From positions 205,731 to 269,730 of IMG/VR virus record IMGVR_UViG_3300017917_002434: a stretch of 64,000 nucleotides of DNA. The stretch is one strand, 5' to 3'. Made by a program: the position numbers and the translations under genes. How positions within the stretch are numbered: the first letter of the stretch is position 1; every line of letters starts with the position of its first letter. Of the stretch, positions 1-64,000 are shown in pieces. A model generated the notes under the pieces. It saw only the letters and a program-made list of their open reading frames with translations, did not search any database and was not told the DNA's origin.

Positions 1-1167
1 ATAGTTAAAACCTACGAGGCTGTCACCGAATATTGTGGGTTCTCGGCTATCGAAGCAGGGAAAACCATGGGATTATTTCCCTATGGTAAACCTAACGATA
101 AAATTCCTAAGTTGTTCGATTTTACTTCGAAGGTTCCGTTGTCTAATAGGAATCTAATCGTGCCTGCCTATCCATCTTCTTCTATAGTTAACAGTGCTTT
201 GTTTGACTATCTAGATGAAGTACCTGTAGAAGGTGAAGATGTTACTAAATTACAGAGTCGTAGAGACCTAGCCTACGCTTGCCAGACTCAAACACAAGAA
301 CAGGTAGTTCGTTTAATTCGTAAAGCAGTTGAAATAAGCGGAAAGAAGAATGTAGTAATCAGCGGAGGCTACGGATTAAATTGTGTAGCAAATTATCATT
401 ATCTAGAACAGCTAAAAGATGAAGGCATCAAGATTTATGTTGAGCCTATCAGTAATGATGCTGGTACTGCTATGGGTGCTGGAATGATGTTCTGGAGAGC
501 TTTGTCGGATAGCAGAGAAAAACAAAAATTGGATACTCTGTATCTAGGTCCTGAGTATACATATTCTGATAGAGAAATCCAAGAAAAAGTTAATTATGCT
601 GGCGGAGAAGTTGTAGATGCTACTAATAAAGATGTTGTAAAACTACTCCGTGAAAAGAACATTGTGACGATCTTTCAAGGCCGTTCAGAAAATGGTCCAC
701 GTGCTCTAGGAAACCGTTCTGTGCTGTTTGACCCAACATTCGAAGACGGTAAAGATTTTGTCAATACTGTAAAACGTAGAGAGTATTTCCGCCCATTTGC
801 CGGTAGTATTATACACGATCACGTACATGATTGGTTCGATCTCAGAGGCATGGACGAAACCCCCCATATGATGTACGCTGTAAATTGTAAGCCCGGGGTA
901 GCAGAAAAAATTCCTAGTATTATACATGTCGACGGCACATGTAGAATACAGAGTGTAAAACGTGATCAAAATCCTCACTACTACGATCTTATCAAAGAAT
1001 TCTACGATCAAACAGGAATTCCTATCATTTTTAACACCAGCTTTAATCTAGGCGGCGATCCACTAGTTGAAACGCTAGACGATGCTATCGAGACATTGGT
1101 TAAGAGTGATATCGAGTATCTGTTTTTACCTGAATACGGTAAGCTGATCAAGATCGCTAATAGCTAA
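1..1167 (+). CDS. Carbamoyltransferase, NodU/CmcH/TobZ family (5' end outside window)
   Basis: Frame is open from base 1. Motifs GKTMGLFPYG, SGGYGLNCVAN, DAGTAMGA, GPRALGNRS, KRREYFRPFA, HVDGTCRIQ and NTSFN are present. Confidence 0.93.
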   Translation: MVKTYEAVTEYCGFSAIEAGKTMGLFPYGKPNDKIPKLFDFTSKVPLSNRNLIVPAYPSSSIVNSALFDYLDEVPVEGEDVTKLQSRRDLAYACQTQTQEQVVRLIRKAVEISGKKNVVISGGYGLNCVANYHYLEQLKDEGIKIYVEPISNDAGTAMGAGMMFWRALSDSREKQKLDTLYLGPEYTYSDREIQEKVNYAGGEVVDATNKDVVKLLREKNIVTIFQGRSENGPRALGNRSVLFDPTFEDGKDFVNTVKRREYFRPFAGSIIHDHVHDWFDLRGMDETPHMMYAVNCKPGVAEKIPSIIHVDGTCRIQSVKRDQNPHYYDLIKEFYDQTGIPIIFNTSFNLGGDPLVETLDDAIETLVKSDIEYLFLPEYGKLIKIANS

Positions 1168-1168
1168 T

Positions 1169-1193
1169 AAAACCCCCGTTTTAGGGGGTTTTT
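1169..1193 (+). terminator. Rho-independent terminator
   Basis: AAAACCCCC-GTTTTA-GGGGGTTTTT directly after the stop codon. Confidence 0.8.
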
Positions 1194-1239
1194 AGTTTCT
1201 CCAAAAATCAGTTAAATATAAGATACAACGAGCGTAACT

Positions 1240-2814
1240 ATGACTGATTTTACCAAGTACTTTGGCAGTGGTGTAAAAAATACTCTGTTTCTTAAAAACG
1301 GAGTAAACTTCTTTAATAGAGGGCCATGGCGTCAAATCTTTGCCGACACAGAAATTGATCGCTGGTATGTGGGTGATTTTGCCGCAGCACAGTATATTAT
1401 TTCTGTGGAATTCGATTCACAGAAAAAAGAAACAATGTCAATACTGGTGGTTGCTAGACCTGACCAAGCCAGCTATACGATATACGGGCGTGCCTCTATA
1501 GATGATCCATTGATTACTGTTTCGGCTACAGTCAATGACAGTTATCTCAGTCTAAAATTATCTCCAATAATCGACGATTACGAAGGCGTTCGTGCGATCT
1601 ATTTTGCTCAATACTTCGCTACATTGACTGATCTAGAAAGACCCACACCTTTAACTTATCTAGTAGATGAAGGAAATATAGGTGGCGGTGGTGGTGGCGG
1701 TGGACAAATACCCGACGGCGGAGGATCTGGAGGAAGCAATGCTAATCTCTCCGCTATAGATAGAACTTTAACTCCTACTTCAGACGGAACATTTGATGTA
1801 GGTATTGCTTTAAAAAGATTCAGAGATCTCTATCTTAAAAATACAATAAATCTAGACGGTGCTGTAATTTCTAAAAACATAGGCGGTAGCATTGAGTTAC
1901 CAGAAGGAACTACTGTTGGCGGAAATGAGTTAAAATCTTTTGGCACTATTTCTGTAGCAGGCGAAAACGACGTTGACAGTATATCGTTAAATGATAATCT
2001 AACTTTGATAGCCGGCTCTGGCATGACTATCACTACAAATTCGTCAAATAGAAGTATCACACTTTCTAGTTCAGGTGGTGGCGGTGGAGGTGGGGGCGTA
2101 TCGGCTAACGCTTTCGGAGTGATAAGTGTAGCAGGTCAATCAACTATCAGAGCCGACTCCGCCTCGGATACTCTAACTTTTGTAGCAGGTTCAGGAATAT
2201 CTATAACAACCAACGCAACCAGCGATAGAATTACTATTACCAACACAGGCGGATCTAGTGGTGGCGGTGGTGGTGGCGGAACTGCTACAGATATTATAGT
2301 ATCTGAAGTTCTCGATGGCGTATATCCGATGGTGATCGCCGAAGGAACAGATCCTATATCCGGACAAAGTTTATACGCTAGCTCTGGAGTGACTTTAGAA
2401 GTCACGACCAGTACATTAAATGTTACAGCAACAACAGCTAAATGGGCTGACTTAGCAGAAAAATATTTGGCTGATCGTGCCTACGAACCAGGGACTGTAC
2501 TAGAGTTCGGCGGAGACAAAGAAGTCACACTAGCAGAAGATTCTACACGTAGAGTAGCAGGAGTAGTTTCGACCAATCCAGCATTCGTAATGAATGAAAA
2601 CCTCCAAGGTGAAACAGTAGTAAAATTAGCATTACAGGGTCGTGTTCCTTGTAAAGTCAGAGGAAAAATACGCAAGGGAGACATGTTAGTAAGTGGAGGG
2701 GGTGGTTATGCCAGACCATGTAATGACCCAATGCTAGGTACGGTAATAGGAAAAGCTCTAGAAGATTTTGACGAAGTGTCGGGAATCATAGAGGTTGTAG
2801 TTGGCAGATTATAA
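1240..2814 (+). CDS. Tail fibre/spike-like structural protein with C-terminal intramolecular-chaperone-like domain
   Basis: Poly-Gly linkers and two FGxISVAG..xLTxxAGSG repeats. The C-terminal WADLAEKY..YEPGTV..VSTNPAFVMN..GRVPCKV..IGKALE block is typical of phage fibre C-termini. Confidence 0.7.
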   Translation: MTDFTKYFGSGVKNTLFLKNGVNFFNRGPWRQIFADTEIDRWYVGDFAAAQYIISVEFDSQKKETMSILVVARPDQASYTIYGRASIDDPLITVSATVNDSYLSLKLSPIIDDYEGVRAIYFAQYFATLTDLERPTPLTYLVDEGNIGGGGGGGGQIPDGGGSGGSNANLSAIDRTLTPTSDGTFDVGIALKRFRDLYLKNTINLDGAVISKNIGGSIELPEGTTVGGNELKSFGTISVAGENDVDSISLNDNLTLIAGSGMTITTNSSNRSITLSSSGGGGGGGGVSANAFGVISVAGQSTIRADSASDTLTFVAGSGISITTNATSDRITITNTGGSSGGGGGGGTATDIIVSEVLDGVYPMVIAEGTDPISGQSLYASSGVTLEVTTSTLNVTATTAKWADLAEKYLADRAYEPGTVLEFGGDKEVTLAEDSTRRVAGVVSTNPAFVMNENLQGETVVKLALQGRVPCKVRGKIRKGDMLVSGGGGYARPCNDPMLGTVIGKALEDFDEVSGIIEVVVGRL

Positions 2815-2835
2815 CACCAATAAATACTAGGTAAA

Positions 2836-3411
2836 ATGACAGTACAGACAAAACAATTTAGAACTGAATTTGGTTACAGAAGTCCGGGATTCCTCGTAGA
2901 TCAGGAAGGCGATCTAACGGCATTATCTATAACTACCTCAAATGTCAATGCTACTACGATAAGCATAAGTGGTTCGGCAGTGATCGATACTAATCGATTA
3001 ACAGAAACTATAAGAAATAGTAGTTTAGAAACACTAGGAACATTACAAAATTTAACAGTAAACGGTGACGTATTACTGAAAAAGAATAATATAAATCGGC
3101 TGACCCTGATAAATGGCAGATTAGTAATTAACAGTCTAGCCACAGGAGCAATAGATAATGTTGATATAGGTCAAACTACACCTGGTAAAGTAGATACCTA
3201 TCAATTAAATGTGGTAGAAAATAACGGCGTAAATGGTGAATTAGTTGCCGATGGTGCTAACATATCGTTTGATGCTGCTACTATAACCGGTACTGTTACT
3301 TATATAGAAAATATTTCTATCAATGCGGTTCCTACATCAGGTCAACATGCCGCTCGTAAAGATTATGTAGATAATTCAGTCATCGCTTTCGCGGTGGCAT
3401 TTGGAGCCTAA
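2836..3411 (+). CDS. Virion structural protein (fibre-associated)
   Basis: Upstream TAAATA late box (2821-2826). Beta-rich, with a C-terminal HAARKDYVD motif common in phage tail proteins. Confidence 0.55.
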   Translation: MTVQTKQFRTEFGYRSPGFLVDQEGDLTALSITTSNVNATTISISGSAVIDTNRLTETIRNSSLETLGTLQNLTVNGDVLLKKNNINRLTLINGRLVINSLATGAIDNVDIGQTTPGKVDTYQLNVVENNGVNGELVADGANISFDAATITGTVTYIENISINAVPTSGQHAARKDYVDNSVIAFAVAFGA

Positions 3412-3420
3412 GGATAAAAG

Positions 3421-6400
3421 ATGGCAAAGAGAAAAATAGACAATTATACATTTAGACCGGGTATCAGTTACCTGGGAAATCTGTATCCAGATGAATGGCA
3501 GAGCTTTTCTGATAACGTGCCGTTTATCAAAGCAGAACTAACAGCCTATTTAAACTATAGGATAGACATCGACACTGAGGTAAATCTGTATCCAAATGCT
3601 GTCCGTATTTTAGAAAACAATATTAATTTTATCAAAGAAGAAGCGACTGCTTGGATAGCTACACAGGTAGCAGGTAACTTTCCTGGATTTGTAGGTTATA
3701 CTTACGATTCAGCCAAATGTAAAAGAGACATTGGATTTGTTTTAACCGCTTATATCCATGATGTTAGATACGGAGGTAATGAAGACACTAGAACCATAGT
3801 CGGAAAATACTGGATCAACAATGAGCCACAGGTCGATGGGGATCGTCAGGCTGAGGTTAAAACTCACGAGTTTATCAGAGATCTTATAACAGATTACATT
3901 TTGCCTCTAGCTTCGTACACACCATTACAGCTTATCGCAACTAGATACACAACAGGACCAGCAGCCGAGGCCAACGCAGCAGCCCGTATAGATACCCTTT
4001 CAGCAATCACGACCACAGTAATCGCTAATGGCTTATCGTCGATGCCAGCGATATCTTATAAATCTGCTCCATACGAAAATTATACATTTAATTCTGAAAA
4101 ATGTCAGAGAGATCTTGGCTACGTACTAGATGCTTACTTACATGACTTGCGTTATGGCGGAAACGAACAGACTCGACTCACGATACAAAAATACTACGAC
4201 AACGGAGTACTACAAGTCGACGGCAGCGGCCAAGCTGAAGTTGAAGGTCATGAATTTGTAAGAGATCTTATTATTAATAATATCATGCAGAATGAAGCCG
4301 GTACGATATTGTATCCTGAAGCTGTGAGATTATTAACGCTGAACAAGGCCTATTTACAAAATGAAATCTTAGGATGGATCGCTAATGAAGTCACTGAAGC
4401 TACTAAATGCGAAAGAGATATTGGATATCTTATCGATGGAGCACAATATGACATAGTACTAGGCACAAATTACAATGCTTTATTTTTAGGCTTAGCAGAA
4501 TTCAACTCTTTAGATAATGATTTTTTCGTTATCGACACTATACAAAGAACTAAAACAGCCATAGCAGCTCTACCTAATGTTGCTGCGAGTACCGCAGCAG
4601 TGGCTAGAAATAATGCTTTCTTCAATGAAGTAGTTGACATAATCCAGAATGGTAGAGGAAGTGCTAATGAATTAGTGTTAGCCGAACCAAGTAATGCTAC
4701 AGTCAGTAGGATCGCAGCTAAAAATCAACTTGTAGCCAATAAAAATTTCTTAGCCGCAGAAGTTAATGCGTGGGTAGCAGAGCAATATCCTACAGCTGAT
4801 CATGATCCTGTAAAATGTTCTAGAGACGTTAAGTATGCTATCGATGCCTTATGCTACGATATCTTATATGGCGGAAACTCGGCTACTTACGATCAGGCTA
4901 GATTTTTCTTTTACGGTTTCTCTAGCGGAGCTCCAGGCATTGATCCTACTCATAGATTACAAACTGTAGCTGCCTATGTACATCTAAAACAAGTTATCGG
5001 TCAAGTGGTACAGAATCAAACGGTTACTAAGACCACAGGCAATACCTTAACACAGAATCAAACATTTCCAGCAGCCAGTTCGTCGGATGCTATTATCTGT
5101 CAAAATCTAGTACAGATCACAGCAGATGTTGTAGCAGCGACAACACAAACACAGGCAAATACGATTTTATCCGGTATTGTAAGATCAGTTCCTAGCATCA
5201 CATTCGCGACTTCTGCTTTACAGACAGCTTTTAATGCGATAACAACAGCTAAAACATCTGTGATAAATTCTGTTGTTGTTTTCAAAGGATATACCTATGA
5301 TTCTGCCAAGTGTATCAGAGATTCTGGCTTTGTCATAGATGCCCTAATCTATGACTTAGAAAATAACGGTAACGAAGAATCAAGACGAATAGCCCAGAAA
5401 TACTATATAGATGGAGTTTTTCAAGTTGACGGATCCCGTATTCCTGAAATAGCCAGCTATAGATTTTTACAAGAAACGATCAAGAATTATATTTTTCCAA
5501 GAGTAAATGCTCCTGATTATCAGATTGTATATCCTCAGATATTAACAGCACCATCTGCTGAAGTAGGTGCCTACGCAAGAATTACTGAACTAACAGATGT
5601 GTTTATTAATTTTCTAAAAGATGGTCCTAGTAGTTTACCAGCACTGTCTCAGAGAACTGTTCCTTATCAAACAGTAGAACAGCAGGTAGTTGACACTACC
5701 AAAGCCTACGATCCTGATGCTGGCACAGCTATTTTAGCACTTTCAAATGCTCTAGTTAACATCATAGAACAAGGTCTCGGAGCATTGCCTGTTAAAGAAA
5801 GTGCTGGATATGGTTTGATCAAATTTCAGGGTGTTGTAAGATTAGAAGACCTTTTACTAATCACAAATACTACAAAAAATGTAGTTATCTATAATTTCTC
5901 TAGCAATACTGCTGGCGGCGAAATTGTGCCAGAGTTTGACGGCGATGACGATTTCATAGCGTTCAAACAGGTTACAGATCGAGTTATTCATCTACGATTA
6001 AATGTTGATACATCGACTATGGATGAAACTGACGAGCTACAGATATTTGCTGAAGCCCCGGAAATGAAAGTTCGTCCGTACGATTTTGGTACAGATGCTA
6101 TCGAACGTCATAGAGTTGCTTCGCCTCAGTCAATGCTTGACGCTGACTTCGAATATGGTCTACAACCAACTAAGTGGCAGGCTATTGGTATCGCCAGAGG
6201 TTATCCATCAGTGTATGAAGTACCAGGATCAGATTTTGAAGTTGTGTCTATAACAACCGATGCGTCATTTCCTAACAACGGTGTAGGTGCTTCGACTATA
6301 ACTGTAACCACAGCAGCACCGCACGGATTATCAGCTGGTACACCGGTTACAGTGGCTGGTCTTGACACAGCGATCTCTGGTATCAGTAGAGCAGAGGGAG

Positions 6401-9400
6401 CGTTTGTCTTAGTAACTATCCCGACTCCTACTACATTTACATATTTTGCCAAGTCTAGAGTAGGTACTACCTCAGGAACCAGTTTAAAAACTACCTATAC
6501 TCAGATTAGAAAAGGCGGATTTTACACAGGGGCATCCATAGGTTTACCGACTATCAACTTGTTATCTAACGGGACATCGGGAACTTTTGTAACACAATTT
6601 GATACTCCGGCTGCGACATCTCGAATAGCTATCGCCAGCGGTAATATTCCAAGCGTAGGATCACCTATGAATGCCGCAGTAGGTATCGGGTTTGGTTCTC
6701 AGGTCACTGCCGTAGTCGGTGCTGGGGGTGTCGTAGTGACTCCCACTGTGTTAGGGGACTATGCTCCAACACTATTAGGTCTTACTACTCTTACCGTAGC
6801 TAGTACCAGCGGTATAGTGATTGGTTTAGGTGCCAATGATCAGACTGGATCGTCGACGTTCGTTGAATCTATAGTAGGAACTAATGTAACATTTACTAGA
6901 CCTTTTTCCGGTGCTGTGATAGGAAATACCACTACCTATACAGAATTAACCGGAACCAACGAAATATCTATCGGTTCAGCAGCAACATTCAATGTCGTTG
7001 GTAGCTCGGCAGGTTACATTTCTGTAGCCGTTAATTCAGGAGGCAGCGATTATCAAGTAGGAGATGTATTAAGAATAGTAGGAACTGATCTTACAGGAAC
7101 AACGCCAGCTAACGATCTATTGATCAAAGTAGCTACAGTATCCGGTGGTGCTATTTTAACTGCCGACGTTATTTCTGGAACTAGTGTAATGTCGTCACCT
7201 AACGAAACTATTAGCGGCATTAATAATAGTTCTTATACTGCTACTAGTCCAGACAGTACCATAGGTTCTGGAGCTACTTTTGACGTAACTAGAAACGGCA
7301 CAGCTTTTACATCAGTAATCAATGCCGGTGGTACTGGATACGTCAAGGGAACAGAGTTTCTAATCTTAGGAACTGTATTTACAAATAACACTACTCCGGC
7401 TAACGATGTAGAAATCACAGTTACCCAGACCACAGCAACATTTACTGGTCTATTACAAGATGCGACTACACTATCTGGTAGCTCGGCACAATTTAGTATA
7501 ACTAGGATCGGTGCTACCTATACCAGTTTGGTAGTTTCATTCGCTGGTAGCGGTTATGCCCTAGGAGAGATCGTTACGATCTACGGAACCCAACTAGGGG
7601 GCAACAATCCTTCAAACGATCTTCAGATCCAGGTTGACAACGTAGGCGGGGGCGGTGAAATTATCGCAGCGTCGCTGGTCAGCGGACTTGTAGCTAATGA
7701 AGATGCTCCTGGTGTAATTTCTCAGATATCTACCGCAGGTACAGGTGATAATAGAACAACTATTAATAATGTCCCAGTTCTAATAGTTCCAGGATCAGGA
7801 ATTAACTGTGAATTTTCTATAACTAGAACCGCCAGCGGTTATACAAACGTAGTAGTAACAGATGGAGGCACTGCCTACCTACCAGGAAATAGAATTAGGA
7901 TCCTAGGCAGCGACCTTGGGGGAGCAAACACAACTAATGATGCTATTGTTTCAGTGACTTCTGTTGACTCTATCACCGGAGCAATTACCGCAGCTACAGT
8001 AACTGGAACTGGTGTAGCAGGTATCAATTTACAGTTATATTCATCTGTGACTCTCAGCGAATTTACTACAGCTACTATAGCTTCGAGTACCAGCCTAGGC
8101 TTTGGTACCCTAGCGACTTTACAGATAATTTTTCAAGAGCCGCATGGTATACCACCCGGGGGATCATTTATCGTTACTGTGAGTTCAGACAACGGATCTA
8201 ACAATCATGCGTTAGCCAATGGATCTTTCTCTGCTACTCAGATACCTACAAGAAACACTATTACTTTCCAGGCTAGATCTCCGGGCGTTATCACAGGAGC
8301 ACCTATTACCGGAGTCGTATACCCAAGACCGGACAGTTTCTTCACACATAGACCGTTTGACGGCGGTGTACAACTAGGTACTGGCGGTCCACAACACGGT
8401 GTACAGGCTATACGACAGAGTAAAAAATATATTCGTTATCAATCTGGTAAAGGTGTAATGTATACAACGGGTGCTCTGTTTGCTCCAAGTTATGATGTAT
8501 TGTCTATATTGGCAACAGATGTCGAAGTTGGAGCTACCATAGAAATCACCTTAGGTGATAATGATCACGGGTTACAGCGTGGTGCTGTGATTAGACTCAG
8601 CGGAGTCTTAACTGGAGGTTACGATGGCGATTATGAAGTAGATGAAATCGTCAGCGAACGTACATTTAGAATAATCGCTACGAAGCGTGTAGGTTCTAGA
8701 AAACCGTCATTGAGCTTCAGCTGTCAAATTTCTACACTACGTTGGAAGGGTGCGGTAGTACGTGCCGGAGTGTTTGATGATCAAAATGGAATATTCTGGG
8801 AATATGACGGACAGACATTATGGGCCGTTCAGCGTACTTCTACTAAACAATTAGCAGGTACGATCTCAGTTAACGCTGGCTCAAACAGGATCACAGGACT
8901 GAACAGTAGATTTAGAGATCAATTAAAAGCCGGTGACGCTGTTACTATCAGAGGTATGACACACATCGTAACTCACGTCGACAGCCAAACTTCGATGACT
9001 GTTAACCCAGATTATCGCGGCGTCAGCAATGTGTCAAACGCTAAGATGAGTTTAATTTCAGAAGTACGTGTACAACAACGAGATTTCAACAAAGATAGAT
9101 TAGACGGAACAGGTCCTAGCGGATACGATCTAGATATTACCAAGATGCAGATGATCGGAATCCAATATTCATGGTACGGTGCTGGTTTTATTGACTTCAT
9201 GTTGCGAGGATCTGATGGAAATTATGTGTTCGCCCATAGAATGAGAAATTCGAATATCAATACCGAAGCTTATATGAGAACAGGTAACTTGCCTGTGAGA
9301 TATGAAGTTTCAAACTACGGTGCGACCAGCAGATTAGTTGGAGACATTGGAAACACATCTACAGAGTTAACTCTCGAAAGCATAGCAGGATTCCCTACTA

Positions 9401-11502
9401 CGGGAATCGTTTATATCGATAACGAAATGATTTCGTACACTGGAGTTAATACCAGCCAGAACAAACTCACAGGGTGTACTAGATCAGCACAGTTAGATCT
9501 ATTCATTGCTGGTGCTAATAGAAATTTTACCGCAGGGGTAGCTGCTAATCACAGCAACGGTACAGGTGTAATTTTAATGAATAACACTACAACACCTTTG
9601 ATTAGCCACTGGGGTAGTGCGTTCTTGACCGACGGATTGTTTGATTTTGACCGTGGATACATTTTCAACTATGCTTCTACCGGTCTAAGTGTAAGCACTG
9701 TTAAATCAACGGCTTTCCTAATTCGTCTAGCACCTAGTGTGTCAAACGCAGTTGTTGGAGATCTAGGCGATAGAGAGCTCCTAAATAGAGCACAATTACT
9801 ATTGAAAGAAATCGCAGTAACGTCAGACACAGGCTCGGGCGGTATTATTGTTGAGGGAGTATTAAATCCTCAGAATTATCCTTCTAATCCTAGCGACATT
9901 GTTTGGTCAGGTTTGTCCGGTGTTGCGGCCGGTGGTCAGCCTAGCTTCGCTCAGATAGCACCAGGAGGATCTGTAAACTGGTCAGGCGGCGTAGCCCAAC
10001 CAACAGCTACAGCCACAGCATTAAACACAGTTACCGCCAATATCACTGTACCAAATAAAACAGCATTCAATAGACCTGCTGGTACATCATTCGTCTATGT
10101 TACACAGACTAGCTGGAATACATCAGGATCCCAGAGTGGTTTCGCTATAGCAGCTTCAGATACTAAATTCCAGTCTGGTACAACAATTTCATCCGTAGCT
10201 TCGAGTCCTAGTCCAGTAGCCACGACATTAGGAATATTAACTTCTAGTATGTCTACATTCTTTAGAAGTATATCGGGTAATAGTATCAGCGGTAACGGTA
10301 TTACTGCCACATTGAACTTTAACAACCAAGGATACGTACCGTTTCCAGTAAATTCGAGAATAACTGTTAGTGGTTTCAGTGCTTATAATGGAACTTATAT
10401 CGTAACTGGAGCAGGAAATAACTTTGTACAGTTTGCCTCTACGTCGACTAACTTCCAAACAAACGGAACAGTCCAGACTGCTTACGTCGCTGGGCAGACA
10501 ACATTGAACATAACAGAAGCTAGTTGGAATAACATGACTAGCCCTGTAACACAGACAGGATTTGGCGTAACATCTTCATTTCCGGCAGGAACAACTGTCA
10601 CTGGAGTTACATCGATACAAGGAACATCGCCGAACAGATACTATACCGTGACATTCAGTCAGGGTCTTACTTCTGATTTACCGTTATCATCTACGACTAT
10701 CAATACCAGTTTTGGTGGAGCAAGAACAAGCACAAATAACCTATTCTTTACCGCAGCTAGTTGGACAGCATTACCAGTAGATGTTCCGGTTAACGGCACA
10801 CTGACTAATGATCCTACCAAATTTACTGGCGGAACTATTATCAACTCTATCAGCGGCCTACAGACATTTGGCGGTACTGGATACTATTCTGTATCATTTA
10901 GTAACAACTGTATAGGAACATTAGCAGGCGGAACAACTGTCACATTTGATACTATACCTTATTTTACTCTGTTCTTGAGTAGAACTTCGGCACAGGCTGT
11001 TAATGCTAATGCCACTATAACTATGTCATTGGCACAAAACTCTGCTGTCACCAACTTTGTGTATTTTACACAGGCCAGTTGGGAAACTCTAGTTTCGACC
11101 TATTCAGCAGGTGCCGGTACAGAAGTAGCAGATACAAAATTTGCTGCGGGTACTCGTGTTGCTACTGTGAGTACTCTAAGAACGTTTGGTGGTTCTGGAT
11201 ATTATGTAGTAACATTTACCCAGACGTCTAATGCTGTTGTGGCTGGCGGAAACACTATTACATTTAGATTTGGACAACCTCCATATGCGTTACCGGGCGA
11301 ACAGGTATTCTCATTCATCAGTTTACCAGGAAGTTCGGACAGTCTTAACCTAGAGGACCTCAAAGAATTAACCAATACTACCTTGGGTGGTAGAGGTACA
11401 TTCCCTAACGGTCCTGACGTTTTGGCTATCAACATCTTCAAAGTATCTGGAGCAGCAGTTAACGCTAACGTAATTCTACGTTGGTCCGAAGCACAAGCCT
11501 AA
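3421..11502 (+). CDS. Giant (2693 aa) modular virion structural / tail-fibre protein
   Basis: Single long ORF, Thr/Gly/Ser-rich, with three internal repeat families (KCxRDxG.., GxxYxxG..xNDxxIxV, xTxASW..KFxxGT). Confidence 0.75.
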   Translation: MAKRKIDNYTFRPGISYLGNLYPDEWQSFSDNVPFIKAELTAYLNYRIDIDTEVNLYPNAVRILENNINFIKEEATAWIATQVAGNFPGFVGYTYDSAKCKRDIGFVLTAYIHDVRYGGNEDTRTIVGKYWINNEPQVDGDRQAEVKTHEFIRDLITDYILPLASYTPLQLIATRYTTGPAAEANAAARIDTLSAITTTVIANGLSSMPAISYKSAPYENYTFNSEKCQRDLGYVLDAYLHDLRYGGNEQTRLTIQKYYDNGVLQVDGSGQAEVEGHEFVRDLIINNIMQNEAGTILYPEAVRLLTLNKAYLQNEILGWIANEVTEATKCERDIGYLIDGAQYDIVLGTNYNALFLGLAEFNSLDNDFFVIDTIQRTKTAIAALPNVAASTAAVARNNAFFNEVVDIIQNGRGSANELVLAEPSNATVSRIAAKNQLVANKNFLAAEVNAWVAEQYPTADHDPVKCSRDVKYAIDALCYDILYGGNSATYDQARFFFYGFSSGAPGIDPTHRLQTVAAYVHLKQVIGQVVQNQTVTKTTGNTLTQNQTFPAASSSDAIICQNLVQITADVVAATTQTQANTILSGIVRSVPSITFATSALQTAFNAITTAKTSVINSVVVFKGYTYDSAKCIRDSGFVIDALIYDLENNGNEESRRIAQKYYIDGVFQVDGSRIPEIASYRFLQETIKNYIFPRVNAPDYQIVYPQILTAPSAEVGAYARITELTDVFINFLKDGPSSLPALSQRTVPYQTVEQQVVDTTKAYDPDAGTAILALSNALVNIIEQGLGALPVKESAGYGLIKFQGVVRLEDLLLITNTTKNVVIYNFSSNTAGGEIVPEFDGDDDFIAFKQVTDRVIHLRLNVDTSTMDETDELQIFAEAPEMKVRPYDFGTDAIERHRVASPQSMLDADFEYGLQPTKWQAIGIARGYPSVYEVPGSDFEVVSITTDASFPNNGVGASTITVTTAAPHGLSAGTPVTVAGLDTAISGISRAEGAFVLVTIPTPTTFTYFAKSRVGTTSGTSLKTTYTQIRKGGFYTGASIGLPTINLLSNGTSGTFVTQFDTPAATSRIAIASGNIPSVGSPMNAAVGIGFGSQVTAVVGAGGVVVTPTVLGDYAPTLLGLTTLTVASTSGIVIGLGANDQTGSSTFVESIVGTNVTFTRPFSGAVIGNTTTYTELTGTNEISIGSAATFNVVGSSAGYISVAVNSGGSDYQVGDVLRIVGTDLTGTTPANDLLIKVATVSGGAILTADVISGTSVMSSPNETISGINNSSYTATSPDSTIGSGATFDVTRNGTAFTSVINAGGTGYVKGTEFLILGTVFTNNTTPANDVEITVTQTTATFTGLLQDATTLSGSSAQFSITRIGATYTSLVVSFAGSGYALGEIVTIYGTQLGGNNPSNDLQIQVDNVGGGGEIIAASLVSGLVANEDAPGVISQISTAGTGDNRTTINNVPVLIVPGSGINCEFSITRTASGYTNVVVTDGGTAYLPGNRIRILGSDLGGANTTNDAIVSVTSVDSITGAITAATVTGTGVAGINLQLYSSVTLSEFTTATIASSTSLGFGTLATLQIIFQEPHGIPPGGSFIVTVSSDNGSNNHALANGSFSATQIPTRNTITFQARSPGVITGAPITGVVYPRPDSFFTHRPFDGGVQLGTGGPQHGVQAIRQSKKYIRYQSGKGVMYTTGALFAPSYDVLSILATDVEVGATIEITLGDNDHGLQRGAVIRLSGVLTGGYDGDYEVDEIVSERTFRIIATKRVGSRKPSLSFSCQISTLRWKGAVVRAGVFDDQNGIFWEYDGQTLWAVQRTSTKQLAGTISVNAGSNRITGLNSRFRDQLKAGDAVTIRGMTHIVTHVDSQTSMTVNPDYRGVSNVSNAKMSLISEVRVQQRDFNKDRLDGTGPSGYDLDITKMQMIGIQYSWYGAGFIDFMLRGSDGNYVFAHRMRNSNINTEAYMRTGNLPVRYEVSNYGATSRLVGDIGNTSTELTLESIAGFPTTGIVYIDNEMISYTGVNTSQNKLTGCTRSAQLDLFIAGANRNFTAGVAANHSNGTGVILMNNTTTPLISHWGSAFLTDGLFDFDRGYIFNYASTGLSVSTVKSTAFLIRLAPSVSNAVVGDLGDRELLNRAQLLLKEIAVTSDTGSGGIIVEGVLNPQNYPSNPSDIVWSGLSGVAAGGQPSFAQIAPGGSVNWSGGVAQPTATATALNTVTANITVPNKTAFNRPAGTSFVYVTQTSWNTSGSQSGFAIAASDTKFQSGTTISSVASSPSPVATTLGILTSSMSTFFRSISGNSISGNGITATLNFNNQGYVPFPVNSRITVSGFSAYNGTYIVTGAGNNFVQFASTSTNFQTNGTVQTAYVAGQTTLNITEASWNNMTSPVTQTGFGVTSSFPAGTTVTGVTSIQGTSPNRYYTVTFSQGLTSDLPLSSTTINTSFGGARTSTNNLFFTAASWTALPVDVPVNGTLTNDPTKFTGGTIINSISGLQTFGGTGYYSVSFSNNCIGTLAGGTTVTFDTIPYFTLFLSRTSAQAVNANATITMSLAQNSAVTNFVYFTQASWETLVSTYSAGAGTEVADTKFAAGTRVATVSTLRTFGGSGYYVVTFTQTSNAVVAGGNTITFRFGQPPYALPGEQVFSFISLPGSSDSLNLEDLKELTNTTLGGRGTFPNGPDVLAINIFKVSGAAVNANVILRWSEAQA

Positions 11503-11506
11503 AAGG

Positions 11507-11534
11507 TTGACAATCAGACTTTTTGCTGTATAAT
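11507..11534 (+). promoter_or_regulatory. sigma70-type promoter (leaderless) for the heptose operon
   Basis: TTGACA-16 bp-TATAAT, with the ATG 6 nt downstream at 11541. Confidence 0.75.
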
Positions 11535-11540
11535 TACAGC

Positions 11541-11936
11541 ATGAGTCTGATTTTTGTTAACGGTTCTTTTGATATACTTCATCCAGGACACATCGAACTG
11601 CTAAACTATGCCAAAAGTTTAGGATCTCATCTCATGGTTGCCATAGATTCGGACGCTAGAATTACTAGTTTAAAAGGACCGACTCGGCCTATTAACAATC
11701 AACGTTATAGAGCGTTCATGTTAAAAAATCTTAGAGCAGTGGACGAAGTAGTAATTTTTGATTCTGACCAAGAATTAATAAACTTGATCGCTGCCTGTGA
11801 TATAATGGTAAAAGGCAGCGACTATATGGGTAAACCTATCGTAGGCGAAGAAGTCTGCGATGAAATTATATTTTTTGATAGATTATATGACTATTCAACA
11901 ACAAAAATCATTCAAGATATTGTTAATCGGAGATGA
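11541..11936 (+). CDS. rfaE2: HldE C-terminal-like adenylyl/cytidylyltransferase (RfaE domain II)
   Basis: NGSFDILHPGH (HxGH) motif, SLKGPTRPIN and VKGSDY. Start moved to ATG 11541. Confidence 0.9.
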   Translation: MSLIFVNGSFDILHPGHIELLNYAKSLGSHLMVAIDSDARITSLKGPTRPINNQRYRAFMLKNLRAVDEVVIFDSDQELINLIAACDIMVKGSDYMGKPIVGEEVCDEIIFFDRLYDYSTTKIIQDIVNRR

Positions 11937-12636
11937 TTGTTCTGATGTGTATCAATATGGCACAGTTGAAAGGTTAAGTCCCGAAGCACCCGTGCCGGTA
12001 TTTGTTCCTACCCACAAAGAAACACGGCCTGGAATGGCCGGTAATGTATCTAAGAATCTCGAAGCACTAGGGTGTGAAGTAAATTATATTCATGCTAAAA
12101 CATCCACTAAAACGAGACTGATAGATAAACGCAGTAATCAACATATTGCTAGGATAGATAATGACGAAATGTCTGAACCTATATCGTTCGAAACTGAAAT
12201 ACCTAAAATTTACGATGCTATTGTCGTCAGCGACTACAACAAAGGCACAGTCACATATGAACTCATCGAAGAGTTAATTGATACTAAAATTCCTGTGTTT
12301 ATCGACACTAAAAAAATTGATCTAGAAAGATTCCAGGGCAGCTGGGTGAAAATTAACGCTGCTGAGTATAGACTAATTAAAAGTGAATGTACAGGATTGA
12401 TCGTAACACTAGGTGAGGACGGTGCTCGAGTTATTCATCATGATATTCACTACCCAGCACCTAAAGTAGAAATCAGCGATGTCTGTGGTGCCGGAGATAC
12501 ATTTTTGGCTGCTCTAGCTTATAGATATTGCGAAACAAAAGACATCGACGAAGCTGTTAAGTTTGCTATCAAAGCAGCCAGTATCACAGTCCAGCATCTA
12601 GGTAATTACGCACCAACATTAGAGGAAATAAAATGA
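11887..12636 (+). CDS. rfaE1: HldE N-terminal-like heptose-7-phosphate kinase (PfkB family, RfaE domain I)
   Basis: RLSPEAPVPV, GMAGNV, VVSDYNKG and DVCGAGDTFLA (PfkB anion-hole) motifs. Start moved to ATG 11887. Confidence 0.9.
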   Translation: MTIQQQKSFKILLIGDDCSDVYQYGTVERLSPEAPVPVFVPTHKETRPGMAGNVSKNLEALGCEVNYIHAKTSTKTRLIDKRSNQHIARIDNDEMSEPISFETEIPKIYDAIVVSDYNKGTVTYELIEELIDTKIPVFIDTKKIDLERFQGSWVKINAAEYRLIKSECTGLIVTLGEDGARVIHHDIHYPAPKVEISDVCGAGDTFLAALAYRYCETKDIDEAVKFAIKAASITVQHLGNYAPTLEEIK

Positions 12637-13013
12637 CAGAAAGACTTACAGGAAAAGTAGATAAAGGATGGGGCTTTGAAATTATATGGGCTACCAACGA
12701 TCACTATTGCGGAAAAATTTTAGTATTCGAAAAGGCAGGAAATAAGTTTTCTATGCACTTCCATAAAACCAAAGATGAAACTTGGTTTGTTAATTCTGGC
12801 AAATTTAAATTACGTTGGATAGATACTAAAGATGCTAAAATCTATGAACAAGAATTAAATGAAGGCGATACTTGGCATAATCCTCCTTTACAACCTCATC
12901 AATTAGAAGCCATGACAGATGGTGCTATGGTGTTTGAAGTCAGCACAGCAGATTCTATAGAGGATAATTATCGATTAGTACCCGGAGACAGTCAAAAGAA
13001 AGCAGAACAATGA
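12633..13013 (+). CDS. Cupin-fold sugar isomerase-like protein
   Basis: KGWGFEI, SMHFH..KDETW..PH..E cupin metal-binding motifs. ATGA-coupled to the kinase gene. Confidence 0.75.
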   Translation: MTERLTGKVDKGWGFEIIWATNDHYCGKILVFEKAGNKFSMHFHKTKDETWFVNSGKFKLRWIDTKDAKIYEQELNEGDTWHNPPLQPHQLEAMTDGAMVFEVSTADSIEDNYRLVPGDSQKKAEQ

Positions 13014-13498
13014 ACATATATCTAGACATGGACGATGTTGTAGCTGATTGGTTTGGCTACGCTAGAGAGTATCTCAATGAGCCACTGTTCAAAGATGGTG
13101 ACATATTGCCCGAAGCTACTTGGCAAAAATTAAAAAATGATCAGCGTATGTATAGTAAACTTCCTGTTAAAAAGGGAGCATATGATTTAGTCAACTGGTG
13201 TAGAAATTATAGAGATACAAAAAACGCAGGACTTTATTTTCTCAGTGCTATCCCCAAAGGCAATGATATGCCCTGGGCACCTCAAGATAAAGTTTTTTGG
13301 GCACATGAATATTTTCCTGACATCCCTGTATTTTTAGGTCCATATAGTTTTGATAAGTGGGTTAGATGTTCTCCTGGAGATATCCTAATAGATGATCGTA
13401 GATCAAATTGTGAAGATTGGGAACGTGCCGGGGGCCTATCACACATATACCGCTCTTGGCCGGAATGTAAACTTTGGTTAGAGGACATTCTAAAATGA
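13010..13498 (+). CDS. HAD-superfamily phosphatase (5'(3')-deoxyribonucleotidase-like)
   Basis: IYLDMDDVVAD (DxD motif I) and DILIDDR (motif IV). Confidence 0.8.
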   Translation: MNIYLDMDDVVADWFGYAREYLNEPLFKDGDILPEATWQKLKNDQRMYSKLPVKKGAYDLVNWCRNYRDTKNAGLYFLSAIPKGNDMPWAPQDKVFWAHEYFPDIPVFLGPYSFDKWVRCSPGDILIDDRRSNCEDWERAGGLSHIYRSWPECKLWLEDILK

Positions 13499-14385
13499 TC
13501 ATAGTAACTGGTGGTGCCGGCTTCATTGGTTCTAATATTATAAAAGGTCTAAATGATAGATCTATTTCAAATATTATTGTTGTTGATGATATTAATCCCG
13601 ATAAAGAAAAAAATCTAGAAGATTTAAAATTTTCAGATATACTTTCCCCTCAAGATTTCTACGGCATCTGGAATCACTGGCACATCGTTGATGCGGTATT
13701 TCACGAAGGTGCTATATCATCTACCACAGAAAAAGATCAAAATAAGATAGATCAGTATAATCTTCAACCCGGTTATTGGCTAGTAGAGCAGGCTGCTAGA
13801 AACAATTTTTTATTATCTTATGCTAGCTCTGCTTCAGTCTACGGTGACAGCAATACCTTTAAAGAAAAACAGCCACTAAATCCTCAATCGCTTTATGCTA
13901 CTAGTAAAATGCTGTTAGATCAATATGTCTATAGCACATTATTAGATTATCCTGATACTAGAATACAGGGTTGGAGATATTTCAACGTCTATGGAAAAAA
14001 TGAAATTCACAAAAAAGATCAAGCGAGCCCGATAACGAAATTTAGTCAGCAGGCCAAAAATACAGGAAAAATAAAAGTTTTTAAAGGCAGCGAAAATTTT
14101 CAGCGAGATTTTATCTGTGTCAGCGACATAGCCGATATTAAAATAAAATCATTAGACAAGAACTTTAATGGAATTTTTAATCTCGGTACAGGAAAAGCAA
14201 TATCGTTTTTAGAAGTGGCTGAACTGATCAAAGAAAGATATTCGGCGACTATTGAAGAAGTAGAGTTTCCTCAAGAGCTTATCAATCAATACCAAAAATA
14301 TACCTGTTCGGATAATACAGAATTATTGAAGGTGATAGGAAATTATGATTTTACGTCTATTAGATCTTTTCTTTCAACGACATAA
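13495..14385 (+). CDS. hldD: ADP-L-glycero-D-manno-heptose-6-epimerase (extended SDR)
   Basis: IIVTGGAGFIGSN, HEGAISSTTE, YASSASVYG, YxxxK (YATSK), RYFNVYG and RDFI motifs, in a heptose gene context. Start moved to ATG 13495. Confidence 0.85.
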   Translation: MIIVTGGAGFIGSNIIKGLNDRSISNIIVVDDINPDKEKNLEDLKFSDILSPQDFYGIWNHWHIVDAVFHEGAISSTTEKDQNKIDQYNLQPGYWLVEQAARNNFLLSYASSASVYGDSNTFKEKQPLNPQSLYATSKMLLDQYVYSTLLDYPDTRIQGWRYFNVYGKNEIHKKDQASPITKFSQQAKNTGKIKVFKGSENFQRDFICVSDIADIKIKSLDKNFNGIFNLGTGKAISFLEVAELIKERYSATIEEVEFPQELINQYQKYTCSDNTELLKVIGNYDFTSIRSFLSTT

Positions 14386-14617
14386 TTTTCTTTTCTATCT
14401 CTAATCTAATATTTTTTAGTCTAGTTCTTTCTTCAGTCTGTCTCGTAAGATTAGAGATCATGTCGATCGATTCTACAGCAGCATCTAGATTTTTCGCCTG
14501 AGACTTAAATCTCTTATAGAGTTTTTCTAACTCTGTATCTTTAGTTTCTTCGATGAGTTTTTCGTAACGTCGGCAGTCTTCGATAAAATTTTTACTTTTA
14601 GTAATAGATAGTTTCAT
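14360..14617 (-). CDS. Hypothetical coiled-coil protein
   Basis: 85-aa ORF coupled to the upstream gene; K/E-rich and helical. Confidence 0.6.
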   Translation of the reverse strand: MKLSITKSKNFIEDCRRYEKLIEETKDTELEKLYKRFKSQAKNLDAAVESIDMISNLTRQTEERTRLKNIRLEIEKKIMSLKEKI

Positions 14618-15000
14618 AATGAACTTCCCATTAATAATATTGTGTCGATTTTAGTTTTGATTATTTTATTAGTTAATGTAGTTTTTAAACCCGTGTGTAC
14701 ACCTTTAGGCAAAACGTCGATCATTGACCAACAAAAAGTTTGATTATTTGACGGGACAAATTCTTGATCTACTAAGCAGATGTAAGTAGAAAATTCAAAT
14801 CCGCTGTCTTGACTAAGATATAATTCTACCGGAACTAACCTAGCATCTTTACCATAGTATTCGTAGATGATAGCTTGAGCGTCTTCTACTACAGATTTAT
14901 CTCTAACAAAGCTAGGAACTGTCCATTTGAGATCTTCTAGTATCATTAAGATTCTAGAAGTTTTTTTTGATATAAACAGGATTCCGGCATGTTTCTGCAT
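14614..15000 (-). CDS. Nudix-fold protein with degenerate Nudix box
   Basis: AGILFISKKTSRILMIL N-terminal strand pattern; the Nudix box is replaced by WTVPSFVRDKSVVEDAQAIIYEYYG. Start chosen 5 nt after a TATATA late-like box. Confidence 0.5.
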   Translation of the reverse strand: MQKHAGILFISKKTSRILMILEDLKWTVPSFVRDKSVVEDAQAIIYEYYGKDARLVPVELYLSQDSGFEFSTYICLVDQEFVPSNNQTFCWSMIDVLPKGVHTGLKTTLTNKIIKTKIDTILLMGSSL

Positions 15001-15011
15001 GCCTTTATATA

Positions 15012-16442
15012 TCATCCTTCTAAATCAAAGCTCCAATATCCGGCTGTGTATTCGCCTTCGAAAGATTTAAGCCATTGGCCGTCTTCCCATTTATATTGGA
15101 TGCCAGTTTTGAGATTTTTGATATAGTATGGTTGAGAAATTTCAACTGACGGATCAAAGATCACAGTCCAGTCGGTACCGTTCCATTCTACGATAGAATT
15201 AGCGACTGCTACAAAATCTGAATCATCGGAATTTTTCCAAGCATCTGCTCCGTCCGAATTAGCCACCGAACCAATATCTTCTAATATAAGATATTTCATA
15301 CCTACTAATAATCCTGTTGTGGGATCAAATGTTTGAGGATTGATAATAGCATTGATGACTAAATCAGTCTGCGGCTCAGAATCAGAATCAAAGTCTACTA
15401 CTAAAAATTGACTGTCTACTTCGTTGATACTAAATGTGCCTACGAGTTCGTAACCACTAGGTTGTAAAAATCTAATACGACTAATTCCGGGTCTGTATTT
15501 TCCATACTGAGGAATAATTTTATTCCAATCAATCGCCCCAGCGGTTTTCTTAGGTATATCTAGTCCGCTTTCTACTATAGCCTCGTTGACATCTAAGGCA
15601 CTGACATAGTAAGAACCAGTCTCAACACCTGTAACTGTCTTAGAAGACAACAGTAATACTCCGAAATTTCCCGGTGTAGTAATAATAGATGTTGATTTTA
15701 TGTCTTTATTATCAACTGGACTATTAAACGCTAATTCTGCTAGAGGTTTTAACTGCCCATCATCATCAAACATATTCATGATAATGTTCTGTACCACACC
15801 AAGTTTCTTAACCTTAACTGGAGGACTGATATAAATCGGCATCTCAAAATCAAGAGAACAGATGTCTATATCAACTTCTGTGCCTTGAGGTATAGATCGA
15901 GATGTAAAATTTGAAGCGGTTAGTTCGACTACACTTAGGCTGGTCCAATCGATATAATTATCTGTAGTTTGTACCTCTAGACTGGGGTTGAATAATACTA
16001 GTATTTGCTCTAGTAATTGTAATTTTTGATCTGTGTTAGAACTCCAGATGTCTGCCCGCATACTTAATTTAAAAGGTGTAGGCATTAGTCGTTCAACAGT
16101 ATAGCCGCCCCCCTGGGTGTTGTTGTATATTGGCTCGCCGGTCTCGTCATCAAAGGATTCATACGATCTTCCTCGAATACTGACCTTACTAACATAACTA
16201 GCATCGGCTAGTCTATTTCTATCTAATTCTATTCCTGTGATATAACACGCGATCTTTGGAACACTAGGCAGTTTATTTTCTGAATTTTCTCTGATGATCT
16301 GTGCTACTTGCTTGGTAAGATCGCCATAGGCAACAGGGACTTGTTTCAGAGATCCGTCGCCGGCTTGGTACTTAAAACCAATGAAGATTCTCATAAACTG
16401 AGTTACATATCTTCGTATCTGTCCATCATAGAAAAAATCCAT
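15012..16442 (-). CDS. gp15: Tail sheath stabiliser / tail terminator, T4 gp15-like, with C-terminal extension
   Basis: N-terminus FFYDGQIRRY..F..F..QVPVAYGD resembles gp15; adjacent to gp14 and gp13. Confidence 0.8.
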   Translation of the reverse strand: MDFFYDGQIRRYVTQFMRIFIGFKYQAGDGSLKQVPVAYGDLTKQVAQIIRENSENKLPSVPKIACYITGIELDRNRLADASYVSKVSIRGRSYESFDDETGEPIYNNTQGGGYTVERLMPTPFKLSMRADIWSSNTDQKLQLLEQILVLFNPSLEVQTTDNYIDWTSLSVVELTASNFTSRSIPQGTEVDIDICSLDFEMPIYISPPVKVKKLGVVQNIIMNMFDDDGQLKPLAELAFNSPVDNKDIKSTSIITTPGNFGVLLLSSKTVTGVETGSYYVSALDVNEAIVESGLDIPKKTAGAIDWNKIIPQYGKYRPGISRIRFLQPSGYELVGTFSINEVDSQFLVVDFDSDSEPQTDLVINAIINPQTFDPTTGLLVGMKYLILEDIGSVANSDGADAWKNSDDSDFVAVANSIVEWNGTDWTVIFDPSVEISQPYYIKNLKTGIQYKWEDGQWLKSFEGEYTAGYWSFDLEG

Positions 16443-17656
16443 TATTCGTCCGCCTTAGGTCTCAATGCTTTGCTCAAGCTCTGTTTTTCTTTTACTAGCT
16501 TGCCGTCTATCATACGCTCATTGGTATTATTAATGAACGTACCTTTCTGATTTTGTCTTGTTTCTCTACCTTCAAATCTTTCTCCAGATTCGGTATCCGT
16601 AGTTCCGAGATTGCTCATTGTCATTCTTACATTGTCTTCGTACTTGACCCATCTACGTCCATTAAATCTAAATAATCTCTTAGGGAAATAATCTGTTCGT
16701 AGACAGAACTGTCCTTCGACAGGATTTCCAGGAAATGTAATACCACTGGTAAATGGAGCACCGTTAGGAGTAACGCCATCTTCATGATAGTTTTGATAAC
16801 CATCTTTAGTCGGTGTTGCTATGATAACGCTGGCATCAATTCCAGATCCGTCATTACTGGCTTCTATTTCGCCAGCATCGGTAGTAACTAATTTAACATT
16901 GCCTTGTTCATCAAGCGGCACAGTATAATACATAGTAGTGTCATAACCGCTCTTAGGAGAGTCTGATTCTGCTTGATCCAGAACTGCTTCAGTGATACGC
17001 ATTTCTGTTTCATAGGTACTCATGATATCACGCAATGTTGTGTTAGTATCTTCGCCGGTGTCATCGGCTAGACCATCTAAGATTTGTTTAAATTCTTGAC
17101 TGTCAACTAATGGCGTACATTTTGCTCTATAAAGATGAGGATACCATGTAGCTGAAAAACCTTCTGCGGCACGATTAACTTCTTCTATAACATAAAATCT
17201 TTTTAGGGCAAATTTTAAATCATTAAGTGCGTGATAATCTTTGAGGTGAGGCAATTCGATAACATCACCCGCCAGCAATTTTCTACCAAGTTTTTCCACA
17301 GTATCGTTAATATGAAACGTTATGAAAATAGTATCGTTTTGTAAAAATAATCCAAACTGTGTTAGATTAAAATCTAAATCTGTTATATTGTATACACCTC
17401 TTAAAACATAAACATCGGGGTCGTATTTTCTATCTCGATTTTCTAAAAATAACAAATCTTGTATCTGTAGCTCGGGAATTCCGCCAGTATACACGGGTGT
17501 TGTTGGTGTGCTAGCACCGGGCAACGGATCGCCGGGTCCTATATATTTGTGAACCAATACATCAACACCGCCGACTTGAAACATTTCCCAGACGGTTTTG
17601 TCGATAAATTTGTAATCATTGCCCTTTTCTGGGCGATAAAGCGAAAGTCTTGGCAT
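16442..17656 (-). CDS. gp14: Neck protein, T4 gp14-like
   Basis: LLFLENRDRKYD, FGLF and GDVIELP motifs, plus synteny. Start moved to ATG at 17656. Confidence 0.75.
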   Translation of the reverse strand: MPRLSLYRPEKGNDYKFIDKTVWEMFQVGGVDVLVHKYIGPGDPLPGASTPTTPVYTGGIPELQIQDLLFLENRDRKYDPDVYVLRGVYNITDLDFNLTQFGLFLQNDTIFITFHINDTVEKLGRKLLAGDVIELPHLKDYHALNDLKFALKRFYVIEEVNRAAEGFSATWYPHLYRAKCTPLVDSQEFKQILDGLADDTGEDTNTTLRDIMSTYETEMRITEAVLDQAESDSPKSGYDTTMYYTVPLDEQGNVKLVTTDAGEIEASNDGSGIDASVIIATPTKDGYQNYHEDGVTPNGAPFTSGITFPGNPVEGQFCLRTDYFPKRLFRFNGRRWVKYEDNVRMTMSNLGTTDTESGERFEGRETRQNQKGTFINNTNERMIDGKLVKEKQSLSKALRPKADE

Positions 17657-17663
17657 AGTCATA

Positions 17664-17684
17664 TATTTACCGCTACGATAAATA
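17664..17684. promoter_or_regulatory. Back-to-back late promoters (TAAATA) for gp14 and gp13
   Basis: TATTTA at 17664-17669 (minus-strand TAAATA) and TAAATA at 17679-17684. Confidence 0.65.
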
Positions 17685-17689
17685 CTAGC

Positions 17690-18454
17690 ATGAGCCAACT
17701 TGACCAAGAAAAACAGAAAGTATTCGACTACTGCCGTTTGATGCTGGGCGACGGTATGATCGACGTAGAATTAGACCCACAACACTACGAAACAGCGTTA
17801 CAGCGTAGTCTAGGAGTTTTTCGCCAACGTGGTGATAATTCTGTAGAAGAAAGTTTCGCATTTTTGACTTTACAAGAAAATCAAAATGTTTATACACTAC
17901 CAGACGAAATTCAAGTAGTTAGGGAAATATATCGTCGAAGTATTGGATCTAGATCGGGTGGTGGAAACGGCGGTACAGTGTTTGAACCGTTTAACTTGGC
18001 CTATACAAACACTTATCTGTTAAGCTCGACTAATATGGGCGGATTACTAACCTATGAATTATTCGCAGGATATCAGGAACGTGTGGGTAAGATGTTTGGT
18101 AGCTTCATTCAATTTACTTGGCATGCTCAAAGTCGTAAATTAACTATACATCAGCGACCTAGAACAAACGAAGAAATTATGCTTTGGTGTTATAATACAC
18201 GACCGGATGTTGCTATTTTAGTCGATACTTACGCCGGTCAGTGGATCAAAGATTATACATTAGCCAACTGTAAAATAATGCTCGGCCAAGCTCGTGAAAA
18301 ATTTGCCAGTATTGCTGGTCCTCAGGGCGGCACAGCACTCAACGGTGCTAGCATGAAAGCAGAAGGTCAAGCAGACATCGATAGGCTTACAGCAGAATTG
18401 GTTAATTATGTTCCAGGACACGCTAACGCCAGTTATACATTTGTTGTGGGATAA
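17690..18454 (+). CDS. gp13: Neck protein, T4 gp13-like
   Basis: WIKDYTLANCKIMLG..REKF..IAGPQGGTALNG C-terminal signature. Start moved to ATG 17690. Confidence 0.85.
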   Translation: MSQLDQEKQKVFDYCRLMLGDGMIDVELDPQHYETALQRSLGVFRQRGDNSVEESFAFLTLQENQNVYTLPDEIQVVREIYRRSIGSRSGGGNGGTVFEPFNLAYTNTYLLSSTNMGGLLTYELFAGYQERVGKMFGSFIQFTWHAQSRKLTIHQRPRTNEEIMLWCYNTRPDVAILVDTYAGQWIKDYTLANCKIMLGQAREKFASIAGPQGGTALNGASMKAEGQADIDRLTAELVNYVPGHANASYTFVVG

Positions 18455-18456
18455 TT

Positions 18457-18798
18457 ATGCGAGCTAGCGAATTTATATTTGAGAGTGACGAAGAATTCTA
18501 TACCGAAACTGCTAAAATGGTTTGGGGAGTAGGAAAGAAAACTGCTCGGGGCGGTAAAGCTAAATTAAAATTTCGCTGCTCAACAGGTCCGAGAAAAAGT
18601 CGGCAAGTAAGTCATCCTAGTAAATGCGGTCAGCCTATGGATGTAGCAAAAGCTCAAAAAATGAAAACCACCCGTGCCCGTACAAAAACACAGGCGGCTC
18701 GTAGAACAGACCGTACCAAGTCGATCAATACTGCTAGTGTATTAGCTAATAAGCTAAACAATCCCGGTAAGCCAAAAACACCAAAACCTTATTATTAA
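18457..18798 (+). CDS. Small basic protein with capsid-targeting-like N-terminus
   Basis: Starts MRASEFIFE; K/R-rich. Confidence 0.6.
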   Translation: MRASEFIFESDEEFYTETAKMVWGVGKKTARGGKAKLKFRCSTGPRKSRQVSHPSKCGQPMDVAKAQKMKTTRARTKTQAARRTDRTKSINTASVLANKLNNPGKPKTPKPYY

Positions 18799-18801
18799 CG
18801 T

Positions 18802-18830
18802 TTGACAATTTAAATATTCTATTGTATAAT
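18802..18830 (+). promoter_or_regulatory. Consensus sigma70 promoter for dNMP kinase
   Basis: TTGACA-17 bp-TATAAT, followed by a GGAGG RBS and ATG 18850. Confidence 0.85.
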
Positions 18831-18849
18831 AACCTTAATGGAGGATATT

Positions 18850-19509
18850 ATGATCATAGGTATTTGCGGTTTTATTGGCAGCGGCAAAGACACCGTCGCT
18901 GACTATCTTGTAAACTTTCACGAATTTCGCAGAGAGAGTTTTGCCAACACCCTTAAAGATGCTGTAGCAGCCGTATTTGGTTGGGATCGTACTATGCTAG
19001 AAGGCCGTACCAAGGAAGCCCGAGAATGGCGAGAGCAAGTCGACCCTTGGTGGGCAGAACGTCTCGATATGCCTACGCTTACCCCGCGATGGATTCTACA
19101 ATACTGGGGTACGGAAGTCTGCCGTAAAAATTTCCATGATGACATCTGGATCGCTTCATTAGAAAATAAACTCCGCAACTCTAAGGACAATGTCGTGATT
19201 TCAGATTGCCGATTTCCTAACGAGATACAGAGTATTCGTAATGCCGGAGGCATTGTAGTTCGTGTGATCCGCGGTGATGAGCCTGAGTGGTATAACGATG
19301 CTGTAGCAGTTAATCGAGGACCTAAACACCTACGCTGGGCACTGAGTAAAGAAAGATTGAATCAATTTAAAATCCATGCGTCCGAAACAGCATGGGTAGG
19401 TACTAAATTTGATGCTGTATTGGATAATAATGGAAGTATCAGTGACTTGTTTGAAAAGATTGAAGAACTGGTTAAAAATCAGCGACAAGATCTCCCTGTT
19501 TCCATTTAA
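18850..19509 (+). CDS. gp1: Deoxynucleoside monophosphate kinase (T4 gp1-like)
   Basis: P-loop GFIGSGKDT, FANTLKD, LQYWGTE and ISDCRFPNE motifs. Confidence 0.92.
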   Translation: MIIGICGFIGSGKDTVADYLVNFHEFRRESFANTLKDAVAAVFGWDRTMLEGRTKEAREWREQVDPWWAERLDMPTLTPRWILQYWGTEVCRKNFHDDIWIASLENKLRNSKDNVVISDCRFPNEIQSIRNAGGIVVRVIRGDEPEWYNDAVAVNRGPKHLRWALSKERLNQFKIHASETAWVGTKFDAVLDNNGSISDLFEKIEELVKNQRQDLPVSI

Positions 19510-19807
19510 TACCCTCTTTAGCTAATACACGCTGACAGTTAGCACACACTGTTTTAAGATTAGCTACTTTACAGTTATTAAGATCTTCATCAACATGATA
19601 TACTGCGAATACCTCGGGATGCAGTGATTTAAAACCGCATCGATCGCAAGAAGTTTTCTTTCTATAACCTGCCCTATACCATCTAGGTATTCCGTGATAT
19701 TTTCCGTGCTTTAAGCATATCTCACAGAGAGATCTGTAATATATCTTTTTTCCTTTTCGATAGTTTATAGCAGCCGGTCTTTGTCCGCATTTACATAGGG
19801 GTCTCAT
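19472..19807 (-). CDS. HNH endonuclease with N-terminal Zn ribbon
   Basis: CKC..CEIC, CDRC..HVDEDLNNC..NL..VCANC. TAAATA sits 5 nt upstream of the ATG at 19807. Confidence 0.8.
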   Translation of the reverse strand: MRPLCKCGQRPAAINYRKGKKIYYRSLCEICLKHGKYHGIPRWYRAGYRKKTSCDRCGFKSLHPEVFAVYHVDEDLNNCKVANLKTVCANCQRVLAKEGIKWKQGDLVADF

Positions 19808-19923
19808 ATATCTATTTAAGAAAATTGGACCTTTTCTGCCCCTTTTCCTATGGTTTAAACGCTGTGTTTTTTGGTTAGCCGAATAAATATTATACAAGAT
19901 TCAAACCATCAGGAGATAACGGA

Positions 19924-22900
19924 ATGGCACTTAATTCACCAGGTGTAGAGGTTACAGTAATCGATGAGAGTTTTTATACCCCAGCTGAAAGCAGCACAAC
20001 TCCATTGATCGTAATTGCTACCACAGAAAATAAAGCAAATGCTAGCGGAACAGGTACCGCACAGGGTACACTAGCGACTAACGCAGGTAAAGTTTACAGG
20101 GTTTCAAGTCAGAGAGAACTCGTTGATTTCTTTGGCGTACCATCATTTAAGAGAACTATTTCGGGTTCTCCGCTACACGGCGACGAAAGAAACGAATACG
20201 GTTTACAAGCAGCCTACAGTTTCTTAGGTGCTGCTAATTCTGCTTATGTAGTTAGAGCAGCAGTAAATCTCGACGACCTAACTGCGAAATCAGAAATTCC
20301 TGGTTCTGAAGCAACTAGCGGTCAATGGTGGTTAGACACTCAAAGTACTAACTGGGGTATTTTTGAGTGGGACTCTGCTCCTGCTAATTTATCAGGACAG
20401 AAATTCAATAACAAAGTGCCCGTTGTTATCACAGCAGAAGATACAGAAAGTCTCAGCGGTAATGAACCAGCTACTGGTGTAGGCCGTGTAGGAGATTACG
20501 CTATAGTAACAGCGTCTGATGTTATTAGAATCTATTACAAAGGCAAAGATTATACAACAGTAGGTGAACCAGTTTCTTGGGAACTGTTAGGTACTAAAGA
20601 ATGGCGTAAATTTTGGCCAGCATTTACAGCAGAAATCGACGGCCACTCAGCTAAAGTAAGTTCGTCTACATTCATTATCAATGGTGTACAGATCAACGTG
20701 CCAGCCTACACAACTGTTAGCGGAATGGTAACATTGATCAATAACGCATTAGTTCAAGGTGTTAGAGCAGCTAATGTAAATGGTTTTGTAACCCTATATA
20801 TTACTGATACTACAGACGACATGGTAGGTGATTCCACAGGTAGTAACGCTCTTGTGTTACAAGATGGTTCGGCCACTGTATTGAGTTTGTTTGGTGTTGC
20901 TGCTGGAACATATTACGGACCAGAATTAACTATGGCTCCGCACACTCAAGTTCCTCAGTGGAAATCAAACGCTGCTATTTCAAGACCAAGCGGTTCTATC
21001 TGGGTTAAAACAACTGATCCTAACCTAGGAGCACGTTGGAGAGTAAAACGCTGGAACAGCAGTTCTAAATCATGGTTAGAAGTAGCTGCTCCATTAGCTG
21101 CTAATGCCCAAGGTGCTATTTTCGGTGTTAACAAAACAGGTGGTGGTGCCGGTATTGACAAAGACACAGTTTATGTTCAGTACAATTACACCGAAGATAC
21201 AGGTTACGATAATACTCCACAAACAGCAAGTTTTAAAATTTTTGTAAGAAAGAATAAAGGAGTAACTTCAGCAACATCTGACGTTATCGGAGCAGGAACA
21301 TTTAGCGGCTCTTACACATTTAGTATGAGAGAAAGCCTAGTTAATAGTGCTAGTCTATCAAGTCCTATTTCAATATCATTTACAGCAGCAGGAACTGGTG
21401 CTGACGCAAATACACTCCGTACAGCAATCAACAATGCTGGATTCGTTAATGTCGAAGCTACTGTATTAGACGGTAAAATTACTATTACACACAAACTAGG
21501 CGGAGAGATTAGAATTGTAGACGGTAACGATTTATTCACCGATGCCGGTTTTGTTGAATTTGATGTAACAGACTCTACAGGAACTCCGAACTTTTACGGT
21601 TCTCCGAGTGTCAGCAGCGATTTTGACTATGTAATCAGTAACTATATGCCAATGTCTGGAACATCTACAGGATATGTAGCATCACCAGATGCTCCATTGA
21701 ATGATCCAGCTGACGGTCAAAGATGGTTTAACAGTCTGATCGATCAAGCCGACATTATGATCCATAATGGTTCAGCATGGGTTGGTTACAGATACAGTGG
21801 TTCTGGTGGTATCGCTACTACAGCATCACCAGTATACGCCAACGGTACAGATCCTCTAGGTCCTATTGTTAACAGCACTAGACCTTTGCTACAAAGCGAT
21901 GGAACTGCTCTAGTAACTGGCGACCTATGGATTGATTCTAGTGATTTAGAAAACTATCCAGTCATTTACAGATACCAAGACGGTTTAACTGATCAAGTAG
22001 CTAATAACTGGGTGCTGATCGATAAGAGTGATAGCACATCAGAAGATGGTATTGTGTTTGCTGATGCTCGTTGGGATCTAAACGGAGAGTCTAAAGATCC
22101 TGCGACGATCGTAGAATTGCTATCTAGTGATTTTGTTGATTACGATGCTCCAGATCCGGACTTATATCCAAGAGGCATCCTACTATTCAATACTCGCAGA
22201 AGCGGTTTCAATATCAAGAGATATGTAAGAAATCATGTTGATACATCAGCAGATAATCTACGCTACGGTGACGAATCGATGATAGATTACGAACCAGCAC
22301 GTTGGGTTTCTGATTCTGGTTCAGCGTTTGGAAGAAAAGCACAACGACAAGTTGTTGTTACTGCGTTGAAAGGATTGTTAAATTCTAATACTGAAATCCG
22401 TGAGGACGAAGTACGTAATTTCAATCTAATATCTACTCCTGGATATCCAGAAGTTCTACAAGAAATGATTGCGTTGAACATAGACAGAGGCACTACAGCA
22501 TTTGTTGTCGCAGACGCACCATTTAGATTATTACCAGACACTAATTCATTGAATAACTGGGGTAAAAATCTTGCTAATGCTGCCGATAATGGCGATGTAG
22601 GATTAAGAAGCTCAGACCCTTATGCTGGCATATTCTATCCAGCAGGGTTAACCAGCGATAACAACGGAAACACTATCATGGTTCCACCAAGTCATATGAT
22701 GCTTAGAACTATAGCATTAAATGATCAAGTGTCATATCCATGGTTCGCTCCAGCTGGAATTAGAAGAGGTGGTATTAATAATGCTACGGCGGTCGGTTAC
22801 TTAGAAAGCAAAACCGGAACATTTAAACCAGTATCATTGACCGAAGGGCAGCGTGATACAATGGCTAACATTAAGGTTAATCCTTTAACATTCTTTAATG

Positions 22901-23283
22901 GTGTTGGACTTGTAAATTACGGTCAGAAAACTCTAGCTTCGGGTTCATCGGCTTTAGATAGAATTAATGTATCACGTTTAGTAATCTACCTACGTAGTCA
23001 GTTGAGTAAACTTGCTAAACCTTATGTTTTCGAGCCAAATGATAAGTTAACTAGAGATGAGATTAGACAAGCCGTTGAAAGCCTGTTGTTAGAGCTTGTA
23101 GGTCTACGTGCTATCTATGATTACGCTGTTGTATGTGATGAAACAAACAATACTCCAGCAAGAATCGATCGCAACGAACTATATGTAGACATCGCAATAG
23201 AACCAGTAAAAGCTATTGAATTTATCTACATCCCGTTGAGATTGAAAAATACAGGGGAGATAGCGGCATCGAGAGCAGCATAA
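19924..23283 (+). CDS. gp18: Contractile tail sheath protein (gp18-like, 1119 aa)
   Basis: SPGVEVTVIDES N-terminus; C-terminal WFAPAGIRRG, RINVSRL, FEPND and IDRNELYVDIAIEPVKAIEFIYI. Confidence 0.95.
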   Translation: MALNSPGVEVTVIDESFYTPAESSTTPLIVIATTENKANASGTGTAQGTLATNAGKVYRVSSQRELVDFFGVPSFKRTISGSPLHGDERNEYGLQAAYSFLGAANSAYVVRAAVNLDDLTAKSEIPGSEATSGQWWLDTQSTNWGIFEWDSAPANLSGQKFNNKVPVVITAEDTESLSGNEPATGVGRVGDYAIVTASDVIRIYYKGKDYTTVGEPVSWELLGTKEWRKFWPAFTAEIDGHSAKVSSSTFIINGVQINVPAYTTVSGMVTLINNALVQGVRAANVNGFVTLYITDTTDDMVGDSTGSNALVLQDGSATVLSLFGVAAGTYYGPELTMAPHTQVPQWKSNAAISRPSGSIWVKTTDPNLGARWRVKRWNSSSKSWLEVAAPLAANAQGAIFGVNKTGGGAGIDKDTVYVQYNYTEDTGYDNTPQTASFKIFVRKNKGVTSATSDVIGAGTFSGSYTFSMRESLVNSASLSSPISISFTAAGTGADANTLRTAINNAGFVNVEATVLDGKITITHKLGGEIRIVDGNDLFTDAGFVEFDVTDSTGTPNFYGSPSVSSDFDYVISNYMPMSGTSTGYVASPDAPLNDPADGQRWFNSLIDQADIMIHNGSAWVGYRYSGSGGIATTASPVYANGTDPLGPIVNSTRPLLQSDGTALVTGDLWIDSSDLENYPVIYRYQDGLTDQVANNWVLIDKSDSTSEDGIVFADARWDLNGESKDPATIVELLSSDFVDYDAPDPDLYPRGILLFNTRRSGFNIKRYVRNHVDTSADNLRYGDESMIDYEPARWVSDSGSAFGRKAQRQVVVTALKGLLNSNTEIREDEVRNFNLISTPGYPEVLQEMIALNIDRGTTAFVVADAPFRLLPDTNSLNNWGKNLANAADNGDVGLRSSDPYAGIFYPAGLTSDNNGNTIMVPPSHMMLRTIALNDQVSYPWFAPAGIRRGGINNATAVGYLESKTGTFKPVSLTEGQRDTMANIKVNPLTFFNGVGLVNYGQKTLASGSSALDRINVSRLVIYLRSQLSKLAKPYVFEPNDKLTRDEIRQAVESLLLELVGLRAIYDYAVVCDETNNTPARIDRNELYVDIAIEPVKAIEFIYIPLRLKNTGEIAASRAA

Positions 23284-23286
23284 TTT

Positions 23287-23308
23287 GATGGGGGAGAAAT
23301 CCCCTATC
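23287..23308 (+). other. GNRA-capped stem-loop between sheath and tube genes
   Basis: GATGGGGGA-GAAA-TCCCCTATC with no U-tract; a possible mRNA stabiliser or weak terminator. Confidence 0.5.
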
Positions 23309-23344
23309 AACAAATGATAAATAACAATACCGGAGCATAAGAAT

Positions 23345-23974
23345 ATGGCAATTTCAACACTATCAAAATTAACAGTACCTTTAGCAACAGACGCTTCGTC
23401 TAGTGCTCAGGGTTTGTTAATGCCCAAGCTAAAGTATAGATTTAGGGTAGTCTTACAAGGCTTCGGGGCAAACGGAACAGTAGCAACCGAATTAACAAAA
23501 CAAGTAAACGATATTACTCGCCCTAAAGTAAACTTTGAAGAAATAGAACTTCCAGTTTACAACTCAAGAGTGTATCTAGCAGGTAGACATAACTGGGAAC
23601 CAGTAACATTAAATGTAAGAGATGATGCTACAGGGTCTATACAACGTCTTTGCGGCGAGCAAATCCAGAAACAATTTGACTTTTTTGAACAGTCAGGAGC
23701 AGCGTCAGCCCAAGATTATAAGTTTGTTACTTTAATCGAAGTATTAGATGGCGGTAACGGAGCCCAAACACCAAACGTTCTAGAAACTTTTGAATTGTAT
23801 GGTTGTTTTGTACAGAACATCGACTACGGCGATTTAAATTACACATCAAACGAACCAGCAATGATCGCATTGTCTATTCGTTATGATAACGCAATCCAGT
23901 ACAAAGGCGGCGGCGTTGACGGTATCGGTAGAAATATTGGTGCTAGAACAGTCGGTACTTTGGCGACAGGTTAA
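23345..23974 (+). CDS. gp19: Tail tube protein (gp19-like)
   Basis: Follows the sheath gene. KYRFRV, YLAGRHNWEPVTL..RDD and LYGCF..DYGDLNY motifs. Confidence 0.9.
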   Translation: MAISTLSKLTVPLATDASSSAQGLLMPKLKYRFRVVLQGFGANGTVATELTKQVNDITRPKVNFEEIELPVYNSRVYLAGRHNWEPVTLNVRDDATGSIQRLCGEQIQKQFDFFEQSGAASAQDYKFVTLIEVLDGGNGAQTPNVLETFELYGCFVQNIDYGDLNYTSNEPAMIALSIRYDNAIQYKGGGVDGIGRNIGARTVGTLATG

Positions 23975-23992
23975 TAGCCGAAAAAATAAATC

Positions 23993-24018
23993 AAGCCCGG
24001 AATTCCCGGGCTTTTTTT
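23993..24018 (+). terminator. Rho-independent terminator
   Basis: AAGCCCGG-AATTC-CCGGGCTT followed by a T-run. Confidence 0.85.
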
Positions 24019-24034
24019 ATCACTAAATAATATT

Positions 24035-25159
24035 ATGTCAGACAAATTCACTAGATTTTTAAAGGGAGTAGGTCAAGGTATTACCAATCCTAAAGGTAAC
24101 CTAGGCGATGCTCGTCACGCGGCTCGATTGTATATAGACAATCAGTATACAAGAGCACCGAGAACAAAATTTTTATATCATGTACAATTTAATATAAATC
24201 GTCCAGCAGTTCTCTCTGCGAATTTTTTAAAGCTTCATCAAAAAACGATTGATATGATGGTTAAACAGGCAGACTTGCCTAAGATAACATTAGAACACGA
24301 AATAAAAAATCAATATAATAGAAAAAAAGTTATCTACAAAGATATAAAATATGAAGGTCTTAATATTGTATTTCACGATGACAACCTCGGTGTGATTAAC
24401 GCTCTCTGGGCACAATACCTATCGTGGTATTCCAATGAAAGATTATTGCCTCCCACATTCTGGACTCAGACAAATGGCCCCTACTCTCCCTTAGATGGGA
24501 CTCAATCCGGAGACGAAAGAATTGCGATAACCGGAGCAGCGGCCGGAGCAGATGATCCTCAATCCGGAACTGTTCGATACGGACTAGATGTGCCAAAAAA
24601 GGCGTTCGTAAGACCGTTTTTTGATTCGATAACCATCTATACATTGAGCAGGAAAAAATTTAATTCTTATACATTGATTAATCCGCATATAACTAGTTGG
24701 AATCATGGAAACGTAGATCAAGCTTCTAATAACGGAACCATCGAAGCAACTATGAACATAGTCTATGAAACTGTGCTATACGGCACCGGCAGCATCGTTA
24801 AAGGAACCTCGGCTACAGCGGCATTACCGAGACAGTTTACTGATCTGTATTACGATAAAACACCTAGCCCATTGACTATACAGGGCGGACAGCTCACTAG
24901 TCTTTTTGGCCCGGGCGGTTTGCTTAACGCAGGATCGAGTATCATCGAGGATGCTCCATTAATATACGGAGTAGGTAATGTTCAAGGGGATATTACAGGC
25001 TCGTCTGGTCTTGAACAGGCCATTAAAGCAATTAATCTTTACAAGAGTTTAGCATCATTACGGCCCGAAAATCTCATAGCTGAAGCCACTAATATTATTT
25101 TAACTCCGGGTGCTGTCGGTAATGCTGTAAGCGGAATCCCCGGAGTCCGCTTCAAATAA
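24035..25159 (+). CDS. Tail-tube-fold baseplate/tube initiator (gp48/gp54-like)
   Basis: DLPK..QYNRKK..Y..I.FHDD..INPHITSW tube-like motifs; late promoter; synteny. Confidence 0.65.
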   Translation: MSDKFTRFLKGVGQGITNPKGNLGDARHAARLYIDNQYTRAPRTKFLYHVQFNINRPAVLSANFLKLHQKTIDMMVKQADLPKITLEHEIKNQYNRKKVIYKDIKYEGLNIVFHDDNLGVINALWAQYLSWYSNERLLPPTFWTQTNGPYSPLDGTQSGDERIAITGAAAGADDPQSGTVRYGLDVPKKAFVRPFFDSITIYTLSRKKFNSYTLINPHITSWNHGNVDQASNNGTIEATMNIVYETVLYGTGSIVKGTSATAALPRQFTDLYYDKTPSPLTIQGGQLTSLFGPGGLLNAGSSIIEDAPLIYGVGNVQGDITGSSGLEQAIKAINLYKSLASLRPENLIAEATNIILTPGAVGNAVSGIPGVRFK

Positions 25160-25174
25160 ATTTAAAATCAACAT

Positions 25175-25552
25175 ATGGATAAAGTTTTAACAAATCTACC
25201 GCAAAGCGAATCGATCGATAGTGCTAATCGTACTAAGACGTATCTTAATAACTTTGGTAACAACGGAGAAGAATACCTTAGTGCCGAAGTAGATGCTACT
25301 ATAGGATTCTTAACTAATAAGGGATTTGGTATCGAAGCTGCTTCAGTTACAGCGATCGTTCTTCTACAACAGGCTAAAAGGGACGGCTTTCCTGTTTTTA
25401 AATTACTAGAAACATTACAATCATTAAATCAACTAGAACTCTCAGGTCTAGTGGCAGAAATATTAAATCTTAATCGTAGCCAAACTTCTAGATTAGGATT
25501 TCGAACAGCTATATCTGCTAATCAAATCAAACTTAGAAATATCAGAGCATAA
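25175..25552 (+). CDS. Hypothetical protein
   Basis: ORF coupled (TAATG) to gp4. Confidence 0.65.
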   Translation: MDKVLTNLPQSESIDSANRTKTYLNNFGNNGEEYLSAEVDATIGFLTNKGFGIEAASVTAIVLLQQAKRDGFPVFKLLETLQSLNQLELSGLVAEILNLNRSQTSRLGFRTAISANQIKLRNIRA

Positions 25553-25992
25553 TGGTACGGTTCGCCCAGGGAAAATTCGAGATGAAGAATCCCGACAAAT
25601 ACATCGGGAAAAAAACACCACTGGCACGTAGTTCATGGGAGTTTGTTTTCATGCGTATGTTAGACGAACACCCGGGAGTTGAGAAATGGGCGAGCGAAAG
25701 TATACAGATTCCTTATAGAGATCCACTAACAGGCAAATATACAATATATGTGCCTGATTTTTTTATCGTGTACAACGATAAGGGTGGAAAAAAACATGCC
25801 GAGGTCGTTGAAGTAAAACCGAGCAATCATATGTTCTTAGAAAAAGTAGGAAAAAGTAGATACAATCAAGAGCAGTATGTAAAAAACATGGCTAAGTGGG
25901 AAGCGGCAAACGCTTGGTGTAAACAACAGGGTATAAAGTTTAGAGTAGTCAACGAAGACGATATTTTCCACAAAGGCTCAAAACGCAGATAA
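25552..25992 (+). CDS. gp4: Head completion nuclease (T4 gp4-like, TnsA-N fold)
   Basis: RSSWE..FM..LD..WASE.I.IPY..YVPDF..EVKP PD-(D/E)xK motif. Confidence 0.85.
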   Translation: MVRFAQGKFEMKNPDKYIGKKTPLARSSWEFVFMRMLDEHPGVEKWASESIQIPYRDPLTGKYTIYVPDFFIVYNDKGGKKHAEVVEVKPSNHMFLEKVGKSRYNQEQYVKNMAKWEAANAWCKQQGIKFRVVNEDDIFHKGSKRR

Positions 25993-25999
25993 GTATAGT

Positions 26000-26482
26000 A
26001 TGACGAAAAAACTTGAAGAACTATTCAATTTAGAGGATACTAGGAACGTAGAAGTTAAGGTTCCTGTAATCGAAGAATCTAAGGATGAAGTACGGGATCT
26101 AGAACGTAGTTATAGGGAAGTCGATGCTATAGCTGGACAATTACCGGCTATCGCAGATCTAGAAAATCTCGGAGAAAACGAACTTGATGCGTTAGCAAAA
26201 AAAGCCGAAGAAGCCTATGATGATCTCATGGATTTAGGCATGAATGTAGAAGTACGATACAGCGGAAGAATTTTTGAAGTAGCAGGAACTATGCTTAAAA
26301 ATGCCATAGATGCTAAATCTGCTAAAATTGACAAAAAGCTCAAAGCTATAGATGCTAAATTGAAAAAATTAAAAATTGACAAAGATGCTGGCGACGAGGA
26401 TCCTAATAGTATGCTTAACGGGCAGGCCTTTGTCATAACCGATCGCAACGAGTTATTGAAAAAACTCCAAGGAAAGGAATAA
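26000..26482 (+). CDS. Probable terminase small subunit (gp16-like)
   Basis: Helical, FEVAGTMLKNAIDA core and a C-terminal FVITDRNELLKKL strand-helix; lies upstream of the large terminase. Confidence 0.5.
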   Translation: MTKKLEELFNLEDTRNVEVKVPVIEESKDEVRDLERSYREVDAIAGQLPAIADLENLGENELDALAKKAEEAYDDLMDLGMNVEVRYSGRIFEVAGTMLKNAIDAKSAKIDKKLKAIDAKLKKLKIDKDAGDEDPNSMLNGQAFVITDRNELLKKLQGKE

Positions 26483-26490
26483 ATACTGAT

Positions 26491-27054
26491 ATGAAAACAC
26501 TAAAAGATTACCTAGCTGAGAGTAAAAAAACCTACGGATTTCGCATCAAAGTAGCAGGTCCCTTGCCAGAAGGCTTTGAAGATAGAGCCAAAGCAAAAAT
26601 GGGCAAATACGGCTGCGGCAAATTTGAAAAGGTTGCTACTACTCCTATCCAAAAAACTGCTCTAGAGTTCCTAGACCTATCAAACATTGAAGTTACTGTT
26701 TTTGAGTGTGAGTGTTCATACCCAGTAACACCACAGCAGGTACAGGTAGATATCCATGAGTCTACTGGTATTTCTAATACTCATCTAAGAGTTAGAAATG
26801 TTAATGATCCATTTGAACAAGCAGAACCCCTAGGCGATCCTAGTGGAAAAGCATTGTTAAATGACAGCGAATTAAAAGATGCTGAAAAAATCAAACACAA
26901 AGAAAATTTTGGAAATGAATTTACAGCATCGTTCTTGAAAGATATTGCTAAAGTCAGCAAAGAAAGAACAAAAGAATCAAATCAGGGCGAATATAAGATG
27001 CCCAAAACACCTAAACAAGATAAAGCAGGCATGAAAAGTGCCTTGGGGAGTTAA
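26491..27054 (+). CDS. Putative head internal protein
   Basis: Starts MKTLKDYLAE (capsid-targeting-like); TAAATA late box 5 nt upstream. Confidence 0.55.
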   Translation: MKTLKDYLAESKKTYGFRIKVAGPLPEGFEDRAKAKMGKYGCGKFEKVATTPIQKTALEFLDLSNIEVTVFECECSYPVTPQQVQVDIHESTGISNTHLRVRNVNDPFEQAEPLGDPSGKALLNDSELKDAEKIKHKENFGNEFTASFLKDIAKVSKERTKESNQGEYKMPKTPKQDKAGMKSALGS

Positions 27055-27055
27055 T

Positions 27056-27598
27056 ATGGATTTTAAAGCTATACTAGAAAAGATGGCCGAACTAGATGCT
27101 AGTAAGGTATCAGAGGAGTGTGGCATGCCCATGACATCCTCAGCACCAAACACAGCACCACCGTCGATGAGTATTAATCTTAATGCTCAGGGACTAGATA
27201 ATATTCAATCGTTAATGCAATTGATTAACAAAGTCAATCCTAGCATGTCAACACCGATGGGAGGAAACAGTTCCGAGCCCACATTGCCGATGGTCAAACC
27301 TGAGCCTTCGATGGCATCTTTAAGAGACAAACTCTTACCTAAAGAGCCGCCAAAATTAGCAGATAACGACATCGATCCAATGGATAACATGGATCGCGAA
27401 GAGGAATCATTTGCTAACGCACCAGACGGAGCATCAGAGCCCGAAATCAAACCTATGAGTGCTGCGGTACCAAATGGGGACGACTTACATCGTAAGAAAC
27501 GACAATTCCCTGCTACACAGCCCGGTGATAATCCAATGGCTGTAGAAAATATCAAAGCACAACTAGAAGCTCTGTTAGCAGAAATTAAATCTAAATAA
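27056..27598 (+). CDS. Putative head internal/scaffold-like low-complexity protein
   Basis: Starts MDFKAILE; Pro/Met/Asp-rich, likely disordered core. Start moved to ATG 27056. Confidence 0.55.
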   Translation: MDFKAILEKMAELDASKVSEECGMPMTSSAPNTAPPSMSINLNAQGLDNIQSLMQLINKVNPSMSTPMGGNSSEPTLPMVKPEPSMASLRDKLLPKEPPKLADNDIDPMDNMDREEESFANAPDGASEPEIKPMSAAVPNGDDLHRKKRQFPATQPGDNPMAVENIKAQLEALLAEIKSK

Positions 27599-27613
27599 TT
27601 TCGCAGTTAAACC

Positions 27614-27641
27614 AAATAGGCTCTTCGGAGCCTATTTTTTT
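27614..27641 (+). terminator. Rho-independent terminator (UUCG loop)
   Basis: AAATAGGCTC-TTCG-GAGCCTATTT followed by TTTT. Confidence 0.9.
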
Positions 27642-27655
27642 CATTAAATAGTTGT

Positions 27656-29242
27656 ATGGCAAAGTCATTAGATGGTAATCTCATCAAGAAAGCACATGCC
27701 CAGACCAAATATACTTTAGAAGAAGTAAAGCATCTGGAAGCATGTATGGATCCTGTAACAGGACCTTTGTATTTCTGTAGGAATTTTTTAAAGATCCAAC
27801 ATCCTGTTCGTGGAAGTATTCCATTTGAACCTTACGAATATCAAGAAAGATTAATACAGGCCTATCACGAAAACAAGCAGTGTATTGCTATGTTACCTCG
27901 TCAGATGGGTAAGACAACCTGTGCCACAGGTTATCTATTATGGTATACAATGTTTGTACCAGAAGCACAGGTTCTGATCGCTGCTCACAAATATGAGGGT
28001 GCTCAGGATATTATGAATCGTTATCGCTATGGTTATGAAAATCTGCCTGACTTTATACGTGCTGGTGTTTATAGTTATAATAGGAATACAATCGAGTATG
28101 ATAATGGTGCTCGTATCCAAGCAACCACAACCACTGAAAACACCGGTCGTGGTAAATCGCTATCCTTAATTTACTGTGACGAGTTTGCGTTCGTACAGCC
28201 GCCAGAGAAAGCCAAGGAGTTCTGGACTGCCTTATCACCGACATTGTCTACAGGCGGTAAGTGTATTATTACATCAACACCAAACTCAGACGAAGATCAG
28301 TTTGCTCTTATCTGGACAGAAGCTAACAAAAAGTTTGACGAGTTTGGCAACGAACAAAAACTAGGTACCAACGGATTCTACAGTTATTTCGCACACTGGG
28401 CAGAGCATCCAGATCGTGATGAAGAGTGGGCTAAGGTAGAACGTGCCAAGATCGGTGAAGAGCGTTTCCGCCGTGAGTTTGACTGCGAGTTCTTGATCTT
28501 TGACGAAACATTAATCAACGCAGTAAAACTAGCCGAACTCAAAGGTAGCGAACCTGTAATGACTATGGGTCAGACACGTTGGTATAAAGAAATAAATCCG
28601 CAGGCCACATATCTCATAGCACTAGATCCTAGCTTGGGCACAGGCGGCGACTATGCTGCCATAGAAGTTTTTGAGATGCCTGCTATGGAGCAGGTAGCAG
28701 AATGGCGACACAATCTAACACCTATACAAAGTCAAGTAAAACATATGAGAGAAATATTAAAATATATTTCTGAACGATCGATGGAATTAGGTGGACAGCC
28801 CCAGATTTATTATTCTGTAGAAAATAATTCGTTAGGCGAAGCAGCATTGATCGTCATTAATGATATAGGCGAAGAGAATTTTCCTGGACTATTTTTAAGT
28901 GAACCTATACGCAAAGGACATGTGCGTAAGTTCCGCAAAGGATTTAACACAACACACAGGACTAAAGTAACTGCCTGTAGTCAACTTAAAAATATGCTAG
29001 AAACCTATAAGATGAAAATACATAGTAAGCCTCTGATTTCTGAGCTAAAAACATTCGTAGCACACGGTGTGGGTTTTGGTGCTAAAACAGGAGAACACGA
29101 CGATCTAGTTTCGTCCACTCTGTTAATCATACGTATGGCTGGTATCTTAGCAGATTGGGATCCGCACATATATGAAAAAATGACAGAACGACTGTCTGAA
29201 GAACAGTTACCCATGCCCATTTATGTAAGTTCTATATATTAA
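27656..29242 (+). CDS. gp17: Terminase large subunit (T4 gp17-like)
   Basis: Q motif YEYQ, Walker A PRQMGKT, Walker B IYCDEFAF, TSTPN, and RNase H-like LDPSLG..D and HDDLV. Confidence 0.96.
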   Translation: MAKSLDGNLIKKAHAQTKYTLEEVKHLEACMDPVTGPLYFCRNFLKIQHPVRGSIPFEPYEYQERLIQAYHENKQCIAMLPRQMGKTTCATGYLLWYTMFVPEAQVLIAAHKYEGAQDIMNRYRYGYENLPDFIRAGVYSYNRNTIEYDNGARIQATTTTENTGRGKSLSLIYCDEFAFVQPPEKAKEFWTALSPTLSTGGKCIITSTPNSDEDQFALIWTEANKKFDEFGNEQKLGTNGFYSYFAHWAEHPDRDEEWAKVERAKIGEERFRREFDCEFLIFDETLINAVKLAELKGSEPVMTMGQTRWYKEINPQATYLIALDPSLGTGGDYAAIEVFEMPAMEQVAEWRHNLTPIQSQVKHMREILKYISERSMELGGQPQIYYSVENNSLGEAALIVINDIGEENFPGLFLSEPIRKGHVRKFRKGFNTTHRTKVTACSQLKNMLETYKMKIHSKPLISELKTFVAHGVGFGAKTGEHDDLVSSTLLIIRMAGILADWDPHIYEKMTERLSEEQLPMPIYVSSIY

Positions 29243-29255
29243 GATAAATATAAAC

Positions 29256-30998
29256 ATGGAAGATAATATCAAAAGTGTAAGCACTGACCTTTTTTACAAG
29301 ATTAGAAGCCGATTTTCAGGCCTAAAATTAGGATCTGAATTAGGCGAAATTACCATCAACCCAGAAGAAGCTGTATTCTTTGATTTTGATTACATGGAAG
29401 GACAAAATCCTGTCGGACATGTAAGCATCAGTCTAGCTGAGCCTGGAAACATGAAAGTCTACTATAGTACAGGTATTACTGAAAATATGGATGCTGTACA
29501 GAAAGATACATGGTATGATTTTTTAAGAGGACTTAGAGAATTTGCCAAAAGACGATTAATGAGTTTTGATACACGAGATATTACTAAGGATAATTTAGAT
29601 CAAAGAGACTTTAGTTTCTTGAGTCAATACGCAAATAATACACCTGTCGGAGAGGGAGTTATGAAAGAAGGAATGTACGGTACTGCTAAAACCAGTTACC
29701 AAAAATTAGAAAACACAAGATTGATCATCAAACACGATCAACAGGTAGATGAAACTAGCCCGGGTGCTCGAACCAGACACATCAATGCTATGTTCATAGA
29801 AAACGGCCAAGGTGAGCGATTTAAATATCCGTTCATTCATTTAGCAGGTGCTCGTGCTATGCAGAGGCATGTACAGGAAGGCGGTTTGCCCTACGACGAT
29901 ATTGGCAAACACATCATTGGTATCAGTGAAAAAATCGCACATCTAAAGAATTTTGGAAATTACGTAGTACGAAATGATCTCATGAACTCCGAAACTAATG
30001 AGATCGTCGGTCGTGCTCATGAAACACTAGATAGTCTAAGAGAAACAATTAAAAAATTAGCCAAGAAAAGTCATTATGAACAATTTAAGGCACAGTTCCA
30101 GGCAGAACAGGTAACAGAGGTACCAGAAGAGTTCATCGAAGATCTAACTAATAAATTTACAGTAAAGAATTTCAAAGAAGATATCAAGGCCGCATTCCCT
30201 ATCATTTATAGCCTAATGCAGACCAAAGAAGATATACATTATGACGACATAGTCGCGATGACTCAACCAACTAACGAAGAAGTAGAACTCGACCTCGAAA
30301 GCGTAGAAGAATTTGATGATCCATTTTCAAAATTTGAAGATTGGGCTATGAACTTAGGCGAAGATAATGCTATCACTAGTCAAGACGAAGAAGAAAAAGC
30401 AGCAGCAGTAGAAAAATTACAGGCTCTGGTAGGCGAACATTTTCCCGCAGGTGTTGATGGTCAAAACGCCATCAGCAGCTTAAAAGGCATAATCGACGAT
30501 CCCGAACTAGCACGTGAAATCAAAGATGCTGCTAAAGAAGACGCAGACACTTGCGTTCGACCTTTAGTATATCAATGGCTAGAAAATAATGCTCCAGACG
30601 TAGTGGACGAATTAGATTTTGGTGACATGGATATGCCAGACGAACCTCAATATGATGACGAAGGCGGAGACACAGATGATTCTTACGCTCTAGCATCGGC
30701 AGGTCACGGATCTGATGAGGACTATGGAGACTTTGGCAACGAATACGAAGGAATCGATCCCCAAGAACAAAAAATAAATGTGCAAGAAGTTGCTGAATTT
30801 ATGTTTACAGGCTATGATCCAATCAAAAAAACATTTCCTAAAGGCCCAGAAGGTATGATCACTATGGTAGGCAAAAAATTTGGACCAAAGGCCGAATCCG
30901 CAGCACGTGAATTAGTGATGCGTATGGCACCTAACCAAAATACACAAGTACCACAGGTAAATGAATTATCAAGAATCAAAGAATTATCTGGACTATAA
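29256..30998 (+). CDS. Large acidic late protein of unknown function
   Basis: 580-aa ORF with late promoter and an acidic C-terminal half ending ELSRIKELSGL. Confidence 0.7.
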   Translation: MEDNIKSVSTDLFYKIRSRFSGLKLGSELGEITINPEEAVFFDFDYMEGQNPVGHVSISLAEPGNMKVYYSTGITENMDAVQKDTWYDFLRGLREFAKRRLMSFDTRDITKDNLDQRDFSFLSQYANNTPVGEGVMKEGMYGTAKTSYQKLENTRLIIKHDQQVDETSPGARTRHINAMFIENGQGERFKYPFIHLAGARAMQRHVQEGGLPYDDIGKHIIGISEKIAHLKNFGNYVVRNDLMNSETNEIVGRAHETLDSLRETIKKLAKKSHYEQFKAQFQAEQVTEVPEEFIEDLTNKFTVKNFKEDIKAAFPIIYSLMQTKEDIHYDDIVAMTQPTNEEVELDLESVEEFDDPFSKFEDWAMNLGEDNAITSQDEEEKAAAVEKLQALVGEHFPAGVDGQNAISSLKGIIDDPELAREIKDAAKEDADTCVRPLVYQWLENNAPDVVDELDFGDMDMPDEPQYDDEGGDTDDSYALASAGHGSDEDYGDFGNEYEGIDPQEQKINVQEVAEFMFTGYDPIKKTFPKGPEGMITMVGKKFGPKAESAARELVMRMAPNQNTQVPQVNELSRIKELSGL

Positions 30999-31017
30999 TA
31001 ACTTATAACTCGAGATT

Positions 31018-31039
31018 GGGCACTTAGGTGCCCTTTCTC
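31018..31039 (+). terminator. Probable terminator
   Basis: GGGCAC-TTAG-GTGCCC followed by TTTCTC. Confidence 0.6.
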
Positions 31040-31143
31040 TTGATCAATATTACCATTTCACGTTTACCAACCATCGGTTGTCGGCGTTAATATATACAGT
31101 TGTCGACGAATCTCGACAACAAAAATAAAATGGAGATTTTCAT

Positions 31144-31326
31144 ATGAAATCAGTAGTAACTTTATTCGCTACACTCTTCGCAGTTTCTGCTTTTGCCCAA
31201 GCACCTGCAGCTCCTGCTAAGAAAGAAGAAGCAAAGCCTGCTGCCGCAGCACCTGCTAAGAAAGAAGAAGCAAAGCCAGCAGCACCAGCTAAGAAAGAAG
31301 AAAAGAAAGACGCAGCCAAGAAGTAA
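31144..31326 (+). CDS. Small secreted Ala/Lys/Pro/Glu-rich repeat protein
   Basis: GGAG RBS, signal peptide ending AFA|Q, and three PAKKEE repeats. Confidence 0.8.
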   Translation: MKSVVTLFATLFAVSAFAQAPAAPAKKEEAKPAAAAPAKKEEAKPAAPAKKEEKKDAAKK

Positions 31327-31336
31327 TTGGTCCGAA

Positions 31337-31366
31337 GAAAGGGTTCTGTAATAGAACCTTTTCTTT
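31337..31366 (+). terminator. Rho-independent terminator
   Basis: AAAGGGTTCT-GTAAT-AGAACCTTTT followed by CTTTT. Confidence 0.7.
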
Positions 31367-31392
31367 TGGCGAAAAAAAATATTGTAAACATC

Positions 31393-31421
31393 TTGTTTTT
31401 TATAAATAAATCACGCATAAT
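31393..31421 (+). promoter_or_regulatory. Nested sigma70-like and late promoters for gp32
   Basis: TTGTTT-17 bp-CATAAT with a perfect TATAAATA (31401-31408) inside the spacer. Confidence 0.6.
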
Positions 31422-31474
31422 AACAATATGCGTAAGGCATACATTTTAAGGCATATTAAAGGAGGCAATTTAAA

Positions 31475-32443
31475 ATGGCAACATTAGCAGAAATCCGTGC
31501 GAAACTTCAAGAAGCACAAGCAGGCCAAGGCGGCAAATCAAGCGGCGGCGACAACGCAATCTATCCACACTGGAACATGGCAGAAGGTAAAGAAGCAACT
31601 ATTCGTTTCTTGCCCGACGGTGATTCTAACAACACTTTCTTCTGGATTGAACGAGCAATGATTAAATTGCCGTTTGCTGGAATCAAAGGTGACACATCAA
31701 GTAAACCTGTACAAGTACAAGTTCCTTGTATGGAAATGTGGAATGAAACCTGTCCTATCCTAAGCGAAGTGCGTGGTTGGTTCAAAGATAAATCACTAGA
31801 AGACATGGGTCGTAAGTATTGGAAGAAGCGTTCTTACATCTTCCAAGGCTTCGTTGTTAAGAATCCTATCGCAGAAGATACAACTCCAGAAAACCCAATT
31901 CGCCGATTTATCATCGGTCCTCAAATCTATCAAATCATTAAGAGTGCGTTGATGGATCCTGAGCTAAATGAACTACCAACTGATTTCAACCACGGTGTTG
32001 ATTTCCGTATTGCTAAAACTAGCAAAGGTGGTTATGCTGACTACAGCACATCAAAGTGGAGCCGTGTTGAACGTGCCCTTAGCGATGAAGAACGTGCGGC
32101 AGTCGAAGCACAAGGTCTGTTTAACTTAAAAGACTTCTTACCAAAGAAACCCACAGAAGTAGAACTCAAAGTCATTAAAGAGATGTTTGAAGCATCTGTC
32201 GACGGAGAAGCCTACGATATGGAACGTTGGGGTCAGTACTTCAAACCAGCAGGACTCGGTCAAGCAACAGGTGATCCAGTAGCACGTCGTTCAGACGATG
32301 TACCGGCAGGTGAAGACGATGAGCCGGCAGTAGCCGCTCCGGCCCCTAAGGCAGAGGCAGCACCAGCAACAGCAGCCGCAGGTGCTAACAACAGTAGAGC
32401 ACAAGACATCCTAGCGATGATCCGCTCACGTCAAGGCCAATAA
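31475..32443 (+). CDS. gp32: ssDNA-binding protein (T4 gp32-like)
   Basis: IRFLP, CPI, YWKKRSY and ADYSTSKW motifs with an acidic/low-complexity C-tail; lies upstream of uvsX. Confidence 0.88.
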   Translation: MATLAEIRAKLQEAQAGQGGKSSGGDNAIYPHWNMAEGKEATIRFLPDGDSNNTFFWIERAMIKLPFAGIKGDTSSKPVQVQVPCMEMWNETCPILSEVRGWFKDKSLEDMGRKYWKKRSYIFQGFVVKNPIAEDTTPENPIRRFIIGPQIYQIIKSALMDPELNELPTDFNHGVDFRIAKTSKGGYADYSTSKWSRVERALSDEERAAVEAQGLFNLKDFLPKKPTEVELKVIKEMFEASVDGEAYDMERWGQYFKPAGLGQATGDPVARRSDDVPAGEDDEPAVAAPAPKAEAAPATAAAGANNSRAQDILAMIRSRQGQ

Positions 32444-32450
32444 AGCGACA

Positions 32451-32470
32451 GGAGGGGGTAATTCCCCTCC
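32451..32470 (+). other. Intergenic stem-loop
   Basis: GGAGGGG-GTAATT-CCCCTCC between gp32 and uvsX. Confidence 0.5.
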
Positions 32471-32498
32471 ATTCCATTTCTGTGAGGATTGAATAATA

Positions 32499-33578
32499 AT
32501 GACAAAAGCATTTGATATTAGTAAATTTAGAAAAAGCCTCACCAAGAGTATTGAAGGTCTTGGTATAGGTTTTAATGACCCAACTGACTGGGTCTCAACA
32601 GGCAATTATGCCTTGAATTATTTGATCAGTGGAGATTTCAAAAAAGGAGTTCCACTAGGAAAAGTGACTGTGTTCGCAGGCGAATCAGGAGCGGGCAAAT
32701 CTTATATCTGTTCCGGTAATATGATCAAACATGCTCAAGAACAAGGCATCTACGTAGTATTAGTAGATAGCGAAAACGCACTAGATCAAGCATGGTTAGA
32801 AGCACTAGGTGTAGATACATCAGAAGAAAAACTTCTTAAACTCAATATGGCAATGATTGATGATGTTGCTAAGACTATTGTTGAGTTTATGAAAGAATAC
32901 AAAGCTATGCCGGAAGAAACCCGTCCTAAAGTTTTGTTTGTACTTGACTCCCTAGGCATGTTGCTTACTCCTACAGACGTTAACCAGTTTGAAGCAGGCG
33001 ATTTGAAAGGTGACATGGGTCGTAAACCCAAGGCATTGACGGCACTTGTTCGTAATTGTGTAAACATGTTTGGTAGTTATAATGTTGGCCTAGTAGCAAC
33101 TAATCACACATACGCTTCACAAGATATGTTTGATCCGGATGATAAGATCTCAGGCGGACAGGGCTTTATCTACGCATCGTCAATCGTTGTTGCTATGAAA
33201 AAACTCAAGCTCAAAGAAGACGAAGATGGCAACAAGATTTCAGAAGTCAAAGGTATTCGTGCTGCTTGTAAGATCATGAAAACTCGCTACGCTAAACCTT
33301 TTGAATCAGTACAAGTTAAAATTCCTTATGAAACAGGTATGAATCCATATAGTGGACTGGTCGACCTGTTCGAAGGAAAGTCTTTGTTAAAGAAAGACGG
33401 CAATAGGTTGAGTTTTGTAACCGTCGACGGCGAGATTCTGAAATTCTATCGCAAAGAGTGGGAACGTAACGAAGGTGGGTGTTTAGATAAAATTATGGAA
33501 GAAGTTTCTAAAGGTACGGTAAAATTAGATTCTGAGATAACTAATAATGTTGAACCCCAACCGGAGACTGTAGAATGA
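32499..33578 (+). CDS. uvsX: RecA-like recombinase UvsX
   Basis: Walker A GESGAGKS, LDSLG, NHTY and SGGQGFIYASS motifs. Confidence 0.93.
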   Translation: MTKAFDISKFRKSLTKSIEGLGIGFNDPTDWVSTGNYALNYLISGDFKKGVPLGKVTVFAGESGAGKSYICSGNMIKHAQEQGIYVVLVDSENALDQAWLEALGVDTSEEKLLKLNMAMIDDVAKTIVEFMKEYKAMPEETRPKVLFVLDSLGMLLTPTDVNQFEAGDLKGDMGRKPKALTALVRNCVNMFGSYNVGLVATNHTYASQDMFDPDDKISGGQGFIYASSIVVAMKKLKLKEDEDGNKISEVKGIRAACKIMKTRYAKPFESVQVKIPYETGMNPYSGLVDLFEGKSLLKKDGNRLSFVTVDGEILKFYRKEWERNEGGCLDKIMEEVSKGTVKLDSEITNNVEPQPETVE

Positions 33579-33820
33579 AAGAAGATATGATTGCCGATCT
33601 TTGGCACGTGATGAGCGAGCACATCCCAGAGAAACAGAAAAAGGATGTAGCATTTGATTTTGTAAATGTCCTCCTGGACTACGGCATCAAGGAATCAGTG
33701 TTAAGCAGCATGCAAGGCATTGATCCTCATCTAGATGAAGCCATTGAATATTCCTTAGATTCTGAAGACGAAGCAGAATACGAGGAGTATGACAACGATT
33801 ATAATGAGGACGATGAGTGA
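33575..33820 (+). CDS. Small acidic hypothetical protein
   Basis: ATGA-coupled ORF between uvsX and uvsY. Confidence 0.7.
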   Translation: MKEDMIADLWHVMSEHIPEKQKKDVAFDFVNVLLDYGIKESVLSSMQGIDPHLDEAIEYSLDSEDEAEYEEYDNDYNEDDE

Positions 33821-34272
33821 GTTGGTACGACAAAGTCAGTAAAGATATTTCTTATATTCCAGATGCGGCACAATTCTATGAAAACGAATTACAGGCTGCT
33901 AAACTAGAATGTAAGATTTTTGGAAATATTGAAAAAGTATCAGCATCAATGCCGGGTATAGTCGAGAATCGTTTTAATCAACTACAAGAGATTGAAGCGA
34001 TTCTCGAGTACCTTAATATCGAACTGAGACGTTTAAAAAGCCAACATTTTCGTAAGTATCTAGAAAATTATCAGCGTAGCCTAAGTTCAAGAGACTGCGA
34101 AAAGTTTGTTGATGGTGAAGCAGATGTTGTTGATTTTGAAAAGATCATCAACGAGTTTGCCTTACTTAGAAACAAATGGTTAGGTGTTATCAAAGCACTG
34201 GATCAGAAACAGTGGCAATTGACTAACATCGTTAAATTACGTGTAGCAGGCATGGAAGACGCCTCTCTTTAA
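33817..34272 (+). CDS. uvsY: Recombination mediator UvsY-like
   Basis: YLENY..LSSRD.EK.VDGE and ALDQKQWQL.NIVKLR pattern of UvsY-family proteins; lies next to uvsX. Confidence 0.75.
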   Translation: MSWYDKVSKDISYIPDAAQFYENELQAAKLECKIFGNIEKVSASMPGIVENRFNQLQEIEAILEYLNIELRRLKSQHFRKYLENYQRSLSSRDCEKFVDGEADVVDFEKIINEFALLRNKWLGVIKALDQKQWQLTNIVKLRVAGMEDASL

Positions 34273-34904
34273 TAAGACACCATTCCCCATTTATTTTTCT
34301 TAGCACCGGCGTAATGGTCAGCGTAAGCACCAAAGGTCTTTTTTACCGGATTCCATTCTCTGGTATCTAATCCCACATATCGCAGATTGTGATCATTAAA
34401 TAATTTGTTCAATAGGCCTTGTCCTTGAAAATCATATTCATGTTCTAAATATTTGCCTACTGATTTTTTAGTCTTTTCTATGACATACTTTGGCAAATAC
34501 ATAAATCCAGCGTTGAAATAATATTCTCTAGGTACTCCGAGTATCGCTGCTAACCCTTCTACAGATTTTCCAGGATCGGTAACAGCGTAAAATTGATCTC
34601 CACACATTTCGAAAAGATTAGGGGCATTGTCTTTAATAATATAATCAGAATCGAAATAGATGATCTGATCATAATTTTCAAAATCGTAGAACTTTAATTT
34701 CTGATAGTCTATGTGTTTACCTGCGGCAGGTTTATAGTCGTTAGGATCAGTGACCATATAGTAATCAGCACCACAGCGATTAGCATATCTTCTAGCGTTA
34801 CGTTCACTGATAGCATACATTTCTTGATGAAATGAATATGTTGTTAGCCTATCTGTCTGTACGTAATTGGGAATATTGATCTGAAATATAATTCTTTTAG
34901 GCAT
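34269..34904 (-). CDS. GT-A glycosyltransferase (GT8-like)
   Basis: KLKF..YDQIIYFDSD, YFNAG and QGLLN motifs. Confidence 0.75.
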   Translation of the reverse strand: MPKRIIFQINIPNYVQTDRLTTYSFHQEMYAISERNARRYANRCGADYYMVTDPNDYKPAAGKHIDYQKLKFYDFENYDQIIYFDSDYIIKDNAPNLFEMCGDQFYAVTDPGKSVEGLAAILGVPREYYFNAGFMYLPKYVIEKTKKSVGKYLEHEYDFQGQGLLNKLFNDHNLRYVGLDTREWNPVKKTFGAYADHYAGAKKNKWGMVSY

Positions 34905-34964
34905 CTTAAATCCGTTTTAAAACGTTATTTAGTTAGATAAATACTCAGTTAATTAGAGGTTAGA

Positions 34965-35612
34965 ATGAAGAGTCTAAGAGATAAAATTTCAGATCCGCGA
35001 TATGATAACGAATTTAGTCAAGTGTTGTTATCTGCCGAGCACCATTTTTATAATTTACATAAAGCTCATAACGGAAATTGGCATATGGGGTGGGGAGCAT
35101 ATCTATTCGATGGACGTACCTACGAATACTGTATAGATATGTACGACAAACAAAAGTTATTATATGAAGTAGCAAAAAATAACAAGTCAGTCCTTGAGAT
35201 AGGAACGTATGTCGGTCATTCATTATTATTAATGCTTCTTGCTAATCCAAAATTAAGAGCTACTTGTATTGATATCTCAGATGAGTTCGCTGGTCCGTCT
35301 GTCGAATATTTAAGAAAATCTTTTCCTGAAGCAGATATTGAATTCATTCATAAATCTAGTTTAGACGCTCTTCCTCTGATAGACAAAAAATACGATATGT
35401 TCCATATCGATGGCACACATAAAAATAAAATTATTACCATAGAGTTTCATCAGTGTATAGAAAAAAGAAGTTCAAATATTGTTGATGTTGTTTTTGACGA
35501 TATATATTCTTGTCAAAAATTATTAGATCAAATCAAAGAAAATATGAATGTATTGGAATCGTCAATTCCCGGATGTACATTTTCAAACGGATATTTTAAG
35601 TTAAAGGTATAA
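34965..35612 (+). CDS. Class I SAM-dependent methyltransferase
   Basis: VLEIGTYVGHS and DMFHIDGTH motifs. Confidence 0.85.
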   Translation: MKSLRDKISDPRYDNEFSQVLLSAEHHFYNLHKAHNGNWHMGWGAYLFDGRTYEYCIDMYDKQKLLYEVAKNNKSVLEIGTYVGHSLLLMLLANPKLRATCIDISDEFAGPSVEYLRKSFPEADIEFIHKSSLDALPLIDKKYDMFHIDGTHKNKIITIEFHQCIEKRSSNIVDVVFDDIYSCQKLLDQIKENMNVLESSIPGCTFSNGYFKLKV

Positions 35613-35615
35613 AGT

Positions 35616-36515
35616 ATGAAATCTTTAGTTACAGGCGGAGCTGGATTCATTGGCTCACACATAGTCGATAGATTAATTCAATTAGGACACGAAGTAGTCG
35701 TAATTGACAACGAAACATCGCAGGTTCATGATAATTTTTATTATAACGATAAGGCACAGTATCATAAGCTCGATATCGTAGATTACGAGAATACAAGAAA
35801 ATTATACGAAGATGTAGATTATGTTTTTCATTGTGCGGCAGAATCTCGTATACAACCTACAATTTTAAATCCACTAGGTGCCATTAAAACCAATACACTA
35901 GGAACAGGAACTGTGCTACAGTGTGCTAGAGAAGCCGGCGTGAAGAAAGTTATGTACAGTTCTACATCATCTGGATACGGATTAAAAAATGAACCTCCAT
36001 TAAGAGAAGACATGCCAGATGATTGTCTTAATCCTTATTCTGTATCAAAAGTGTCTGGCGAAAAACTTTGTTCGATGTATACTCGATTATTTGGTGTTAA
36101 AACAGTGATTTTTAGATACTTTAATGTCTACGGACCGAGAGAGCCCTTGAGAGGTCCTTATGCTCCTGTTGTTGGTCTTTTTATTAGACAGCATCGAGCA
36201 GGAGAAGCATTGACTATCGTTCCTGATGGAACACAGCGTAGGGACTTTACACATGTAGATGATGTTGTAGAAGCTAATATACTAGCCATGTCTAAAGACG
36301 ACCACGATCATTACGGCGAAGTTTTTAATGTAGGTACAGGAACGAATCATTCTGTATTAGAACTAGCGGCTATGATATCAGAAAATACAAAAATGATCGA
36401 ACCTAGGCTAGGCGAAGCATATATCACTTTAGCAGACAATTCAAAATTGCGAAATGTGTTTGGATGGAAACCTACAAAAGATTTAGAAAGTTATGTCAAA
36501 GAACTGAAAAAATGA
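35616..36515 (+). CDS. NAD-dependent nucleotide-sugar epimerase/dehydratase
   Basis: TGGAGFIGSH, YSSTSS, YxxxK (YSVSK), RYFNVYG and RDFTHV motifs. Confidence 0.93.
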   Translation: MKSLVTGGAGFIGSHIVDRLIQLGHEVVVIDNETSQVHDNFYYNDKAQYHKLDIVDYENTRKLYEDVDYVFHCAAESRIQPTILNPLGAIKTNTLGTGTVLQCAREAGVKKVMYSSTSSGYGLKNEPPLREDMPDDCLNPYSVSKVSGEKLCSMYTRLFGVKTVIFRYFNVYGPREPLRGPYAPVVGLFIRQHRAGEALTIVPDGTQRRDFTHVDDVVEANILAMSKDDHDHYGEVFNVGTGTNHSVLELAAMISENTKMIEPRLGEAYITLADNSKLRNVFGWKPTKDLESYVKELKK

Positions 36516-37093
36516 AGAAAAACAAATATGTGATCGACGAAGCAGCACCACATTTAGGCGGAAATTTGCTCTTCGGTGATGCTAATACATGGGCACCATT
36601 GGCCTGGGAATATATTTTAGAAAATTTTGATATAAAGTCCATGACAGATCTTGGATCAGGATTAGGACACGCTGCTAAATGGTTTACAGACAAATCTATT
36701 GTTGTAACAGCAGTCGATGGGCTGTCTTACAATGTAGACAATGCCATATTACCAACAGTGCTTCATGATTTAACTGTTGGTCCATATACTAACGCAGTTG
36801 ATCTAGTTTACTGTGTAGAAGTAGTAGAACACATAGAAGAAAAATATTTAGATAATCTGTTAACTTCATTAACTCAAGGTTCGTATCTTTTTATGACACA
36901 TGCTGTGCCCGGTCAAGATGGATATCACCATGTTAATTGTAGAGACAGTGATTATTGGATCAATCACTTGCTAGACAGAAATTTTATATTACTAGATGAA
37001 GCTTCGGAAAAAATTAGATCTCTAGCAGCAGAAAATAATGCTATACATATTTCAAGAAACGGAATGATTTTTAAAAAATTATTGTCTGTGTAA
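36512..37093 (+). CDS. Class I SAM-dependent methyltransferase
   Basis: DLGSGLG, CVEVVEHI and GQDGYHHVN motifs. Start moved to ATG 36512. Confidence 0.85.
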   Translation: MKKNKYVIDEAAPHLGGNLLFGDANTWAPLAWEYILENFDIKSMTDLGSGLGHAAKWFTDKSIVVTAVDGLSYNVDNAILPTVLHDLTVGPYTNAVDLVYCVEVVEHIEEKYLDNLLTSLTQGSYLFMTHAVPGQDGYHHVNCRDSDYWINHLLDRNFILLDEASEKIRSLAAENNAIHISRNGMIFKKLLSV

Positions 37094-37849
37094 TTTATTA
37101 ATTTCTTTTACAGACTCTAGTAATCTCTGAGGCGTACCTATATCGAGTCCGTGTTCTACGATAGCAGCGACGTCTTTAGGAAAACAAGCACCGCCATAAC
37201 CAAACTGTCCGTCGGGGCCCGGGACATCCCAATGACTATTTCCTAGTCTAGTATCATTTTTAGCTATCTCTTTTATTTCTTTCCAGTCTACTCCTACGGC
37301 CTTAGCTAGATGAAACAGATCGTTCATAAACGTAACCTTAGTTGCCATAAAAGCATTAGCCATATATTTGAAAAGACTGGCCGAGGCAATGTCTGTGATA
37401 TGATAGTGTTTGGCCTGTATCGTGCTAGATGAAATTATTTGTTTTGCTCTCTCGCAAAATCGAGGATTGCCACCTATCAACACCCATGTTGATGTTTCGT
37501 AATCTTCGGTAGCATTAGCCGCTGTAAGAAATTCGGGAGCATGTACTAGGTTTGGATATTGATCTTGTAATCTTAGATATACCCCTGGAGGAACTGTGCT
37601 TTTACATATAATAACACCGTCGTATCCTTCTAATTCTTTTAACACAGATTTTACATACGAATCATCACAATGCCCATCTTCCAACATTGGCGTTGGTACG
37701 CAGATGTATACAGCATCGCAACTTTTAATATCTTTTATAGTTGCTGATTGATCTCCCAATTTAGGATCTCTAGCAATAAAATGTTGATATCTGTGAGTAT
37801 GGGCCACAGCTGAACCTACATACCCTAATCCAAAAATTCCTATTTTCAT
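37079..37849 (-). CDS. ugd: UDP-glucose/GDP-mannose 6-dehydrogenase, short form
   Basis: GLGYVG, KSTVPPG, PEFL and catalytic GYGGACFPKD motifs; ends without the usual C-terminal domain. Start moved to 37849. Confidence 0.85.
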   Translation of the reverse strand: MKIGIFGLGYVGSAVAHTHRYQHFIARDPKLGDQSATIKDIKSCDAVYICVPTPMLEDGHCDDSYVKSVLKELEGYDGVIICKSTVPPGVYLRLQDQYPNLVHAPEFLTAANATEDYETSTWVLIGGNPRFCERAKQIISSSTIQAKHYHITDIASASLFKYMANAFMATKVTFMNDLFHLAKAVGVDWKEIKEIAKNDTRLGNSHWDVPGPDGQFGYGGACFPKDVAAIVEHGLDIGTPQRLLESVKEINKLHRQ

Positions 37850-37906
37850 CAAGTCCTCTCTAACCACAGTTTATTTAGTGGGTATATTATTCAAATAAAT
37901 AGAAAC

Positions 37907-38674
37907 ATGAAAATTGTTTTAGTTACTGGTGGGTTTGATCCGATTCATTCCGGACACATAAGTTATTTTAAGTCGGCACGTACCTTAGGCGATATGCTCA
38001 TAGTCGGATTAAATTCTGATGATTGGTTAGAGCGTAAAAAAGGTCGTGCGTTTATGCCGTGGAATGAAAGATTGTGTATTATCAATAATCTTTCAATGGT
38101 AGACGAAGTTTACACATTCGATGACGAAGATGGTTCTGCTAAACATTTTATTCAGCAGGTCCGAGCTCATTACCCTGATGCTGAATTGATATTTGCCAAC
38201 GGCGGCGATCGCACAGCAAAAAATATTCCCGAAATGGATGTTCAAGATTCTAATCTACGTTTCGAATTCGGTGTCGGCGGAGAAGATAAAAAGAACTCTA
38301 GCAGCTGGATCTTACAAGAGTGGAAGGCTCCAAAAACAGAAAGACCCTGGGGATATTATAGGGTATTACACGAAGTTACTGGATGTAAAGTAAAAGAGCT
38401 AACAGTGAATCCTGGACAGAGTCTAAGTCTACAAAGACATAAAGATAGAACAGAAATATGGTTAGTAGCCAAAGGTCAATGTATGGTAGAACATTATGGT
38501 CATGCTATACAATCTGATGCGTATCTTGTTCAAACCCCCTTACATACTCACAGCGAATATCATGTCAGTAGAACTGCCTGGCATAGATTGTTTAATCCAT
38601 ATAACGAACCTTGTCAGATAGTTGAAATTCAATACGGCGATCGCTGTGTTGAGGAGGACATAGAAAGAAAATGA
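37907..38674 (+). CDS. Cytidylyltransferase-like domain fused to a mannose-6-phosphate-isomerase-type cupin
   Basis: N-terminal GGFDPIHSGH (HxGH) and FANGGDR; C-terminal RPWG.Y, SLQRH..R.E.W and EIQYG..EEDIER. Confidence 0.85.
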   Translation: MKIVLVTGGFDPIHSGHISYFKSARTLGDMLIVGLNSDDWLERKKGRAFMPWNERLCIINNLSMVDEVYTFDDEDGSAKHFIQQVRAHYPDAELIFANGGDRTAKNIPEMDVQDSNLRFEFGVGGEDKKNSSSWILQEWKAPKTERPWGYYRVLHEVTGCKVKELTVNPGQSLSLQRHKDRTEIWLVAKGQCMVEHYGHAIQSDAYLVQTPLHTHSEYHVSRTAWHRLFNPYNEPCQIVEIQYGDRCVEEDIERK

Positions 38675-39366
38675 AAGATATAATACCTATCTTTGTAGGT
38701 TACGATCCTAGAGAAGCGATCGCATATCATACCTGTGTAAACAGTATTATTAGAAATTCCAGCCGCCCTGTAAGCATTATTCCCGTGGCACTTAATCTGT
38801 TCAAAGACTATACTGAAACACATACCGATGGCAGCAATCACTTTATCTATACCAGATTTCTTGTGCCATATCTGATGAGCTGGACTGGTCATGCTATATT
38901 CATTGACGGTGATATGATCGTTAGAGGAGACATAGCAGAGCTTTGGGACCTACGTGAAATGGGCAAGGATGTTCAAGTTGTAAAGCACGATTACAAAACA
39001 AAAATGCCTGTAAAATATTTAGGAGCAAAAAATGAAGACTATCCTAGAAAAAATTGGTCTAGTGTTATTCTGTGGAATTGTAATAGTTTTCCTAACCGGA
39101 AACTTACTCCCGAGTTCGTCCAGCGAGCCACAGGTGCCGAGCTCCACCGCTTCTCGTGGCTAGAAGAAGACCGCATCGGAGAATTACCTAAGGAGTGGAA
39201 CTGGCTAGACGTAGAATACGATTACAACCCCGACGCTAAATTAGTTCACTATACTTTAGGCACACCGTGTTTCCATGAATTTGCCACACAGGGAAATTTT
39301 GCTAATGAATGGCATAGAGAGCGAGTATTAACTGAACACTGCCAACAACATGATATTCTTAAGTAA
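38671..39366 (+). CDS. GT-A glycosyltransferase (GT8-like)
   Basis: FIYTRFLVP, IFIDGD, KNWSSV, LPKEWN and HYTLG motifs. Confidence 0.85.
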   Translation: MKDIIPIFVGYDPREAIAYHTCVNSIIRNSSRPVSIIPVALNLFKDYTETHTDGSNHFIYTRFLVPYLMSWTGHAIFIDGDMIVRGDIAELWDLREMGKDVQVVKHDYKTKMPVKYLGAKNEDYPRKNWSSVILWNCNSFPNRKLTPEFVQRATGAELHRFSWLEEDRIGELPKEWNWLDVEYDYNPDAKLVHYTLGTPCFHEFATQGNFANEWHRERVLTEHCQQHDILK

Positions 39367-40135
39367 GAACGGTCAAGACGAATACATCAATCAATTCTGT
39401 AGAGCATCTAAAGGAACTCTAGTTAACACAGACAATTTTGATTATAATAGTAGTAACGAACCTATCGTATTGAGAGGTATTCTCAAAGACAAGATAATGA
39501 AAAACTGTTGGAGGGATCAACGTGATTTTTATTACGTAGATACTGGTTATTTTGGAAATGAGAAAACTAAATCTAATCCTAATGGTTGGAAACTATGGCA
39601 TAGGATAGTCAAAAATAATCTACAACACGGAGAAATTATTCCTAGACCAGCAGATAGATTTCTTCGATTTAATAAAAAATTTCAACCGTGGAAAAAGACC
39701 GGAACTAAAATTCTCATAGCTGCTCCTGATGAAAAACCTTGTAAATTCTACGGTATCGATAAAGAGCAGTGGGTTAACGAAACCGTTAACACAATCAAAC
39801 AATTTACAGATCGGCCTGTGGTAGTAAGAGAACGAGCTAAATTAAGAATTGATAGGATTAGCACCGACACTTTAGAGCAGGCATTGAATAATGATGTATT
39901 TGCATTAGTTACATTTAACAGTGTCGCTGCTGTTGAGAGTATTTTTCACGGTATACCAGTTTTTACACTAGCACCGTGTAATGCTGCTAGTCCAGTAAGT
40001 TTACAGGACCTCAGCCATATAGAAAAACCGTATTACCCGGACAGCGATAAATTATTTGCGTGGGGCTGTCATCTGGCCTACGGACAATTTAGTTTTACCG
40101 AAATGAGAGACGGATCAGTTTGGAACATTATATGA
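39350..40135 (+). CDS. Capsule-synthesis (KpsS/KpsC-like) glycosyltransferase
   Basis: YVDTGYF, RPVVVR and VTFNSVAAVESIFHGIPVF motifs. Confidence 0.6.
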   Translation: MIFLSKNGQDEYINQFCRASKGTLVNTDNFDYNSSNEPIVLRGILKDKIMKNCWRDQRDFYYVDTGYFGNEKTKSNPNGWKLWHRIVKNNLQHGEIIPRPADRFLRFNKKFQPWKKTGTKILIAAPDEKPCKFYGIDKEQWVNETVNTIKQFTDRPVVVRERAKLRIDRISTDTLEQALNNDVFALVTFNSVAAVESIFHGIPVFTLAPCNAASPVSLQDLSHIEKPYYPDSDKLFAWGCHLAYGQFSFTEMRDGSVWNII

Positions 40136-40803
40136 ATCTACACTTTATAACAAGCATATCAAAAGATTATTGGTTTAATACAGCTAAAAAATGTATTAGT
40201 ACATGGGACTTACCAGGAAAAGTTACAATATTTGTTGAACAACGAGAAGGCGATATGAGTTGGACTTCTGAATTACCGTTTCCTTTTCAATTAGTTTATG
40301 CCCCCGATCTTAAAGTAGATAGATTTACAACAACTAGCAAAATTGCTAAATTTTGGGGTAAATCATGTGCCCAGATACAGGCTGTTAGAGAACGCGGAAC
40401 CGATGAAAGAGTTATATGGATCGACGCCGACGTGGAACAAATAGCTCCGGTAACAGCAGATCTTTTTAATTTTGAATTTGTAGAACCTCTAGCCATGTTA
40501 AACAGCGGCGATCATGAAGATTGTTGGGAAACCGGTGTTGTTATCTTTAATCAACAGTTCGATAAACTGAATTTAATCATGAAACGATACGAAAGTGCTT
40601 GGAATAACGAAGAGATTTTATGTAGTCTGTGGAAACCATATGATGCTCAGGTGTTGGGGTACATTGCCGAGGATCGCGGATATAAAAATCTCTGTAAACA
40701 GCCTTGCTCAAATGCCGATGCCTTAAAAAACAGTCATCTCGCAGATTATTTTACTCACTGGATCAATAAAGAAAACAAAGCAAAACTAAATGAACAAGAT
40801 TAA
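40132..40803 (+). CDS. GT-A-like glycosyltransferase
   Basis: VIWIDAD DxD motif and ETGVVIFN. Start moved to ATG 40132. Confidence 0.6.
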   Translation: MNLHFITSISKDYWFNTAKKCISTWDLPGKVTIFVEQREGDMSWTSELPFPFQLVYAPDLKVDRFTTTSKIAKFWGKSCAQIQAVRERGTDERVIWIDADVEQIAPVTADLFNFEFVEPLAMLNSGDHEDCWETGVVIFNQQFDKLNLIMKRYESAWNNEEILCSLWKPYDAQVLGYIAEDRGYKNLCKQPCSNADALKNSHLADYFTHWINKENKAKLNEQD

Positions 40804-41719
40804 GGTTGTTGGTTATCTTTCAGGAATTCCGCCAGGCGTTAAAAATCAACACAAACGCGATATCATCTTACGATTTATAGAAGGCGTTCAGAAATCTGGT
40901 GACGACGGAGTTCTAAACAACAATAGAACAATCATTCCGGCCGACATTGCTTTTATCCAAGGTTGGGTACACGAAGGTAGCGGCGATTCTCCTCATCTGA
41001 TGGTTAGAAAACAAGTAGTCCAACATCAAAAAATTTCAAGAAAACACACGTTAGTAGTAGACAGTAATTTGTTTAATTATGTTGACGGAAATCAAAATAA
41101 ATCTTATCTAAGATATAGTTTCGACGGAGTTTTTCCCACTACCGCAAATTATTTTTGGGACAACGTCGATCCTTCTAGGTGGATACAGATCAGCAGAGAT
41201 CAAAATATATCTCTTAAAGACTGGAGAACCAAAGGCAATCATATTTTAATCTGTACCCAGAGACCAGGCGGTTGGAGCATGAAAGGATTAGATGTTAATC
41301 AATGGTTAAACATGACTATAGGTGAGCTAAAGAAATACACAGACCGACCTATCGTTGTTAGATCACATCCAGGTGCTAAGGGATCTAAGGAAAGTGTGTC
41401 AGTAAACAATCGTCAAGGATTGTATACTGTTAGCAATAATCAGTTTATACGAGATGATTTTAAAAATGCCCATGCTGTAATAACTTACAACAGTTCTCCA
41501 GGGGTAGCTGCGGCTATTGAAGGAATACCGGTATTTGTTACCGATCCTAATCCTCGAATTAGTCAAGCCTACGAAGTAAGCAATCATAGATTAGAGTTAA
41601 TAGAATCACCTAACACACCAGATCGACAAGCATGGGTTGAGAAACTATCTATGAGTCACTGGAATTTAGAAGAAGCTAGATCAGGTCAGGCCTGGAATCA
41701 CATCAAGCAGTACATTTAG
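40790..41719 (+). CDS. Capsule-synthesis (KpsS/KpsC-like) glycosyltransferase
   Basis: RPIVVRSHP and VITYNSSPGVAAAIEGIPVF motifs; paralogous to 39350..40135. Confidence 0.6.
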   Translation: MNKIKVVGYLSGIPPGVKNQHKRDIILRFIEGVQKSGDDGVLNNNRTIIPADIAFIQGWVHEGSGDSPHLMVRKQVVQHQKISRKHTLVVDSNLFNYVDGNQNKSYLRYSFDGVFPTTANYFWDNVDPSRWIQISRDQNISLKDWRTKGNHILICTQRPGGWSMKGLDVNQWLNMTIGELKKYTDRPIVVRSHPGAKGSKESVSVNNRQGLYTVSNNQFIRDDFKNAHAVITYNSSPGVAAAIEGIPVFVTDPNPRISQAYEVSNHRLELIESPNTPDRQAWVEKLSMSHWNLEEARSGQAWNHIKQYI

Positions 41720-42254
41720 ATAGCCAATAAACAGCTACCTTACTTTTACTGCTTTTTCTATATGATGTTTTTATAAAAGTACCCCAGGTGTCTAATACTT
41801 CTTGATGAGACCAATCATCTTTAACGTGAACTTCGAAGGGATTTCCTTCGACAGCATCTTGAGGATAGTGAACTACCGGAATACTGATTATAACTGTCTT
41901 ACTGATGTTGAGCAGATGGTCAACAACCTCTAGAGCTTCGTCTTTAGTCATATGCTCTAACACATCTCCAGCTATAGCAACGTCAATATTTCGAAAAGAT
42001 TTCCAATCAATTTTTCTAACATCTTCATTTATTACTTTAGAATACTTTGATCTAAGATTAAATTTTTCTATATATGGTTTCCATGCTTCGATAGCGATCC
42101 ATTCGACATTTTTAGCTATGCCGGCATCAGTAATCAATCGATAATACGTACCACTGCCGGCTCCGATATCTAGTATCCGACTGATATTGTTTTGATTTTC
42201 TTTAAACCAAAACAGAATCTGATCTTTGCCTGCCGAGTTGCTACTTCCGCTCAT
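41703..42254 (-). CDS. Class I SAM-dependent methyltransferase
   Basis: ILDIGAGSG and GDVLEH motifs. Confidence 0.85.
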   Translation of the reverse strand: MSGSSNSAGKDQILFWFKENQNNISRILDIGAGSGTYYRLITDAGIAKNVEWIAIEAWKPYIEKFNLRSKYSKVINEDVRKIDWKSFRNIDVAIAGDVLEHMTKDEALEVVDHLLNISKTVIISIPVVHYPQDAVEGNPFEVHVKDDWSHQEVLDTWGTFIKTSYRKSSKSKVAVYWLSKCTA

Positions 42255-42939
42255 CTTTGTTCCATATATGTGTTCGTATCAATGAAGATTTGCCGCCTGT
42301 AGGGTCTCTATCCTCAGCTTTTCCCATCATGTAACTATGTATTTGTATTTTTATCAAATGTTGATTAATAGCATTATCAGCCGGCATATATGTATGCTTA
42401 TATTCATCGATTAAAATTTTAGCAGCATGAGGTTTTATAAGATATCCAGCATTACCGGGCATCGATGATTGGTAGTATGGGGCTGCTTCGGGCTCGCCCT
42501 GGGGATCTAACAAATATTGCCAATATTTTCTCATCTTTTTTTCGTGACTAGAAGCCACAGATAGTACATCATCCCACTCAACCGGAATAAATCTTCGAAT
42601 TATTCTTGCGTCGTCCTCCCATACAAATATAGGTTCGTTTATTTCATGACATTTTTGCCATAATCTGTAATGACTGGAAAAACAACCTATTTCTCCGGGA
42701 GTATTGTGCTCAGGTCTATCTCGATACTCATCAGAAAATATAGTCGATGGACCGTATTTCATGCCCCAGGGGTGATATTTCTTGCCTTCTTTAATAAATC
42801 TTTCTTTAGTTTCGTCACCGTAGGACCCTTCGAACAATTCAACCGGCATATTAAAATTTTCCAGCTGGGATTTTAGTGTAAGTGCTGAATCTAAACTACT
42901 TTTTATTTTAGAAAGATGGATAATGTAAGATTTATACAT
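42241..42939 (-). CDS. Glycosyltransferase family 25-like
   Basis: YIIHL, GEIGCFSSHY.LW, WEDD and GY.I.P.AA motifs. Confidence 0.85.
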   Translation of the reverse strand: MYKSYIIHLSKIKSSLDSALTLKSQLENFNMPVELFEGSYGDETKERFIKEGKKYHPWGMKYGPSTIFSDEYRDRPEHNTPGEIGCFSSHYRLWQKCHEINEPIFVWEDDARIIRRFIPVEWDDVLSVASSHEKKMRKYWQYLLDPQGEPEAAPYYQSSMPGNAGYLIKPHAAKILIDEYKHTYMPADNAINQHLIKIQIHSYMMGKAEDRDPTGGKSSLIRTHIWNKDERK

Positions 42940-43612
42940 TGGAAAACTTCTCTAAATTTTTAGTAAGACTAAATTTTCTAAGATTTTTCATGTTAAAAAA
43001 TTTATGTAATCTTACGACAGGCACATTTGTGATTTTTATGTCAATTATCGCAGTACCTATATGTTTATCTGTAGGTAGTGCTCCACGTTCGTGAGCAAAA
43101 TTTATTAATTTTTTAGCACCAACAGGTTTTATCAAATATCCATATGCTCCTCTGAGGTATCCGCCTGCTTTATCGAAATCGTTTGGAACTACATCTTGGC
43201 ATTTTATAGGAATAGTCAAACTTTTTTCAACTTTTTCATTGTAATCTTCGCTAAACTGATCATAAGGATCTAAATTTAGTACCTCTGTGAAATGTTGTTC
43301 AATATCCTCTGGTAATTTTCTTATAAAAATTCCGTCGTGTTCTAAAATCAAAAATGTTTCCTCTTGTTCTGAGCATTTTTTCCATAATTCATAGTGGCTT
43401 AGGAAGCATCCCTTAACCCCGGGCAACTTTTCTATCTTATCTTGTAGAAAATTTTTGATACCGTACTGATCAAATTTATATTGATCCTTTATGCCATCGC
43501 TGCCTATCCAGCCTCTGAGGTCTATACCGAACTTTTCTGCCTCTGCTACTGCTTCCTGAGCAAATTTTACGCTCATCTCAATCTGATTTTGAAAAATTAC
43601 AAAGCACTTCAT
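42932..43612 (-). CDS. Glycosyltransferase family 25-like
   Basis: GCFLSHY.LW, ILEHD and GYLI.P.GA motifs. Confidence 0.85.
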   Translation of the reverse strand: MKCFVIFQNQIEMSVKFAQEAVAEAEKFGIDLRGWIGSDGIKDQYKFDQYGIKNFLQDKIEKLPGVKGCFLSHYELWKKCSEQEETFLILEHDGIFIRKLPEDIEQHFTEVLNLDPYDQFSEDYNEKVEKSLTIPIKCQDVVPNDFDKAGGYLRGAYGYLIKPVGAKKLINFAHERGALPTDKHIGTAIIDIKITNVPVVRLHKFFNMKNLRKFSLTKNLEKFSNV

Positions 43613-44424
43613 TGCCAGTATGACTCTTTCCTCACCACTCTGAGATCTTTTTTCAAACTTTTACCTTTGTCCTTACGCTCACCTTTGAGATGATCTAGAT
43701 ATGCTCCCCATTCACAATTAATCAGCGGGTGTCCTTCACCTCTTATTAGTCCTTTGCTCCAATTTAACTGTTTCAAAAATGGAAATCTTTTACGGACTTC
43801 GTCGAATACATAACTGTCGTGCCACTCTTCTAATAAAAATATACCTGTCTCGGCACGATCGTACATGCGTTTAAATTCTCTGATAAAATTTTTGGTCATT
43901 TCTGAACGTAGATTTAGAGAATATAAACCACATTCGGAAAATTTGTTGTCTCTACCTAAATAGCAAAGGTCCATGTCCATAGGAATTAGATCTCTGATTT
44001 TGTCCATCGTGATAGGACTGTGACAAACCATGTCGGCATCCATCCATATTAATACATCAGCATCGCAATTTTCGGCACAATGAAAAATACTGTAAACTTT
44101 ATGAGCAAATCTTACCGCATCCCACTTGAAAGGCTTGTGGCTGTCTTTTCTGTGGGCTAATCTTGGTATACCTGATATGTCTCCGTTGGCATGAGGAACA
44201 CCTTTCCATTTGTCTTTGAATGATTTTAAATCAGGAACACCAGTGTCTAAGTCTGTTAGAGTTATCCTTGAATGATCAGGAATCATGGGATTAACTTTTT
44301 CCGGATAGAGATGTAATTTAACTTCACTAGGCCAATTTTTCATATAGGTTTCGATCATCCTACGACCGTATGATCGGTACCCTGCTTCGTGAAACGTAGT
44401 AACTACAGCAAATTTTCTACTCAT
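43609..44424 (-). CDS. GT-A-like glycosyltransferase
   Basis: RFAHKV, LIWMDAD, SECG, WHDSYVFD and YLDHLKG motifs. Confidence 0.7.
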   Translation of the reverse strand: MSRKFAVVTTFHEAGYRSYGRRMIETYMKNWPSEVKLHLYPEKVNPMIPDHSRITLTDLDTGVPDLKSFKDKWKGVPHANGDISGIPRLAHRKDSHKPFKWDAVRFAHKVYSIFHCAENCDADVLIWMDADMVCHSPITMDKIRDLIPMDMDLCYLGRDNKFSECGLYSLNLRSEMTKNFIREFKRMYDRAETGIFLLEEWHDSYVFDEVRKRFPFLKQLNWSKGLIRGEGHPLINCEWGAYLDHLKGERKDKGKSLKKDLRVVRKESYWQ

Positions 44425-44461
44425 ATGAGCCTCCGAAACATATTTATTGGTAACAAAAGGC

Positions 44462-44490
44462 TTGATTTTTTATCATGAATCTGTTATTAT
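44462..44490 (+). promoter_or_regulatory. sigma70-type promoter (leaderless)
   Basis: TTGATT-17 bp-TATTAT with TGn extension; ATG 6 nt downstream. Confidence 0.6.
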
Positions 44491-44496
44491 TATAAA

Positions 44497-45696
44497 ATGT
44501 CATATAACACCTATATCGAAGACATTTTTATCGAAGTTGCCGAAAAAATATTAGAAGGCGATATCGCTACTCCGCATCTAGATTGGGGGCCTGTGAGTAG
44601 TTTTTATAGCACTATCACTACCGGTAAGTTATTGACTAGGAAACAGGCAGATTATCTTATACGACTGTTAAACAAATATCAAACTGCCTACCAAACGCTG
44701 ACTGGTAACGATATTTCTCCGTTCCTCATCTCGCCTGTATGGAAGAATCCCTTTAGGACATTAGATAATTCTAAAAGCATATCAGTAGTCAAAGAAGCTT
44801 CGGGGATACACTACCTTTATCTCAAGTTTCCTTATGTCCTCAAAGAGGTTTTTGTGGAAGAATTTACCCACAAAAATGAAAAGTTTCCTGCGATATGGGA
44901 CGACGAATTACGTGTTCAAAAAATCAAAGTCAACGACGTTAACTTGGTCAGATTACATGATTTTGTAAAAAATAATGGTTTTGATATTTCTGAAGATTTT
45001 TTAAATCTCGTGGCGGAAGTAGAAGAAATATGGGACCACGAAGATCAATTTTCGCCTGAGGCTGAAGTAGTGAATGGTTCAGTGGAAATTAAAAATTATA
45101 CCGAGTCGGCAAAAAATTATTTTGAGCAAAACAGATGTCACGACGTCATTAAAGATTTATTTCTAGCTCGCAGCATGGGTTATAAACTGACAAAATTTGA
45201 CCAAAAAAATCGTCTCGATAGACTGTTTTCGTGTCAAGAAACAAATTTCTGGATGAGAGGATTAGCTGAGTGTTTTTCTTTTATTAAGACCATAGACGTC
45301 TATCCTATAGTATTATTTTTGGACAGAGCCAGCAATTTAATAGAAGATGTGAACACTTATATTTCTGCGTTTAAAGACGCAGGTTTTGACGAAAAATCCA
45401 TAAGAATTTGTTTTCGATTTAGTAATGAAGAAGAAGGCGGAAAAAAGTTTAATCAATGGATAAAAAATAATGGCCTAGGCGGATCTGTAAGTACAGGCAA
45501 AATTTTTATCTGTCAACATAAACCTCCGAAATGGATGACCTCACCTGATTTTTCACCGAAAATCCTGATAAGTAATAGTCTCTATCCTGCGACTAGCAAA
45601 CAAACATCATCATTCATCAGACATCATCATACGGTCTTTTATGTTGGCAATGTCAAACCTTCAATGAACAAGGAAAATAAAATTGTCGAGCTGTAA
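44497..45696 (+). CDS. Hypothetical protein upstream of UvsW
   Basis: 399-aa ORF overlapping the uvsW start; no motif recognised. Confidence 0.7.
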   Translation: MSYNTYIEDIFIEVAEKILEGDIATPHLDWGPVSSFYSTITTGKLLTRKQADYLIRLLNKYQTAYQTLTGNDISPFLISPVWKNPFRTLDNSKSISVVKEASGIHYLYLKFPYVLKEVFVEEFTHKNEKFPAIWDDELRVQKIKVNDVNLVRLHDFVKNNGFDISEDFLNLVAEVEEIWDHEDQFSPEAEVVNGSVEIKNYTESAKNYFEQNRCHDVIKDLFLARSMGYKLTKFDQKNRLDRLFSCQETNFWMRGLAECFSFIKTIDVYPIVLFLDRASNLIEDVNTYISAFKDAGFDEKSIRICFRFSNEEEGGKKFNQWIKNNGLGGSVSTGKIFICQHKPPKWMTSPDFSPKILISNSLYPATSKQTSSFIRHHHTVFYVGNVKPSMNKENKIVEL

Positions 45697-47140
45697 ATTA
45701 ATTATTCGAGATGAAGTAAATGTAAAATTTGAGGGGCTTTCTCTCGAAACTCGACGCAAACTTGCCAATAAATTTAAGGTCGATGTTCCGTGGGCAAGAT
45801 ATCAACCATCCTATAGATTAGGAAGATGGGACGGTACCGTTGCCTTCTTCAGCATCGGCGGAACTGGCTACATGTGCCATCTAGAAGAGATACTAGAAAT
45901 TGTCACAAATGACGGTTATGACATAGAAGTAGAAGATCAACGACATCCAGTTCAGTTAGAGTTCAAAAAAGTATCAGAAACATATTGGGCCGATCAAGGC
46001 AAGACATGGCCCGAAGGTCACCCCGAGGCAGGCAAACCGATTTTACTAAGAGATTATCAATTTGATGCTATCAATAAATTCTTAGAAAATCCTCAATGTT
46101 TACAAGAAATTGCCACTGGTGCTGGCAAGACAATTACCACTGCTACACTCAGCCATTGTTGTGAAAAATACGGTAGAACAGTTATCGTAGTACCTAATAA
46201 ATCATTAGTAGAACAGACAGAAGAAGATTTTCGAAACGTGGGATTAGACGTTGGCGTCTATTACGGAGATCGAAAAGAATTAGGAAAAACCCATACTATC
46301 TGTACTTGGCAAAGTCTTAATGTGTTAGATAAAAAGAGCAAAGATGATCCCGATTCTATGACTTTAGGAGATTTTTTAAGTGGAGTTGTGGCATTCATCG
46401 TTGATGAGGTACATCAGGCCAAAGCCGAAGTGCTGAAAAACATTCTAACTAGAGACTTAGCATCATGTCCTATACGTTGGGGTCTCACAGGCACAATACC
46501 AAAAGAAAAATTTGAGTTCCAAAGTATTCTTGCCAGTATTGGTCCAGTTATTAACAAGATCTCTGCTCACGAATTACAACAGAAAAATGTTCTAGCACAA
46601 TGCCATGTAGAAGTTCTACAGACTATCGAAATCAAAGAATTTAGAAGTTATGCTGAGGAATTAAAATATCTAGTCACAGACTCTAGCAGAATAGATTGGC
46701 TAGCAGAACGCATCAAAAGTATCTCTAATTCAGGTAACACTTTGGTATTAATTGATCGAATAGAAACTGGTAAGATGTTACAGGAAAGAATGAAAGATAT
46801 TGATTTTATCAGCGGATCAGTAAAAACCAAAGACAGGAAAGAGAGCTATGACGAAATTAAAACTAGTGACAACAAGATTATTGTGGCGACTTATGGTGTG
46901 GCCGCTGTGGGTATTAATATCCCTCGCATTTTTAATCTGGTTCTTGTGGAGCCCGGAAAGAGCTTTGTCCGAGTTATACAATCAATTGGGCGAGGTATTA
47001 GAAAAGCAGAAGACAAAGACTTCGTCCAGATCTGGGACATAACAGGTGGAACAAAATATGCCAAGAGGCATTTGACAGAACGGAAGAAATTTTATAAGGA
47101 TGCTCACTATCCTTTCAATATTAATAAGGTAACAATATGA
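45683..47140 (+). CDS. uvsW: SF2 DNA helicase UvsW-like
   Basis: LRDYQ, ATGAGKT, VDEVH, GLTGT and QSIGRGIR motifs. Confidence 0.92.
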   Translation: MSSCKLIIRDEVNVKFEGLSLETRRKLANKFKVDVPWARYQPSYRLGRWDGTVAFFSIGGTGYMCHLEEILEIVTNDGYDIEVEDQRHPVQLEFKKVSETYWADQGKTWPEGHPEAGKPILLRDYQFDAINKFLENPQCLQEIATGAGKTITTATLSHCCEKYGRTVIVVPNKSLVEQTEEDFRNVGLDVGVYYGDRKELGKTHTICTWQSLNVLDKKSKDDPDSMTLGDFLSGVVAFIVDEVHQAKAEVLKNILTRDLASCPIRWGLTGTIPKEKFEFQSILASIGPVINKISAHELQQKNVLAQCHVEVLQTIEIKEFRSYAEELKYLVTDSSRIDWLAERIKSISNSGNTLVLIDRIETGKMLQERMKDIDFISGSVKTKDRKESYDEIKTSDNKIIVATYGVAAVGINIPRIFNLVLVEPGKSFVRVIQSIGRGIRKAEDKDFVQIWDITGGTKYAKRHLTERKKFYKDAHYPFNINKVTI

Positions 47141-47643
47141 GAATTTTAACATTAAAAAATCAAGCATTTGATTTGAACGAATTGCCAGAGGAAGTTGAAG
47201 AAGATACTAGATTTTCTGTATTAGATAATTCTAATACCAGCGATCCGGATTTCTTTTTCGTTCCTCTTATATTTTTAGAATCTTTTAATGCTCCAGCAAT
47301 AGTAATGAACATAGGCGGTCATGAGATACAGATGCCTTTGGATTGGAGTATGGTTGTCGGAGATAAAGAATGTGGCATGGATCCAGAAGTATTGCCGTTA
47401 ACCAGTATCAACGAAAGAGGATTTGAAGCATTCAGTCTTAATCCGATCAGCGGCTTTAGACCAGAATATCTTCCGATTGAAATCGTCAATATCTATCAGG
47501 ATGTTAAGTGGTATTTTCCTAAGATGAAAAATAATCAATTACTAACAGTGCCAGTGAGAGATGGAGAAGCACCTCCGTGTGTGTTCTTTGTTAAAGAGAT
47601 TTCGAGACAGAGCGAAGTCTTACAATTAGACAAATTATTTTAA
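47137..47643 (+). CDS. Conserved-looking hypothetical protein, possible inactive Hint-fold
   Basis: ATGA-coupled to uvsW; the beta-strand pattern resembles Hint domains but lacks catalytic residues. Confidence 0.45.
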   Translation: MRILTLKNQAFDLNELPEEVEEDTRFSVLDNSNTSDPDFFFVPLIFLESFNAPAIVMNIGGHEIQMPLDWSMVVGDKECGMDPEVLPLTSINERGFEAFSLNPISGFRPEYLPIEIVNIYQDVKWYFPKMKNNQLLTVPVRDGEAPPCVFFVKEISRQSEVLQLDKLF

Positions 47644-47888
47644 TGCCAATACCTTTTATGGATAGAGATTGGCAAGAAGAAAGCTTCTGGAGTCATTGTA
47701 TTGGAAAACAATTAAAAATCTCTCTGTGGCCTAGAAAATGTTATTACAGCAATAAATCGCTGTGGTTTAGAACATCTTATAAAGTAGTTGCTATGTGGAC
47801 CGGTCCTGGTGAACCAGTTTTTGAAAGTAGATGGATCGATGCCAATGAATATTTGATTAAAGCTATTAAAGGAGAAACTCGTGGGTAG
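47643..47888 (+). CDS. Hypothetical Trp-rich protein
   Basis: TAATG-coupled ORF of 81 aa. Confidence 0.6.
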   Translation: MPIPFMDRDWQEESFWSHCIGKQLKISLWPRKCYYSNKSLWFRTSYKVVAMWTGPGEPVFESRWIDANEYLIKAIKGETRG

Positions 47889-48177
47889 TCTTACACCGGG
47901 AGCGACTTATATCTATGAAAGAGATGGTAATACAGTTTATGCCAGAGAGATGGGTAAAACAGATCGCACTGTAATTGGTTATTCGTATGAAGGGGAAGCT
48001 AAGTTGAAAGACGTACAGAGAGAGGATACATTTCTAGGCCAACCTATGAGTGAAATTATGTTAATGGCTGCGATTCTAGAAGAATCTAAGACTAATTCGG
48101 CCTTGCGAGAAGAGGTAGAACGTGTTAAAATATTATATCATTTAGGCAAAAAAGATGGCGGACAAACTCGAACTTAA
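47881..48177 (+). CDS. Hypothetical protein
   Basis: GTG start with GGAG RBS; TYIYER.G.TVYARE motif. Confidence 0.65.
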   Translation: MGSLTPGATYIYERDGNTVYAREMGKTDRTVIGYSYEGEAKLKDVQREDTFLGQPMSEIMLMAAILEESKTNSALREEVERVKILYHLGKKDGGQTRT

Positions 48178-48628
48178 AACAGTACTAGCAGCGATAGATC
48201 TTGGTTCTAAAGAATCGTGGGATGAATTTTCAGATGAAGAAAAGAAATCTGTGGGATTCTTTTTACTCAATCGATATGTTAGCAATGTTAAAACTAACAA
48301 CCAAGATCTAGCAGAGCACTATTTGATTTTAGTAAATGAATTTGTAAACAAAAATTTCTATCTTATATCAAAACATCCTAAGTTGATGTGGCAATTGATG
48401 TGTGCGTGTAGTCACGATTCTAAAAAAATTCACTTCCACGAATGGATGGCATTGAAAAGGAAAAAAGACGATGGCGGCAAGAAAAGTCAGTTTCTACAAA
48501 CGATTTATCCTAATTCTAAAATTGATGACATACAGGTCTTGGCAGGTATGATGGATATCAAACAACTAAAACAGTTGGCCAGAGATCACGGGTATACGGA
48601 CAAGCAGATAAATGACCTTAAGCTATAA
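48155..48628 (+). CDS. Probable clamp-loader small subunit (T4 gp62-like)
   Basis: FFLLNRYVS..VNEFVNKN..HPKL.W pattern in a replication cluster. Confidence 0.5.
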   Translation: MADKLELKTVLAAIDLGSKESWDEFSDEEKKSVGFFLLNRYVSNVKTNNQDLAEHYLILVNEFVNKNFYLISKHPKLMWQLMCACSHDSKKIHFHEWMALKRKKDDGGKKSQFLQTIYPNSKIDDIQVLAGMMDIKQLKQLARDHGYTDKQINDLKL

Positions 48629-49295
48629 GTGCGGATATTGCGGTAAAGAGTTTACTAAAGAAAAAACTCTAACAGTACATGTCTGCGAGAAAAAAAGACG
48701 TCATCTAAGCAGGAATGAAAAACATGTTCAGGCTGCTCTTATCGCATATCAAAAATTTTATCAGATAGCACAGCGAGCCACAAAACAAAAAACTTTTGAA
48801 GAATTTGTTGACAGTCCCTATTATAACGCCTTTATAAAATTTGGTAGTTTTTTATCAAATGCTAATCCTATATATCCAGAGCAATATATCGAATGGGTGA
48901 TAAAAAGTGGAGTAAAATTAGATCATTGGTGTCGTGACGAATTGTATGATCAGTATCTTGTAGACTTAGTCAAAGGTGAGCCGGCAGACGGTGCCATACA
49001 ACGTACCATGAATACCATGCTGTCTTGGGCTGAGGAAAATAATGCCGAATGGGAACATTATTTTTTGTATGCGAACTTAAACAGAATAACGCAACATATT
49101 AGAGATGGGTTGATTAGTCCTTGGATTGTTTTAAACTGTAATAGTGGTCGAAAGATGTTAACGAAGTTAAATACCGAGCAGATCGAAATAATATCAACAG
49201 TACTAGATCCGGACCATTGGAATCGAAGATTTAAAAGCACACCCGGTGATCTTGAGCTAGTGAAAGAAATCATTAAAGAGGCTAAGATACCATAA
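48612..49295 (+). CDS. C2H2 zinc-finger-containing protein
   Basis: N-terminal CGYCGKEF..EKTL..HVC motif. Confidence 0.7.
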   Translation: MTLSYKCGYCGKEFTKEKTLTVHVCEKKRRHLSRNEKHVQAALIAYQKFYQIAQRATKQKTFEEFVDSPYYNAFIKFGSFLSNANPIYPEQYIEWVIKSGVKLDHWCRDELYDQYLVDLVKGEPADGAIQRTMNTMLSWAEENNAEWEHYFLYANLNRITQHIRDGLISPWIVLNCNSGRKMLTKLNTEQIEIISTVLDPDHWNRRFKSTPGDLELVKEIIKEAKIP

Positions 49296-49507
49296 TGAAA
49301 AAAGAAGAAATTACAGAAGATTTAGCCGAGAACGAAGAATACATTTCTCGAGACGATATTGACATTGAAGTTCGAGTGGACGAAGAAAATAACAGAGTTA
49401 TGGTATTATTTTCAGGTTTCAACGATGATGAAGATACACAAGAATACGCAGAATTTTTAGCATCAACATTACCTTTACTTCTATTTGAAAGCACGAGATT
49501 ACAGTAA
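49295..49507 (+). CDS. Small acidic hypothetical protein
   Basis: TAATG-coupled on both sides. Confidence 0.65.
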   Translation: MKKEEITEDLAENEEYISRDDIDIEVRVDEENNRVMVLFSGFNDDEDTQEYAEFLASTLPLLLFESTRLQ

Positions 49508-50085
49508 TGCCAGATATTGATATTGACTTTGAAGATCGTACGAAAGCACTAGCAGTACTCAAGCACATCAAAGCCAGTCGCTTAGATCGAGGAGAATTAG
49601 TTCCTCATAATACCGGTGTTTATCTTCACTCCGTTCCAATAGATGCGGGTAAGAATATATGCTCGATAGATCACGAAACCGCAGAAGAAAAAAATTATTT
49701 TAAGATAGATTTTTTGAATGTCAGTGTTTATAAAGATGTTAGAGATGAAGCACATCTTATTCAACTTATGGAGACAGAGCCACTATGGGATCTACTGGAA
49801 CAGGACGAATTCACGGATTTACTATTCCACGTAAATGGGTACGGGAACTTATTGAGACAGATGAAACCTCATTCTATAGAAGAATTGGCAATGTTGCTCG
49901 CTTTAATCCGCCCAGCGAAGAGACACCTCGTTGGGAAGAGCTGGACGGAGATTGGGACGACGATCTGGGAGAAACCGGAGAACGGTGAGTACTATTTTAA
50001 GAAAAGCCACGCTATAGCTTATGCTACAGCTATTGTGGTACAGATGAATCTAATCTGCGAAAAAGTCAGCTACGAGTTTAGTTGA
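49507..50085 (+). CDS. Miniature family-C (DnaE/Pol III alpha-like) polymerase core, 192 aa
   Basis: Ordered motifs PDIDIDF, HNTGVY, FKIDFLNV, LALIRP and FKKSHAIAY match the DnaE palm/finger motifs PDxDxDF, HAxGV, KxDFLGL, ALxRPG and FNKSHxxAY. Confidence 0.8.
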   Translation: MPDIDIDFEDRTKALAVLKHIKASRLDRGELVPHNTGVYLHSVPIDAGKNICSIDHETAEEKNYFKIDFLNVSVYKDVRDEAHLIQLMETEPLWDLLEQDEFTDLLFHVNGYGNLLRQMKPHSIEELAMLLALIRPAKRHLVGKSWTEIGTTIWEKPENGEYYFKKSHAIAYATAIVVQMNLICEKVSYEFS

Positions 50086-50460
50086 TTATTTTGAAGGCTT
50101 TCTAACCAGCGTTATAGATTTTCTTTTAACACGCTTGGTCATAATATCATTAAGACTAGTAACAGGTCCGAACATTACCTTTACATCTTTGGTACTGAAA
50201 TTTCTAATAATATATCTAAACTCTATCATTTCCTTTGATAAGAATATATTAATAGGAATCTGCCTATTTGATTCCCACCACCATATTTCGCCTAGTTCTA
50301 AAAACCTAGTTTTCTCTTTTTCGGAACGTAAAGAACTGTAATCGTAGATGCTGGTGATAGCGGCGTCTTGATTTATTATTATTCCTACATATTCTTGGTC
50401 CACATACGTTATTACGCTTATGAACGGAAAGTTTTCTTGTAAATGTTGACTAATTCTCAT
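50086..50460 (-). CDS. Hypothetical protein
   Basis: 124-aa ORF abutting the mini-DnaE tail-to-tail; WWWESNR motif. Confidence 0.7.
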   Translation of the reverse strand: MRISQHLQENFPFISVITYVDQEYVGIIINQDAAITSIYDYSSLRSEKEKTRFLELGEIWWWESNRQIPINIFLSKEMIEFRYIIRNFSTKDVKVMFGPVTSLNDIMTKRVKRKSITLVRKPSK

Positions 50461-50491
50461 CGATAAATACTAAATTATAGGGCCACTGAAT

Positions 50492-50953
50492 ATGCAGCTC
50501 AATCCGTGTTATTTATATTCGAATCGAATGGACATATATACTAATCTTGGCTCTTGGACAAAGGAGAGGTTTAGAAAAGTGTATCAACGAACAATGAAAA
50601 TCTATAAGGGCGTGGATAATCGTCTAGACTTCCAAGTCCGCAATAACGACAATAAGCCTAAGGATATCACCGATCTAACCAGTGTTACTTTTAATATAGT
50701 AGCAGTAGATACAAAAGGTATCCAATTACAAAAAGCAGTTACTATCGAAACGCCAGCACAGGGTAAAATGTTTGTACTCCTAACTGAAGAAGAAATCCAG
50801 GATTTAGAACGTGGGTACTATCATTTCAGCATGTTTTATATTGATAGTGATGGTAATAGGTTCCCATTATACGGAGACAGCCAGTATGATGCTTTGGGAC
50901 AATTACACGTAATCGATGGTGCTTTTGATATTGACAGCACGACTGTAATCTAG
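50492..50953 (+). CDS. Ig-like/BppU-like structural protein
   Basis: Late box TAAATA at 50464; beta-sandwich-like pattern (LDFQVRN..KDIT..GKMFVLLT..GYYHFS). Confidence 0.45.
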   Translation: MQLNPCYLYSNRMDIYTNLGSWTKERFRKVYQRTMKIYKGVDNRLDFQVRNNDNKPKDITDLTSVTFNIVAVDTKGIQLQKAVTIETPAQGKMFVLLTEEEIQDLERGYYHFSMFYIDSDGNRFPLYGDSQYDALGQLHVIDGAFDIDSTTVI

Positions 50954-50959
50954 TATAAT
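50931..50959 (+). promoter_or_regulatory. Consensus sigma70 promoter (leaderless) for primase
   Basis: TTGACA-17 bp-TATAAT; ATG 6 nt downstream at 50966. Confidence 0.85.
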
Positions 50960-50965
50960 TAGTCT

Positions 50966-51973
50966 ATGGCTCTGGTCGTAGACATCTTTCAAAAACATCT
51001 TCCTTATAAAAAGAAGCAAACTCCCAGCGGATGGATCAGTTTTGATGCTCCGTGTTGTCATCATCGGGGTGAAGGCACTGATACTAGACAGCGGGGTGGA
51101 GTGAAATTTTCTGACGGTTTAGTATTCAATTGTTTTAATTGTGGATATACTGCCAGTTGGAAACCGGGTAGACAGATCAGTCAAAAATTACGACAGTTAA
51201 TGATTTGGTTGGGTGCTCCTGACGATGATATCAACATGATGGTGTTTGAAGCACTGAAAACAGAAAGCGGTGCTGAAGATACTACCAAAGATCGAGAATT
51301 AATTGATTTCGTTAATAAAGATCTTCCAGACGGTGCTTTACCCATATCAGAGTGGATTGATCAAGAAATAGGTCACGATCTCGAAATACAGTTAGCTGAG
51401 GTGGTAAGTTATCTAGTAGATCGAGGTTGCGATCCATTAGATGATAGATTTTATTGGACTCCTATTGATATCAAAGATAGAGTTATCATACCCTTTACCT
51501 ATGGTGGCAGAATCGTCGGTTGGACTGCTAGAAAAGTTAAAGAAGGCAAACCAAAATATCTGTCAGACCAACATCCTAACTTTGTTTTTAATCTAGATTC
51601 AATCAAACAAGATCAACGATATCTTTTCGTAGTCGAAGGTCCTTTTGATGCTATGGCTGTCAACGGCGTAGCACTACTACACAACGAAATATCAGAAAAT
51701 CAAGCAAGGCTGATAAACAAGATGGGCAAAGAAGTTATAGTAATTCCAGATCAAGACAAAGCAGGTAGTAAACTTATAGAACATGCCTTGAAGTGGGATT
51801 GGGCTGTGGCATTTCCTACATGGCATGATGATGTTAAAGATTGTTCAGATGCTGTAAGGAGGTATGGTAGTTTGTTTGTAGCTGTAGATGCCATCTCAAC
51901 TGCTCAGCAAGGTGCGATTCGGATAAATTTATATAAGAACAAATTTGATAAAAAGGTACAGGAAAATGTTTAG
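50966..51973 (+). CDS. gp61: DNA primase (T4 gp61-like; Zn finger + TOPRIM)
   Basis: CC..CFNC Zn finger; TOPRIM VEGPFDA and PDQD motifs. Confidence 0.88.
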   Translation: MALVVDIFQKHLPYKKKQTPSGWISFDAPCCHHRGEGTDTRQRGGVKFSDGLVFNCFNCGYTASWKPGRQISQKLRQLMIWLGAPDDDINMMVFEALKTESGAEDTTKDRELIDFVNKDLPDGALPISEWIDQEIGHDLEIQLAEVVSYLVDRGCDPLDDRFYWTPIDIKDRVIIPFTYGGRIVGWTARKVKEGKPKYLSDQHPNFVFNLDSIKQDQRYLFVVEGPFDAMAVNGVALLHNEISENQARLINKMGKEVIVIPDQDKAGSKLIEHALKWDWAVAFPTWHDDVKDCSDAVRRYGSLFVAVDAISTAQQGAIRINLYKNKFDKKVQENV

Positions 51974-52058
51974 ATTATATAGAAAATTTAGAGATTGGTT
52001 GCTCTATCGAAAACGTATCAAAGAGCTTCGTAAAAGAGATCCATTTATCTACAAATGA
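51966..52058 (+). CDS. 30-aa basic micropeptide (MFRLYRKFRDWLLYRKRIKELRKRDPFIYK)
   Basis: Hand-translated and missed by the ORF track; overlaps the primase stop and is ATGA-coupled to the next gene. Confidence 0.7.
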   Translation: MFRLYRKFRDWLLYRKRIKELRKRDPFIYK

Positions 52059-52981
52059 TTACCTGGGGAATCAATGCCTTAAATCACGATATCAGCATCG
52101 CGGTCTTTGAAGGCAAACATTTAAAAAAATTTGAAACGGTTAAAGGTAAAGATACCGACCACGATATTATCAAAAGGTCTCTAAATGCCTCTAGCGGTCA
52201 TGGGCCTAGTGTTATCGCATGGTATGAACGACCATGGATAAAGAAGACACGTCAGTTATATGCCGGTCAATATAACGCAGCCTTTGACATGAGCGTAGTA
52301 CCTCGATTATGGCTGAAACGCAATAACTTAGGATATGCCAAAGTAAAATACTTTCCACACCACAAGAGTCACGCCGCAGCTGGTTTTCTAACTAGTCCGT
52401 TTGATAAAGCCACTGTGGTTGTATTAGATGCTATGGGAGAGTGGGAATCTGCTACAATCTGGTATGGGCACGGAACTGAGCTAAAAAAGATATGGAGTAG
52501 AAGTTACCCAAACAGTCTAGGTATATTTTATTCTGCCTTTACTCAACTAATAGGTTATAAACCTGTATCCGAAGAATACTTGTTACAGCAAGACAGCGAA
52601 AAAGGTGATCCAAAAAAATACTACGAGTTAGTTAAAAATTATTTTAATGGCGTTGTTAGTCTTCGATATAATTTACACTGTGGCGTATTAGATTGGCCTT
52701 GGCCTATAGTGACTAATCAAGATAAATGGGATATAGCTGCCGCTGTCCAATGTGTATTCGAAGAACAAGCAGACATGGTGATGTTGATCGCTAGGAGATT
52801 ATCAGAAAGTAGAAATCTCGTTTATATGGGCGGCTGTGCTATGAACAGCAAATACAATAGATATCTCAGCACACAATGGGATAATGTTTGGTCATTACCT
52901 AATACTGGTGATCCTAGCAGTGCTATAGGTGCTGCTCTTTTACATCTCGATACCAGGATAACATTACCCAAAGATCTATGA
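52055..52981 (+). CDS. Carbamoyltransferase N-terminal (Kae1-like) domain only
   Basis: NHD.S, HHKSHAAAGF, VLDAMGE, SLGIFYS, GGCAMN and GDPSSAIGAA motifs; stops before the C-terminal domain. Confidence 0.85.
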   Translation: MITWGINALNHDISIAVFEGKHLKKFETVKGKDTDHDIIKRSLNASSGHGPSVIAWYERPWIKKTRQLYAGQYNAAFDMSVVPRLWLKRNNLGYAKVKYFPHHKSHAAAGFLTSPFDKATVVVLDAMGEWESATIWYGHGTELKKIWSRSYPNSLGIFYSAFTQLIGYKPVSEEYLLQQDSEKGDPKKYYELVKNYFNGVVSLRYNLHCGVLDWPWPIVTNQDKWDIAAAVQCVFEEQADMVMLIARRLSESRNLVYMGGCAMNSKYNRYLSTQWDNVWSLPNTGDPSSAIGAALLHLDTRITLPKDL

Positions 52982-54144
52982 CAAAATGTGTAAATGCTTA
53001 TATGAATCTCAGCGTTCATCCAAATGGTGTAGTAAAGCCATGTTGTATGAGCAGAAAGATTTTCGTAACAGATGATAAAAAACAATCACTGGAATCAGCT
53101 AAGATCAAAGATTTTTGGCAGAGCAAGGATCGACAATCTTTTATACAGAGATTAGAGCAAGGCGAACAGTTATCAGAATGTTCTAGTTGCTGGGCCGAAG
53201 AACGAGCAGGAAAAAAATCTAAACGGTTGCGTGACAACGAGCTGTGGGGCGAAAATAATTTCGATGCCAGCAGCCAACCAGTGGTGCTAGATATCAGCAT
53301 GGACAATCTATGTAATCTACGCTGTCGCATCTGTGGGCCTGAAAATTCCAGTCAATGGCAAGCTGAAGAATCTAAAAGACTAGGCGATAAAATGCCTAAG
53401 ATGTTTAAAGTAAAAGACCAATGGCAAGAATTAATAGATTTCAGCAAATCAGTACAGCACATTGATTTCAGCGGTGGAGAACCATTCTATATCGACAACC
53501 ATTGGAAATTATTAAAGCATTTGGTAGAAAATGGTCGTAGCCGCAGTATAAGTCTACACTACAACACCAATGGAACAATATTTCCTAAAGAAAACATAGA
53601 GTTATTAAATCAGTTTAAATCTGTAGATATACAGATCAGTACAGACGGTATTGATAAAAAATTTGAATATCTACGACATCCTGCTGTATGGGATGAACAT
53701 GTGTCTAATATAGAAGAATTTAAAAAGCAAAACTGGAAGATAGGTGTGTGTTTTAGTCTCAGCGTGTTCAATGTCAACGATGTATTTGAAACCTATGAAT
53801 TCTATAGATCCAAAGGACTTAGTTTTTATCTCAACATAGTACACGGCGATCACAGTGTACAGATAATGCCTAGAGACCTAAGAAATCAGATTATTAGAAA
53901 ATTAGAATCCTGCCATAGCAGAGTAGATCAGAAAGATTGGGATGAAAATAAATCGGTGATCGTAGGCTATCTAAACAGTCCCTTTGACCTTAGTTGGAAA
54001 TGGCAGACATTTTGGCAGGCTACTTATAATCGCGATCAATTGCGGCAGCAGAATTATACTGAAGTGTTTCCTGAGACTTGGAAGATGGTAGAGCCTTGGC
54101 TTGCTAGTACTAGAATAAGAGTGTATAATATTAATAATGTATAA
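52978..54144 (+). CDS. Radical SAM protein with N-terminal SPASM/twitch-like domain
   Basis: CNLRCRIC (CxxxCxxC), GGEPF and NTNGT motifs; N-terminal C..PCC..CSSC. Confidence 0.9.
   Translation: MTKCVNAYMNLSVHPNGVVKPCCMSRKIFVTDDKKQSLESAKIKDFWQSKDRQSFIQRLEQGEQLSECSSCWAEERAGKKSKRLRDNELWGENNFDASSQPVVLDISMDNLCNLRCRICGPENSSQWQAEESKRLGDKMPKMFKVKDQWQELIDFSKSVQHIDFSGGEPFYIDNHWKLLKHLVENGRSRSISLHYNTNGTIFPKENIELLNQFKSVDIQISTDGIDKKFEYLRHPAVWDEHVSNIEEFKKQNWKIGVCFSLSVFNVNDVFETYEFYRSKGLSFYLNIVHGDHSVQIMPRDLRNQIIRKLESCHSRVDQKDWDENKSVIVGYLNSPFDLSWKWQTFWQATYNRDQLRQQNYTEVFPETWKMVEPWLASTRIRVYNINNV
54101..54129 (+). promoter_or_regulatory. sigma70-type promoter (leaderless)
   Basis: TTGCTA-17 bp-TATAAT; ATG 7 nt downstream at 54137. 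Confidence 0.7.
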
Positions 54145-54829
54145 GTGGAATGATATTGTTGTTGTAGGTGACAGTTTCTGTGCGGCACGAAGTGTGCCTA
54201 ATCACTGGCCCTATAGATTAGCCAATCTAATCACTGGCGAAGATCCCGGCCCTAAGCGACCTGTGAGAGGACACGGATGGGGTGGTGCCAGTTGGTGGGC
54301 AGTCAAAAAACAGTTGCCTTTTTATCTCAAAGCAGGACCTAAGATTCTAGTAGTGTGCCATACAGAGCCTATGAGATTACCCAACGATAGAAACAAACCC
54401 ATAGGATTAGCCACAGCCGAAGCAGATAATCCTGACACCGTAGAGAACACCGATTTCGCTCTGTACGAAGCTGCTAGACAATATTATAGAAATCTGTTCT
54501 GCGAAGACTTTCATCTATGGTCACAGGAGCAATGGTTTAAAGAACTAGACGATCTAGTTGATAGTACTGCTAGCCTTGAACAGGTTTATCACCTACACTG
54601 TTTCCGCGGTAAATGGAACCGGTATCCGTTCAGACGCGGTGTGAGATTTTTAGATAATCTGTTTCACTACGCTGAACCTAGTGACAAAGATTATCAGGGC
54701 AATGAAAATCATAATCATTTTGATTCTGCCAATAATCATAGGTTGGCTCAACAACTAGCAGAGCTGATTAAAAATTATCCCGGGGACGGGCATGTGGTAA
54801 GTAAATTTACTCTCAAAGAAAAACGATGA
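54137..54829 (+). CDS. SGNH/GDSL-like hydrolase or acyltransferase
   Basis: VVGDSF nucleophile motif and a C-terminal NHF. Confidence 0.6.
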   Translation: MYKWNDIVVVGDSFCAARSVPNHWPYRLANLITGEDPGPKRPVRGHGWGGASWWAVKKQLPFYLKAGPKILVVCHTEPMRLPNDRNKPIGLATAEADNPDTVENTDFALYEAARQYYRNLFCEDFHLWSQEQWFKELDDLVDSTASLEQVYHLHCFRGKWNRYPFRRGVRFLDNLFHYAEPSDKDYQGNENHNHFDSANNHRLAQQLAELIKNYPGDGHVVSKFTLKEKR

Positions 54830-56250
54830 CTAAGAATTACGATTACGACGTACAGAAATTATATCTAGAAATGATGTTGGCAGATGCTGAAACATTCGTT
54901 CGCTGCCAAGGTATTTTCGACAGTACTCTGTTTGATAGAAAACTACAAGAAGCCGCAGAATTCGTACACAAATACGCAGAGCAGTATACAGTATTGCCAG
55001 AGTTTGAGATGGTCAATGCCAGTTGTGGCACAGATCTAAAAGACCCCGGAGAGCTCAAAGATGGACACTTAGATTGGCTCATGGATGAATTTGAACAGTT
55101 TACTCGTCATAAGAGTCTAGAACGTGCTATCATTGAATCGGCTGATCTATTAGAAAAACATGACTATGGTCAGGTAGAAGCTAAGATCAAAGAAGCTGTA
55201 CAGATTGGTCTGGCTCGAGACATGGGCACAGATTATTTCGCTGATCCTAGAGCACGTCTGATGGGACTCAAAGACAAGAATGGGCAGGTCAGTACAGGTT
55301 GGTCCAGCATGGATCGTAAACTGTTTGGCGGCATGAATCGTGGAGAACTGAATATCTTCGCAGGCGGATCTGGTGCTGGTAAAAGTCTGTTCTTAGCCAA
55401 CCTTGGAGTGAACTGGGCGTTGAATGGTATGAACGTGATATACCTAACACTGGAACTTTCAGAAGCATTGGTCAGTATGCGTATCGATTCTATGCTCACA
55501 GGTGTGCCCACTAAAGAGATCTTTAGAAACATCGATGACATCGAGATGAAGGTCAAACTCGTGGGCAAGAAAGCAGGACTATTCCAAGTCAAATACATGC
55601 CATCAGGTAAGACTGTCAACGACATACGTGCTTATATCAAAGAATATGAGATCAAAGTTGGACGTCGTGTAGATGTGTTGTTAGTGGATTATATGGATCT
55701 ATTGATGCCTATCTCTAAGAAGATTTCGCCAGCGGACCTGTTTATCAAAGACAAATTCGTATCAGAAGAACTGCGTAATCTAGCCATGGAGAAACAGTGT
55801 GTGTTCGTTACAGCGGCACAGTTGAATCGTGGGGCTGTTGAAGAAGTAGAATTTGATCACAGCCACATTTCAGGTGGTTTGTCAAAGATCCAGACAGCAG
55901 ACAACGTGTTTGGTATCTTTACCAGCCGTGCTATGCGTGAGCGTGGTCGCTATCAATTACAGCTGATGAAGACTCGTAGTTCAAGCGGTGTAGGACAAAA
56001 GATAGATCTAGAGTACAATATCGAGACACTGAGAATCACTGATCTACCAGAGGATCAGCAGGAACAGGAAAGCCAGATGCGTAGCAGCCAGATCATCAAT
56101 CAGATCAAATCACGCACCAGCACAGTGGTAGACGAAGATGGCGTCATAGATCCCAATCGCGGCAGCAGTCTAACACCCGCACCCAAGGCCATAGTAGAAA
56201 GCACCAAACTCAAACAGTTTATCAATAACCTAACACAAGATGAAGAGTAA
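54826..56250 (+). CDS. gp41: Replicative DnaB-like helicase (T4 gp41-like)
   Basis: Walker A GGSGAGKS, TLELSE, VDYMDL, AAQLNR and QLMKTR motifs. Confidence 0.93.
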   Translation: MTKNYDYDVQKLYLEMMLADAETFVRCQGIFDSTLFDRKLQEAAEFVHKYAEQYTVLPEFEMVNASCGTDLKDPGELKDGHLDWLMDEFEQFTRHKSLERAIIESADLLEKHDYGQVEAKIKEAVQIGLARDMGTDYFADPRARLMGLKDKNGQVSTGWSSMDRKLFGGMNRGELNIFAGGSGAGKSLFLANLGVNWALNGMNVIYLTLELSEALVSMRIDSMLTGVPTKEIFRNIDDIEMKVKLVGKKAGLFQVKYMPSGKTVNDIRAYIKEYEIKVGRRVDVLLVDYMDLLMPISKKISPADLFIKDKFVSEELRNLAMEKQCVFVTAAQLNRGAVEEVEFDHSHISGGLSKIQTADNVFGIFTSRAMRERGRYQLQLMKTRSSSGVGQKIDLEYNIETLRITDLPEDQQEQESQMRSSQIINQIKSRTSTVVDEDGVIDPNRGSSLTPAPKAIVESTKLKQFINNLTQDEE

Positions 56251-56476
56251 AGCAGTAGAGCTATTGAAGTGGTTACCTCAAGAAGAAGAAAACATCGAAA
56301 TTGACTGGCCCAAAGTACACAAGACCATAGGTTTGGATCAGACCCAGTGGTTGCTCAAACAGTCACGATACGACTGCCAGATCATACTGGAACGCAGAGA
56401 CGTTTACTGTCGTTTGATCGCTGAATTTTACAACGAACATACATTATTAAATTATCAGCTAAAGTGGGCTAAATAA
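56240..56476 (+). CDS. Hypothetical protein
   Basis: 78-aa ORF overlapping the helicase stop. Confidence 0.6.
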   Translation: MKSKAVELLKWLPQEEENIEIDWPKVHKTIGLDQTQWLLKQSRYDCQIILERRDVYCRLIAEFYNEHTLLNYQLKWAK

Positions 56477-56479
56477 TGG

Positions 56480-56824
56480 ATGCGTGCAAAAGAATTTATC
56501 ACTGAACGTACTTTCCCCCAGCGTAAAAGCTCGGTGATGAGTACCACATTCCATTTTCCTACCATGCCCTCTGCTAACCCCTATGCTGCCTATAGATTTG
56601 GCATGGCCATGGCAGATCACACTCTGACCTACCCGGAAGGCCCTGTGAGCAATCATGCTGTGATAGTAGCATATACTCCTGAAGAGGAAGAGATCATCAA
56701 AGGTGCTACTCGCCAGACTGGGCACAAGGGCAAATTAGCCGCAGATCGTGGCAGTCATGAGCCCCAGGATACCTATACGCAGAGCCCTGTAGCCCAAAGA
56801 AAAAAGAACAAGTACGGAGTCTAG
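56480..56824 (+). CDS. Small protein with capsid-targeting-like N-terminus
   Basis: Starts MRAKEFITE; TAAATA 4 nt upstream. Confidence 0.7.
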   Translation: MRAKEFITERTFPQRKSSVMSTTFHFPTMPSANPYAAYRFGMAMADHTLTYPEGPVSNHAVIVAYTPEEEEIIKGATRQTGHKGKLAADRGSHEPQDTYTQSPVAQRKKNKYGV

Positions 56825-57523
56825 ATGCTGCTGAGAGAACTGTTAGAGCGTGTGTCAGTTACTGTTAATCGAGAGTTAAATCCTCGACTGTGGCGTGACG
56901 GTGAGTTAGATCCCGAAGTAAAACAGCATCTACTAAAGATCGCTGATCATTTTGAGCGTTTCGTGGGCATAGATCTGCCTGTCAAAGACATCACTGTGAC
57001 AGGATCTAACGCTAACTATACCTGGACCAGCCATTCCGATCTAGACCTACATCTCATAGTTCCCGGCACTCCCACAGACGAAGATCGCGAGCTGTATTCT
57101 GCTAAAAAGAGCCTATGGTCAGAACAGCACAACATCATGATACGGGGACATGAAGTAGAGTGCTATGTCCAGGGCGAAGACGAACCGCATCACTCTACGG
57201 GTGTCTACAGTCTCACCACAGACACATGGGTGATCCAACCCGAAAAAGTAGAACCCACCATAGACGACAATGCCGTAGATGCCAAGTATCAGGATCTTAC
57301 CAGATTGATACAGCTGGCTCTAGACAACTCCAGATTAGATCAGCTGAATCGTGTCAAAGATCGTGTGACCAAGATGCGTAAAGCGGGCCTAGAACGTGCG
57401 GGCGAATGGTCAACAGAAAATCTCGTATTCAAAGAACTACGCAGATCGGGGTTGATAGATCAACTTGCTGAGCGTATCCGTGAACTGGAAGATTCAGAAC
57501 TGAGTCTAGAAAATCGCAAATAA
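56825..57523 (+). CDS. Pol-beta-superfamily nucleotidyltransferase
   Basis: TGSNANY..SDLDLH (GS..DxD) plus a downstream VECYVQ third carboxylate; helical C-terminal domain. Confidence 0.85.
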   Translation: MLLRELLERVSVTVNRELNPRLWRDGELDPEVKQHLLKIADHFERFVGIDLPVKDITVTGSNANYTWTSHSDLDLHLIVPGTPTDEDRELYSAKKSLWSEQHNIMIRGHEVECYVQGEDEPHHSTGVYSLTTDTWVIQPEKVEPTIDDNAVDAKYQDLTRLIQLALDNSRLDQLNRVKDRVTKMRKAGLERAGEWSTENLVFKELRRSGLIDQLAERIRELEDSELSLENRK

Positions 57524-57568
57524 TAGTAGCAGATTATAAATACCTGTATATAACAGGGGAACAGCAAC

Positions 57569-58003
57569 ATGCTACACATCATCAGAGACCTAGGGGACGA
57601 TCTCACAAGATTGATCAAGGACGACCCTGTGAGACCTGAAATTCCCCTAGAACAGAGAATCAACAGCAATTCAGAGATATTCGTGCTGAAATCAGAAGAC
57701 GACACACCCTTGGCCGTGACCTGTGTGAAATTCCTGGAATCAGTGCCCACAGAAGTAGAAGATCTTACCAATACCGCAGTAAACACTACCACAGCAGTGT
57801 TCTACACCATATGGTCATATGCCGCAGGTGCGGGCCGCAGACTCATAGAAGAAGCACAGGCCGAGATCAAGAAAACACATCCAGAAGTCAAAACCTATGT
57901 GACACTGAGTCCAAAGACCGAAATGGCCGAACGCTTCCACCTTAAAAACGGTGCGGAAAAATGGCGAGTCAACGAACGATCAGTGAACTATCTGTATAGA
58001 TGA
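57569..58003 (+). CDS. GNAT-fold acetyltransferase-like protein
   Basis: YTIWSYAAGAGRRLI (acetyl-CoA loop) and ERFHLKNG (FYxxxG-like). Confidence 0.65.
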   Translation: MLHIIRDLGDDLTRLIKDDPVRPEIPLEQRINSNSEIFVLKSEDDTPLAVTCVKFLESVPTEVEDLTNTAVNTTTAVFYTIWSYAAGAGRRLIEEAQAEIKKTHPEVKTYVTLSPKTEMAERFHLKNGAEKWRVNERSVNYLYR

Positions 58004-58290
58004 ATCTGTTCACAGCTACCAGAGATTTCTGGGTAAGATCTTATCAAAGTGATCGCAGGGCATTTTGGTATGAAACCATATCTGCGATCTGTCTGTTCAC
58101 TTCTACCACCATGCTGGCCATAACAGCACACAGTCCAGAAATGTGGATAATCTATCCCATAAACTTCGTGGGTGCCGTATTCTCTACACTATCCTTCCTA
58201 CGCAGAGGTGCGGGCTGGCCCTTGGTAATGACCATATACTTCATGCACATACATGTGTTTGGATTTGGTCGCAGCTTGGGTTGGTGGTAA
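58000..58290 (+). CDS. Small three-helix membrane protein
   Basis: Three hydrophobic segments in 96 aa; ATGA-coupled. Confidence 0.7.
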   Translation: MNLFTATRDFWVRSYQSDRRAFWYETISAICLFTSTTMLAITAHSPEMWIIYPINFVGAVFSTLSFLRRGAGWPLVMTIYFMHIHVFGFGRSLGWW

Positions 58291-58445
58291 TAGGCGGAGC
58301 CTCCGCGATTTTTAGAGCTGCGAAGCAGCAGCGGTAGCTAGCGGTTGCAAGCAATTTTTCCTTGGCTGAAATCTACGCATATTATTCATGCTCGCCGACC
58401 CAGTCGCTCACAGTGCCCTACCTTGCCCGAATGATAACTATTAGT

Positions 58446-58559
58446 ATGATCGACGCAATAAAATTCAGTCTAGTAGTCACAGCTTGGACAGTATATCAAC
58501 TACTAAAACCCACAGCAATTATATTGGGAATAGCTGTAGTCTTTGCTCTGGTTTTATAG
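58446..58559 (+). CDS. 37-aa hydrophobic membrane peptide
   Basis: MIDAIKFSLVVTAWTVYQLLKPTAIILGIAVVFALVL; TAACTA late-like box 5 nt upstream. Confidence 0.5.
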   Translation: MIDAIKFSLVVTAWTVYQLLKPTAIILGIAVVFALVL

Positions 58560-58947
58560 CAGAGTTTAAGAACTTCTGTAGTGAATAAAACCAGTTGCCC
58601 AGCTGTGTGAATCTGGGATCTGCGACCATGTCACCCAGTGCATAGTATGTGCTTATGCCCAGAGTAGCATAGTAGTCCATGCTCAGTCCTCTACGCTGTC
58701 CGTACTCTGGTAATAGTGATGTAAAGAACAAGCAGGTATCAGCAAAGTCTTTGAACGCTGCGGAATTGACTTCTTGATATAACAATAAGTAGCGTTCAGC
58801 AAATGAAGGATCGGGGATTAGATCTACACGGCGTAAGCGACTGTCTAGCAATTGACTCAAATACCAATACAGTGACTCGGGACATTCAAAGCCCGTTTCA
58901 GAACTATGATCAACTAACAGCTTAAAGAACTGTGCTTGTGTAGTCAT
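58519..58947 (-). CDS. Hypothetical late protein
   Basis: TAAATA 5 nt upstream of the ATG at 58947 (start moved). Confidence 0.7.
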   Translation of the reverse strand: MTTQAQFFKLLVDHSSETGFECPESLYWYLSQLLDSRLRRVDLIPDPSFAERYLLLYQEVNSAAFKDFADTCLFFTSLLPEYGQRRGLSMDYYATLGISTYYALGDMVADPRFTQLGNWFYSLQKFLNSAIKPEQRLQLFPI

Positions 58948-58978
58948 GCAATTATTTACAAAATTCTTAAATAACTGT

Positions 58979-59206
58979 ATGCACATAGAGTTCAATTTGC
59001 CCACGGGTGCTGGTGGTCAGAGTGCCCTATATTTCAACACTGTGCTAGACCAACACTTGCTAGAGTGGAGTCTACAGTATCACATTGACTACCGTAAAAC
59101 ACTGACCTACTACAAAGCATGGATTTGGTTGCCCGAGGAACAGGATTACACACTGTTTGCTCTAACGTGGCAGTGGGCTAGCCCGAAATGGGTCCTACAG
59201 GCGTAA
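58979..59206 (+). CDS. Hypothetical late protein
   Basis: TAAATA 5 nt upstream of ATG 58979 (start moved). Confidence 0.65.
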   Translation: MHIEFNLPTGAGGQSALYFNTVLDQHLLEWSLQYHIDYRKTLTYYKAWIWLPEEQDYTLFALTWQWASPKWVLQA

Positions 59207-59346
59207 AAAACTGCGTGCAAATTTTTTAGGGTGAAGTACTTACAGATTCATGGTGGTGATTCTTAACCCCATACCAAGCTATAATACGTTAGTACACACT
59301 AACACTAACGCCCCCCACCCCATGGTGACCCCACCACCGACCACCA

Positions 59347-59568
59347 CTACCTCAGGCTGTCAATGAGTTCTTTCACGTCCTCAGTGACCTCTTCATACTG
59401 GTCGAAGACCGCAGCGATCATCAGCTGATGTACGGTCTCGGCATCCTTCTTAGTGTCTCCGGGTAGGCTACGCTTGAGCTGCTCTACAGCAGCTTGGCTA
59501 TCGCAGTTCCACAGCAGCTCTGCTAGTGCATGCTGCCGCTTAGTTAGCCCGTGTAGTTGTATAGTCAT
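59347..59568 (-). CDS. Early-region hypothetical protein
   Basis: 73-aa ORF at the end of the leftward array. Confidence 0.7.
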   Translation of the reverse strand: MTIQLHGLTKRQHALAELLWNCDSQAAVEQLKRSLPGDTKKDAETVHQLMIAAVFDQYEEVTEDVKELIDSLR

Positions 59569-59578
59569 AAGGGAGCCT

Positions 59579-59701
59579 TTAAGCTATTAGGGTCCAGTAT
59601 AGGGTGAGCACTAGAGCATATATGATCAGTGCGGGCCGTAGCTGCTGCCATGTGTCCCGGAGGATGAACTCTAGGTATTCTTGATCTTGTTGCTTAGTCA
59701 T
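59579..59701 (-). CDS. 40-aa membrane peptide
   Basis: Hand-translated MTKQQDQEYLEFILRDTWQQLRPALIIYALVLTLYWTLIA; overlaps the previous stop. Confidence 0.55.
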   Translation of the reverse strand: MTKQQDQEYLEFILRDTWQQLRPALIIYALVLTLYWTLIA

Positions 59702-59879
59702 AGTATTCTCCATTGCGGATGCCCAGTGTGCCTGCCCACATGATCAGCAAGCCTACTGCTGAGACTGCCACAGAAGTCAACAGCTCACTGTCTGTGATTG
59801 AGTTCTCTACTCCACCTACTCCAAACATGGTCAGGACTAATCCCAGCATGACCAACAACATTCCAGTGTTTGTTTTCAT
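59694..59879 (-). CDS. Small two-helix membrane protein
   Basis: GGAGCGAACG RBS; two hydrophobic segments. Confidence 0.75.
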   Translation of the reverse strand: MKTNTGMLLVMLGLVLTMFGVGGVENSITDSELLTSVAVSAVGLLIMWAGTLGIRNGEYYD

Positions 59880-59931
59880 CGTTCGCTCCTTTGTTTAAGT
59901 GTTTATAGTATATGATCTCTGTGCCAAACTG

Positions 59932-60162
59932 TCAACCAAAATGCCGGATTAACCCGCCAGTGCACAGGGCTATTGCCACAGCGTTGATCAGCATCTGCGG
60001 GTAGTTCTTTACCCTCACAGTCCAAGTAAAGTAGGCTACAGCCCCTAGCAGTCCGAATGTGATGTTCCAGGGTGCGAACTCTGGGAAGAAGTTCATCACT
60101 GTGTACATTAGGAGCACGAACACTGTGCCCACCCATTGTATTATGTCATTCGCAGTCTTCAT
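59932..60162 (-). CDS. Small three-helix membrane protein
   Basis: Hydrophobic 76-aa ORF with a leaderless sigma70 promoter. Confidence 0.75.
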   Translation of the reverse strand: MKTANDIIQWVGTVFVLLMYTVMNFFPEFAPWNITFGLLGAVAYFTWTVRVKNYPQMLINAVAIALCTGGLIRHFG

Positions 60163-60202
60163 GTTCGTATTGTACGATCTCTAGCCCAAACTGTCAACCA
60201 AA

Positions 60203-60568
60203 TTAAATCCCATACTTCTTTAGCAGTTCTGTACTTTTAATGGCTTGTTGTTCAGCTGATTGTCTTTGTTTGATCATATAAGCTTCATCTAACTGTACGA
60301 TTTCAGCCTCAGTGTACACAACAATCTTACCTGAAATCAAATCGCCTCTCATAGTAGGGAGAGGGCATTCGAGATTGATATACTTGTTGTCTTTACGATA
60401 TAGAAGCAGTCCTGCTCGATGTACCCTTTCTAATCCGGTTAAATTATTCTGTATGTTGATACATTCTTTAATTCCTTGATTAGTTCCGGCAAATACTGTA
60501 ACTGTTTCTGCCTGTACAGTTACCGCAGTTGCTGCGAGGATTATGGTTGCGATTAGTTGCTTCATCAT
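60203..60568 (-). CDS. Secreted/periplasmic hypothetical protein
   Basis: Signal peptide MMKQLIATIILAATAVTVQA; GGAG RBS. Confidence 0.75.
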   Translation of the reverse strand: MMKQLIATIILAATAVTVQAETVTVFAGTNQGIKECINIQNNLTGLERVHRAGLLLYRKDNKYINLECPLPTMRGDLISGKIVVYTEAEIVQLDEAYMIKQRQSAEQQAIKSTELLKKYGI

Positions 60569-60575
60569 CCTCTCC

Positions 60576-60920
60576 TTAATCCAAACGTGAGCCTGAGTAG
60601 GCCTCTACGCCCAGCTCTTCTTTGATCACAGTAGCGTAGGCAGTGGCCCCATGCTCAGCTGCGTCGATGCTCTGTCCTGGCCACCACTTGTTCCACAGCT
60701 GAAGTGTTCCTGAATAGCTCTTGCGGAAGCCCACTTCTGCCAGTGCTTTACCCATCTTTGAGTTTGAGCGGACACCGTAGACGTCGACCCAGGCGAAGCC
60801 ACAGGCACCCCCGTCTCTGCCCGCCATGTGTCGGTCTGCGAATGCACGTGCGGCCTTCTGTGCTGCGTCCATGGCTTTGACGTGGGCCATCTGGACTCGG
60901 ATCGTTTCGAAGTTGCTCAT
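60576..60920 (-). CDS. Early hypothetical protein
   Basis: Own promoter and GGAGCGA RBS; GACGFAWV motif. Confidence 0.8.
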   Translation of the reverse strand: MSNFETIRVQMAHVKAMDAAQKAARAFADRHMAGRDGGACGFAWVDVYGVRSNSKMGKALAEVGFRKSYSGTLQLWNKWWPGQSIDAAEHGATAYATVIKEELGVEAYSGSRLD

Positions 60921-60994
60921 ATTATCGCTCCTGTTTGTTTAACTTAGCCTATAGTATAGCAAATTGGCTTGGAGTTGTCAACCAAAAAGACCCT

Positions 60995-61216
60995 TTAGCA
61001 GTCAGGGTCAAAGTCGTGCCATTCCTGTGCTTCGTCGGGCTGGCCGTCCCACTCAATGTCCCGGTCGCACTCGTCCAGGATCTCGCGAACTTCGTCCATG
61101 CTGATCTGCAGCTCGGAAGCGATGTACTCCACGGTGCTGTCTTCGAAGCCGAAGTCGTCACCCAGTTGCTGGGCCATCTCTTGTACAGTTATTGCTAGAT
61201 CTTTAATAGCACCCAT
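60995..61216 (-). CDS. Early acidic hypothetical protein
   Basis: Own promoter and RBS; C-terminal QPDEAQEWHDFDPDC. Confidence 0.8.
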   Translation of the reverse strand: MGAIKDLAITVQEMAQQLGDDFGFEDSTVEYIASELQISMDEVREILDECDRDIEWDGQPDEAQEWHDFDPDC

Positions 61217-61276
61217 CGTTCGCTCCTTATTAAGTGTTCTACAGTTTCAACAGTATAGCAAATTGGGCGGAACTTG

Positions 61277-61639
61277 TCAACCGTTTTTCAGCAGTTCCGC
61301 ACCATCTTCTTTGTGTACTATAACCCTACAGGGCTTAAGGGTTTCGTTCAGCCTAGCGATCAGGCTCTGGCTGTCAGATCCCTGTCCCAGGAAGGTATCA
61401 TCGTCCTTGCGATAGGCGTAGATCTGTCCCTGATGCTGTTCCAGCTTGATTTCTACGATCTCTGGACCATCTCGTCCTGGTTCTAGGGCCAGTTCTTTGT
61501 CTCTGAGGATACGACGTAGATCCTGCTGGCTCACACCTAGATCTTTGAGGATCTCGCGGAAGGTCAGATGATTCCAGGCGTTGGTCACCGTCTTGCCAAT
61601 CCAGATCCCCACCAGCAGGGCTAGGATGATCTCTATCAT
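61277..61639 (-). CDS. Early protein with N-terminal membrane anchor
   Basis: Own promoter and GGAG RBS; hydrophobic N-terminus. Confidence 0.75.
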   Translation of the reverse strand: MIEIILALLVGIWIGKTVTNAWNHLTFREILKDLGVSQQDLRRILRDKELALEPGRDGPEIVEIKLEQHQGQIYAYRKDDDTFLGQGSDSQSLIARLNETLKPCRVIVHKEDGAELLKNG

Positions 61640-61689
61640 GATCTCTCCTTAACTATATGTGCAAATTATATAGCCAAACGGCACTGCTG

Positions 61690-61869
61690 TCAACCGCCCG
61701 TGTAGTATTTTCTGTACTCTACCCCGCCCACAGTGTGGTAAAACACACCGTCTGCCTTCATGTAGTAGCCCTTAGCGTAAAAGCGTCCCACCTGTGCTGC
61801 TATGCTGCGTCGCTGGCTGGGATGCTGGTTTTCTCGTGCTAGCTTGCGGGCTTGTGCTAGTGTAAGCAT
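61690..61869 (-). CDS. 59-aa basic early protein
   Basis: Hand-translated (MLTLAQARKLAREN...EYRKYYTGG); own promoter and GGAG RBS; missed by the ORF track. Confidence 0.7.
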   Translation of the reverse strand: MLTLAQARKLARENQHPSQRRSIAAQVGRFYAKGYYMKADGVFYHTVGGVEYRKYYTGG

Positions 61870-61965
61870 ACGTGCTCCTTTGTTACAGTTTCTATAGTAT
61901 AAGGCCGCAGTGCCAATCTGTCAACCAATTTGTCAAAGACCCTACTCTGTGTAGGGTCGTTGCTG

Positions 61966-62280
61966 TTAGCAGATAGCCTGCTCAACCATTTTAGCACTTT
62001 GCTTACTACGTCCCCCAACATGCCATTCAGTAATATTTTCTTTATCTAATCCCTGCGAGCCTAGATAATTGCGTCCATCTTTGTAATTATAGATAGTACA
62101 AACTACACCATTAATACAAACGTCCCAAGCACAGTCGCTTTTATAATCATCAATGCTGCCCTCAGGCTCGCCAAATACACGAACTAGCGTAGCATAATCA
62201 GCATTTACATAACCCTGTAAGCTAGTGCCGTCGATTTGCTTCCAGTCAGTTACTTTAGTGATTTTAAGTTTACGCATATC
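61966..62280 (-). CDS. Early hypothetical protein
   Basis: GTSLQGYV..Y..LV.VFGEP..W motif; start moved to the ATG after the GGAG RBS. Confidence 0.75.
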   Translation of the reverse strand, partial: DMRKLKITKVTDWKQIDGTSLQGYVNADYATLVRVFGEPEGSIDDYKSDCAWDVCINGVVCTIYNYKDGRNYLGSQGLDKENITEWHVGGRSKQSAKMVEQAIC

Positions 62281-62373
62281 AGCTCCTTTACAACAATGCA
62301 CGTAGTATAGCGTCTCTGCTCAATCTGTCAACCAATTTGTCAAAAGACCCTACTGTGTGTAGGGCCTTTGTGC

Positions 62374-62562
62374 TTATGCATCTAGCGTATACACTTCTAT
62401 GTCTGTGTAAACGTCGTCTGCGTCGCCGCCTTCAGTTTCCCAGCCTGCTATAAGTTTAGCACGTGCAGCTTCTGCTTTGTCTCTGCTAGTGTAAACGCCT
62501 GTGTTATACATAGCGTTCTCATCATCACCCCATCCCAGCACTTGTAGTACGTATACCTGCAT
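62374..62562 (-). CDS. Early hypothetical protein
   Basis: Own promoter and GGAGCGAAC RBS. Confidence 0.75.
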   Translation of the reverse strand: MQVYVLQVLGWGDDENAMYNTGVYTSRDKAEAARAKLIAGWETEGGDADDVYTDIEVYTLDA

Positions 62563-62655
62563 TGTTCGCTCCTGCTTTGTTAATATGTGTATATTATAGC
62601 ACAGTTGTCCAATTTGTCAACAACCCTGATAGCTGTAGGGTCTTTTCTTGACAAT

Positions 62656-62688
62656 AAAAAAACCCACTGTACAATGTGTACAGTGGGT
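62656..62688 (-). terminator. Rho-independent terminator
   Basis: 12-bp perfect stem ACCCACTGTACA/TGTACAGTGGGT followed by a T-run on the minus strand. Confidence 0.85.
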
Positions 62689-62721
62689 GTAAGGGTTACT
62701 GCTGCCGGGAGCGAGTCGGGC

Positions 62722-63024
62722 TTAGGCAGTAACAGTCGCAGCCACGGGAGCTGCTGTCTTCACCGTCTTCCCGACGGGATTCTTCTTGGACAAGTCCTTG
62801 ATAGCTGCTTCTACAGCGGGCTTGCCCTTACCGAAACCGATCTCAACCAAATGAGCGGCGATTTCAGCCTTGGTCATCTCACGTGGAAGATCGACGAGAT
62901 CTACATCAGTGTGACCGTTCTTTGCCAGGATCTTGACACGCATCGCATCGTTCGCGAAACGGATCTTGGTCTTACCATCAAGTGTCGAAACACCAGCTAC
63001 GCTAAAACGCTTATCAGTTGCCAT
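62722..63024 (-). CDS. Early hypothetical protein
   Basis: Own promoter, GAGG RBS and terminator. Confidence 0.8.
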   Translation of the reverse strand: MATDKRFSVAGVSTLDGKTKIRFANDAMRVKILAKNGHTDVDLVDLPREMTKAEIAAHLVEIGFGKGKPAVEAAIKDLSKKNPVGKTVKTAAPVAATVTA

Positions 63025-63119
63025 TTTAAATACCTCTTTCTCTGTGTGTAAATGATCCTATTGGACCGGGTTCTGCCTATTTGGCATTATCTATATAATA
63101 ACACCTAGTTGTCAAACTG

Positions 63120-63314
63120 TCAACCATTCGTTTCTCCAATATCGGCTCGGAGAATTTGGATGGTCACAGCTTCCTTCTCATCTAGAGCATTGACGAATTC
63201 ATCGTCCATGACTAGATCTTTCATGCTGAGATCCAGCATTTCTTCTACTCTGTCTAGATCGGGATTCCCCGACCCAGCACAGACTACATTGAAAACGAAT
63301 CGGTATTCACGCAT
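63120..63314 (-). CDS. Early hypothetical protein
   Basis: GGAGG RBS; start moved to MREYRFVF, overlapping the previous stop. Confidence 0.65.
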   Translation of the reverse strand: MREYRFVFNVVCAGSGNPDLDRVEEMLDLSMKDLVMDDEFVNALDEKEAVTIQILRADIGETNG

Positions 63315-63915
63315 TTCGAGCCTCCGCACCTTCTCTGATCCAAGTTGTGAGCTCTTCTTCTTGTTCGGACAGATACTCACGGATAGATTCGGAGATACCA
63401 AACGCTTCATCCAATTCCGGATAGTTGTTTTCAATATCATCGGCACTCAGCCCTTCAAGCGGAACTTCTTCACAGAAGCCATCTTGATAGGAACCAGCAA
63501 AGCACATGCCACTCTCATAGAACAGAGCGTTGACTCGGAAGCCCAGTTGCTCTAACTTCTCGTAGGCATTAACTGGAGGACTCCACGCTGAATCAAAGGA
63601 TGTGTGTAGCATCCGACCATCAGGATGGATATCACTTTGTCCATCACCGCCCACATCCCACTTGGTTCCCCACTCAGCCACGCAGTAGTCATACCAGTTA
63701 GCATAACCATACTTCTCTACATTACGCTTCTGCTGTGCCTCATGGGCCTGACGCTGATCCTCACCCAAGAAACCTGATACAGTGTCCTTGAGTTCTTGCG
63801 GAACAGGAATGAACTCTTGTAGGAACTCTCCACGATCTAGAGCCTCTTTGGCTCGGGTGATCATAGCAGGGTCATCGTGTTCAAGTGTTAGATTGTTATT
63901 ACACCAATTAGGCAT
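63307..63915 (-). CDS. DUF1281/YubB ferredoxin-like-domain protein
   Basis: MPNWCNN start, WYD..WGTKWD, F.SAWSPP and YESG..FAG motifs. Confidence 0.75.
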   Translation of the reverse strand: MPNWCNNNLTLEHDDPAMITRAKEALDRGEFLQEFIPVPQELKDTVSGFLGEDQRQAHEAQQKRNVEKYGYANWYDYCVAEWGTKWDVGGDGQSDIHPDGRMLHTSFDSAWSPPVNAYEKLEQLGFRVNALFYESGMCFAGSYQDGFCEEVPLEGLSADDIENNYPELDEAFGISESIREYLSEQEEELTTWIREGAEARNA

Positions 63916-63924
63916 GTTCGCTCC

Positions 63925-63999
63925 TTATTGAAAAAATCCGTTTACAAATACCATTACAGCGAAGACCAAAATGCCGACTTGGATAGAAAACAACAGCAC
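63925..63999 (-). CDS. C-terminal fragment of a membrane protein (5' end outside window)
   Basis: Reads VLLFSIQVGILVFAVMVFVNGFFQ-stop. Confidence 0.5.
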   Translation of the reverse strand: MLLFSIQVGILVFAVMVFVNGFFQ

Positions 64000-64000
64000 A

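What the first reader, a model, noticed from the sequence alone, without database searches (positions are those of the whole stretch)
11507..60197. Pervasive leaderless transcripts from both late and sigma70 promoters
Seen for late boxes: TAAATA followed by exactly 5 nt and then ATG at 17690, 24035, 26491, 27656, 29256, 58979 (+) and 19807, 58947 (-). Variants occur at 58446 (TAACTA+5), 15000 (TATATA+5), 26000 (TAAGTA+4) and 56480 (TAAATA+4), none with an obvious Shine-Dalgarno. Seen for sigma70: the -10 box lies 6-7 nt before the ATG at 11541, 44497, 50966, 54137 and 60162(-). Established: transcription starts about 5-7 nt after such boxes, so +1 would fall at or near the AUG. Inference: a deliberate leaderless-translation programme covering terminase, primase and neck genes. 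It might resist host translation shut-off or point to a host rich in leaderless mRNAs. Sheath, tube, gp32 and the early genes keep strong SD sites.
Basis: partly seen in the sequence, partly recalled or inferred. Interest (0 to 1): 0.6.

Follow-up and report, generated by a model that had tools for sequence, protein, structure and literature searches.

The report
Promoters fused directly to start codons
In this large freshwater phage, about a third of the predicted promoters sit so close to a gene's ATG that the messenger RNA should begin at the start codon itself. This design is known from other phages and bacteria, but I found no report of it for T4-type late promoters.

Summary
The window is the last 64 kb of a 269,730-bp IMG/VR contig. 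It comes from a T4-superfamily jumbo myovirus whose large terminase is 53% identical to that of Pseudomonas phage PA5oct.

- **Late boxes.** TAAATA is the rarest hexamer of its composition. 36% of copies lie in the 6% of DNA that is non-coding. 16 of 144 copies are followed by exactly 5 nt and ATG (P about 1e-8), and all 16 ATGs open ORFs of at least 75 aa.
- **Sigma70 promoters.** TTGACA-N17-TATAAT promoters show a matching peak at 6 nt.
- **Geometry.** Both spacings put +1 on the A of ATG.
- **Leader lengths.** Spacings are bimodal: no leader, or a leader long enough for a Shine-Dalgarno site.
- **Conservation.** Box and spacing are kept in a complete relative and in dozens of related contigs, while the spacer letters change. 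The primase promoter keeps the design down to 35% protein identity.
- **Supporting facts.** A gp55-type late sigma factor is encoded. Cultured relatives (PA5oct, GAP32, Phosso, T4) lack the spacing peak.

The leaderless architecture is therefore well supported, but no transcription start has been mapped. The proposed purposes, shut-off resistance or a leaderless-rich host, are not supported. Abundant proteins keep Shine-Dalgarno sites and minor ones are leaderless, which suggests dosage setting and compaction.

The parts
11507..11543 (+). Sigma70-type promoter fused to the start codon: TTGACA (11507-11512), 16 nt, TATAAT (11529-11534), 6 nt, ATG 11541. Gene 11541-11936, cytidylyltransferase-like.
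   Evidence: 12/12 match; PF01467. The G001 orthologue keeps TTGACA-18-TAAAAT + 5 + ATG.
17656..17692 (.). Back-to-back late boxes between divergent genes. On the + strand, TAAATA 17679-17684 + 5 nt + ATG 17690 (neck/adaptor Ad2-like, 17690-18454). On the - strand, TAAATA = 17664-17669 with ATG at 17662 (+1) or 17656 (+7) (virion structural gene 16442-17662).
   Evidence: phrog_211 and phrog_11591. The + site is identical in G001. The spacing of the - site is non-canonical, so that site is uncertain.
18802..18840 (+). Sigma70-type promoter TTGACA-17-TATAAT (ending at 18830) + 7 nt + ATG 18838. Gene 18838-19509.
   Evidence: 12/12 match. ATG is the first start after the in-frame stop.
19805..19818 (-). 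Late box (TAAATA on the - strand = 19813-19818) + 5 nt + ATG 19807. Gene 19472-19807, 111 aa, unknown function.
   Evidence: The G001 orthologue (75% identity) has TAAGTA + 5 + ATG.
19884..19926 (+). Comparator: leadered late promoter of the tail sheath gene. TAAATA 19884-19889, 34 nt including the Shine-Dalgarno site GGAG, ATG 19924.
   Evidence: (phrog_10581, E = 3e-211).
23318..23347 (+). Comparator: leadered late promoter of the major tail tube gene. TAAATA 23318-23323, 21 nt including GGAG, ATG 23345.
   Evidence: phrog_4542, E = 2e-51.
23993..24037 (+). Terminator, late box and AUG in one module: hairpin 23993-24013 plus a T-run, TAAATA 24024-24029, 5 nt, ATG 24035. Gene 24035-25159, tube-like minor protein.
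   Evidence: (terminator scan). The G001 orthologue (49% identity) keeps hairpin + TAAATA + 5 + ATG.
25990..26002 (+). Variant late box TAAGTA (25990-25995) + 4 nt + ATG 26000. Gene 26000-26482, resembling the small terminase subunit.
   Evidence: ATAAGTA + 4 variable nt + ATG is kept in all 57 related loci recovered.
26480..26493 (+). Late box TAAATA (26480-26485; its TAA is the stop of the upstream gene) + 5 nt + ATG 26491. Gene 26491-27054, virion structural protein.
   Evidence: TAAATA + 5 variable nt + ATG in 58 of 58 related loci.
26494..27096 (+). The stretch covered by near-identical contigs of a freshwater metatranscriptome (26494-26665, 26679-26831, 26807-27096). Nothing lies on 26332-26493.
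   Evidence: The first contig starts 3 nt after the A of ATG 26491. Depth is low and these are assembled contigs, so this is consistent with a 5' end at the ATG but does not prove it.
27614..27658 (+). Terminator, late box and AUG in one module: hairpin 27614-27637 plus T7, TAAATA 27645-27650, 5 nt, ATG 27656. Large terminase gene 27656-29242.
   Evidence: 72 of the 80 related loci carry hairpin + T-run + TAAATA + 4-5 variable nt + ATG. The other 8 use the same ATG without the box: 6 have a Shine-Dalgarno-like AAGGA and 2 follow the upstream gene's stop directly.
29245..29258 (+). Late box TAAATA + 5 nt + ATG 29256. Gene 29256-30998, virion structural protein.
   Evidence: Box kept in the related loci. 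The G001 orthologue (65% identity) has TAAATA + ttaac + ATG.
37865..37909 (.). Back-to-back late boxes between divergent sugar-nucleotide enzyme genes. On the - strand, TAAATA = 37872-37877 + 4 nt + GTG 37867 (gene 37079-37867). On the + strand, TAAATA 37896-37901 + 5 nt + ATG 37907 (gene 37907-38674).
   Evidence: The + site is kept in G001. The GTG start on the - side makes that side less certain.
44462..44499 (+). Sigma70-type promoter TTGATT-17-TATTAT + 6 nt + ATG 44497. Gene 44497-45696, unknown function.
   Evidence: The G001 orthologue (45% identity) has TTGATC-17-TAATAT + 6 + ATG.
50931..50968 (+). Sigma70-type promoter TTGACA-17-TATAAT + 6 nt + ATG 50966. DNA primase gene 50966-51973.
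   Evidence: 18 of 20 related contigs, down to 35% protein identity, keep a -35 hexamer, a spacer of about 17 nt, a -10 hexamer, 5-6 nt and ATG, with changed spacer letters.
54101..54139 (+). Weaker sigma70-like site TTGCTA-17-TATAAT + 7 nt + ATG 54137. It lies inside the end of the upstream gene 52978-54144. Gene 54137-54829.
   Evidence: The 8-nt overlap with the upstream gene means translational coupling is an equally good reading here.
56470..56482 (+). Late box TAAATA + 4 nt + ATG 56480. Gene 56480-56824.
   Evidence: The G001 orthologue (29% identity) keeps TAAATA + atgg + ATG.
58945..58981 (.). Back-to-back late boxes with 31 nt between the two start codons. On the - strand, TAAATA = 58953-58958 + 5 nt + ATG 58947 (ORF 58519-58947, 142 aa). 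On the + strand, TAAATA 58968-58973 + 5 nt + ATG 58979 (ORF 58979-59206, 75 aa).
   Evidence: Both ORFs are of unknown function, have in-frame upstream alternative starts and found no G001 match, so whether they are genes is less certain.
60160..60197 (-). Sigma70-type early promoter TTGACA (60192-60197), 17 nt, TACAAT (60169-60174), 6 nt, ATG 60162. ORF 59932-60162, 76 aa.
   Evidence: The neighbouring promoter (-10 at 59907) has a similar sequence, but with a 27-nt leader carrying AAGGAG.

Best explanation
These are promoter and start-codon fusions. The -10-type recognition box sits so that RNA polymerase starts on the A of the ATG. The mRNA then has no 5' leader and no Shine-Dalgarno site.

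Two polymerase forms appear to be used. One is host sigma70 holoenzyme on TTGACA-N17-TATAAT, with 6 nt before the ATG. The other is polymerase carrying the phage's gp55-type late sigma on TAAATA, with 5 nt (sometimes 4) before the ATG.

Translation would then begin by ribosomes binding the 5'-terminal AUG directly. That route exists in all bacteria and usually yields less protein than a Shine-Dalgarno start in Proteobacteria.

The phage appears to use the design for low-copy proteins: large and small terminase, neck and minor virion proteins, primase, and nucleotide-sugar enzymes. The major capsid, sheath, tube and gp32 genes keep leaders with strong Shine-Dalgarno sites. The design also makes very compact units: terminator, box and AUG in about 45 bp, and divergent gene pairs 28-40 bp apart.

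Shown here: the boxes, their spacing statistics, their conservation, and the gp55 homologue. Inferred: the exact transcription start, the mode of translation initiation, and the dosage rationale.
For: 1. Motif behaviour. TAAATA is 2-4 times rarer than every other A4T2 hexamer, and 36% of copies lie in the 6% of DNA that is non-coding.
2. Sharp spacing peaks at ORF starts for both classes, repeated in genome G001.
3. The two peaks differ by 1 nt, as known geometry predicts. The T4 box TATAAATA spans -13 to -6 (PMC2988020), so TAAATA + 5 nt puts +1 on the A. A sigma70 -10 hexamer spans -12 to -7, so 6 nt puts +1 on the A.
4. Spacings are bimodal: 4-6 nt, or 15-35 nt with a Shine-Dalgarno site, and almost nothing at 7-14 nt. 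A promoter explains this; a generic AT-rich element does not.
5. The base before the ATG is a pyrimidine in 40 of 47 late sites, against 55% in the background (P = 1e-5). This fits the pyrimidine(-1)/purine(+1) preference at transcription starts (from my own knowledge).
6. A gp55 homologue is present: phrog_12791 with E = 4e-80, and T4 gp55 with E = 2e-7. ATAAATA is the predicted late motif in the relatives CBB and GAP32 (PMC5259590).
7. Conservation with turnover of the spacer letters: large terminase in 72 of 80 loci, gene 26491 in 58 of 58, gene 26000 in 57 of 57, primase in 18 of 20 down to 35% identity, and most G000/G001 orthologue pairs.
8. Intrinsic terminators lie directly upstream of the boxes at 24035 and 27656, leaving no room for a leader.
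9. The 8 relatives without the box use the very same ATG of the large terminase, 6 of them with a Shine-Dalgarno-like AAGGA. This confirms the start codon.
10. Metatranscriptome contigs begin 3 nt after the ATG at 26491, with nothing upstream.
Against: - No transcription start has been mapped. The RNA evidence is a few low-depth assembled contigs on one gene, and such contigs cannot show true 5' ends.
- No gp45 or gp33 homologue was found with the T4 gp45 query; only a gp44-like clamp-loader subunit was. Late activation may therefore differ from T4.
- Several sites lie 8-13 nt after an upstream stop codon (26491, 29256) or overlap the upstream gene (54137). Read-through transcripts with translational coupling could contribute there or dominate.
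- At +4 sites the start must shift by one base.
- One site uses GTG (37867), a poor leaderless start in E. coli (from my own knowledge).
- Upstream of 26491 an AAGGA lies about 13 nt before the ATG and could act as a distant Shine-Dalgarno site on longer transcripts.
Confidence: 0.75

Rival explanations
1. The boxes are real internal promoters, but most protein comes from longer polycistronic late transcripts. On those, the genes would be translated by coupling to the upstream gene or by initiation independent of a Shine-Dalgarno site. In that case the closeness of box and ATG reflects tight gene packing rather than a leaderless design.
For: - Short gaps after upstream stop codons at 26491 (8 nt) and 29256 (13 nt), and an overlap at 54137.
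- Other genes of the same operon, such as the head-closure gene 25552, have neither a box nor a Shine-Dalgarno site and start at overlapping ATAATG.
- Many genes in the contig lack a clear Shine-Dalgarno site.
Against: - Terminators lie directly upstream at 24035, 27656 and G000:171589.
- Divergent pairs (17690, 37907, 58979) and first genes after sigma70 promoters (11541, 18838, 44497, 50966) have no upstream gene to couple with.
- The spacing is exact to the nucleotide and differs by class. Packing alone does not predict that.
Confidence: 0.15
2. The AT-rich hexamers act at the RNA level, as unstructured, S1-binding translation enhancers just upstream of start codons that lack a Shine-Dalgarno site. 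They would not be promoters.
For: AT-rich, unstructured regions upstream of start codons help initiation where no Shine-Dalgarno site is present (general knowledge). Many genes in this contig lack a Shine-Dalgarno site.
Against: - Only TAAATA, out of 15 hexamers of the same composition, shows a spacing peak.
- The same hexamer lies 15-35 nt upstream of late genes that do have a Shine-Dalgarno site.
- The sigma70 class carries a matching -35 hexamer at 16-18 nt.
- TAAATA is avoided inside genes.
- Terminators directly upstream would leave no transcript that contains the element.
Confidence: 0.05
3. It is a chance product of AT-rich intergenic DNA and wrongly chosen start codons.
For: The genome has 40% G+C and AT-rich intergenic regions.
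Against: - Composition-matched and reversed-pattern controls, an independent genome, and conservation across dozens of contigs.
- At most sites the ATG is the first possible start of the ORF.
Confidence: 0.02

Closest known systems
Leaderless transcripts of Thermus phages phiYS40 and Lalka27a
   Same: Most transcripts of these phages start with the A or G of the initiator codon, including those from a phage-specific late promoter class (bioRxiv 10.64898/2026.04.20.719267, which cites the phiYS40 work).
   Different: Those hosts belong to Deinococcus-Thermus, where leaderless mRNAs are the norm (PMC12340547, PMC6028130). Their late box is TAGGGT, not a gp55-type TAAATA. Their transcription starts were mapped; here they are inferred. 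Here only about a third of promoters are of this kind.
Bacterial 'group C' gene-start pattern of GeneMarkS-2 (Actinobacteria, Deinococcus-Thermus)
   Same: A Pribnow-type box sits 6-8 nt from the start of first genes in operons, and other genes use ribosome-binding sites (PMC6028130). The sigma70 class here fits this exactly.
   Different: That is a property of cellular genomes and is rare in Proteobacteria (5.6%). Here a phage shows it, with a second, phage-specific box at its own spacing. The best candidate host bin shows little of it.
T4 late promoters (gp55, gp33, gp45; TATAAATA at -13 to -6)
   Same: The core box is TAAATA, there is no -35 element, a gp55 homologue is encoded, and the box lies before structural genes (PMC2988020).
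   Different: The first TA of the T4 consensus is not conserved here. T4 and the cultured relatives show no excess of TAAATA-N5-ATG. No gp45 or gp33 homologue was found with the T4 gp45 query.
Pseudomonas phage PA5oct and the GAP32/CBB group of jumbo phages
   Same: Closest cultured relatives: large terminase 53% and 44% identical, with the same gene order from neck to terminase. CBB and GAP32 have a predicted ATAAATA late motif and a gp55-like sigma (PMC5259590).
   Different: Their orthologous genes have leaders with Shine-Dalgarno sites, and the fused pattern is not enriched. The PA5oct paper reports only sigma70-like promoters and does not mention leaderless transcripts (PMC7318152).
Lambda cI transcript from PRM
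   Same: A sigma70 promoter placed so that the mRNA starts at the AUG, which gives low-level translation (from my own knowledge; cited as a reference in PMC12340547).
   Different: That is a single regulatory gene in a temperate phage, not dozens of genes in two promoter classes.

Membership tests
Leaderless mRNA genes | The primary transcript's 5' end coincides with the first base of the start codon | tested here: inconclusive
   Only assembled metatranscriptome contigs were available. The first one on gene 26491 starts at 26494, with nothing upstream. The caps on read mapping were reached.
Leaderless mRNA genes | A -10-type promoter box at the distance that puts +1 on the start codon, with no room for a Shine-Dalgarno site | tested here: met
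   Spacing peaks at +5 (late) and +6 (sigma70), with P between 1e-6 and 1e-9, repeated in G001. Geometry from PMC2988020.
Leaderless mRNA genes | AUG as the start codon, with a purine as the initiating base | tested here: met
   In the contig scan, the +4 to +6 starts in ORFs of at least 60 aa are ATG in all but one case, the GTG at 37867. The base at -1 is a pyrimidine in 40 of 47.
T4-type (gp55-dependent) late promoters | TATAAATA-like box with no -35 element | tested here: met
   The TAAATA core is invariant by selection. Only a weak A/G preference is seen at the two positions upstream, and nothing is conserved at -35. The leading TA of the T4 consensus is not kept.
T4-type (gp55-dependent) late promoters | A gp55 late sigma factor encoded by the phage | tested here: met
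   G000:152761-153612 (L093:462-1316): phrog_12791 with E = 4e-80, phrog_234 with E = 7e-24, T4 gp55 by phmmer with E = 2e-7.
T4-type (gp55-dependent) late promoters | The gp45 sliding clamp and gp33 co-activator | tested here: inconclusive
   T4 gp45 found nothing by phmmer, but a gp44-like clamp loader is present (E = 9e-19). gp33 was not searched for. CBB is also reported to lack detectable gp33 and gp45 (PMC5259590). The contig is only 76% complete.
T4-type (gp55-dependent) late promoters | Location upstream of late (virion and packaging) genes | tested here: met
   Boxes lie before the sheath, tube, neck, terminase and structural genes and after the major capsid gene. They also lie before two sugar-nucleotide enzyme genes.
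Sigma70 promoters | -35 TTGACA and -10 TATAAT hexamers separated by 17 +/- 1 nt | tested here: met
   12/12 matches at 11507-11534 and 18802-18830. They are the only two such matches in 19.6 kb. The primase promoter is conserved in 18 of 20 relatives.

The most novel reading that the evidence does not exclude
An abundant clade of freshwater jumbo phages may run a phage-specific leaderless translation programme in a proteobacterial host that itself makes few leaderless mRNAs. A phage-encoded ribosomal protein bS21, present in the complete relative G001, might retune initiation on host ribosomes to support it. Switching a gene between leaderless and Shine-Dalgarno forms, as seen among relatives for the large terminase and for the gene after gp55, would then be an evolvable dial for protein dosage.
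Probability: 0.1. Interest if true: 0.8.

Novelty: new member of a known kind. Interest (0 to 1): 0.45.

Why it matters
- **Annotation.** Gene callers that expect a ribosome-binding site will misplace these starts. Several of the ORFs can be extended upstream.
- **Extent of the design.** Leaderless expression would extend to the T4-type late transcription system. I found no report of that in the paper library.
- **Natural comparison set.** The same genes are leaderless in this clade and Shine-Dalgarno-led in PA5oct and in a few close relatives. That makes it directly testable how much protein each design yields.
- **Minimal parts.** The modules of terminator, box and AUG in about 45 bp, and the divergent pairs 28-40 bp apart, are very small expression units.
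- **Host question.** If the host proves to be a proteobacterium with few leaderless genes of its own, how the phage gets enough translation becomes a real question. The bS21 gene in the relative would be a candidate answer.

Tried and rejected
- **Near-identical phage records.** None were found in the phage collection.
- **RNA evidence.** Only one metatranscriptome run held the stretch, and only as assembled contigs. It could not give true 5' ends.
- **Cultured relatives.** PA5oct, GAP32, Phosso and T4 were tested for the fused pattern and show no enrichment. Their orthologous genes have leaders. The trait could therefore not be tied to published PA5oct RNA-seq data.
- **Host identification.** There are no tRNA genes in the window. 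Large-terminase relatives lie on short contigs binned into two Polynucleobacter MAGs, one marine betaproteobacterial MAG and one Crocinitomicaceae MAG; this is weak evidence. The bS21 of G001 is 51-54% identical to the copies in three of those bins, so it does not discriminate.
- **Leaderless signature in the candidate host.** TATAAT-N6-ATG against the reversed control gave 25 against 18 in the Polynucleobacter bin. There is only a slight -10 peak at +6 in 359 kb of it. The 'leaderless-rich host' idea is therefore not supported, subject to the weak host assignment.
- **Phage-encoded initiation factors.** No IF3 C-terminal domain and no S1 domain were found in G000 or G001.
- **Literature.** The phiYS40 paper (PMC1885378) is not held, so that precedent is cited through a later preprint.

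Full report
**What the window is.**
The window is the last 64 kb of a 269,730-bp IMG/VR viral contig (G000). CheckV rates the contig 76% complete, and its G+C content is 40%. It encodes T4-superfamily functions:
- tail sheath, major tail tube, neck adaptor and head closure protein
- small and large terminase
- gp32, UvsX and primase

The large terminase is 53% identical to that of Pseudomonas phage PA5oct. It is about 44% identical to those of the GAP32/CBB group. Gene order from neck to terminase matches PA5oct. Hundreds of related contigs exist in metagenomes, including a complete 363,943-bp genome, G001, whose large terminase is 91% identical.

**Check of the observation.**
Two fail. There is no ATG at 15000 on the + strand; that place is the start of the minus-strand gene 14614..15015. 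The ATG at 58446 opens only 37 codons.

- 37907(+)
- 37867(-), which starts with GTG
- 18838(+), a perfect sigma70 promoter at +7
- the minus-strand partner of 17690

At most sites the ATG is the first possible start after the in-frame stop.

**Statistics for the late box.**
- TAAATA occurs 144 times on both strands of the contig. The other 14 hexamers of the same composition occur 320-659 times.
- 52 of the 144 copies touch the 6% of DNA that is non-coding.
- 16 copies are followed by exactly 5 nt and ATG, against about 2.5 per other offset (P = 9e-9). No other A4T2 hexamer has such a peak.
- All 16 of these ATGs open ORFs of at least 75 aa. 15 of them open at least 60 aa, against 18% of all ATGs (P = 1e-10).
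- The pattern read backwards matches 3 times against 16.
- In G001 the same analysis gives 11 sites at +4 and 14 at +5.
- Distances from TAAATA to gene starts are bimodal. They are 4-6 nt, or 15-35 nt with a Shine-Dalgarno site in between. There is almost nothing at 7-14 nt.

**Statistics for sigma70 promoters.**
I took promoters with at most one mismatch per hexamer and measured the distance to the next ORF-opening ATG. Seven sites are at +6 and one at +7. Three lie at 8-23 nt. A second group at 24-35 nt carries AAGGAG. With up to two mismatches in all, 8 ORF starts lie at +6, against 0.75 per offset (P = 1e-6). G001 has 4, 8 and 1 at +5, +6 and +7. In 19.6 kb of the window, the only two 12/12 promoters are the ones that abut ATGs at 11541 and 18838.

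**Why the spacings mean 'leaderless'.**
The T4 late box TATAAATA spans -13 to -6 (PMC2988020, which speaks of 'A(-13) in place of T'). TAAATA followed by 5 nt therefore puts +1 on the A of the ATG. A sigma70 -10 hexamer spans -12 to -7, so 6 nt does the same. The two classes thus peak one nucleotide apart, as their geometries predict.

The base before the ATG is a pyrimidine in 40 of 47 late sites of G000 and G001, against 55% in the background (P = 1e-5). That fits the usual pyrimidine(-1)/purine(+1) start preference, which I cite from my own knowledge.

The empty zone at 7-14 nt also makes sense. A leader of 1-8 nt is too short to hold a Shine-Dalgarno site and would spoil a 5'-terminal AUG.

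**Is TAAATA the late promoter?**
The contig encodes a gp55-type late sigma factor at G000:152761-153612 (phrog_12791, E = 4e-80; T4 gp55, E = 2e-7). The same hexamer stands 21-34 nt before the major tube and sheath genes, with GGAG in between. ATAAATA is the predicted late motif of the relatives CBB and GAP32, and CBB has a gp55-like sigma (PMC5259590). No gp45 was found with the T4 gp45 query, but a gp44-like clamp loader is present.

**Conservation.**
- **Large terminase.** 72 of the 80 related loci carry hairpin, T-run, TAAATA, 4-5 nt and ATG. The spacer letters vary: gttgt, aatgt, acagt, aagtt, gtcat, acact and others. The other 8 lack the box but use the very same ATG; 6 of them have a Shine-Dalgarno-like AAGGA and 2 follow the upstream gene's stop directly. 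This confirms the start codon.
- **Flanks of those loci.** Across the 74 distinct loci (498 kb), 177 of 407 TAAATA copies have an ORF-opening ATG at +5 and 23 at +4.
- **Gene 26491.** It keeps TAAATA + 5 in 58 of 58 loci.
- **Gene 26000.** It keeps the variant ATAAGTA + 4 in 57 of 57 loci.
- **G000 against G001.** Orthologue pairs with 29-90% protein identity mostly keep box and spacing with different spacers.
- **Primase.** The sigma70 promoter keeps a -35 hexamer, a spacer of about 17 nt, a -10 hexamer, 5-6 nt and ATG in 18 of 20 related contigs, down to 35% protein identity.
- **A marine relative.** One with 65% large-terminase identity has TAAATA + 7 + ATG.
- **Cultured relatives.** PA5oct, GAP32, Phosso and T4 show no excess of TAAATA-N5-ATG over the reversed control. 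The PA5oct and GAP32 orthologues have leaders with Shine-Dalgarno sites.

The fused design is therefore a trait of this environmental clade.

**Architecture.**
Three recurring layouts appear.
- **Terminator, box and AUG within about 45 bp.** This occurs at 23993-24037 and 27614-27658. It occurs again right after the major capsid gene, at G000:171589.
- **Divergent gene pairs.** Two boxes lie back to back and the start codons are 28-40 bp apart, at 17662/17690, 37867/37907 and 58947/58979.
- **A box overlapping the stop of the upstream gene.** This is seen at 26480.

**RNA evidence.**
One freshwater metatranscriptome holds part of the stretch. Near-identical contigs cover 26494-27096 only, which is gene 26491-27054. 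The first contig begins 3 nt after the A of the ATG, and nothing lies on 26332-26493. This is consistent with a transcript that begins at the ATG. It is weak evidence, because assembled contigs at depth 2-4 do not show true ends.

**What it is for.**
The abundant proteins have leaders with strong Shine-Dalgarno sites:
- major capsid protein (taaggagaactaatATG)
- tail sheath
- major tail tube (phrog_4542, E = 2e-51)
- gp32

The leaderless set consists of low-copy or enzymatic proteins:
- neck adaptor
- tube-like minor protein
- both terminase subunits
- two virion proteins
- primase
- a cytidylyltransferase
- two sugar-nucleotide enzymes

Leaderless initiation usually yields less protein in Proteobacteria (my own knowledge). 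I therefore read the design as a compact way to set low dosage. This is inference.

Nothing bears on resistance to host shut-off. For 'a leaderless-rich host', the only host hints are MAG bins: two Polynucleobacter, one marine betaproteobacterium and one Crocinitomicaceae. The Polynucleobacter bin shows only a slight -10 peak at +6, 4.2% of starts against about 1.8%. Leaderless-rich genomes are rare in Proteobacteria (PMC6028130). No IF3 or S1 domain is encoded by G000 or G001. G001 does encode a ribosomal protein bS21. Its identity to the bins' own copies (51-54%) does not discriminate among hosts.

**Comparison with what is known.**
A -10 box 6-8 nt from the start codon is the recognised signature of leaderless transcription (PMC6028130, PMC12340547). 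Thermus phages phiYS40 and Lalka27a have mostly leaderless transcripts, including those from a phage-specific late promoter class (bioRxiv 10.64898/2026.04.20.719267). Transcription-start maps of phiKZ and AR9 found no leaderless transcripts (PMC8244752, PMC5312081). The PA5oct paper describes only sigma70-like promoters (PMC7318152). Four searches of the paper library found nothing that links leaderless transcripts with T4-type late promoters. This is therefore a new member of a known kind. The principle is familiar; the promoter class, the phage clade and the extent are new.

**Verdict.**
- Observation: confirmed.
- Leaderless architecture: probability about 0.75, pending 5'-end mapping.
- Interest: moderate.

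Noticed in passing
L138:1453-1701 (-) = G001:C1:292290-292445: The complete relative G001 encodes an 82-aa ribosomal protein bS21 homologue (PF01165, E = 2e-16). None was found in the 76%-complete G000. bS21 sits by the anti-Shine-Dalgarno region of the small subunit, so it may bear on the choice of start sites.
   Followed up: partly
window 59900-63100, - strand: A cluster of small early genes. Each follows a near-identical cassette of TTGACAg(t/a)ttgg..TATA(C/A)T, a 25-35-nt leader and AAGGAGCGAAC before the ATG (at least 8 copies). The leaderless promoter at 60162 resembles its neighbour at 59907 with the leader missing, which could be a snapshot of a leadered unit turning leaderless by deletion.
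   Followed up: no
window 3421-11502, + strand: A single 2,693-aa ORF with a Shine-Dalgarno-like start (ctaaggataaaagATG). It was not characterised.
   Followed up: no
window 25990-25995 and related loci L009-L088: The gene resembling the small terminase subunit always carries TAAGTA rather than TAAATA, at +4, in 57 of 57 relatives. The G001 orthologue of gene 19807 also has TAAGTA. This may be a deliberately weaker variant of the late box.
   Followed up: partly
G000:C1:153647 versus its G001 orthologue: The gene just after gp55 has a -10 box 6 nt before its ATG in G000. In G001 it has a 21-nt leader with GGAG behind a TTGACA-TATAAT promoter. The large terminase likewise has a Shine-Dalgarno-like AAGGA in 6 relatives and follows the upstream stop directly in 2 more. 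Genes seem to switch between the two designs.
   Followed up: partly
L134, L136 (Polynucleobacter MAGs), L133, L135: Large-terminase fragments of this phage clade (65-86% identical) sit on short contigs binned into bacterial MAGs. This is a weak host hint towards Polynucleobacter or other Betaproteobacteria. The sampled MAG DNA has 41.5% G+C, close to the phage's 40%.
   Followed up: partly
window 25552 and related loci: The head-closure gene has neither a late box nor a Shine-Dalgarno site. It starts at a conserved overlapping stop/start (gcATAATG), so some genes in the late operon seem to rely on translational coupling.
   Followed up: no
window 37079-38674: Two divergent genes for nucleotide-sugar enzymes carry late-type boxes: one resembling UDP-glucose dehydrogenase, the other heptose kinase/adenylyltransferase. 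These auxiliary genes would then be expressed late.
   Followed up: no

Follow-up and report, generated by a model that had tools for sequence, protein, structure and literature searches.

A five-gene operon of a large marine phage that probably makes ADP-heptose, with a cupin as the proposed isomerase

[quoted passage not shown] The question addressed here is whether a phage operon that carries HldE- and HldD-type genes but no recognisable GmhA or GmhB could complete this pathway with non-orthologous enzymes, as was proposed in a preliminary description made from the sequence alone. The window (the whole stretch of DNA that was analysed, 64,000 nucleotides) covers positions 205,731 to 269,730 of the IMG/VR virus record IMGVR_UViG_3300017917_002434. 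Coordinates below are those of the window unless otherwise stated.

Organisation of the operon and assignment of its genes

The operon reported in the preliminary description was confirmed, and consists of five overlapping genes on the + strand (11541-14385). Family assignments were based on profile searches (Pfam, NCBIfam and PHROG), and the nucleotidyltransferase (NT), the kinase and HldD all scored below the NCBIfam equivalog cut-offs. The first gene (11541-11936) encodes an HldE-type NT (TIGR02199, rfaE_dom_II, 7.6e-35, 119.8 bits against a cut-off of 181.5; CTP_transf_like; phrog_7878), with an HPGH motif and a YSTT motif. Tyr replaces the Arg of the STTR5 motif (as defined in PMC11573728), so no prediction of CDP/UDP-heptose synthesis is made. 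The second gene (11887-12636, with a possible alternative start at 11860) overlaps the first by 50-77 nt and encodes an HldE N-domain type heptose 7-phosphate 1-kinase (TIGR02198, rfaE_dom_I, 4.3e-46, 157.5 bits against a cut-off of 345; PfkB; phrog_8133, 9e-93). It is a short PfkB form of about 250 aa, about 60 aa shorter than the model, and its GAGD motif is invariant in relatives.

The third gene (12633-13013) encodes a 126-aa single-domain metal cupin (Cupin_2, 1.4e-8), and the fourth (13010-13498) a 162-aa HAD phosphatase of the NT5C-like branch (NT5C, PF06941, 1e-4, 22.7 bits, below the cut-off of 24.8, and no NCBIfam hit). The fifth gene (13495-14385 from an ATG, or from a TTG at 13474) encodes an HldD-type ADP-glyceromanno-heptose 6-epimerase, an SDR with GGAGFIGS and Y-x3-K motifs (heptose_epim TIGR02197, 5.5e-80, 268.9 bits against a cut-off of 274.6, over 288 of 316 model positions; Epimerase, 5.9e-32). 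The last three junctions are ATGA-type overlaps of 4 nt.

A sigma-70 consensus promoter (TTGACA-N16-TATAAT, 12/12 matches, + strand) lies at 11507-11534, in the 38-nt gap that follows the stop of the upstream gene. The ATG of the first gene lies 6 nt after the -10 hexamer, so the mRNA is probably leaderless. The window holds five such perfect sites, against 0.09 expected. Both hexamers are unchanged in four related contigs while the spacer varies, and in a fifth the -10 region differs. No intrinsic terminator was found after HldD, and the end of the operon is defined only by the convergent gene.

The gene immediately upstream (3421-11502, + strand) encodes a 2693-aa repetitive virion-type protein without any Pfam family, and homologous giant genes flank the heptose cluster in several related loci. 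The 3' part of a carbamoyltransferase gene occupies positions 1-1167 (+ strand), and is preceded outside the window (G000:C1:204151-205092, in the numbering of the record) by a GT9-like gene (Glyco_transf_9, 22.4 bits against a cut-off of 22). The same GT9-like and carbamoyltransferase pair directly precedes the heptose genes in cyanophage S-CAM1 (52% identity to the S-CAM1 neighbour). The psbA gene is absent from the record.

Distribution of the cupin and of GmhA

The whole 269,730-bp record, which is only about 76% complete, gave no match to gmhA (TIGR00441), to SIS_2 (PF13580) or to the GmhB-type HAD model TIGR01656. SIS_2 is also lacking in relatives that are 100%, 98% and 94% complete, and no SIS/GmhA was found in the complete cyanophages S-CAM1 and Sf-FS3. 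A phmmer search with E. coli GmhA gave no hit among 6,633 ORFs from about 225 viral loci.

The cupin, in contrast, is almost invariably linked to HldE-type genes in phages. Among 62 cupin-centred loci, all but 6 carry HldE-type kinase/NT genes, and most carry an HldD-like SDR. As a kinase scan with a single protein found only 3 loci, an alignment was used instead; of 83 kinase-centred phage loci, 76 carry the cupin and none carries GmhA. Natural fusions (noted ~) were also found, including small HAD~cupin (three proteins), NT5C-like HAD~cupin, NT~cupin and cupin~NT. A Patescibacteria chromosome has an operon that reads GT1, GT1, kinase~cupin, NT~GmhB-HAD, SDR, GT9.

Distributions were compared in a sample of 301 Patescibacteria genomes, of which 24 have rfaE_dom_I at E<=1e-30. 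Of these 24 genomes, 20 have GmhA, and none of the 20 has a strong cupin; of the 4 without GmhA, 2 have the cupin adjacent or fused to the kinase (Fisher p=0.022). Adding G009, a genome with the short kinase, gives 3 of 5 against 0 of 20 (p=0.004). A Comchoanobacterales genome has HldE, HldD, cupin and GmhB on a 357-kb contig, a GT9 gene, and no GmhA. The cupin family is however not strictly tied to this pathway, since several genomes (G159, G178 and Marinoscillum) have strong cupin homologues without any heptose kinase. A narrower alignment found only 16 cellular loci, several of them probably phage contigs binned into MAGs.

The cupin has a complete His3-Glu metal motif, G-x5-H42-x-H44-x4-E49-x6-G (sequence GNKFSMHFHKTKDETWFVNSG) plus H89, the residues of which are invariant in 48 homologues. 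Other family-invariant residues include K11, E16, K28, K47, E102, S104 and D111. The AF2 model (pLDDT 94.8) is all-beta. Structural comparisons with Foldseek and VIA-align gave a flat list of cupins at Z 12-15, in which the cupin domain of CapF, a nucleotide-sugar C3-epimerase, came first (Z 15.4), and in which PMI, lyxose isomerase and PGI cupins were tied with dioxygenases at Z 12-14. The predicted fold is considered as compatibility evidence only. A sequence search of the PDB returned mainly oxalate decarboxylase and was uninformative. Sequence profiles lean towards the PMI and lyxose isomerase families: the window protein scores 17.7 bits against Lyx_isomer (PF07385, cut-off 20.8), fused homologues pass MannoseP_isomer (PF01050, 1.2e-8 and 3.1e-7, 35.6 and 31 bits against 23.6), and one homologue passes Lyx_isomer (26.2 bits).

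Proposed pathway and alternative readings

Taken together, these data suggest that the five genes form one early-type operon that converts sedoheptulose 7-phosphate (S7P) to ADP-L-glycero-beta-D-manno-heptose without host enzymes, a reading to which a probability of about 0.55 is given in the absence of any measured activity. The cupin would isomerise S7P to D-glycero-D-manno-heptose 7-phosphate (inferred), which is the heptose counterpart of the phosphomannose isomerase reaction that other cupins catalyse through a metal-bound cis-enediol. The short PfkB kinase would phosphorylate C1 (from homology), the NT5C-like HAD would remove the 7-phosphate (inferred from slot equivalence), the cytidylyltransferase-fold enzyme would add AMP (from homology), and HldD would epimerise C6'' (from near-equivalog homology). 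A heptose nucleotide is very likely to be the product of the pathway, and the cupin is probably the isomerase, whereas the role of the HAD as 7-phosphatase is only somewhat more likely than not. The likely consumer is the GT9-like protein encoded about 12 kb upstream, and the acceptor could be the host envelope or a virion protein.

The inference of the preliminary description on the cupin was strongly supported, and that on the HAD moderately. The HAD has D6-x-D8, K116 and D128-D129, invariant in 28 homologues, and its model (pLDDT 92.2) shows an alternating beta/alpha core. Where a HAD is present in the cupin-carrying, kinase-centred loci, the slot next to the cupin is filled by exactly one of three unrelated types, never two (16 GmhB-type, 14 NT5C-like, and 13 of a minimal type of about 100 aa), and the NT5C-like type occurs in at least five gene orders. 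Sister contigs with 93-95% identical cupins carry either the NT5C-like or the small HAD in the same slot. A relative that is 100% complete has the NT5C-like HAD and no GmhB-type HAD, and one that is 98% complete has the reverse.

The alternative that survives best, although it remains unlikely, is that this HAD is an ordinary phage 5'(3')-deoxyribonucleotidase that merely sits in the operon, dephosphorylation being left to host GmhB or to promiscuous phosphatases, which is compatible with the cupin being the isomerase. The caveat of the preliminary description, that NT5C-like HADs are common in T4-like phages on their own, is real: 72 of 79 homologue loci have no heptose gene within 6 kb, including 80% identical copies, five long contigs with the HAD have no kinase, and in two loci the HAD lies in the same structural-module neighbourhood without heptose genes. 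The closest solved structures are deoxyribonucleotidases (3bwv, profile match at 6.3e-5 and best Foldseek hit at TM 0.72, followed by human mdN/cdN at TM about 0.6). Moreover, 33 of the 76 kinase-centred loci that carry the cupin show no HAD at all, so a phage-encoded phosphatase is dispensable. Against this reading stand the mutual exclusivity of the HAD types, within heptose clusters and across complete genomes, the variety of heptose gene orders in which the NT5C-like HAD is embedded, its natural fusion to the cupin, and the ATGA overlaps with the cupin and HldD genes.

It is less likely still that the cupin is a CapF- or RmlC-like epimerase acting with the SDR on ADP-heptose or a keto-intermediate to make a modified heptose, the isomerase step being supplied by host GmhA. 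This reading is favoured by the structural match to the Zn-binding cupin domain of CapF (rmsd 1.8 over 110 residues), by the many loci in which the cupin sits directly after the HldD-like SDR, and by one Patescibacteria genome in which it sits next to an RmlD-like reductase. However, the fusions found in this survey are to the kinase, the NT and HAD phosphatases, which handle the sugar phosphates and their nucleotidylation, and none is to a recognisable SDR. In G009 the cupin occurs with kinase and NT but with no SDR nearby. Cellular genomes that have the cupin in a heptose operon lack GmhA, so they would have no source of heptose 7-phosphate, and sequence identity and profile hits favour the isomerase families.

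Synthesis of a hexose nucleotide, with the cupin as a phosphomannose isomerase (F6P to M6P) and the kinase, HAD and NT processing mannose phosphates, is improbable. It would agree with the PF01050 hits in fused homologues and with JGI and Atlas names of the type "mannose-6-phosphate isomerase-like", but the SDR is a near-equivalog HldD and C6 epimerisation needs the heptose stereocentre, the kinase and NT best match the rfaE domains, and GT9 heptosyltransferases accompany the clusters. A metal-dependent dioxygenase unrelated to sugar activation, suggested by the automatically transferred "cysteine dioxygenase" label of phrog_7851 and by fold matches to quercetinase, cysteine and ergothioneine dioxygenases, is very improbable given the heptose gene context and fusions.

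Comparison with known systems

ADP-heptose is the precursor of the Gram-negative LPS inner core and a potent innate-immune agonist sensed by ALPK1, and GmhA is pursued as an antibacterial target. Literature searches for a cupin-type GmhA found nothing relevant. In the broadest reading, which is considered somewhat more likely than not, a previously unrecognised family of metal cupins of about 125 aa is a widespread, non-homologous replacement for GmhA in most heptose-encoding marine T4-like phages (cyanophages included), in many Patescibacteria and in at least one endosymbiont lineage. Phage heptose cassettes would then be fully self-contained, with three interchangeable HAD phosphatases. If such a second isomerase exists, pathway reconstructions that score phages, Patescibacteria and endosymbionts as heptose-negative for lack of GmhA would change, and a clean example of analogous enzymes would be added, together with a triple non-orthologous displacement of the phosphatase within one pathway. 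Phages could then make a heptose nucleotide in hosts that lack the pathway. Cyanobacterial LPS is reported to lack heptose (PMC4390846), which raises the question of what the phage heptosylates, although 48 of 201 Cyanobacteriota genomes gave a GmhA-like hit.

Heptose gene cassettes of T4-like cyanophages and pelagiphages (S-CAM1, Sf-FS3) have been described as LPS-related auxiliary genes (PMC7029224, PMC7378029). They have the same set of NT, kinase, HAD, cupin and SDR in the hypervariable structural region, with the same GT9-like and carbamoyltransferase neighbours. In those records the cupin is labelled "cysteine dioxygenase" or "cupin" and the minimal HAD "phosphoheptose isomerase", and the role proposed here for the cupin is not stated in the papers found. 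In the broadest reading the annotated "phosphoheptose isomerase" would in fact be the phosphatase and the neighbouring "cysteine dioxygenase" the isomerase, so that a systematic mis-annotation in cyanophage genomes would be corrected.

GmhB, the HAD-IIIA heptose 1,7-bisphosphate 7-phosphatase, shares with the window HAD the proposed reaction, the four HAD catalytic motifs and the slot next to the cupin in related phage and bacterial clusters. The window HAD differs by its NT5C-like branch with a helical cap, the absence of a TIGR01656 match, and the location of most of its homologues outside heptose clusters. The C-terminal cupin domain of CapF (S. aureus UDP-sugar C3-epimerase, 2zkl, 19% identity) is also a metal cupin that works beside an SDR in nucleotide-sugar synthesis, but CapF is fused to its SDR and acts on a UDP-4-keto sugar.

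Cupin-type aldose-ketose isomerases (Thermococcus phosphomannose isomerase 7zvy, D-lyxose/mannose isomerases 7nzo/2y0o/3kmh, archaeal cupin PGI 1j3p and the type II PMI C-terminal domain PF01050) likewise have a single small metal cupin with an HxH...E...H site (Z 12.4-13.9, 22-25% identity to the lyxose isomerases), and conversion of S7P to manno-heptose 7-P is the C7 homologue of the PMI reaction. The phage family differs in having its own invariant N-terminal KGWGxE motif and a DxYR C-terminal motif. With regard to GmhA itself, the cupin can only be a functional analogue and not a family member, the fold being a predicted beta-barrel of about 125 aa with a His3-Glu metal site against the SIS alpha/beta fold of about 190 aa, without sequence similarity. 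The cupin nevertheless occupies the same proposed position, as the first step feeding an HldE-type kinase, has the same genomic partners (kinase, GmhB-type HAD, NT, HldD, GT9), can be fused to the kinase like GmhA in tridomain heptose enzymes (PMC11573728), and is distributed in a complementary way to GmhA in the sampled genomes.

Gene content of the locus and its flanks

The 269,730-bp IMG/VR phage record, of which the window is the last 64 kb, was rated by CheckV as about 76% complete. It is a T4-like myovirus, with a gp15 tail-sheath stabiliser and virion proteins lying next to the locus, and no psbA was found. Five + strand genes lie between 11541 and 14385, and encode a 131-aa cytidylyltransferase-fold protein whose best model is rfaE_dom_II (7.6e-35), a PfkB kinase of about 250 aa whose best model is rfaE_dom_I (4.3e-46), a 126-aa Cupin_2 protein, a 162-aa HAD with a sub-threshold NT5C match, and a 296-aa SDR (268.9 bits on the HldD equivalog model, for a cut-off of 274.6). 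The NT and kinase genes overlap by at least 50 nt, and the other three junctions are ATGA overlaps. A 12/12 sigma-70 consensus promoter lies at 11507-11534, in the 38-nt gap after the stop of the upstream 2693-aa gene, and its -10 hexamer is followed 6 nt later by the ATG of the first gene, so that the transcript is probably leaderless. Five such perfect sites (TTGACA-N16-18-TATAAT; 11507, 18802 and 50931 on the + strand, 61693 and 62620 on the - strand) occur in the window, against 0.09 expected by chance. In four related contigs both hexamers are unchanged while the spacer varies, whereas in a fifth the -10 region differs. The preliminary description, which reported one promoter driving five overlapping genes, is therefore correct in every particular. 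This is a real five-gene operon and very probably a heptose-nucleotide pathway.

Profile searches of the record were performed using gmhA (TIGR00441), SIS_2 (PF13580) and the GmhB-type HAD model TIGR01656, and none of them matched anywhere. As the record is incomplete, relatives were also searched: cyanophages S-CAM1 and Sf-FS3 (whole GenBank records) lack SIS_2, as do IMG/VR relatives that are 100%, 98% and 94% complete (364, 353 and 345 kb).

About 12 kb upstream of the operon, just outside the window (positions 204151-205092 of the record), lies a gene for a 313-aa GT9-like protein (phrog_8954) that barely passes Glyco_transf_9 (22.4 bits for a cut-off of 22). It is followed by a carbamoyltransferase (3' part at window 1-1167), a tail-fibre-like gene, and the 2693-aa repetitive protein that abuts the operon (window 3421-11502). 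The GT9-like protein is 52% identical to the product of the S-CAM1 gene that sits before its carbamoyltransferase and heptose genes, which suggests a heptosyl transfer and carbamoylation module; the acceptor of the heptose could be the host envelope or a virion protein. Another phage locus has a clearer GT9 directly upstream of the kinase. The 2693-aa protein carries repeated segments of the type YTFxSxKCxRDxGYVLDAxxxDLRYGGNE and long Ser/Thr/Gly-rich stretches, and has no Pfam family; giant homologues flank the heptose cluster in several related phage loci (L012, L017, L033). NUDIX hydrolase genes sit directly upstream of the fused HldE gene in several related clusters (L012:2254-2694, L017:3591-4034, L033:2830-3345), and 2OG-Fe(II) oxygenases sit inside them, while the 133-aa ORF at the corresponding side of the window operon (14614-15015, - strand) has no Pfam hit. 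In the last 10 kb of the contig (window 54001-64000), GC content rises to 0.43-0.49, against 0.35-0.41 elsewhere, and GC skew turns negative.

The cupin as candidate isomerase

All but 6 of the 62 viral loci found with the cupin carry an HldE-type kinase and/or NT (split or fused), and most carry an HldD-like SDR. The converse sample is not biased towards the cupin: of 83 loci found with a kinase alignment, 76 contain the cupin, and most of the remaining seven show only the kinase or NT-kinase pair, as short contigs would. The cupin is however not always clustered with the heptose genes, since in the 345-kb, 94%-complete relative (IMGVR_UViG_3300027708_000012) it lies about 200 kb from the NT-kinase-HldD genes, near a weak GT9-like hit and FAD-type oxidoreductase-like ORFs. 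A sub-branch of the family (proteins P0124, P0126, P0131, P0153 and others) has lost the first His and the Glu of the metal motif (for example MILHKQKDKS), and in loci L061-L063 it sits next to ClpP rather than heptose genes, so it probably has a different function.

In S-CAM1 and Sf-FS3 the homologous cupin (38-42% identical) is labelled “cysteine dioxygenase” or “cupin”. The adjacent 107-aa gene labelled “phosphoheptose isomerase” (7077-7400 in the S-CAM1 locus, 8854-9180 in that of Sf-FS3; also found in loci L005, L008-L011 and L016) has all four HAD motifs (DIDGT, T, K, DD), and its profile matches T4 PNK-phosphatase-type HADs, as well as the PDB entry 9iqw “capsule biosynthesis protein” at 1e-16. 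It is therefore a phosphatase, a minimal capless HAD of about 100 aa, and not an isomerase; the label, carried by cyanophage GenBank records and by phrog_1238, looks like a systematic mis-annotation.

Among the 150 best 50%-identity cluster representatives, the cupin domain is fused to the minimal HAD (P0156, P0194, P0198), to an NT5C-like HAD (P0132, seen on three contigs from two samples), and to the NT in both orders (P0209, P0248). On one contig, the P0132 fusion (L146:2217-3116) lies in the replication module of a T4-like phage (clamp loader, RegA, then the fusion) with no other heptose gene on the 6-kb contig. In a Patescibacteria chromosome (genome G254, a 364-kb contig), one operon encodes GT1, GT1, a 439-aa PfkB kinase~cupin fusion, a 392-aa NT~GmhB-type HAD fusion, an SDR and a GT9 heptosyltransferase. 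All identified fusion partners handle sugar phosphates or the nucleotidylation step, and none is a recognisable SDR.

The distribution of the cupin in cells was compared with that of GmhA in 301 evenly sampled Patescibacteria genomes. Of these, 24 have rfaE_dom_I at E<=1e-30, and 20 of the 24 have GmhA; none of the 20 has a strong cupin hit, the best being 72 bits, 37 kb away from the kinase. Of the four without GmhA, two (G092 and G254) have the cupin (144 and 100 bits) adjacent or fused to the kinase (Fisher's exact test, p=0.022). A further genome, G009, has the short phage-like kinase and NT next to a 166-bit cupin and no GmhA, and adding it gives 3 of 5 against 0 of 20 (p=0.004). It must be noted that MAG completeness is unknown, that some genomes have the cupin without any heptose kinase (G159, G178, Marinoscillum), and that two MAGs with both a cupin cluster and GmhA probably carry the cluster on binned phage contigs. 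A Comchoanobacterales genome carries HldE, HldD, cupin and GmhB on a 357-kb contig, has a GT9 gene, and has no GmhA.

The family keeps a complete cupin metal site (H42, H44, E49, H89), together with invariant K11, E16, K28, K47, E102, S104 and D111 and near-invariant R114. This is compatible with the binding of a phosphorylated sugar and with a metal-assisted enediol isomerisation, although both are inferred. The AF2 model is confident (pLDDT 94.8), but the fold search gave a flat list, in which the cupin domain of CapF, a C3-epimerase, is top (Z 15.4), followed by quercetinase, KdgF, Thermococcus phosphomannose isomerase (13.9), lyxose isomerases (13.2 and 13.0, with the highest identities at 23-25%) and cupin PGI (12.4). 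Profile hits lean towards isomerase families, including Lyx_isomer, and PF01050 above its cut-off in the fused homologues. S7P to D-glycero-D-manno-heptose 7-P is the one-carbon homologue of F6P to M6P, and the presence of an HldD-type SDR, which needs the C6 stereocentre, argues that the product is a heptose and not a hexose. The cupin is considered as the best candidate for the missing isomerase (probability of about 0.7), on strong genomic and no biochemical evidence.

The NT5C-like HAD as possible 7-phosphatase

The caveat of the preliminary description, that NT5C-like HADs are common on their own in T4-like phages, holds. Of 79 loci found with the HAD, 72 have no heptose gene within 6 kb, including copies that are 80% identical, five long contigs with the HAD have no kinase, and the nearest solved structures are deoxyribonucleotidases. 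Four observations nevertheless favour recruitment as the 7-phosphatase. First, 43 of the kinase-centred loci carry a HAD (16 GmhB-type, 14 NT5C-like and 13 minimal), and no locus has two types. Second, the NT5C-like HAD occurs in at least five different heptose gene orders, and once as a fusion with the cupin. Third, sister contigs with 93-95% identical cupins carry either the NT5C-like HAD or the minimal HAD in the identical slot between cupin and HldD. Fourth, the 100% complete relative (G519) has the NT5C-like HAD in the operon and no GmhB-type HAD, while the 98% complete one (G525) has a GmhB-type HAD in the operon and no NT5C-like HAD anywhere. Thirty-three of the 76 kinase-centred loci that carry the cupin have no HAD at all, so the step can evidently be outsourced. 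The NT5C-like HAD is a plausible recruited 7-phosphatase, a reading held as somewhat more likely than not.

Comparison with described heptose systems

Full-text searches found no paper linking a cupin to GmhA or to S7P isomerisation, and a cupin-type GmhA analogue is, within the limits of the literature searched, undescribed. The commentary on heptose enzymes across kingdoms (PMC11573728) lists only the known isomerase, kinase, phosphatase and NT types. Published work treats the phage genes as LPS-related auxiliary genes in the hypervariable structural region of cyano- and pelagimyophages (PMC7029224, PMC7378029). Isomerase/kinase/NT tridomain enzymes are a known architecture for GmhA (PMC11573728), and the cupin occupies the same architectural position.

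What the first reader, a model, noticed from the sequence alone, without database searches (positions are those of the whole stretch)
49507..50085. Miniature 192-aa DnaE-like (family C) polymerase core in a T4-type replisome cluster
Seen: five DnaE signature motifs in the correct order within only 192 aa: PDIDIDF (two catalytic Asp), HNTGVY, FKIDFL (third Asp), LALIRP and FKKSHAIAY. The ORF begins at the catalytic motif, is TAATG-coupled, and is bounded by intact unrelated genes, so it does not look like a broken fragment. Established: DnaE is >1000 aa, with PHP, thumb, extended fingers, HhH, OB and clamp-binding regions, and its palm has a Pol-beta nucleotidyltransferase fold. T4-like phages normally replicate with a family B gp43. 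Inference: a stripped-down catalytic module with a new role. Candidates are primer extension hand-off with the adjacent primase, lesion or gap filling, template-independent or protein-primed nucleotidyl transfer, or one half of a split polymerase whose processivity domains are neighbouring ORFs (for example the Zn-finger protein at 48612).
Basis: partly seen in the sequence, partly recalled or inferred. Interest (0 to 1): 0.8.

Follow-up and report, generated by a model that had tools for sequence, protein, structure and literature searches.

The report
Half of a split mini DnaE polymerase
This 192-residue gene is real, intact and strongly conserved, but it is the metal-binding half of a two-piece miniature DnaE-type polymerase of giant phages that was already described by computer analysis in 2021 and has never been tested at the bench.

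Summary
ORF 49507-50085 (+) encodes 192 aa carrying all five DnaE motifs in order. It is TAATG-coupled and sits between intact genes in a UvsW / primase / DnaB-helicase block.

It is not a broken fragment:
- More than 7,900 homologues of about 192 aa exist.
- D3, D5, K66, D68 and P136 are invariant in 89 divergent representatives.
- Median dN/dS is 0.09.
- The AlphaFold model (pLDDT 96.9) matches only Pol III alpha structures.

It is not a self-contained polymerase either. It lacks the NTP-binding GRGS part of the palm. In related jumbo phages a separate protein of about 175 aa supplies that part, encoded 30-220 kb away. That protein ends where E. coli alpha reaches about residue 393, and this ORF starts at about residue 400. 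Rare natural 375-aa fusions join the two pieces colinearly, and their model again matches only C-family polymerases.

Iyer et al. 2021 (Viruses 13:63) described exactly this: a "minimal", split Pol III alpha in group 2.2 jumbo phages, alongside a family B polymerase. The finding is therefore already known. I could not locate the partner in this phage's own genome, and the enzyme's role is untested.

The parts
49507..50085 (+). C-terminal (Mg2+-binding palm strands plus reduced fingers) subunit of the split minimal Pol III alpha, 192 aa
49513..49527 (+). DIDID: D3 and D5 (E. coli D401 and D403, catalytic) and D7 (E. coli D405, the DnaE-type fourth Asp)
   Evidence: D3 and D5 invariant and D7 at least 90% in 89 representatives; 80/80 in IMG/VR relatives; residue equivalence from PMC3919608
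49606..49617 (+). HNTG: H34 and G37, palm strand following the deleted thumb
   Evidence: at least 90% conserved; 80/80
49702..49710 (+). KID: K66 and third catalytic Asp D68 (E. coli K553 and D555)
   Evidence: invariant; aligned to the E. coli VKFDFL motif in 2HNH
49909..49914 (+). R135-P136 of LALIRP (E. coli ALFRPG, ends at residue 641)
   Evidence: P136 invariant, R135 at least 90%; alignment
49999..50010 (+). KKSH: K165 and H168 (E. coli FNKSH, about residues 757-761)
   Evidence: at least 90% conserved; second aligned stretch 152-179 to 740-768
49295..49507 (+). 70-aa very acidic ORF, translationally coupled on both sides. A clade-specific neighbour; no evidence it belongs to the enzyme
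   Evidence: found in 66/80 related loci; absent in PA5oct and replaced by a 121-aa ORF in RaK2
48612..49295 (+). 227-aa C2H2 Zn-finger protein (phrog_11058), a conserved upstream neighbour across the clade; function unknown
   Evidence: Similar-sized ORFs (236-251 aa) sit in the same position in Phosso, Atu_ph07, PA5oct and RaK2; their homology to this protein was not tested directly
50086..50460 (-). 124-aa opposite-strand ORF (phrog_11637), an invariably conserved downstream neighbour; function unknown
   Evidence: 80/80 loci. An ORF of similar size, position and orientation is present in all four isolates examined
45683..47140 (+). UvsW-type SF2 helicase, start of the conserved replisome block
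   Evidence: synteny
50966..51973 (+). gp61-type Toprim primase
   Evidence: synteny
54826..56250 (+). gp41 / DnaB-type replicative helicase
   Evidence: synteny

Best explanation
The ORF encodes the C-terminal subunit of a two-subunit, phage-specific minimal C-family (DnaE-type) nucleotidyltransferase. This subunit carries the palm beta-strands with all three metal-binding aspartates (D3, D5, D68) and K66. It also carries a cut-down fingers module that keeps the conserved R135-P136 and K165/H168 motifs. It lacks the part of the Pol-beta-type palm that holds the incoming nucleotide's triphosphate (the GxGRGS loop and its helices). A separate protein of about 175 aa (phrog_11127) provides that part and is encoded elsewhere in the genome. 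The two proteins are inferred to associate non-covalently, without an intein, to rebuild one active site. The resulting enzyme of about 370 aa has no PHP domain, thumb, (HhH)2, clamp-binding motif or OB domain. It is therefore most likely a distributive accessory DNA polymerase working beside the phage's family B replicase. Its fixed position in the UvsW / primase / helicase block suggests short synthesis at primers or gaps. Shown here: homology, the exact split point, conservation, purifying selection, co-occurrence of the halves in isolates, natural fusions, and fold. Inferred: heterodimer formation, catalytic activity, templated DNA synthesis, and the role in the replisome.
For: The ORF matches phrog_11778 over its full length at E 8.5e-68. 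The catalytic residues are invariant in 89 representatives at or below 58% identity and in 80/80 IMG/VR relatives, with median dN/dS 0.086 over 144 pairs. The family profile hits E. coli alpha 2HNH at E 5.7e-6, aligning residues 54-140 to 538-641 and 152-179 to 740-768. The AF2 model has pLDDT 96.9, and its nine best Foldseek PDB hits are all Pol III alpha. The partner, Atu_ph07 gp316 (177 aa), matches phrog_11127 at E 1.7e-70 and DnaE profile phrog_405 at positions 361-435. Its GxGRGS..S motif is invariant, and its last 45 residues align to E. coli 348-392, ending 8 residues before D401. The two halves occur in the same isolate genomes, with matching genus counts and at least 25 shared accessions, at separations of 30-224 kb. 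Natural fusions P0194, P0271 and P0272 (375-376 aa) carry phrog_11127 at residues 8-180 and phrog_11778 at 190-374, and phrog_405 matches contiguously across the junction at E 6e-15. The fused model has pLDDT 89.3 and pTM 0.86, and its 15 best PDB hits are all DnaE or PolC, from E 1.5e-8 to 5.8e-5. The published description is in PMC7824862. The same block of UvsW, a 236-251-aa ORF in the Zn-finger position, the C-half, a reverse ORF, a structural protein, primase and helicase recurs in Phosso, Atu_ph07, PA5oct and RaK2.
Against: I could not find the N-terminal partner in this phage's own genome. It is not in the window, and the source contig never appeared among the capped IMG/VR hit lists. 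No biochemical or genetic data on either half turned up in the literature. Association of the halves is inferred from colinearity, fusions and co-occurrence; no complex was modelled or measured. The enzyme lacks a thumb and every known processivity element, so templated polymerase activity is not guaranteed. The N-half profile matches solved DnaE structures only weakly on its own (E 0.27).
Confidence: 0.8

Rival explanations
1. Stand-alone miniature polymerase or nucleotidyltransferase: the 192-aa protein is catalytically sufficient on its own.
For: It holds all three catalytic Asp residues, K66 and the fingers motifs, and folds as a confident compact unit with pTM 0.89.
Against: The NTP-binding GRGS subdomain of the palm is missing. 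A dedicated protein that supplies exactly that piece co-occurs in the isolate genomes. Fusions show the two are parts of one enzyme.
Confidence: 0.08
2. The C-half (with or without the N-half) needs conserved neighbours as further subunits. Candidates are the C2H2 Zn-finger protein at 48612, the 157-aa protein at 48155, the 70-aa acidic protein, or the primase. These would stand in for the missing thumb or processivity parts.
For: The gene order is tightly conserved. The Zn-finger protein is found in 78/80 related loci and the 157-aa protein in 76/80. ORFs of similar size sit in the same positions in distant isolates. The genes are translationally coupled.
Against: None of the neighbours resembles a DnaE domain. 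Conserved order in a replisome block does not show physical association. The 70-aa ORF is missing in PA5oct.
Confidence: 0.15
3. Catalytically dead relic: a DnaE fragment kept as a structural or regulatory replisome part.
For: The domain loss is extreme, and no activity has ever been shown.
Against: A scaffold would not be expected to keep every metal ligand, the neighbouring Lys and the fingers residues invariant at dN/dS of about 0.09. The partner likewise keeps its GRGS motif invariant.
Confidence: 0.05
4. Intein-split DnaE joined by protein trans-splicing, as in cyanobacterial DnaE.
For: It is a DnaE homologue split into two distantly encoded genes.
Against: There is no room for intein halves. 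The N-halves align end to end with residues 1-180 of the natural fusion, and the C-halves with residues 182-375, starting at the DxD motif. No intein domain was detected.
Confidence: 0.01

Closest known systems
Split minimal DNA polymerase III alpha of group 2.2 jumbo phages (Iyer, Anantharaman, Krishnan, Burroughs & Aravind 2021, Viruses 13:63; PHROGs 11778 and 11127)
   Same: Same family with a full-length profile match, the same start at the DxD motif, and the same genomic setting: a T4-like replisome in a jumbo myovirus on a contig of at least 270 kb, syntenic with Atu_ph07, Phosso, PA5oct and RaK2.
   Different: Nothing essential differs. This copy comes from an uncultivated freshwater or pond phage. 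The best isolate match is 56% identical (Sinorhizobium phage Phosso). Its N-terminal partner was not located.
Bacterial Pol III alpha / DnaE1 (E. coli 2HNH, T. aquaticus 2HPI/3E0D/4IQJ, M. tuberculosis 5LEW)
   Same: It has a Pol-beta-type palm with the D401/D403/D555 triad, the DnaE-type D405, K553, and the fingers motifs ALFRPG and FNKSH, all colinear.
   Different: The protein is 192 aa against about 1,160 aa. The polypeptide is broken between about residues 393 and 399. There is no PHP domain. The thumb is deleted: 47 residues span what takes 133 in E. coli between D405 and residue 538. The fingers segment 642-739 is reduced to about 12 residues. There is no (HhH)2, clamp-binding motif, OB or C-terminal domain.
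Reduced phage and bacterial DnaE-like proteins of 496-920 aa without PHP (ESM Atlas clusters)
   Same: The model of the closest Atlas cluster (feature score 0.99 to this ORF, not the ORF's own model) aligns to them at TM 0.75-0.79 over 188-191 residues. They suggest a graded series of reductions.
   Different: They are single polypeptides that keep DNA_pol3_alpha, the fingers and mostly HHH_6. They were not examined further.
Cyanobacterial intein-split DnaE
   Same: It is a DnaE encoded as two distant genes.
   Different: That enzyme is full-size and is re-joined by a split intein. Here there is no intein, and the break lies inside the palm.
Bacillus subtilis DnaE (DnaE3), the primer-extending polymerase that works with primase and helicase (PMC3664799)
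   Same: This is only a functional analogy: a second C-family enzyme that extends primers beside the main replicase. The gene here is embedded between helicases and primase.
   Different: The B. subtilis enzyme is full-length. No evidence was obtained here for a primer hand-off role.

Membership tests
C-family DNA polymerase catalytic core (Pol III alpha / DnaE) | Three catalytic aspartates (E. coli D401, D403, D555) | tested here: met
   D3, D5 and D68 are invariant in 89 representatives and in 80/80 relatives. D68 aligns to D555.
C-family DNA polymerase catalytic core (Pol III alpha / DnaE) | DnaE-type fourth Asp (E. coli D405; Asn in PolC) | tested here: met
   D7 is at least 90% conserved and present in 80/80 relatives. 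The criterion comes from PMC3919608.
C-family DNA polymerase catalytic core (Pol III alpha / DnaE) | Fold of the DnaE palm and fingers | tested here: met
   For the C-half model, Foldseek PDB ranks 1-9 are all Pol III alpha, with probability 0.72-1.00 and TMq 0.38-0.57. For the fused form, ranks 1-15 are all DnaE or PolC.
C-family DNA polymerase catalytic core (Pol III alpha / DnaE) | NTP-binding GRGS subdomain of the palm in the same polypeptide | tested here: not met
   The ORF starts at the residue equivalent to E. coli P400. The GRGS segment lies in a separate protein family.
C-family DNA polymerase catalytic core (Pol III alpha / DnaE) | PHP domain and (HhH)2, nearly universal in cellular C-family enzymes (PMC3919608) | tested here: not met
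   Pfam finds only a weak DNA_pol3_finger hit. The protein ends about 24 residues after the KSH motif.
C-family DNA polymerase catalytic core (Pol III alpha / DnaE) | Thumb domain, clamp-binding motif and OB domain | tested here: not met
   47 residues replace E. coli 405-538, and nothing lies beyond the equivalent of about residue 790.
Split minimal Pol III alpha of group 2.2 jumbo phages (C-terminal unit, phrog_11778) | Full-length match to the family; about 190 aa starting at the DxD motif | tested here: met
   E 8.5e-68, with residues 3-186 matching profile positions 8-194 of 197. 88 of 90 representatives have DxD within the first 25 residues.
Split minimal Pol III alpha of group 2.2 jumbo phages (C-terminal unit, phrog_11778) | Separate N-terminal NTP-binding unit (phrog_11127) in the same genome | tested here: inconclusive
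   It is present in the isolate relatives. It is absent from the 64-kb window and was not recovered for the source contig. About 205 kb of the contig could not be read.
Split minimal Pol III alpha of group 2.2 jumbo phages (C-terminal unit, phrog_11778) | Jumbo myovirus with a T4-like replisome (UvsW, gp61, gp41) | tested here: met
   The contig is 269,730 bp. The window holds tail sheath, terminase, UvsX, UvsW, primase and DnaB-like genes. Synteny is shown.
Split minimal Pol III alpha of group 2.2 jumbo phages (C-terminal unit, phrog_11778) | Co-resident family B DNA polymerase | not testable with these tools
   tblastn with Atu_ph07 gp276 and gp277 finds nothing in the window. The rest of the genome was not available.
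Intein-split DnaE | Split-intein halves at the break | tested here: not met
   The halves align end to end with the natural fusion, with no extra sequence. There is no intein domain.

The most novel reading that the evidence does not exclude
The pair may not be a conventional templated DNA polymerase. It could be a replisome-tethered specialist, for example an enzyme that extends primase products for a few nucleotides before hand-off to the family B replicase. It could also be a template-independent or modified-nucleotide transferase. In either case the conserved Zn-finger and small neighbouring proteins might act as its DNA-binding subunits. Under this reading the enzyme would be the smallest working C-family catalytic core, and a model for the ancestral state of the bacterial replicase, as Iyer et al. 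speculated.
Probability: 0.2. Interest if true: 0.7.

Novelty: already known. Interest (0 to 1): 0.35.

Why it matters
C-family polymerases replicate all bacterial chromosomes and were thought to be large, multi-domain and essentially confined to bacteria. A conserved two-piece core of about 370 aa, abundant in environmental jumbo phages, marks the minimum that selection keeps of this enzyme. It offers a tractable system for asking what the palm-plus-fingers core can do without a PHP domain, thumb or clamp binding. It also raises the question of why phages that already have a family B replicase keep it. That case was made in 2021.
- the exact break point;
- rare natural fusions that act as a Rosetta stone for the two halves;
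- confident structure models;
- strong purifying selection;
- evidence that the family numbers in the thousands in freshwater, soil and other metagenomes.

No bench data on the enzyme turned up in the literature searched.

Tried and rejected
- Megablast of 48000-52000 against phage genomes found no match. The phage has no close cultured relative.
- Single-sequence phmmer against PDB gave only marginal DnaE hits (E 0.45-1.7). A family profile was needed.
- I searched the window for the N-half, the family B polymerase, a Pol I-like protein and the clamp loader of Atu_ph07 and found none.
- I tried to find the partner in the same genome. Three IMG/VR scans with N-half queries never returned the source contig.
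- Five N-half-bearing contigs from the same metagenome were found. Exact-protein look-ups for four of them did not reproduce the multi-sample co-occurrence seen for the C-half, so no link could be made.
- I tested whether N- and C-half genes are ever adjacent. No C-half lies within 2 kb of any of 80 N-half loci.
- MAFFT stacked the two half-families on top of each other in combined alignments (A3 and A4). A composition that aligned correctly was found empirically (A5, then A6).
Those rows were dropped and not sent again.
- The PA5oct omics paper has no statement about either half.
- The intein, relic and stand-alone readings were considered and rejected, as set out under rival explanations.

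Full report
**1. The observation**

The ORF at 49507-50085 (+) is exactly as described. It is 192 aa with an ATG start and a TGA stop. It carries PDIDIDF (residues 2-8), HNTGVY (34-39), FKIDFL (65-70), LALIRP (131-136) and FKKSHAIAY (164-172). Its ATG overlaps the TAA stop of a 70-aa ORF (TAATG). That ORF is coupled in the same way to a 227-aa C2H2 Zn-finger ORF. The next gene downstream is on the opposite strand.

The surrounding genes are a UvsW-type helicase (45683-47140), a Toprim primase (50966-51973) and a DnaB-like helicase (54826-56250). Further upstream lie a UvsX-like recombinase, a terminase and tail-sheath genes. The window is the last ~64 kb of a 269,730-bp metagenomic contig from a pond sample. 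One freshwater metagenome from a different study contains the whole 4.9-kb stretch around the gene in a single contig, with 32 differences. At least 19 further runs from 10 studies hold large parts of it. The locus is therefore not an assembly artefact.

**2. It is a real, selected gene, not a fragment**

- The protein matches PHROG 11778 ('DNA polymerase', a 197-position profile) end to end at E 8.5e-68. It also matches the full-length DnaE PHROG 405 more weakly, at E 7e-12.
- A word-indexed search returned 7,983 homologues, a capped figure. The best 120 are almost all 191-193 aa.
- An exhaustive search of 50%-identity cluster representatives found 407 clusters. 90 of the best 150 are 183-220 aa long, and 88 of those 90 start within about 20 residues of a DxD motif.
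- In an alignment of 89 such representatives (28-58% identical to the query), D3, D5, K66, D68 and P136 are invariant. D7, H34, G37, R135, K165 and H168 are at least 90% conserved.
- In 80 IMG/VR relatives all eleven of these positions are unchanged. Pairwise dN/dS over 144 gene pairs has a median of 0.086 and a range of 0.047-0.172.
- Two freshwater metatranscriptome libraries contain 142-171-nt contigs, at least 98.6% identical, that lie inside the ORF. DNA carry-over cannot be excluded.

**3. Relation to DnaE**

A profile of the family hits E. coli Pol III alpha (2HNH) at E 5.7e-6. Residues 54-140 align to 538-641, which includes VKFDFL with K553/D555 and ALFRPG. Residues 152-179 align to 740-768, which includes FNKSH. 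The DIDID motif corresponds to E. coli D401/D403/D405, and the fourth Asp is a DnaE rather than PolC signature (PMC3919608).

The protein therefore spans the equivalent of E. coli residues ~400-790 in 192 residues. Two pieces are cut out:

- 47 residues stand where E. coli has 133 between D405 and residue 538. From my recollection of the Lamers 2006 domain boundaries, this is the thumb region.
- About 12 residues replace E. coli 642-739 in the fingers.

The AlphaFold2 model built on the 89-sequence alignment is very confident (pLDDT 96.9, pTM 0.89). Its nine best Foldseek matches in the PDB are all Pol III alpha chains from T. aquaticus, M. tuberculosis and E. coli, with probability 0.72-1.00 and TMq 0.38-0.57. 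Everything below rank 9 is noise.

**4. What is missing, and where it is**

The ORF begins at the equivalent of E. coli P400. It therefore lacks the first half of the Pol-beta-type palm, including the GxGRGS loop that holds the triphosphate of the incoming nucleotide.

The literature search showed that this arrangement is published. Iyer et al. [quoted passage not shown] I verified this independently:

- Atu_ph07 gp316 (177 aa) matches PHROG 11127 at E 1.7e-70 and DnaE PHROG 405 at positions 361-435.
- N-half alignments keep GxGRGS..S invariant.
- The last 45 residues of the N-half profile align to E. coli 348-392, ending in ERFL, 8 residues before D401. On its own this is a weak match (E 0.27), but only Pol III alpha chains are hit.
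- tblastn finds the C-half in 96 phage records and the N-half in 136. The genus counts for the jumbo clade match: Escherichia 34/34, Pseudomonas 11/11, Klebsiella 11/10, Erwinia 8/8, Salmonella 8/8, Xanthomonas 4/4. At least 25 accessions are visible in both lists. I take the extra N-half hits (Streptomyces, Enterococcus, Bacteroides and Clostridium phages) to be phages with full-length DnaE, which I did not check.
- The two genes are 30-224 kb apart in Vibrio phage 2.275.O, RaK2, PA5oct, Atu_ph07 and Phosso. They were never within 2 kb of each other in 80 metagenomic loci.

**5. Natural fusions**

One representative (P0194, 375 aa) and two relatives (P0271 and P0272, 376 aa, 78-81% identical) come from separate assemblies from two archives. 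Each carries the N-half at residues 8-180 and the C-half at 190-374 in one ORF, joined by a short linker. The full-length DnaE profile runs contiguously across the junction, with residues 101-207 matching profile positions 357-462 at E 6e-15.

In a correctly laid-out combined alignment, N-halves cover residues 1-180 of the fusion. C-halves cover 182-375, beginning at the DxD motif. This leaves no room for intein sequences.

The AlphaFold2 model of the fusion is confident as a single body (pLDDT 89.3, pTM 0.86), and only the linker is weak. Its 15 best PDB matches are all C-family polymerases, both DnaE and PolC, from E 1.5e-8 to 5.8e-5. The next hit is at E 6.8.

I did not see these fusions mentioned in the parts of the 2021 paper that I read.

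**6. Genomic setting**

The same gene order recurs in Phosso, Atu_ph07, PA5oct and RaK2:

1. UvsW helicase
2. several small ORFs
3. a 236-251-aa ORF in the position of the window's Zn-finger gene
4. in some phages, a small ORF
5. the C-half
6. an opposite-strand ORF of ~120 aa
7. a virion or structural protein
8. primase
9. DnaB-type helicase

Among 80 metagenomic relatives, the Zn-finger protein is found in 78, the opposite-strand ORF in 80, the 157-aa protein in 76 and the 70-aa acidic ORF in 66. None of these neighbours shows any similarity to a polymerase domain. The N-half has its own conserved setting near MazG, GroES and the clamp loader.

**7. Mechanism**

This section is inference. 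The C-half supplies the metal ligands, K66 and the reduced fingers. The N-half supplies the triphosphate-binding loop. Together they should rebuild a Pol-beta-type active site.

The enzyme has no thumb, PHP domain, (HhH)2, clamp-binding motif or OB domain, so it should be distributive. Its fixed place in the helicase-primase block, together with the presence of a family B replicase in the clade, points to a short-patch role such as primer extension, gap filling or repair. Iyer et al. made the same suggestion. No biochemical or genetic test was found.

**8. Limits**

I could not find the partner gene of this particular phage. It is not in the window. About 205 kb of the source contig could not be read. 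Capped collection scans never returned that contig. N-half-bearing contigs from the same metagenome could not be tied to it.

**9. Verdict**

The suggested partners and the implied novelty are not.

Noticed in passing
P0194, P0271, P0272 (locus L011:1066-2193 for P0194): Natural single-ORF fusions (375-376 aa) of the N- and C-halves of the minimal Pol III alpha, on short, very AT-rich contigs (L011 has 25% GC). I did not see them mentioned in the parts of the 2021 paper I read. They could be used as a ready-made single-chain version for biochemistry.
   Followed up: yes
window 52055-54829: Three genes sit between the primase and the DnaB-like helicase: a Carbam_trans_N protein, a radical SAM/SPASM protein and a 230-aa protein of unknown function. 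In Phosso, PA5oct and RaK2 the primase and helicase are adjacent. This may be an inserted modification cassette.
   Followed up: partly
window 67-1167: A second carbamoyltransferase-like ORF (NodU/Nol-type, matching phrog_1601 positions 198-524) lies 51 kb from the Carbam_trans_N ORF at 52055. I did not examine whether the two are parts of one enzyme.
   Followed up: no
window 49295-49507: A 70-aa, very acidic ORF is TAATG-coupled to both its neighbours. It is conserved in 66 of 80 related metagenomic loci and absent from PA5oct. Its function is unknown.
   Followed up: partly
L002:9001-9567 (Atu_ph07 gp074, NC_042013.1): The annotated start of the RefSeq CDS (L002:9073) lies downstream of the tblastn match start (L002:9001). 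The annotated protein therefore lacks the catalytic DxD motif, so the start is probably mis-called. The N-half of Vibrio phage 2.275.O (L015) shows a similar short annotation.
   Followed up: partly
window 49787-49985: Two freshwater metatranscriptome libraries hold contigs of 142-171 nt, at least 98.6% identical, inside the C-half ORF. The rest of 47100-52000 shows only short, poorer matches. This hints at transcription, but DNA carry-over is not excluded.
   Followed up: partly
window 3421-11502: A giant 2,693-aa ORF matches virion structural protein families (phrog_5838 at E 1e-235) and has a tail-fibre-like N-terminal part.
   Followed up: no
ESM Atlas clusters: Phage and bacterial DnaE-like proteins of 496-920 aa without a PHP domain align to the model of the closest Atlas cluster (not the ORF's own model) at TM 0.75-0.79. 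This suggests a graded series of DnaE reductions, of which the split form is the extreme.
   Followed up: no
L003:6878-9847 (Atu_ph07 gp276/gp277): In this clade the family B polymerase is itself annotated as two adjacent genes (417 and 565 aa). Both polymerases of these phages therefore appear to be split.
   Followed up: no
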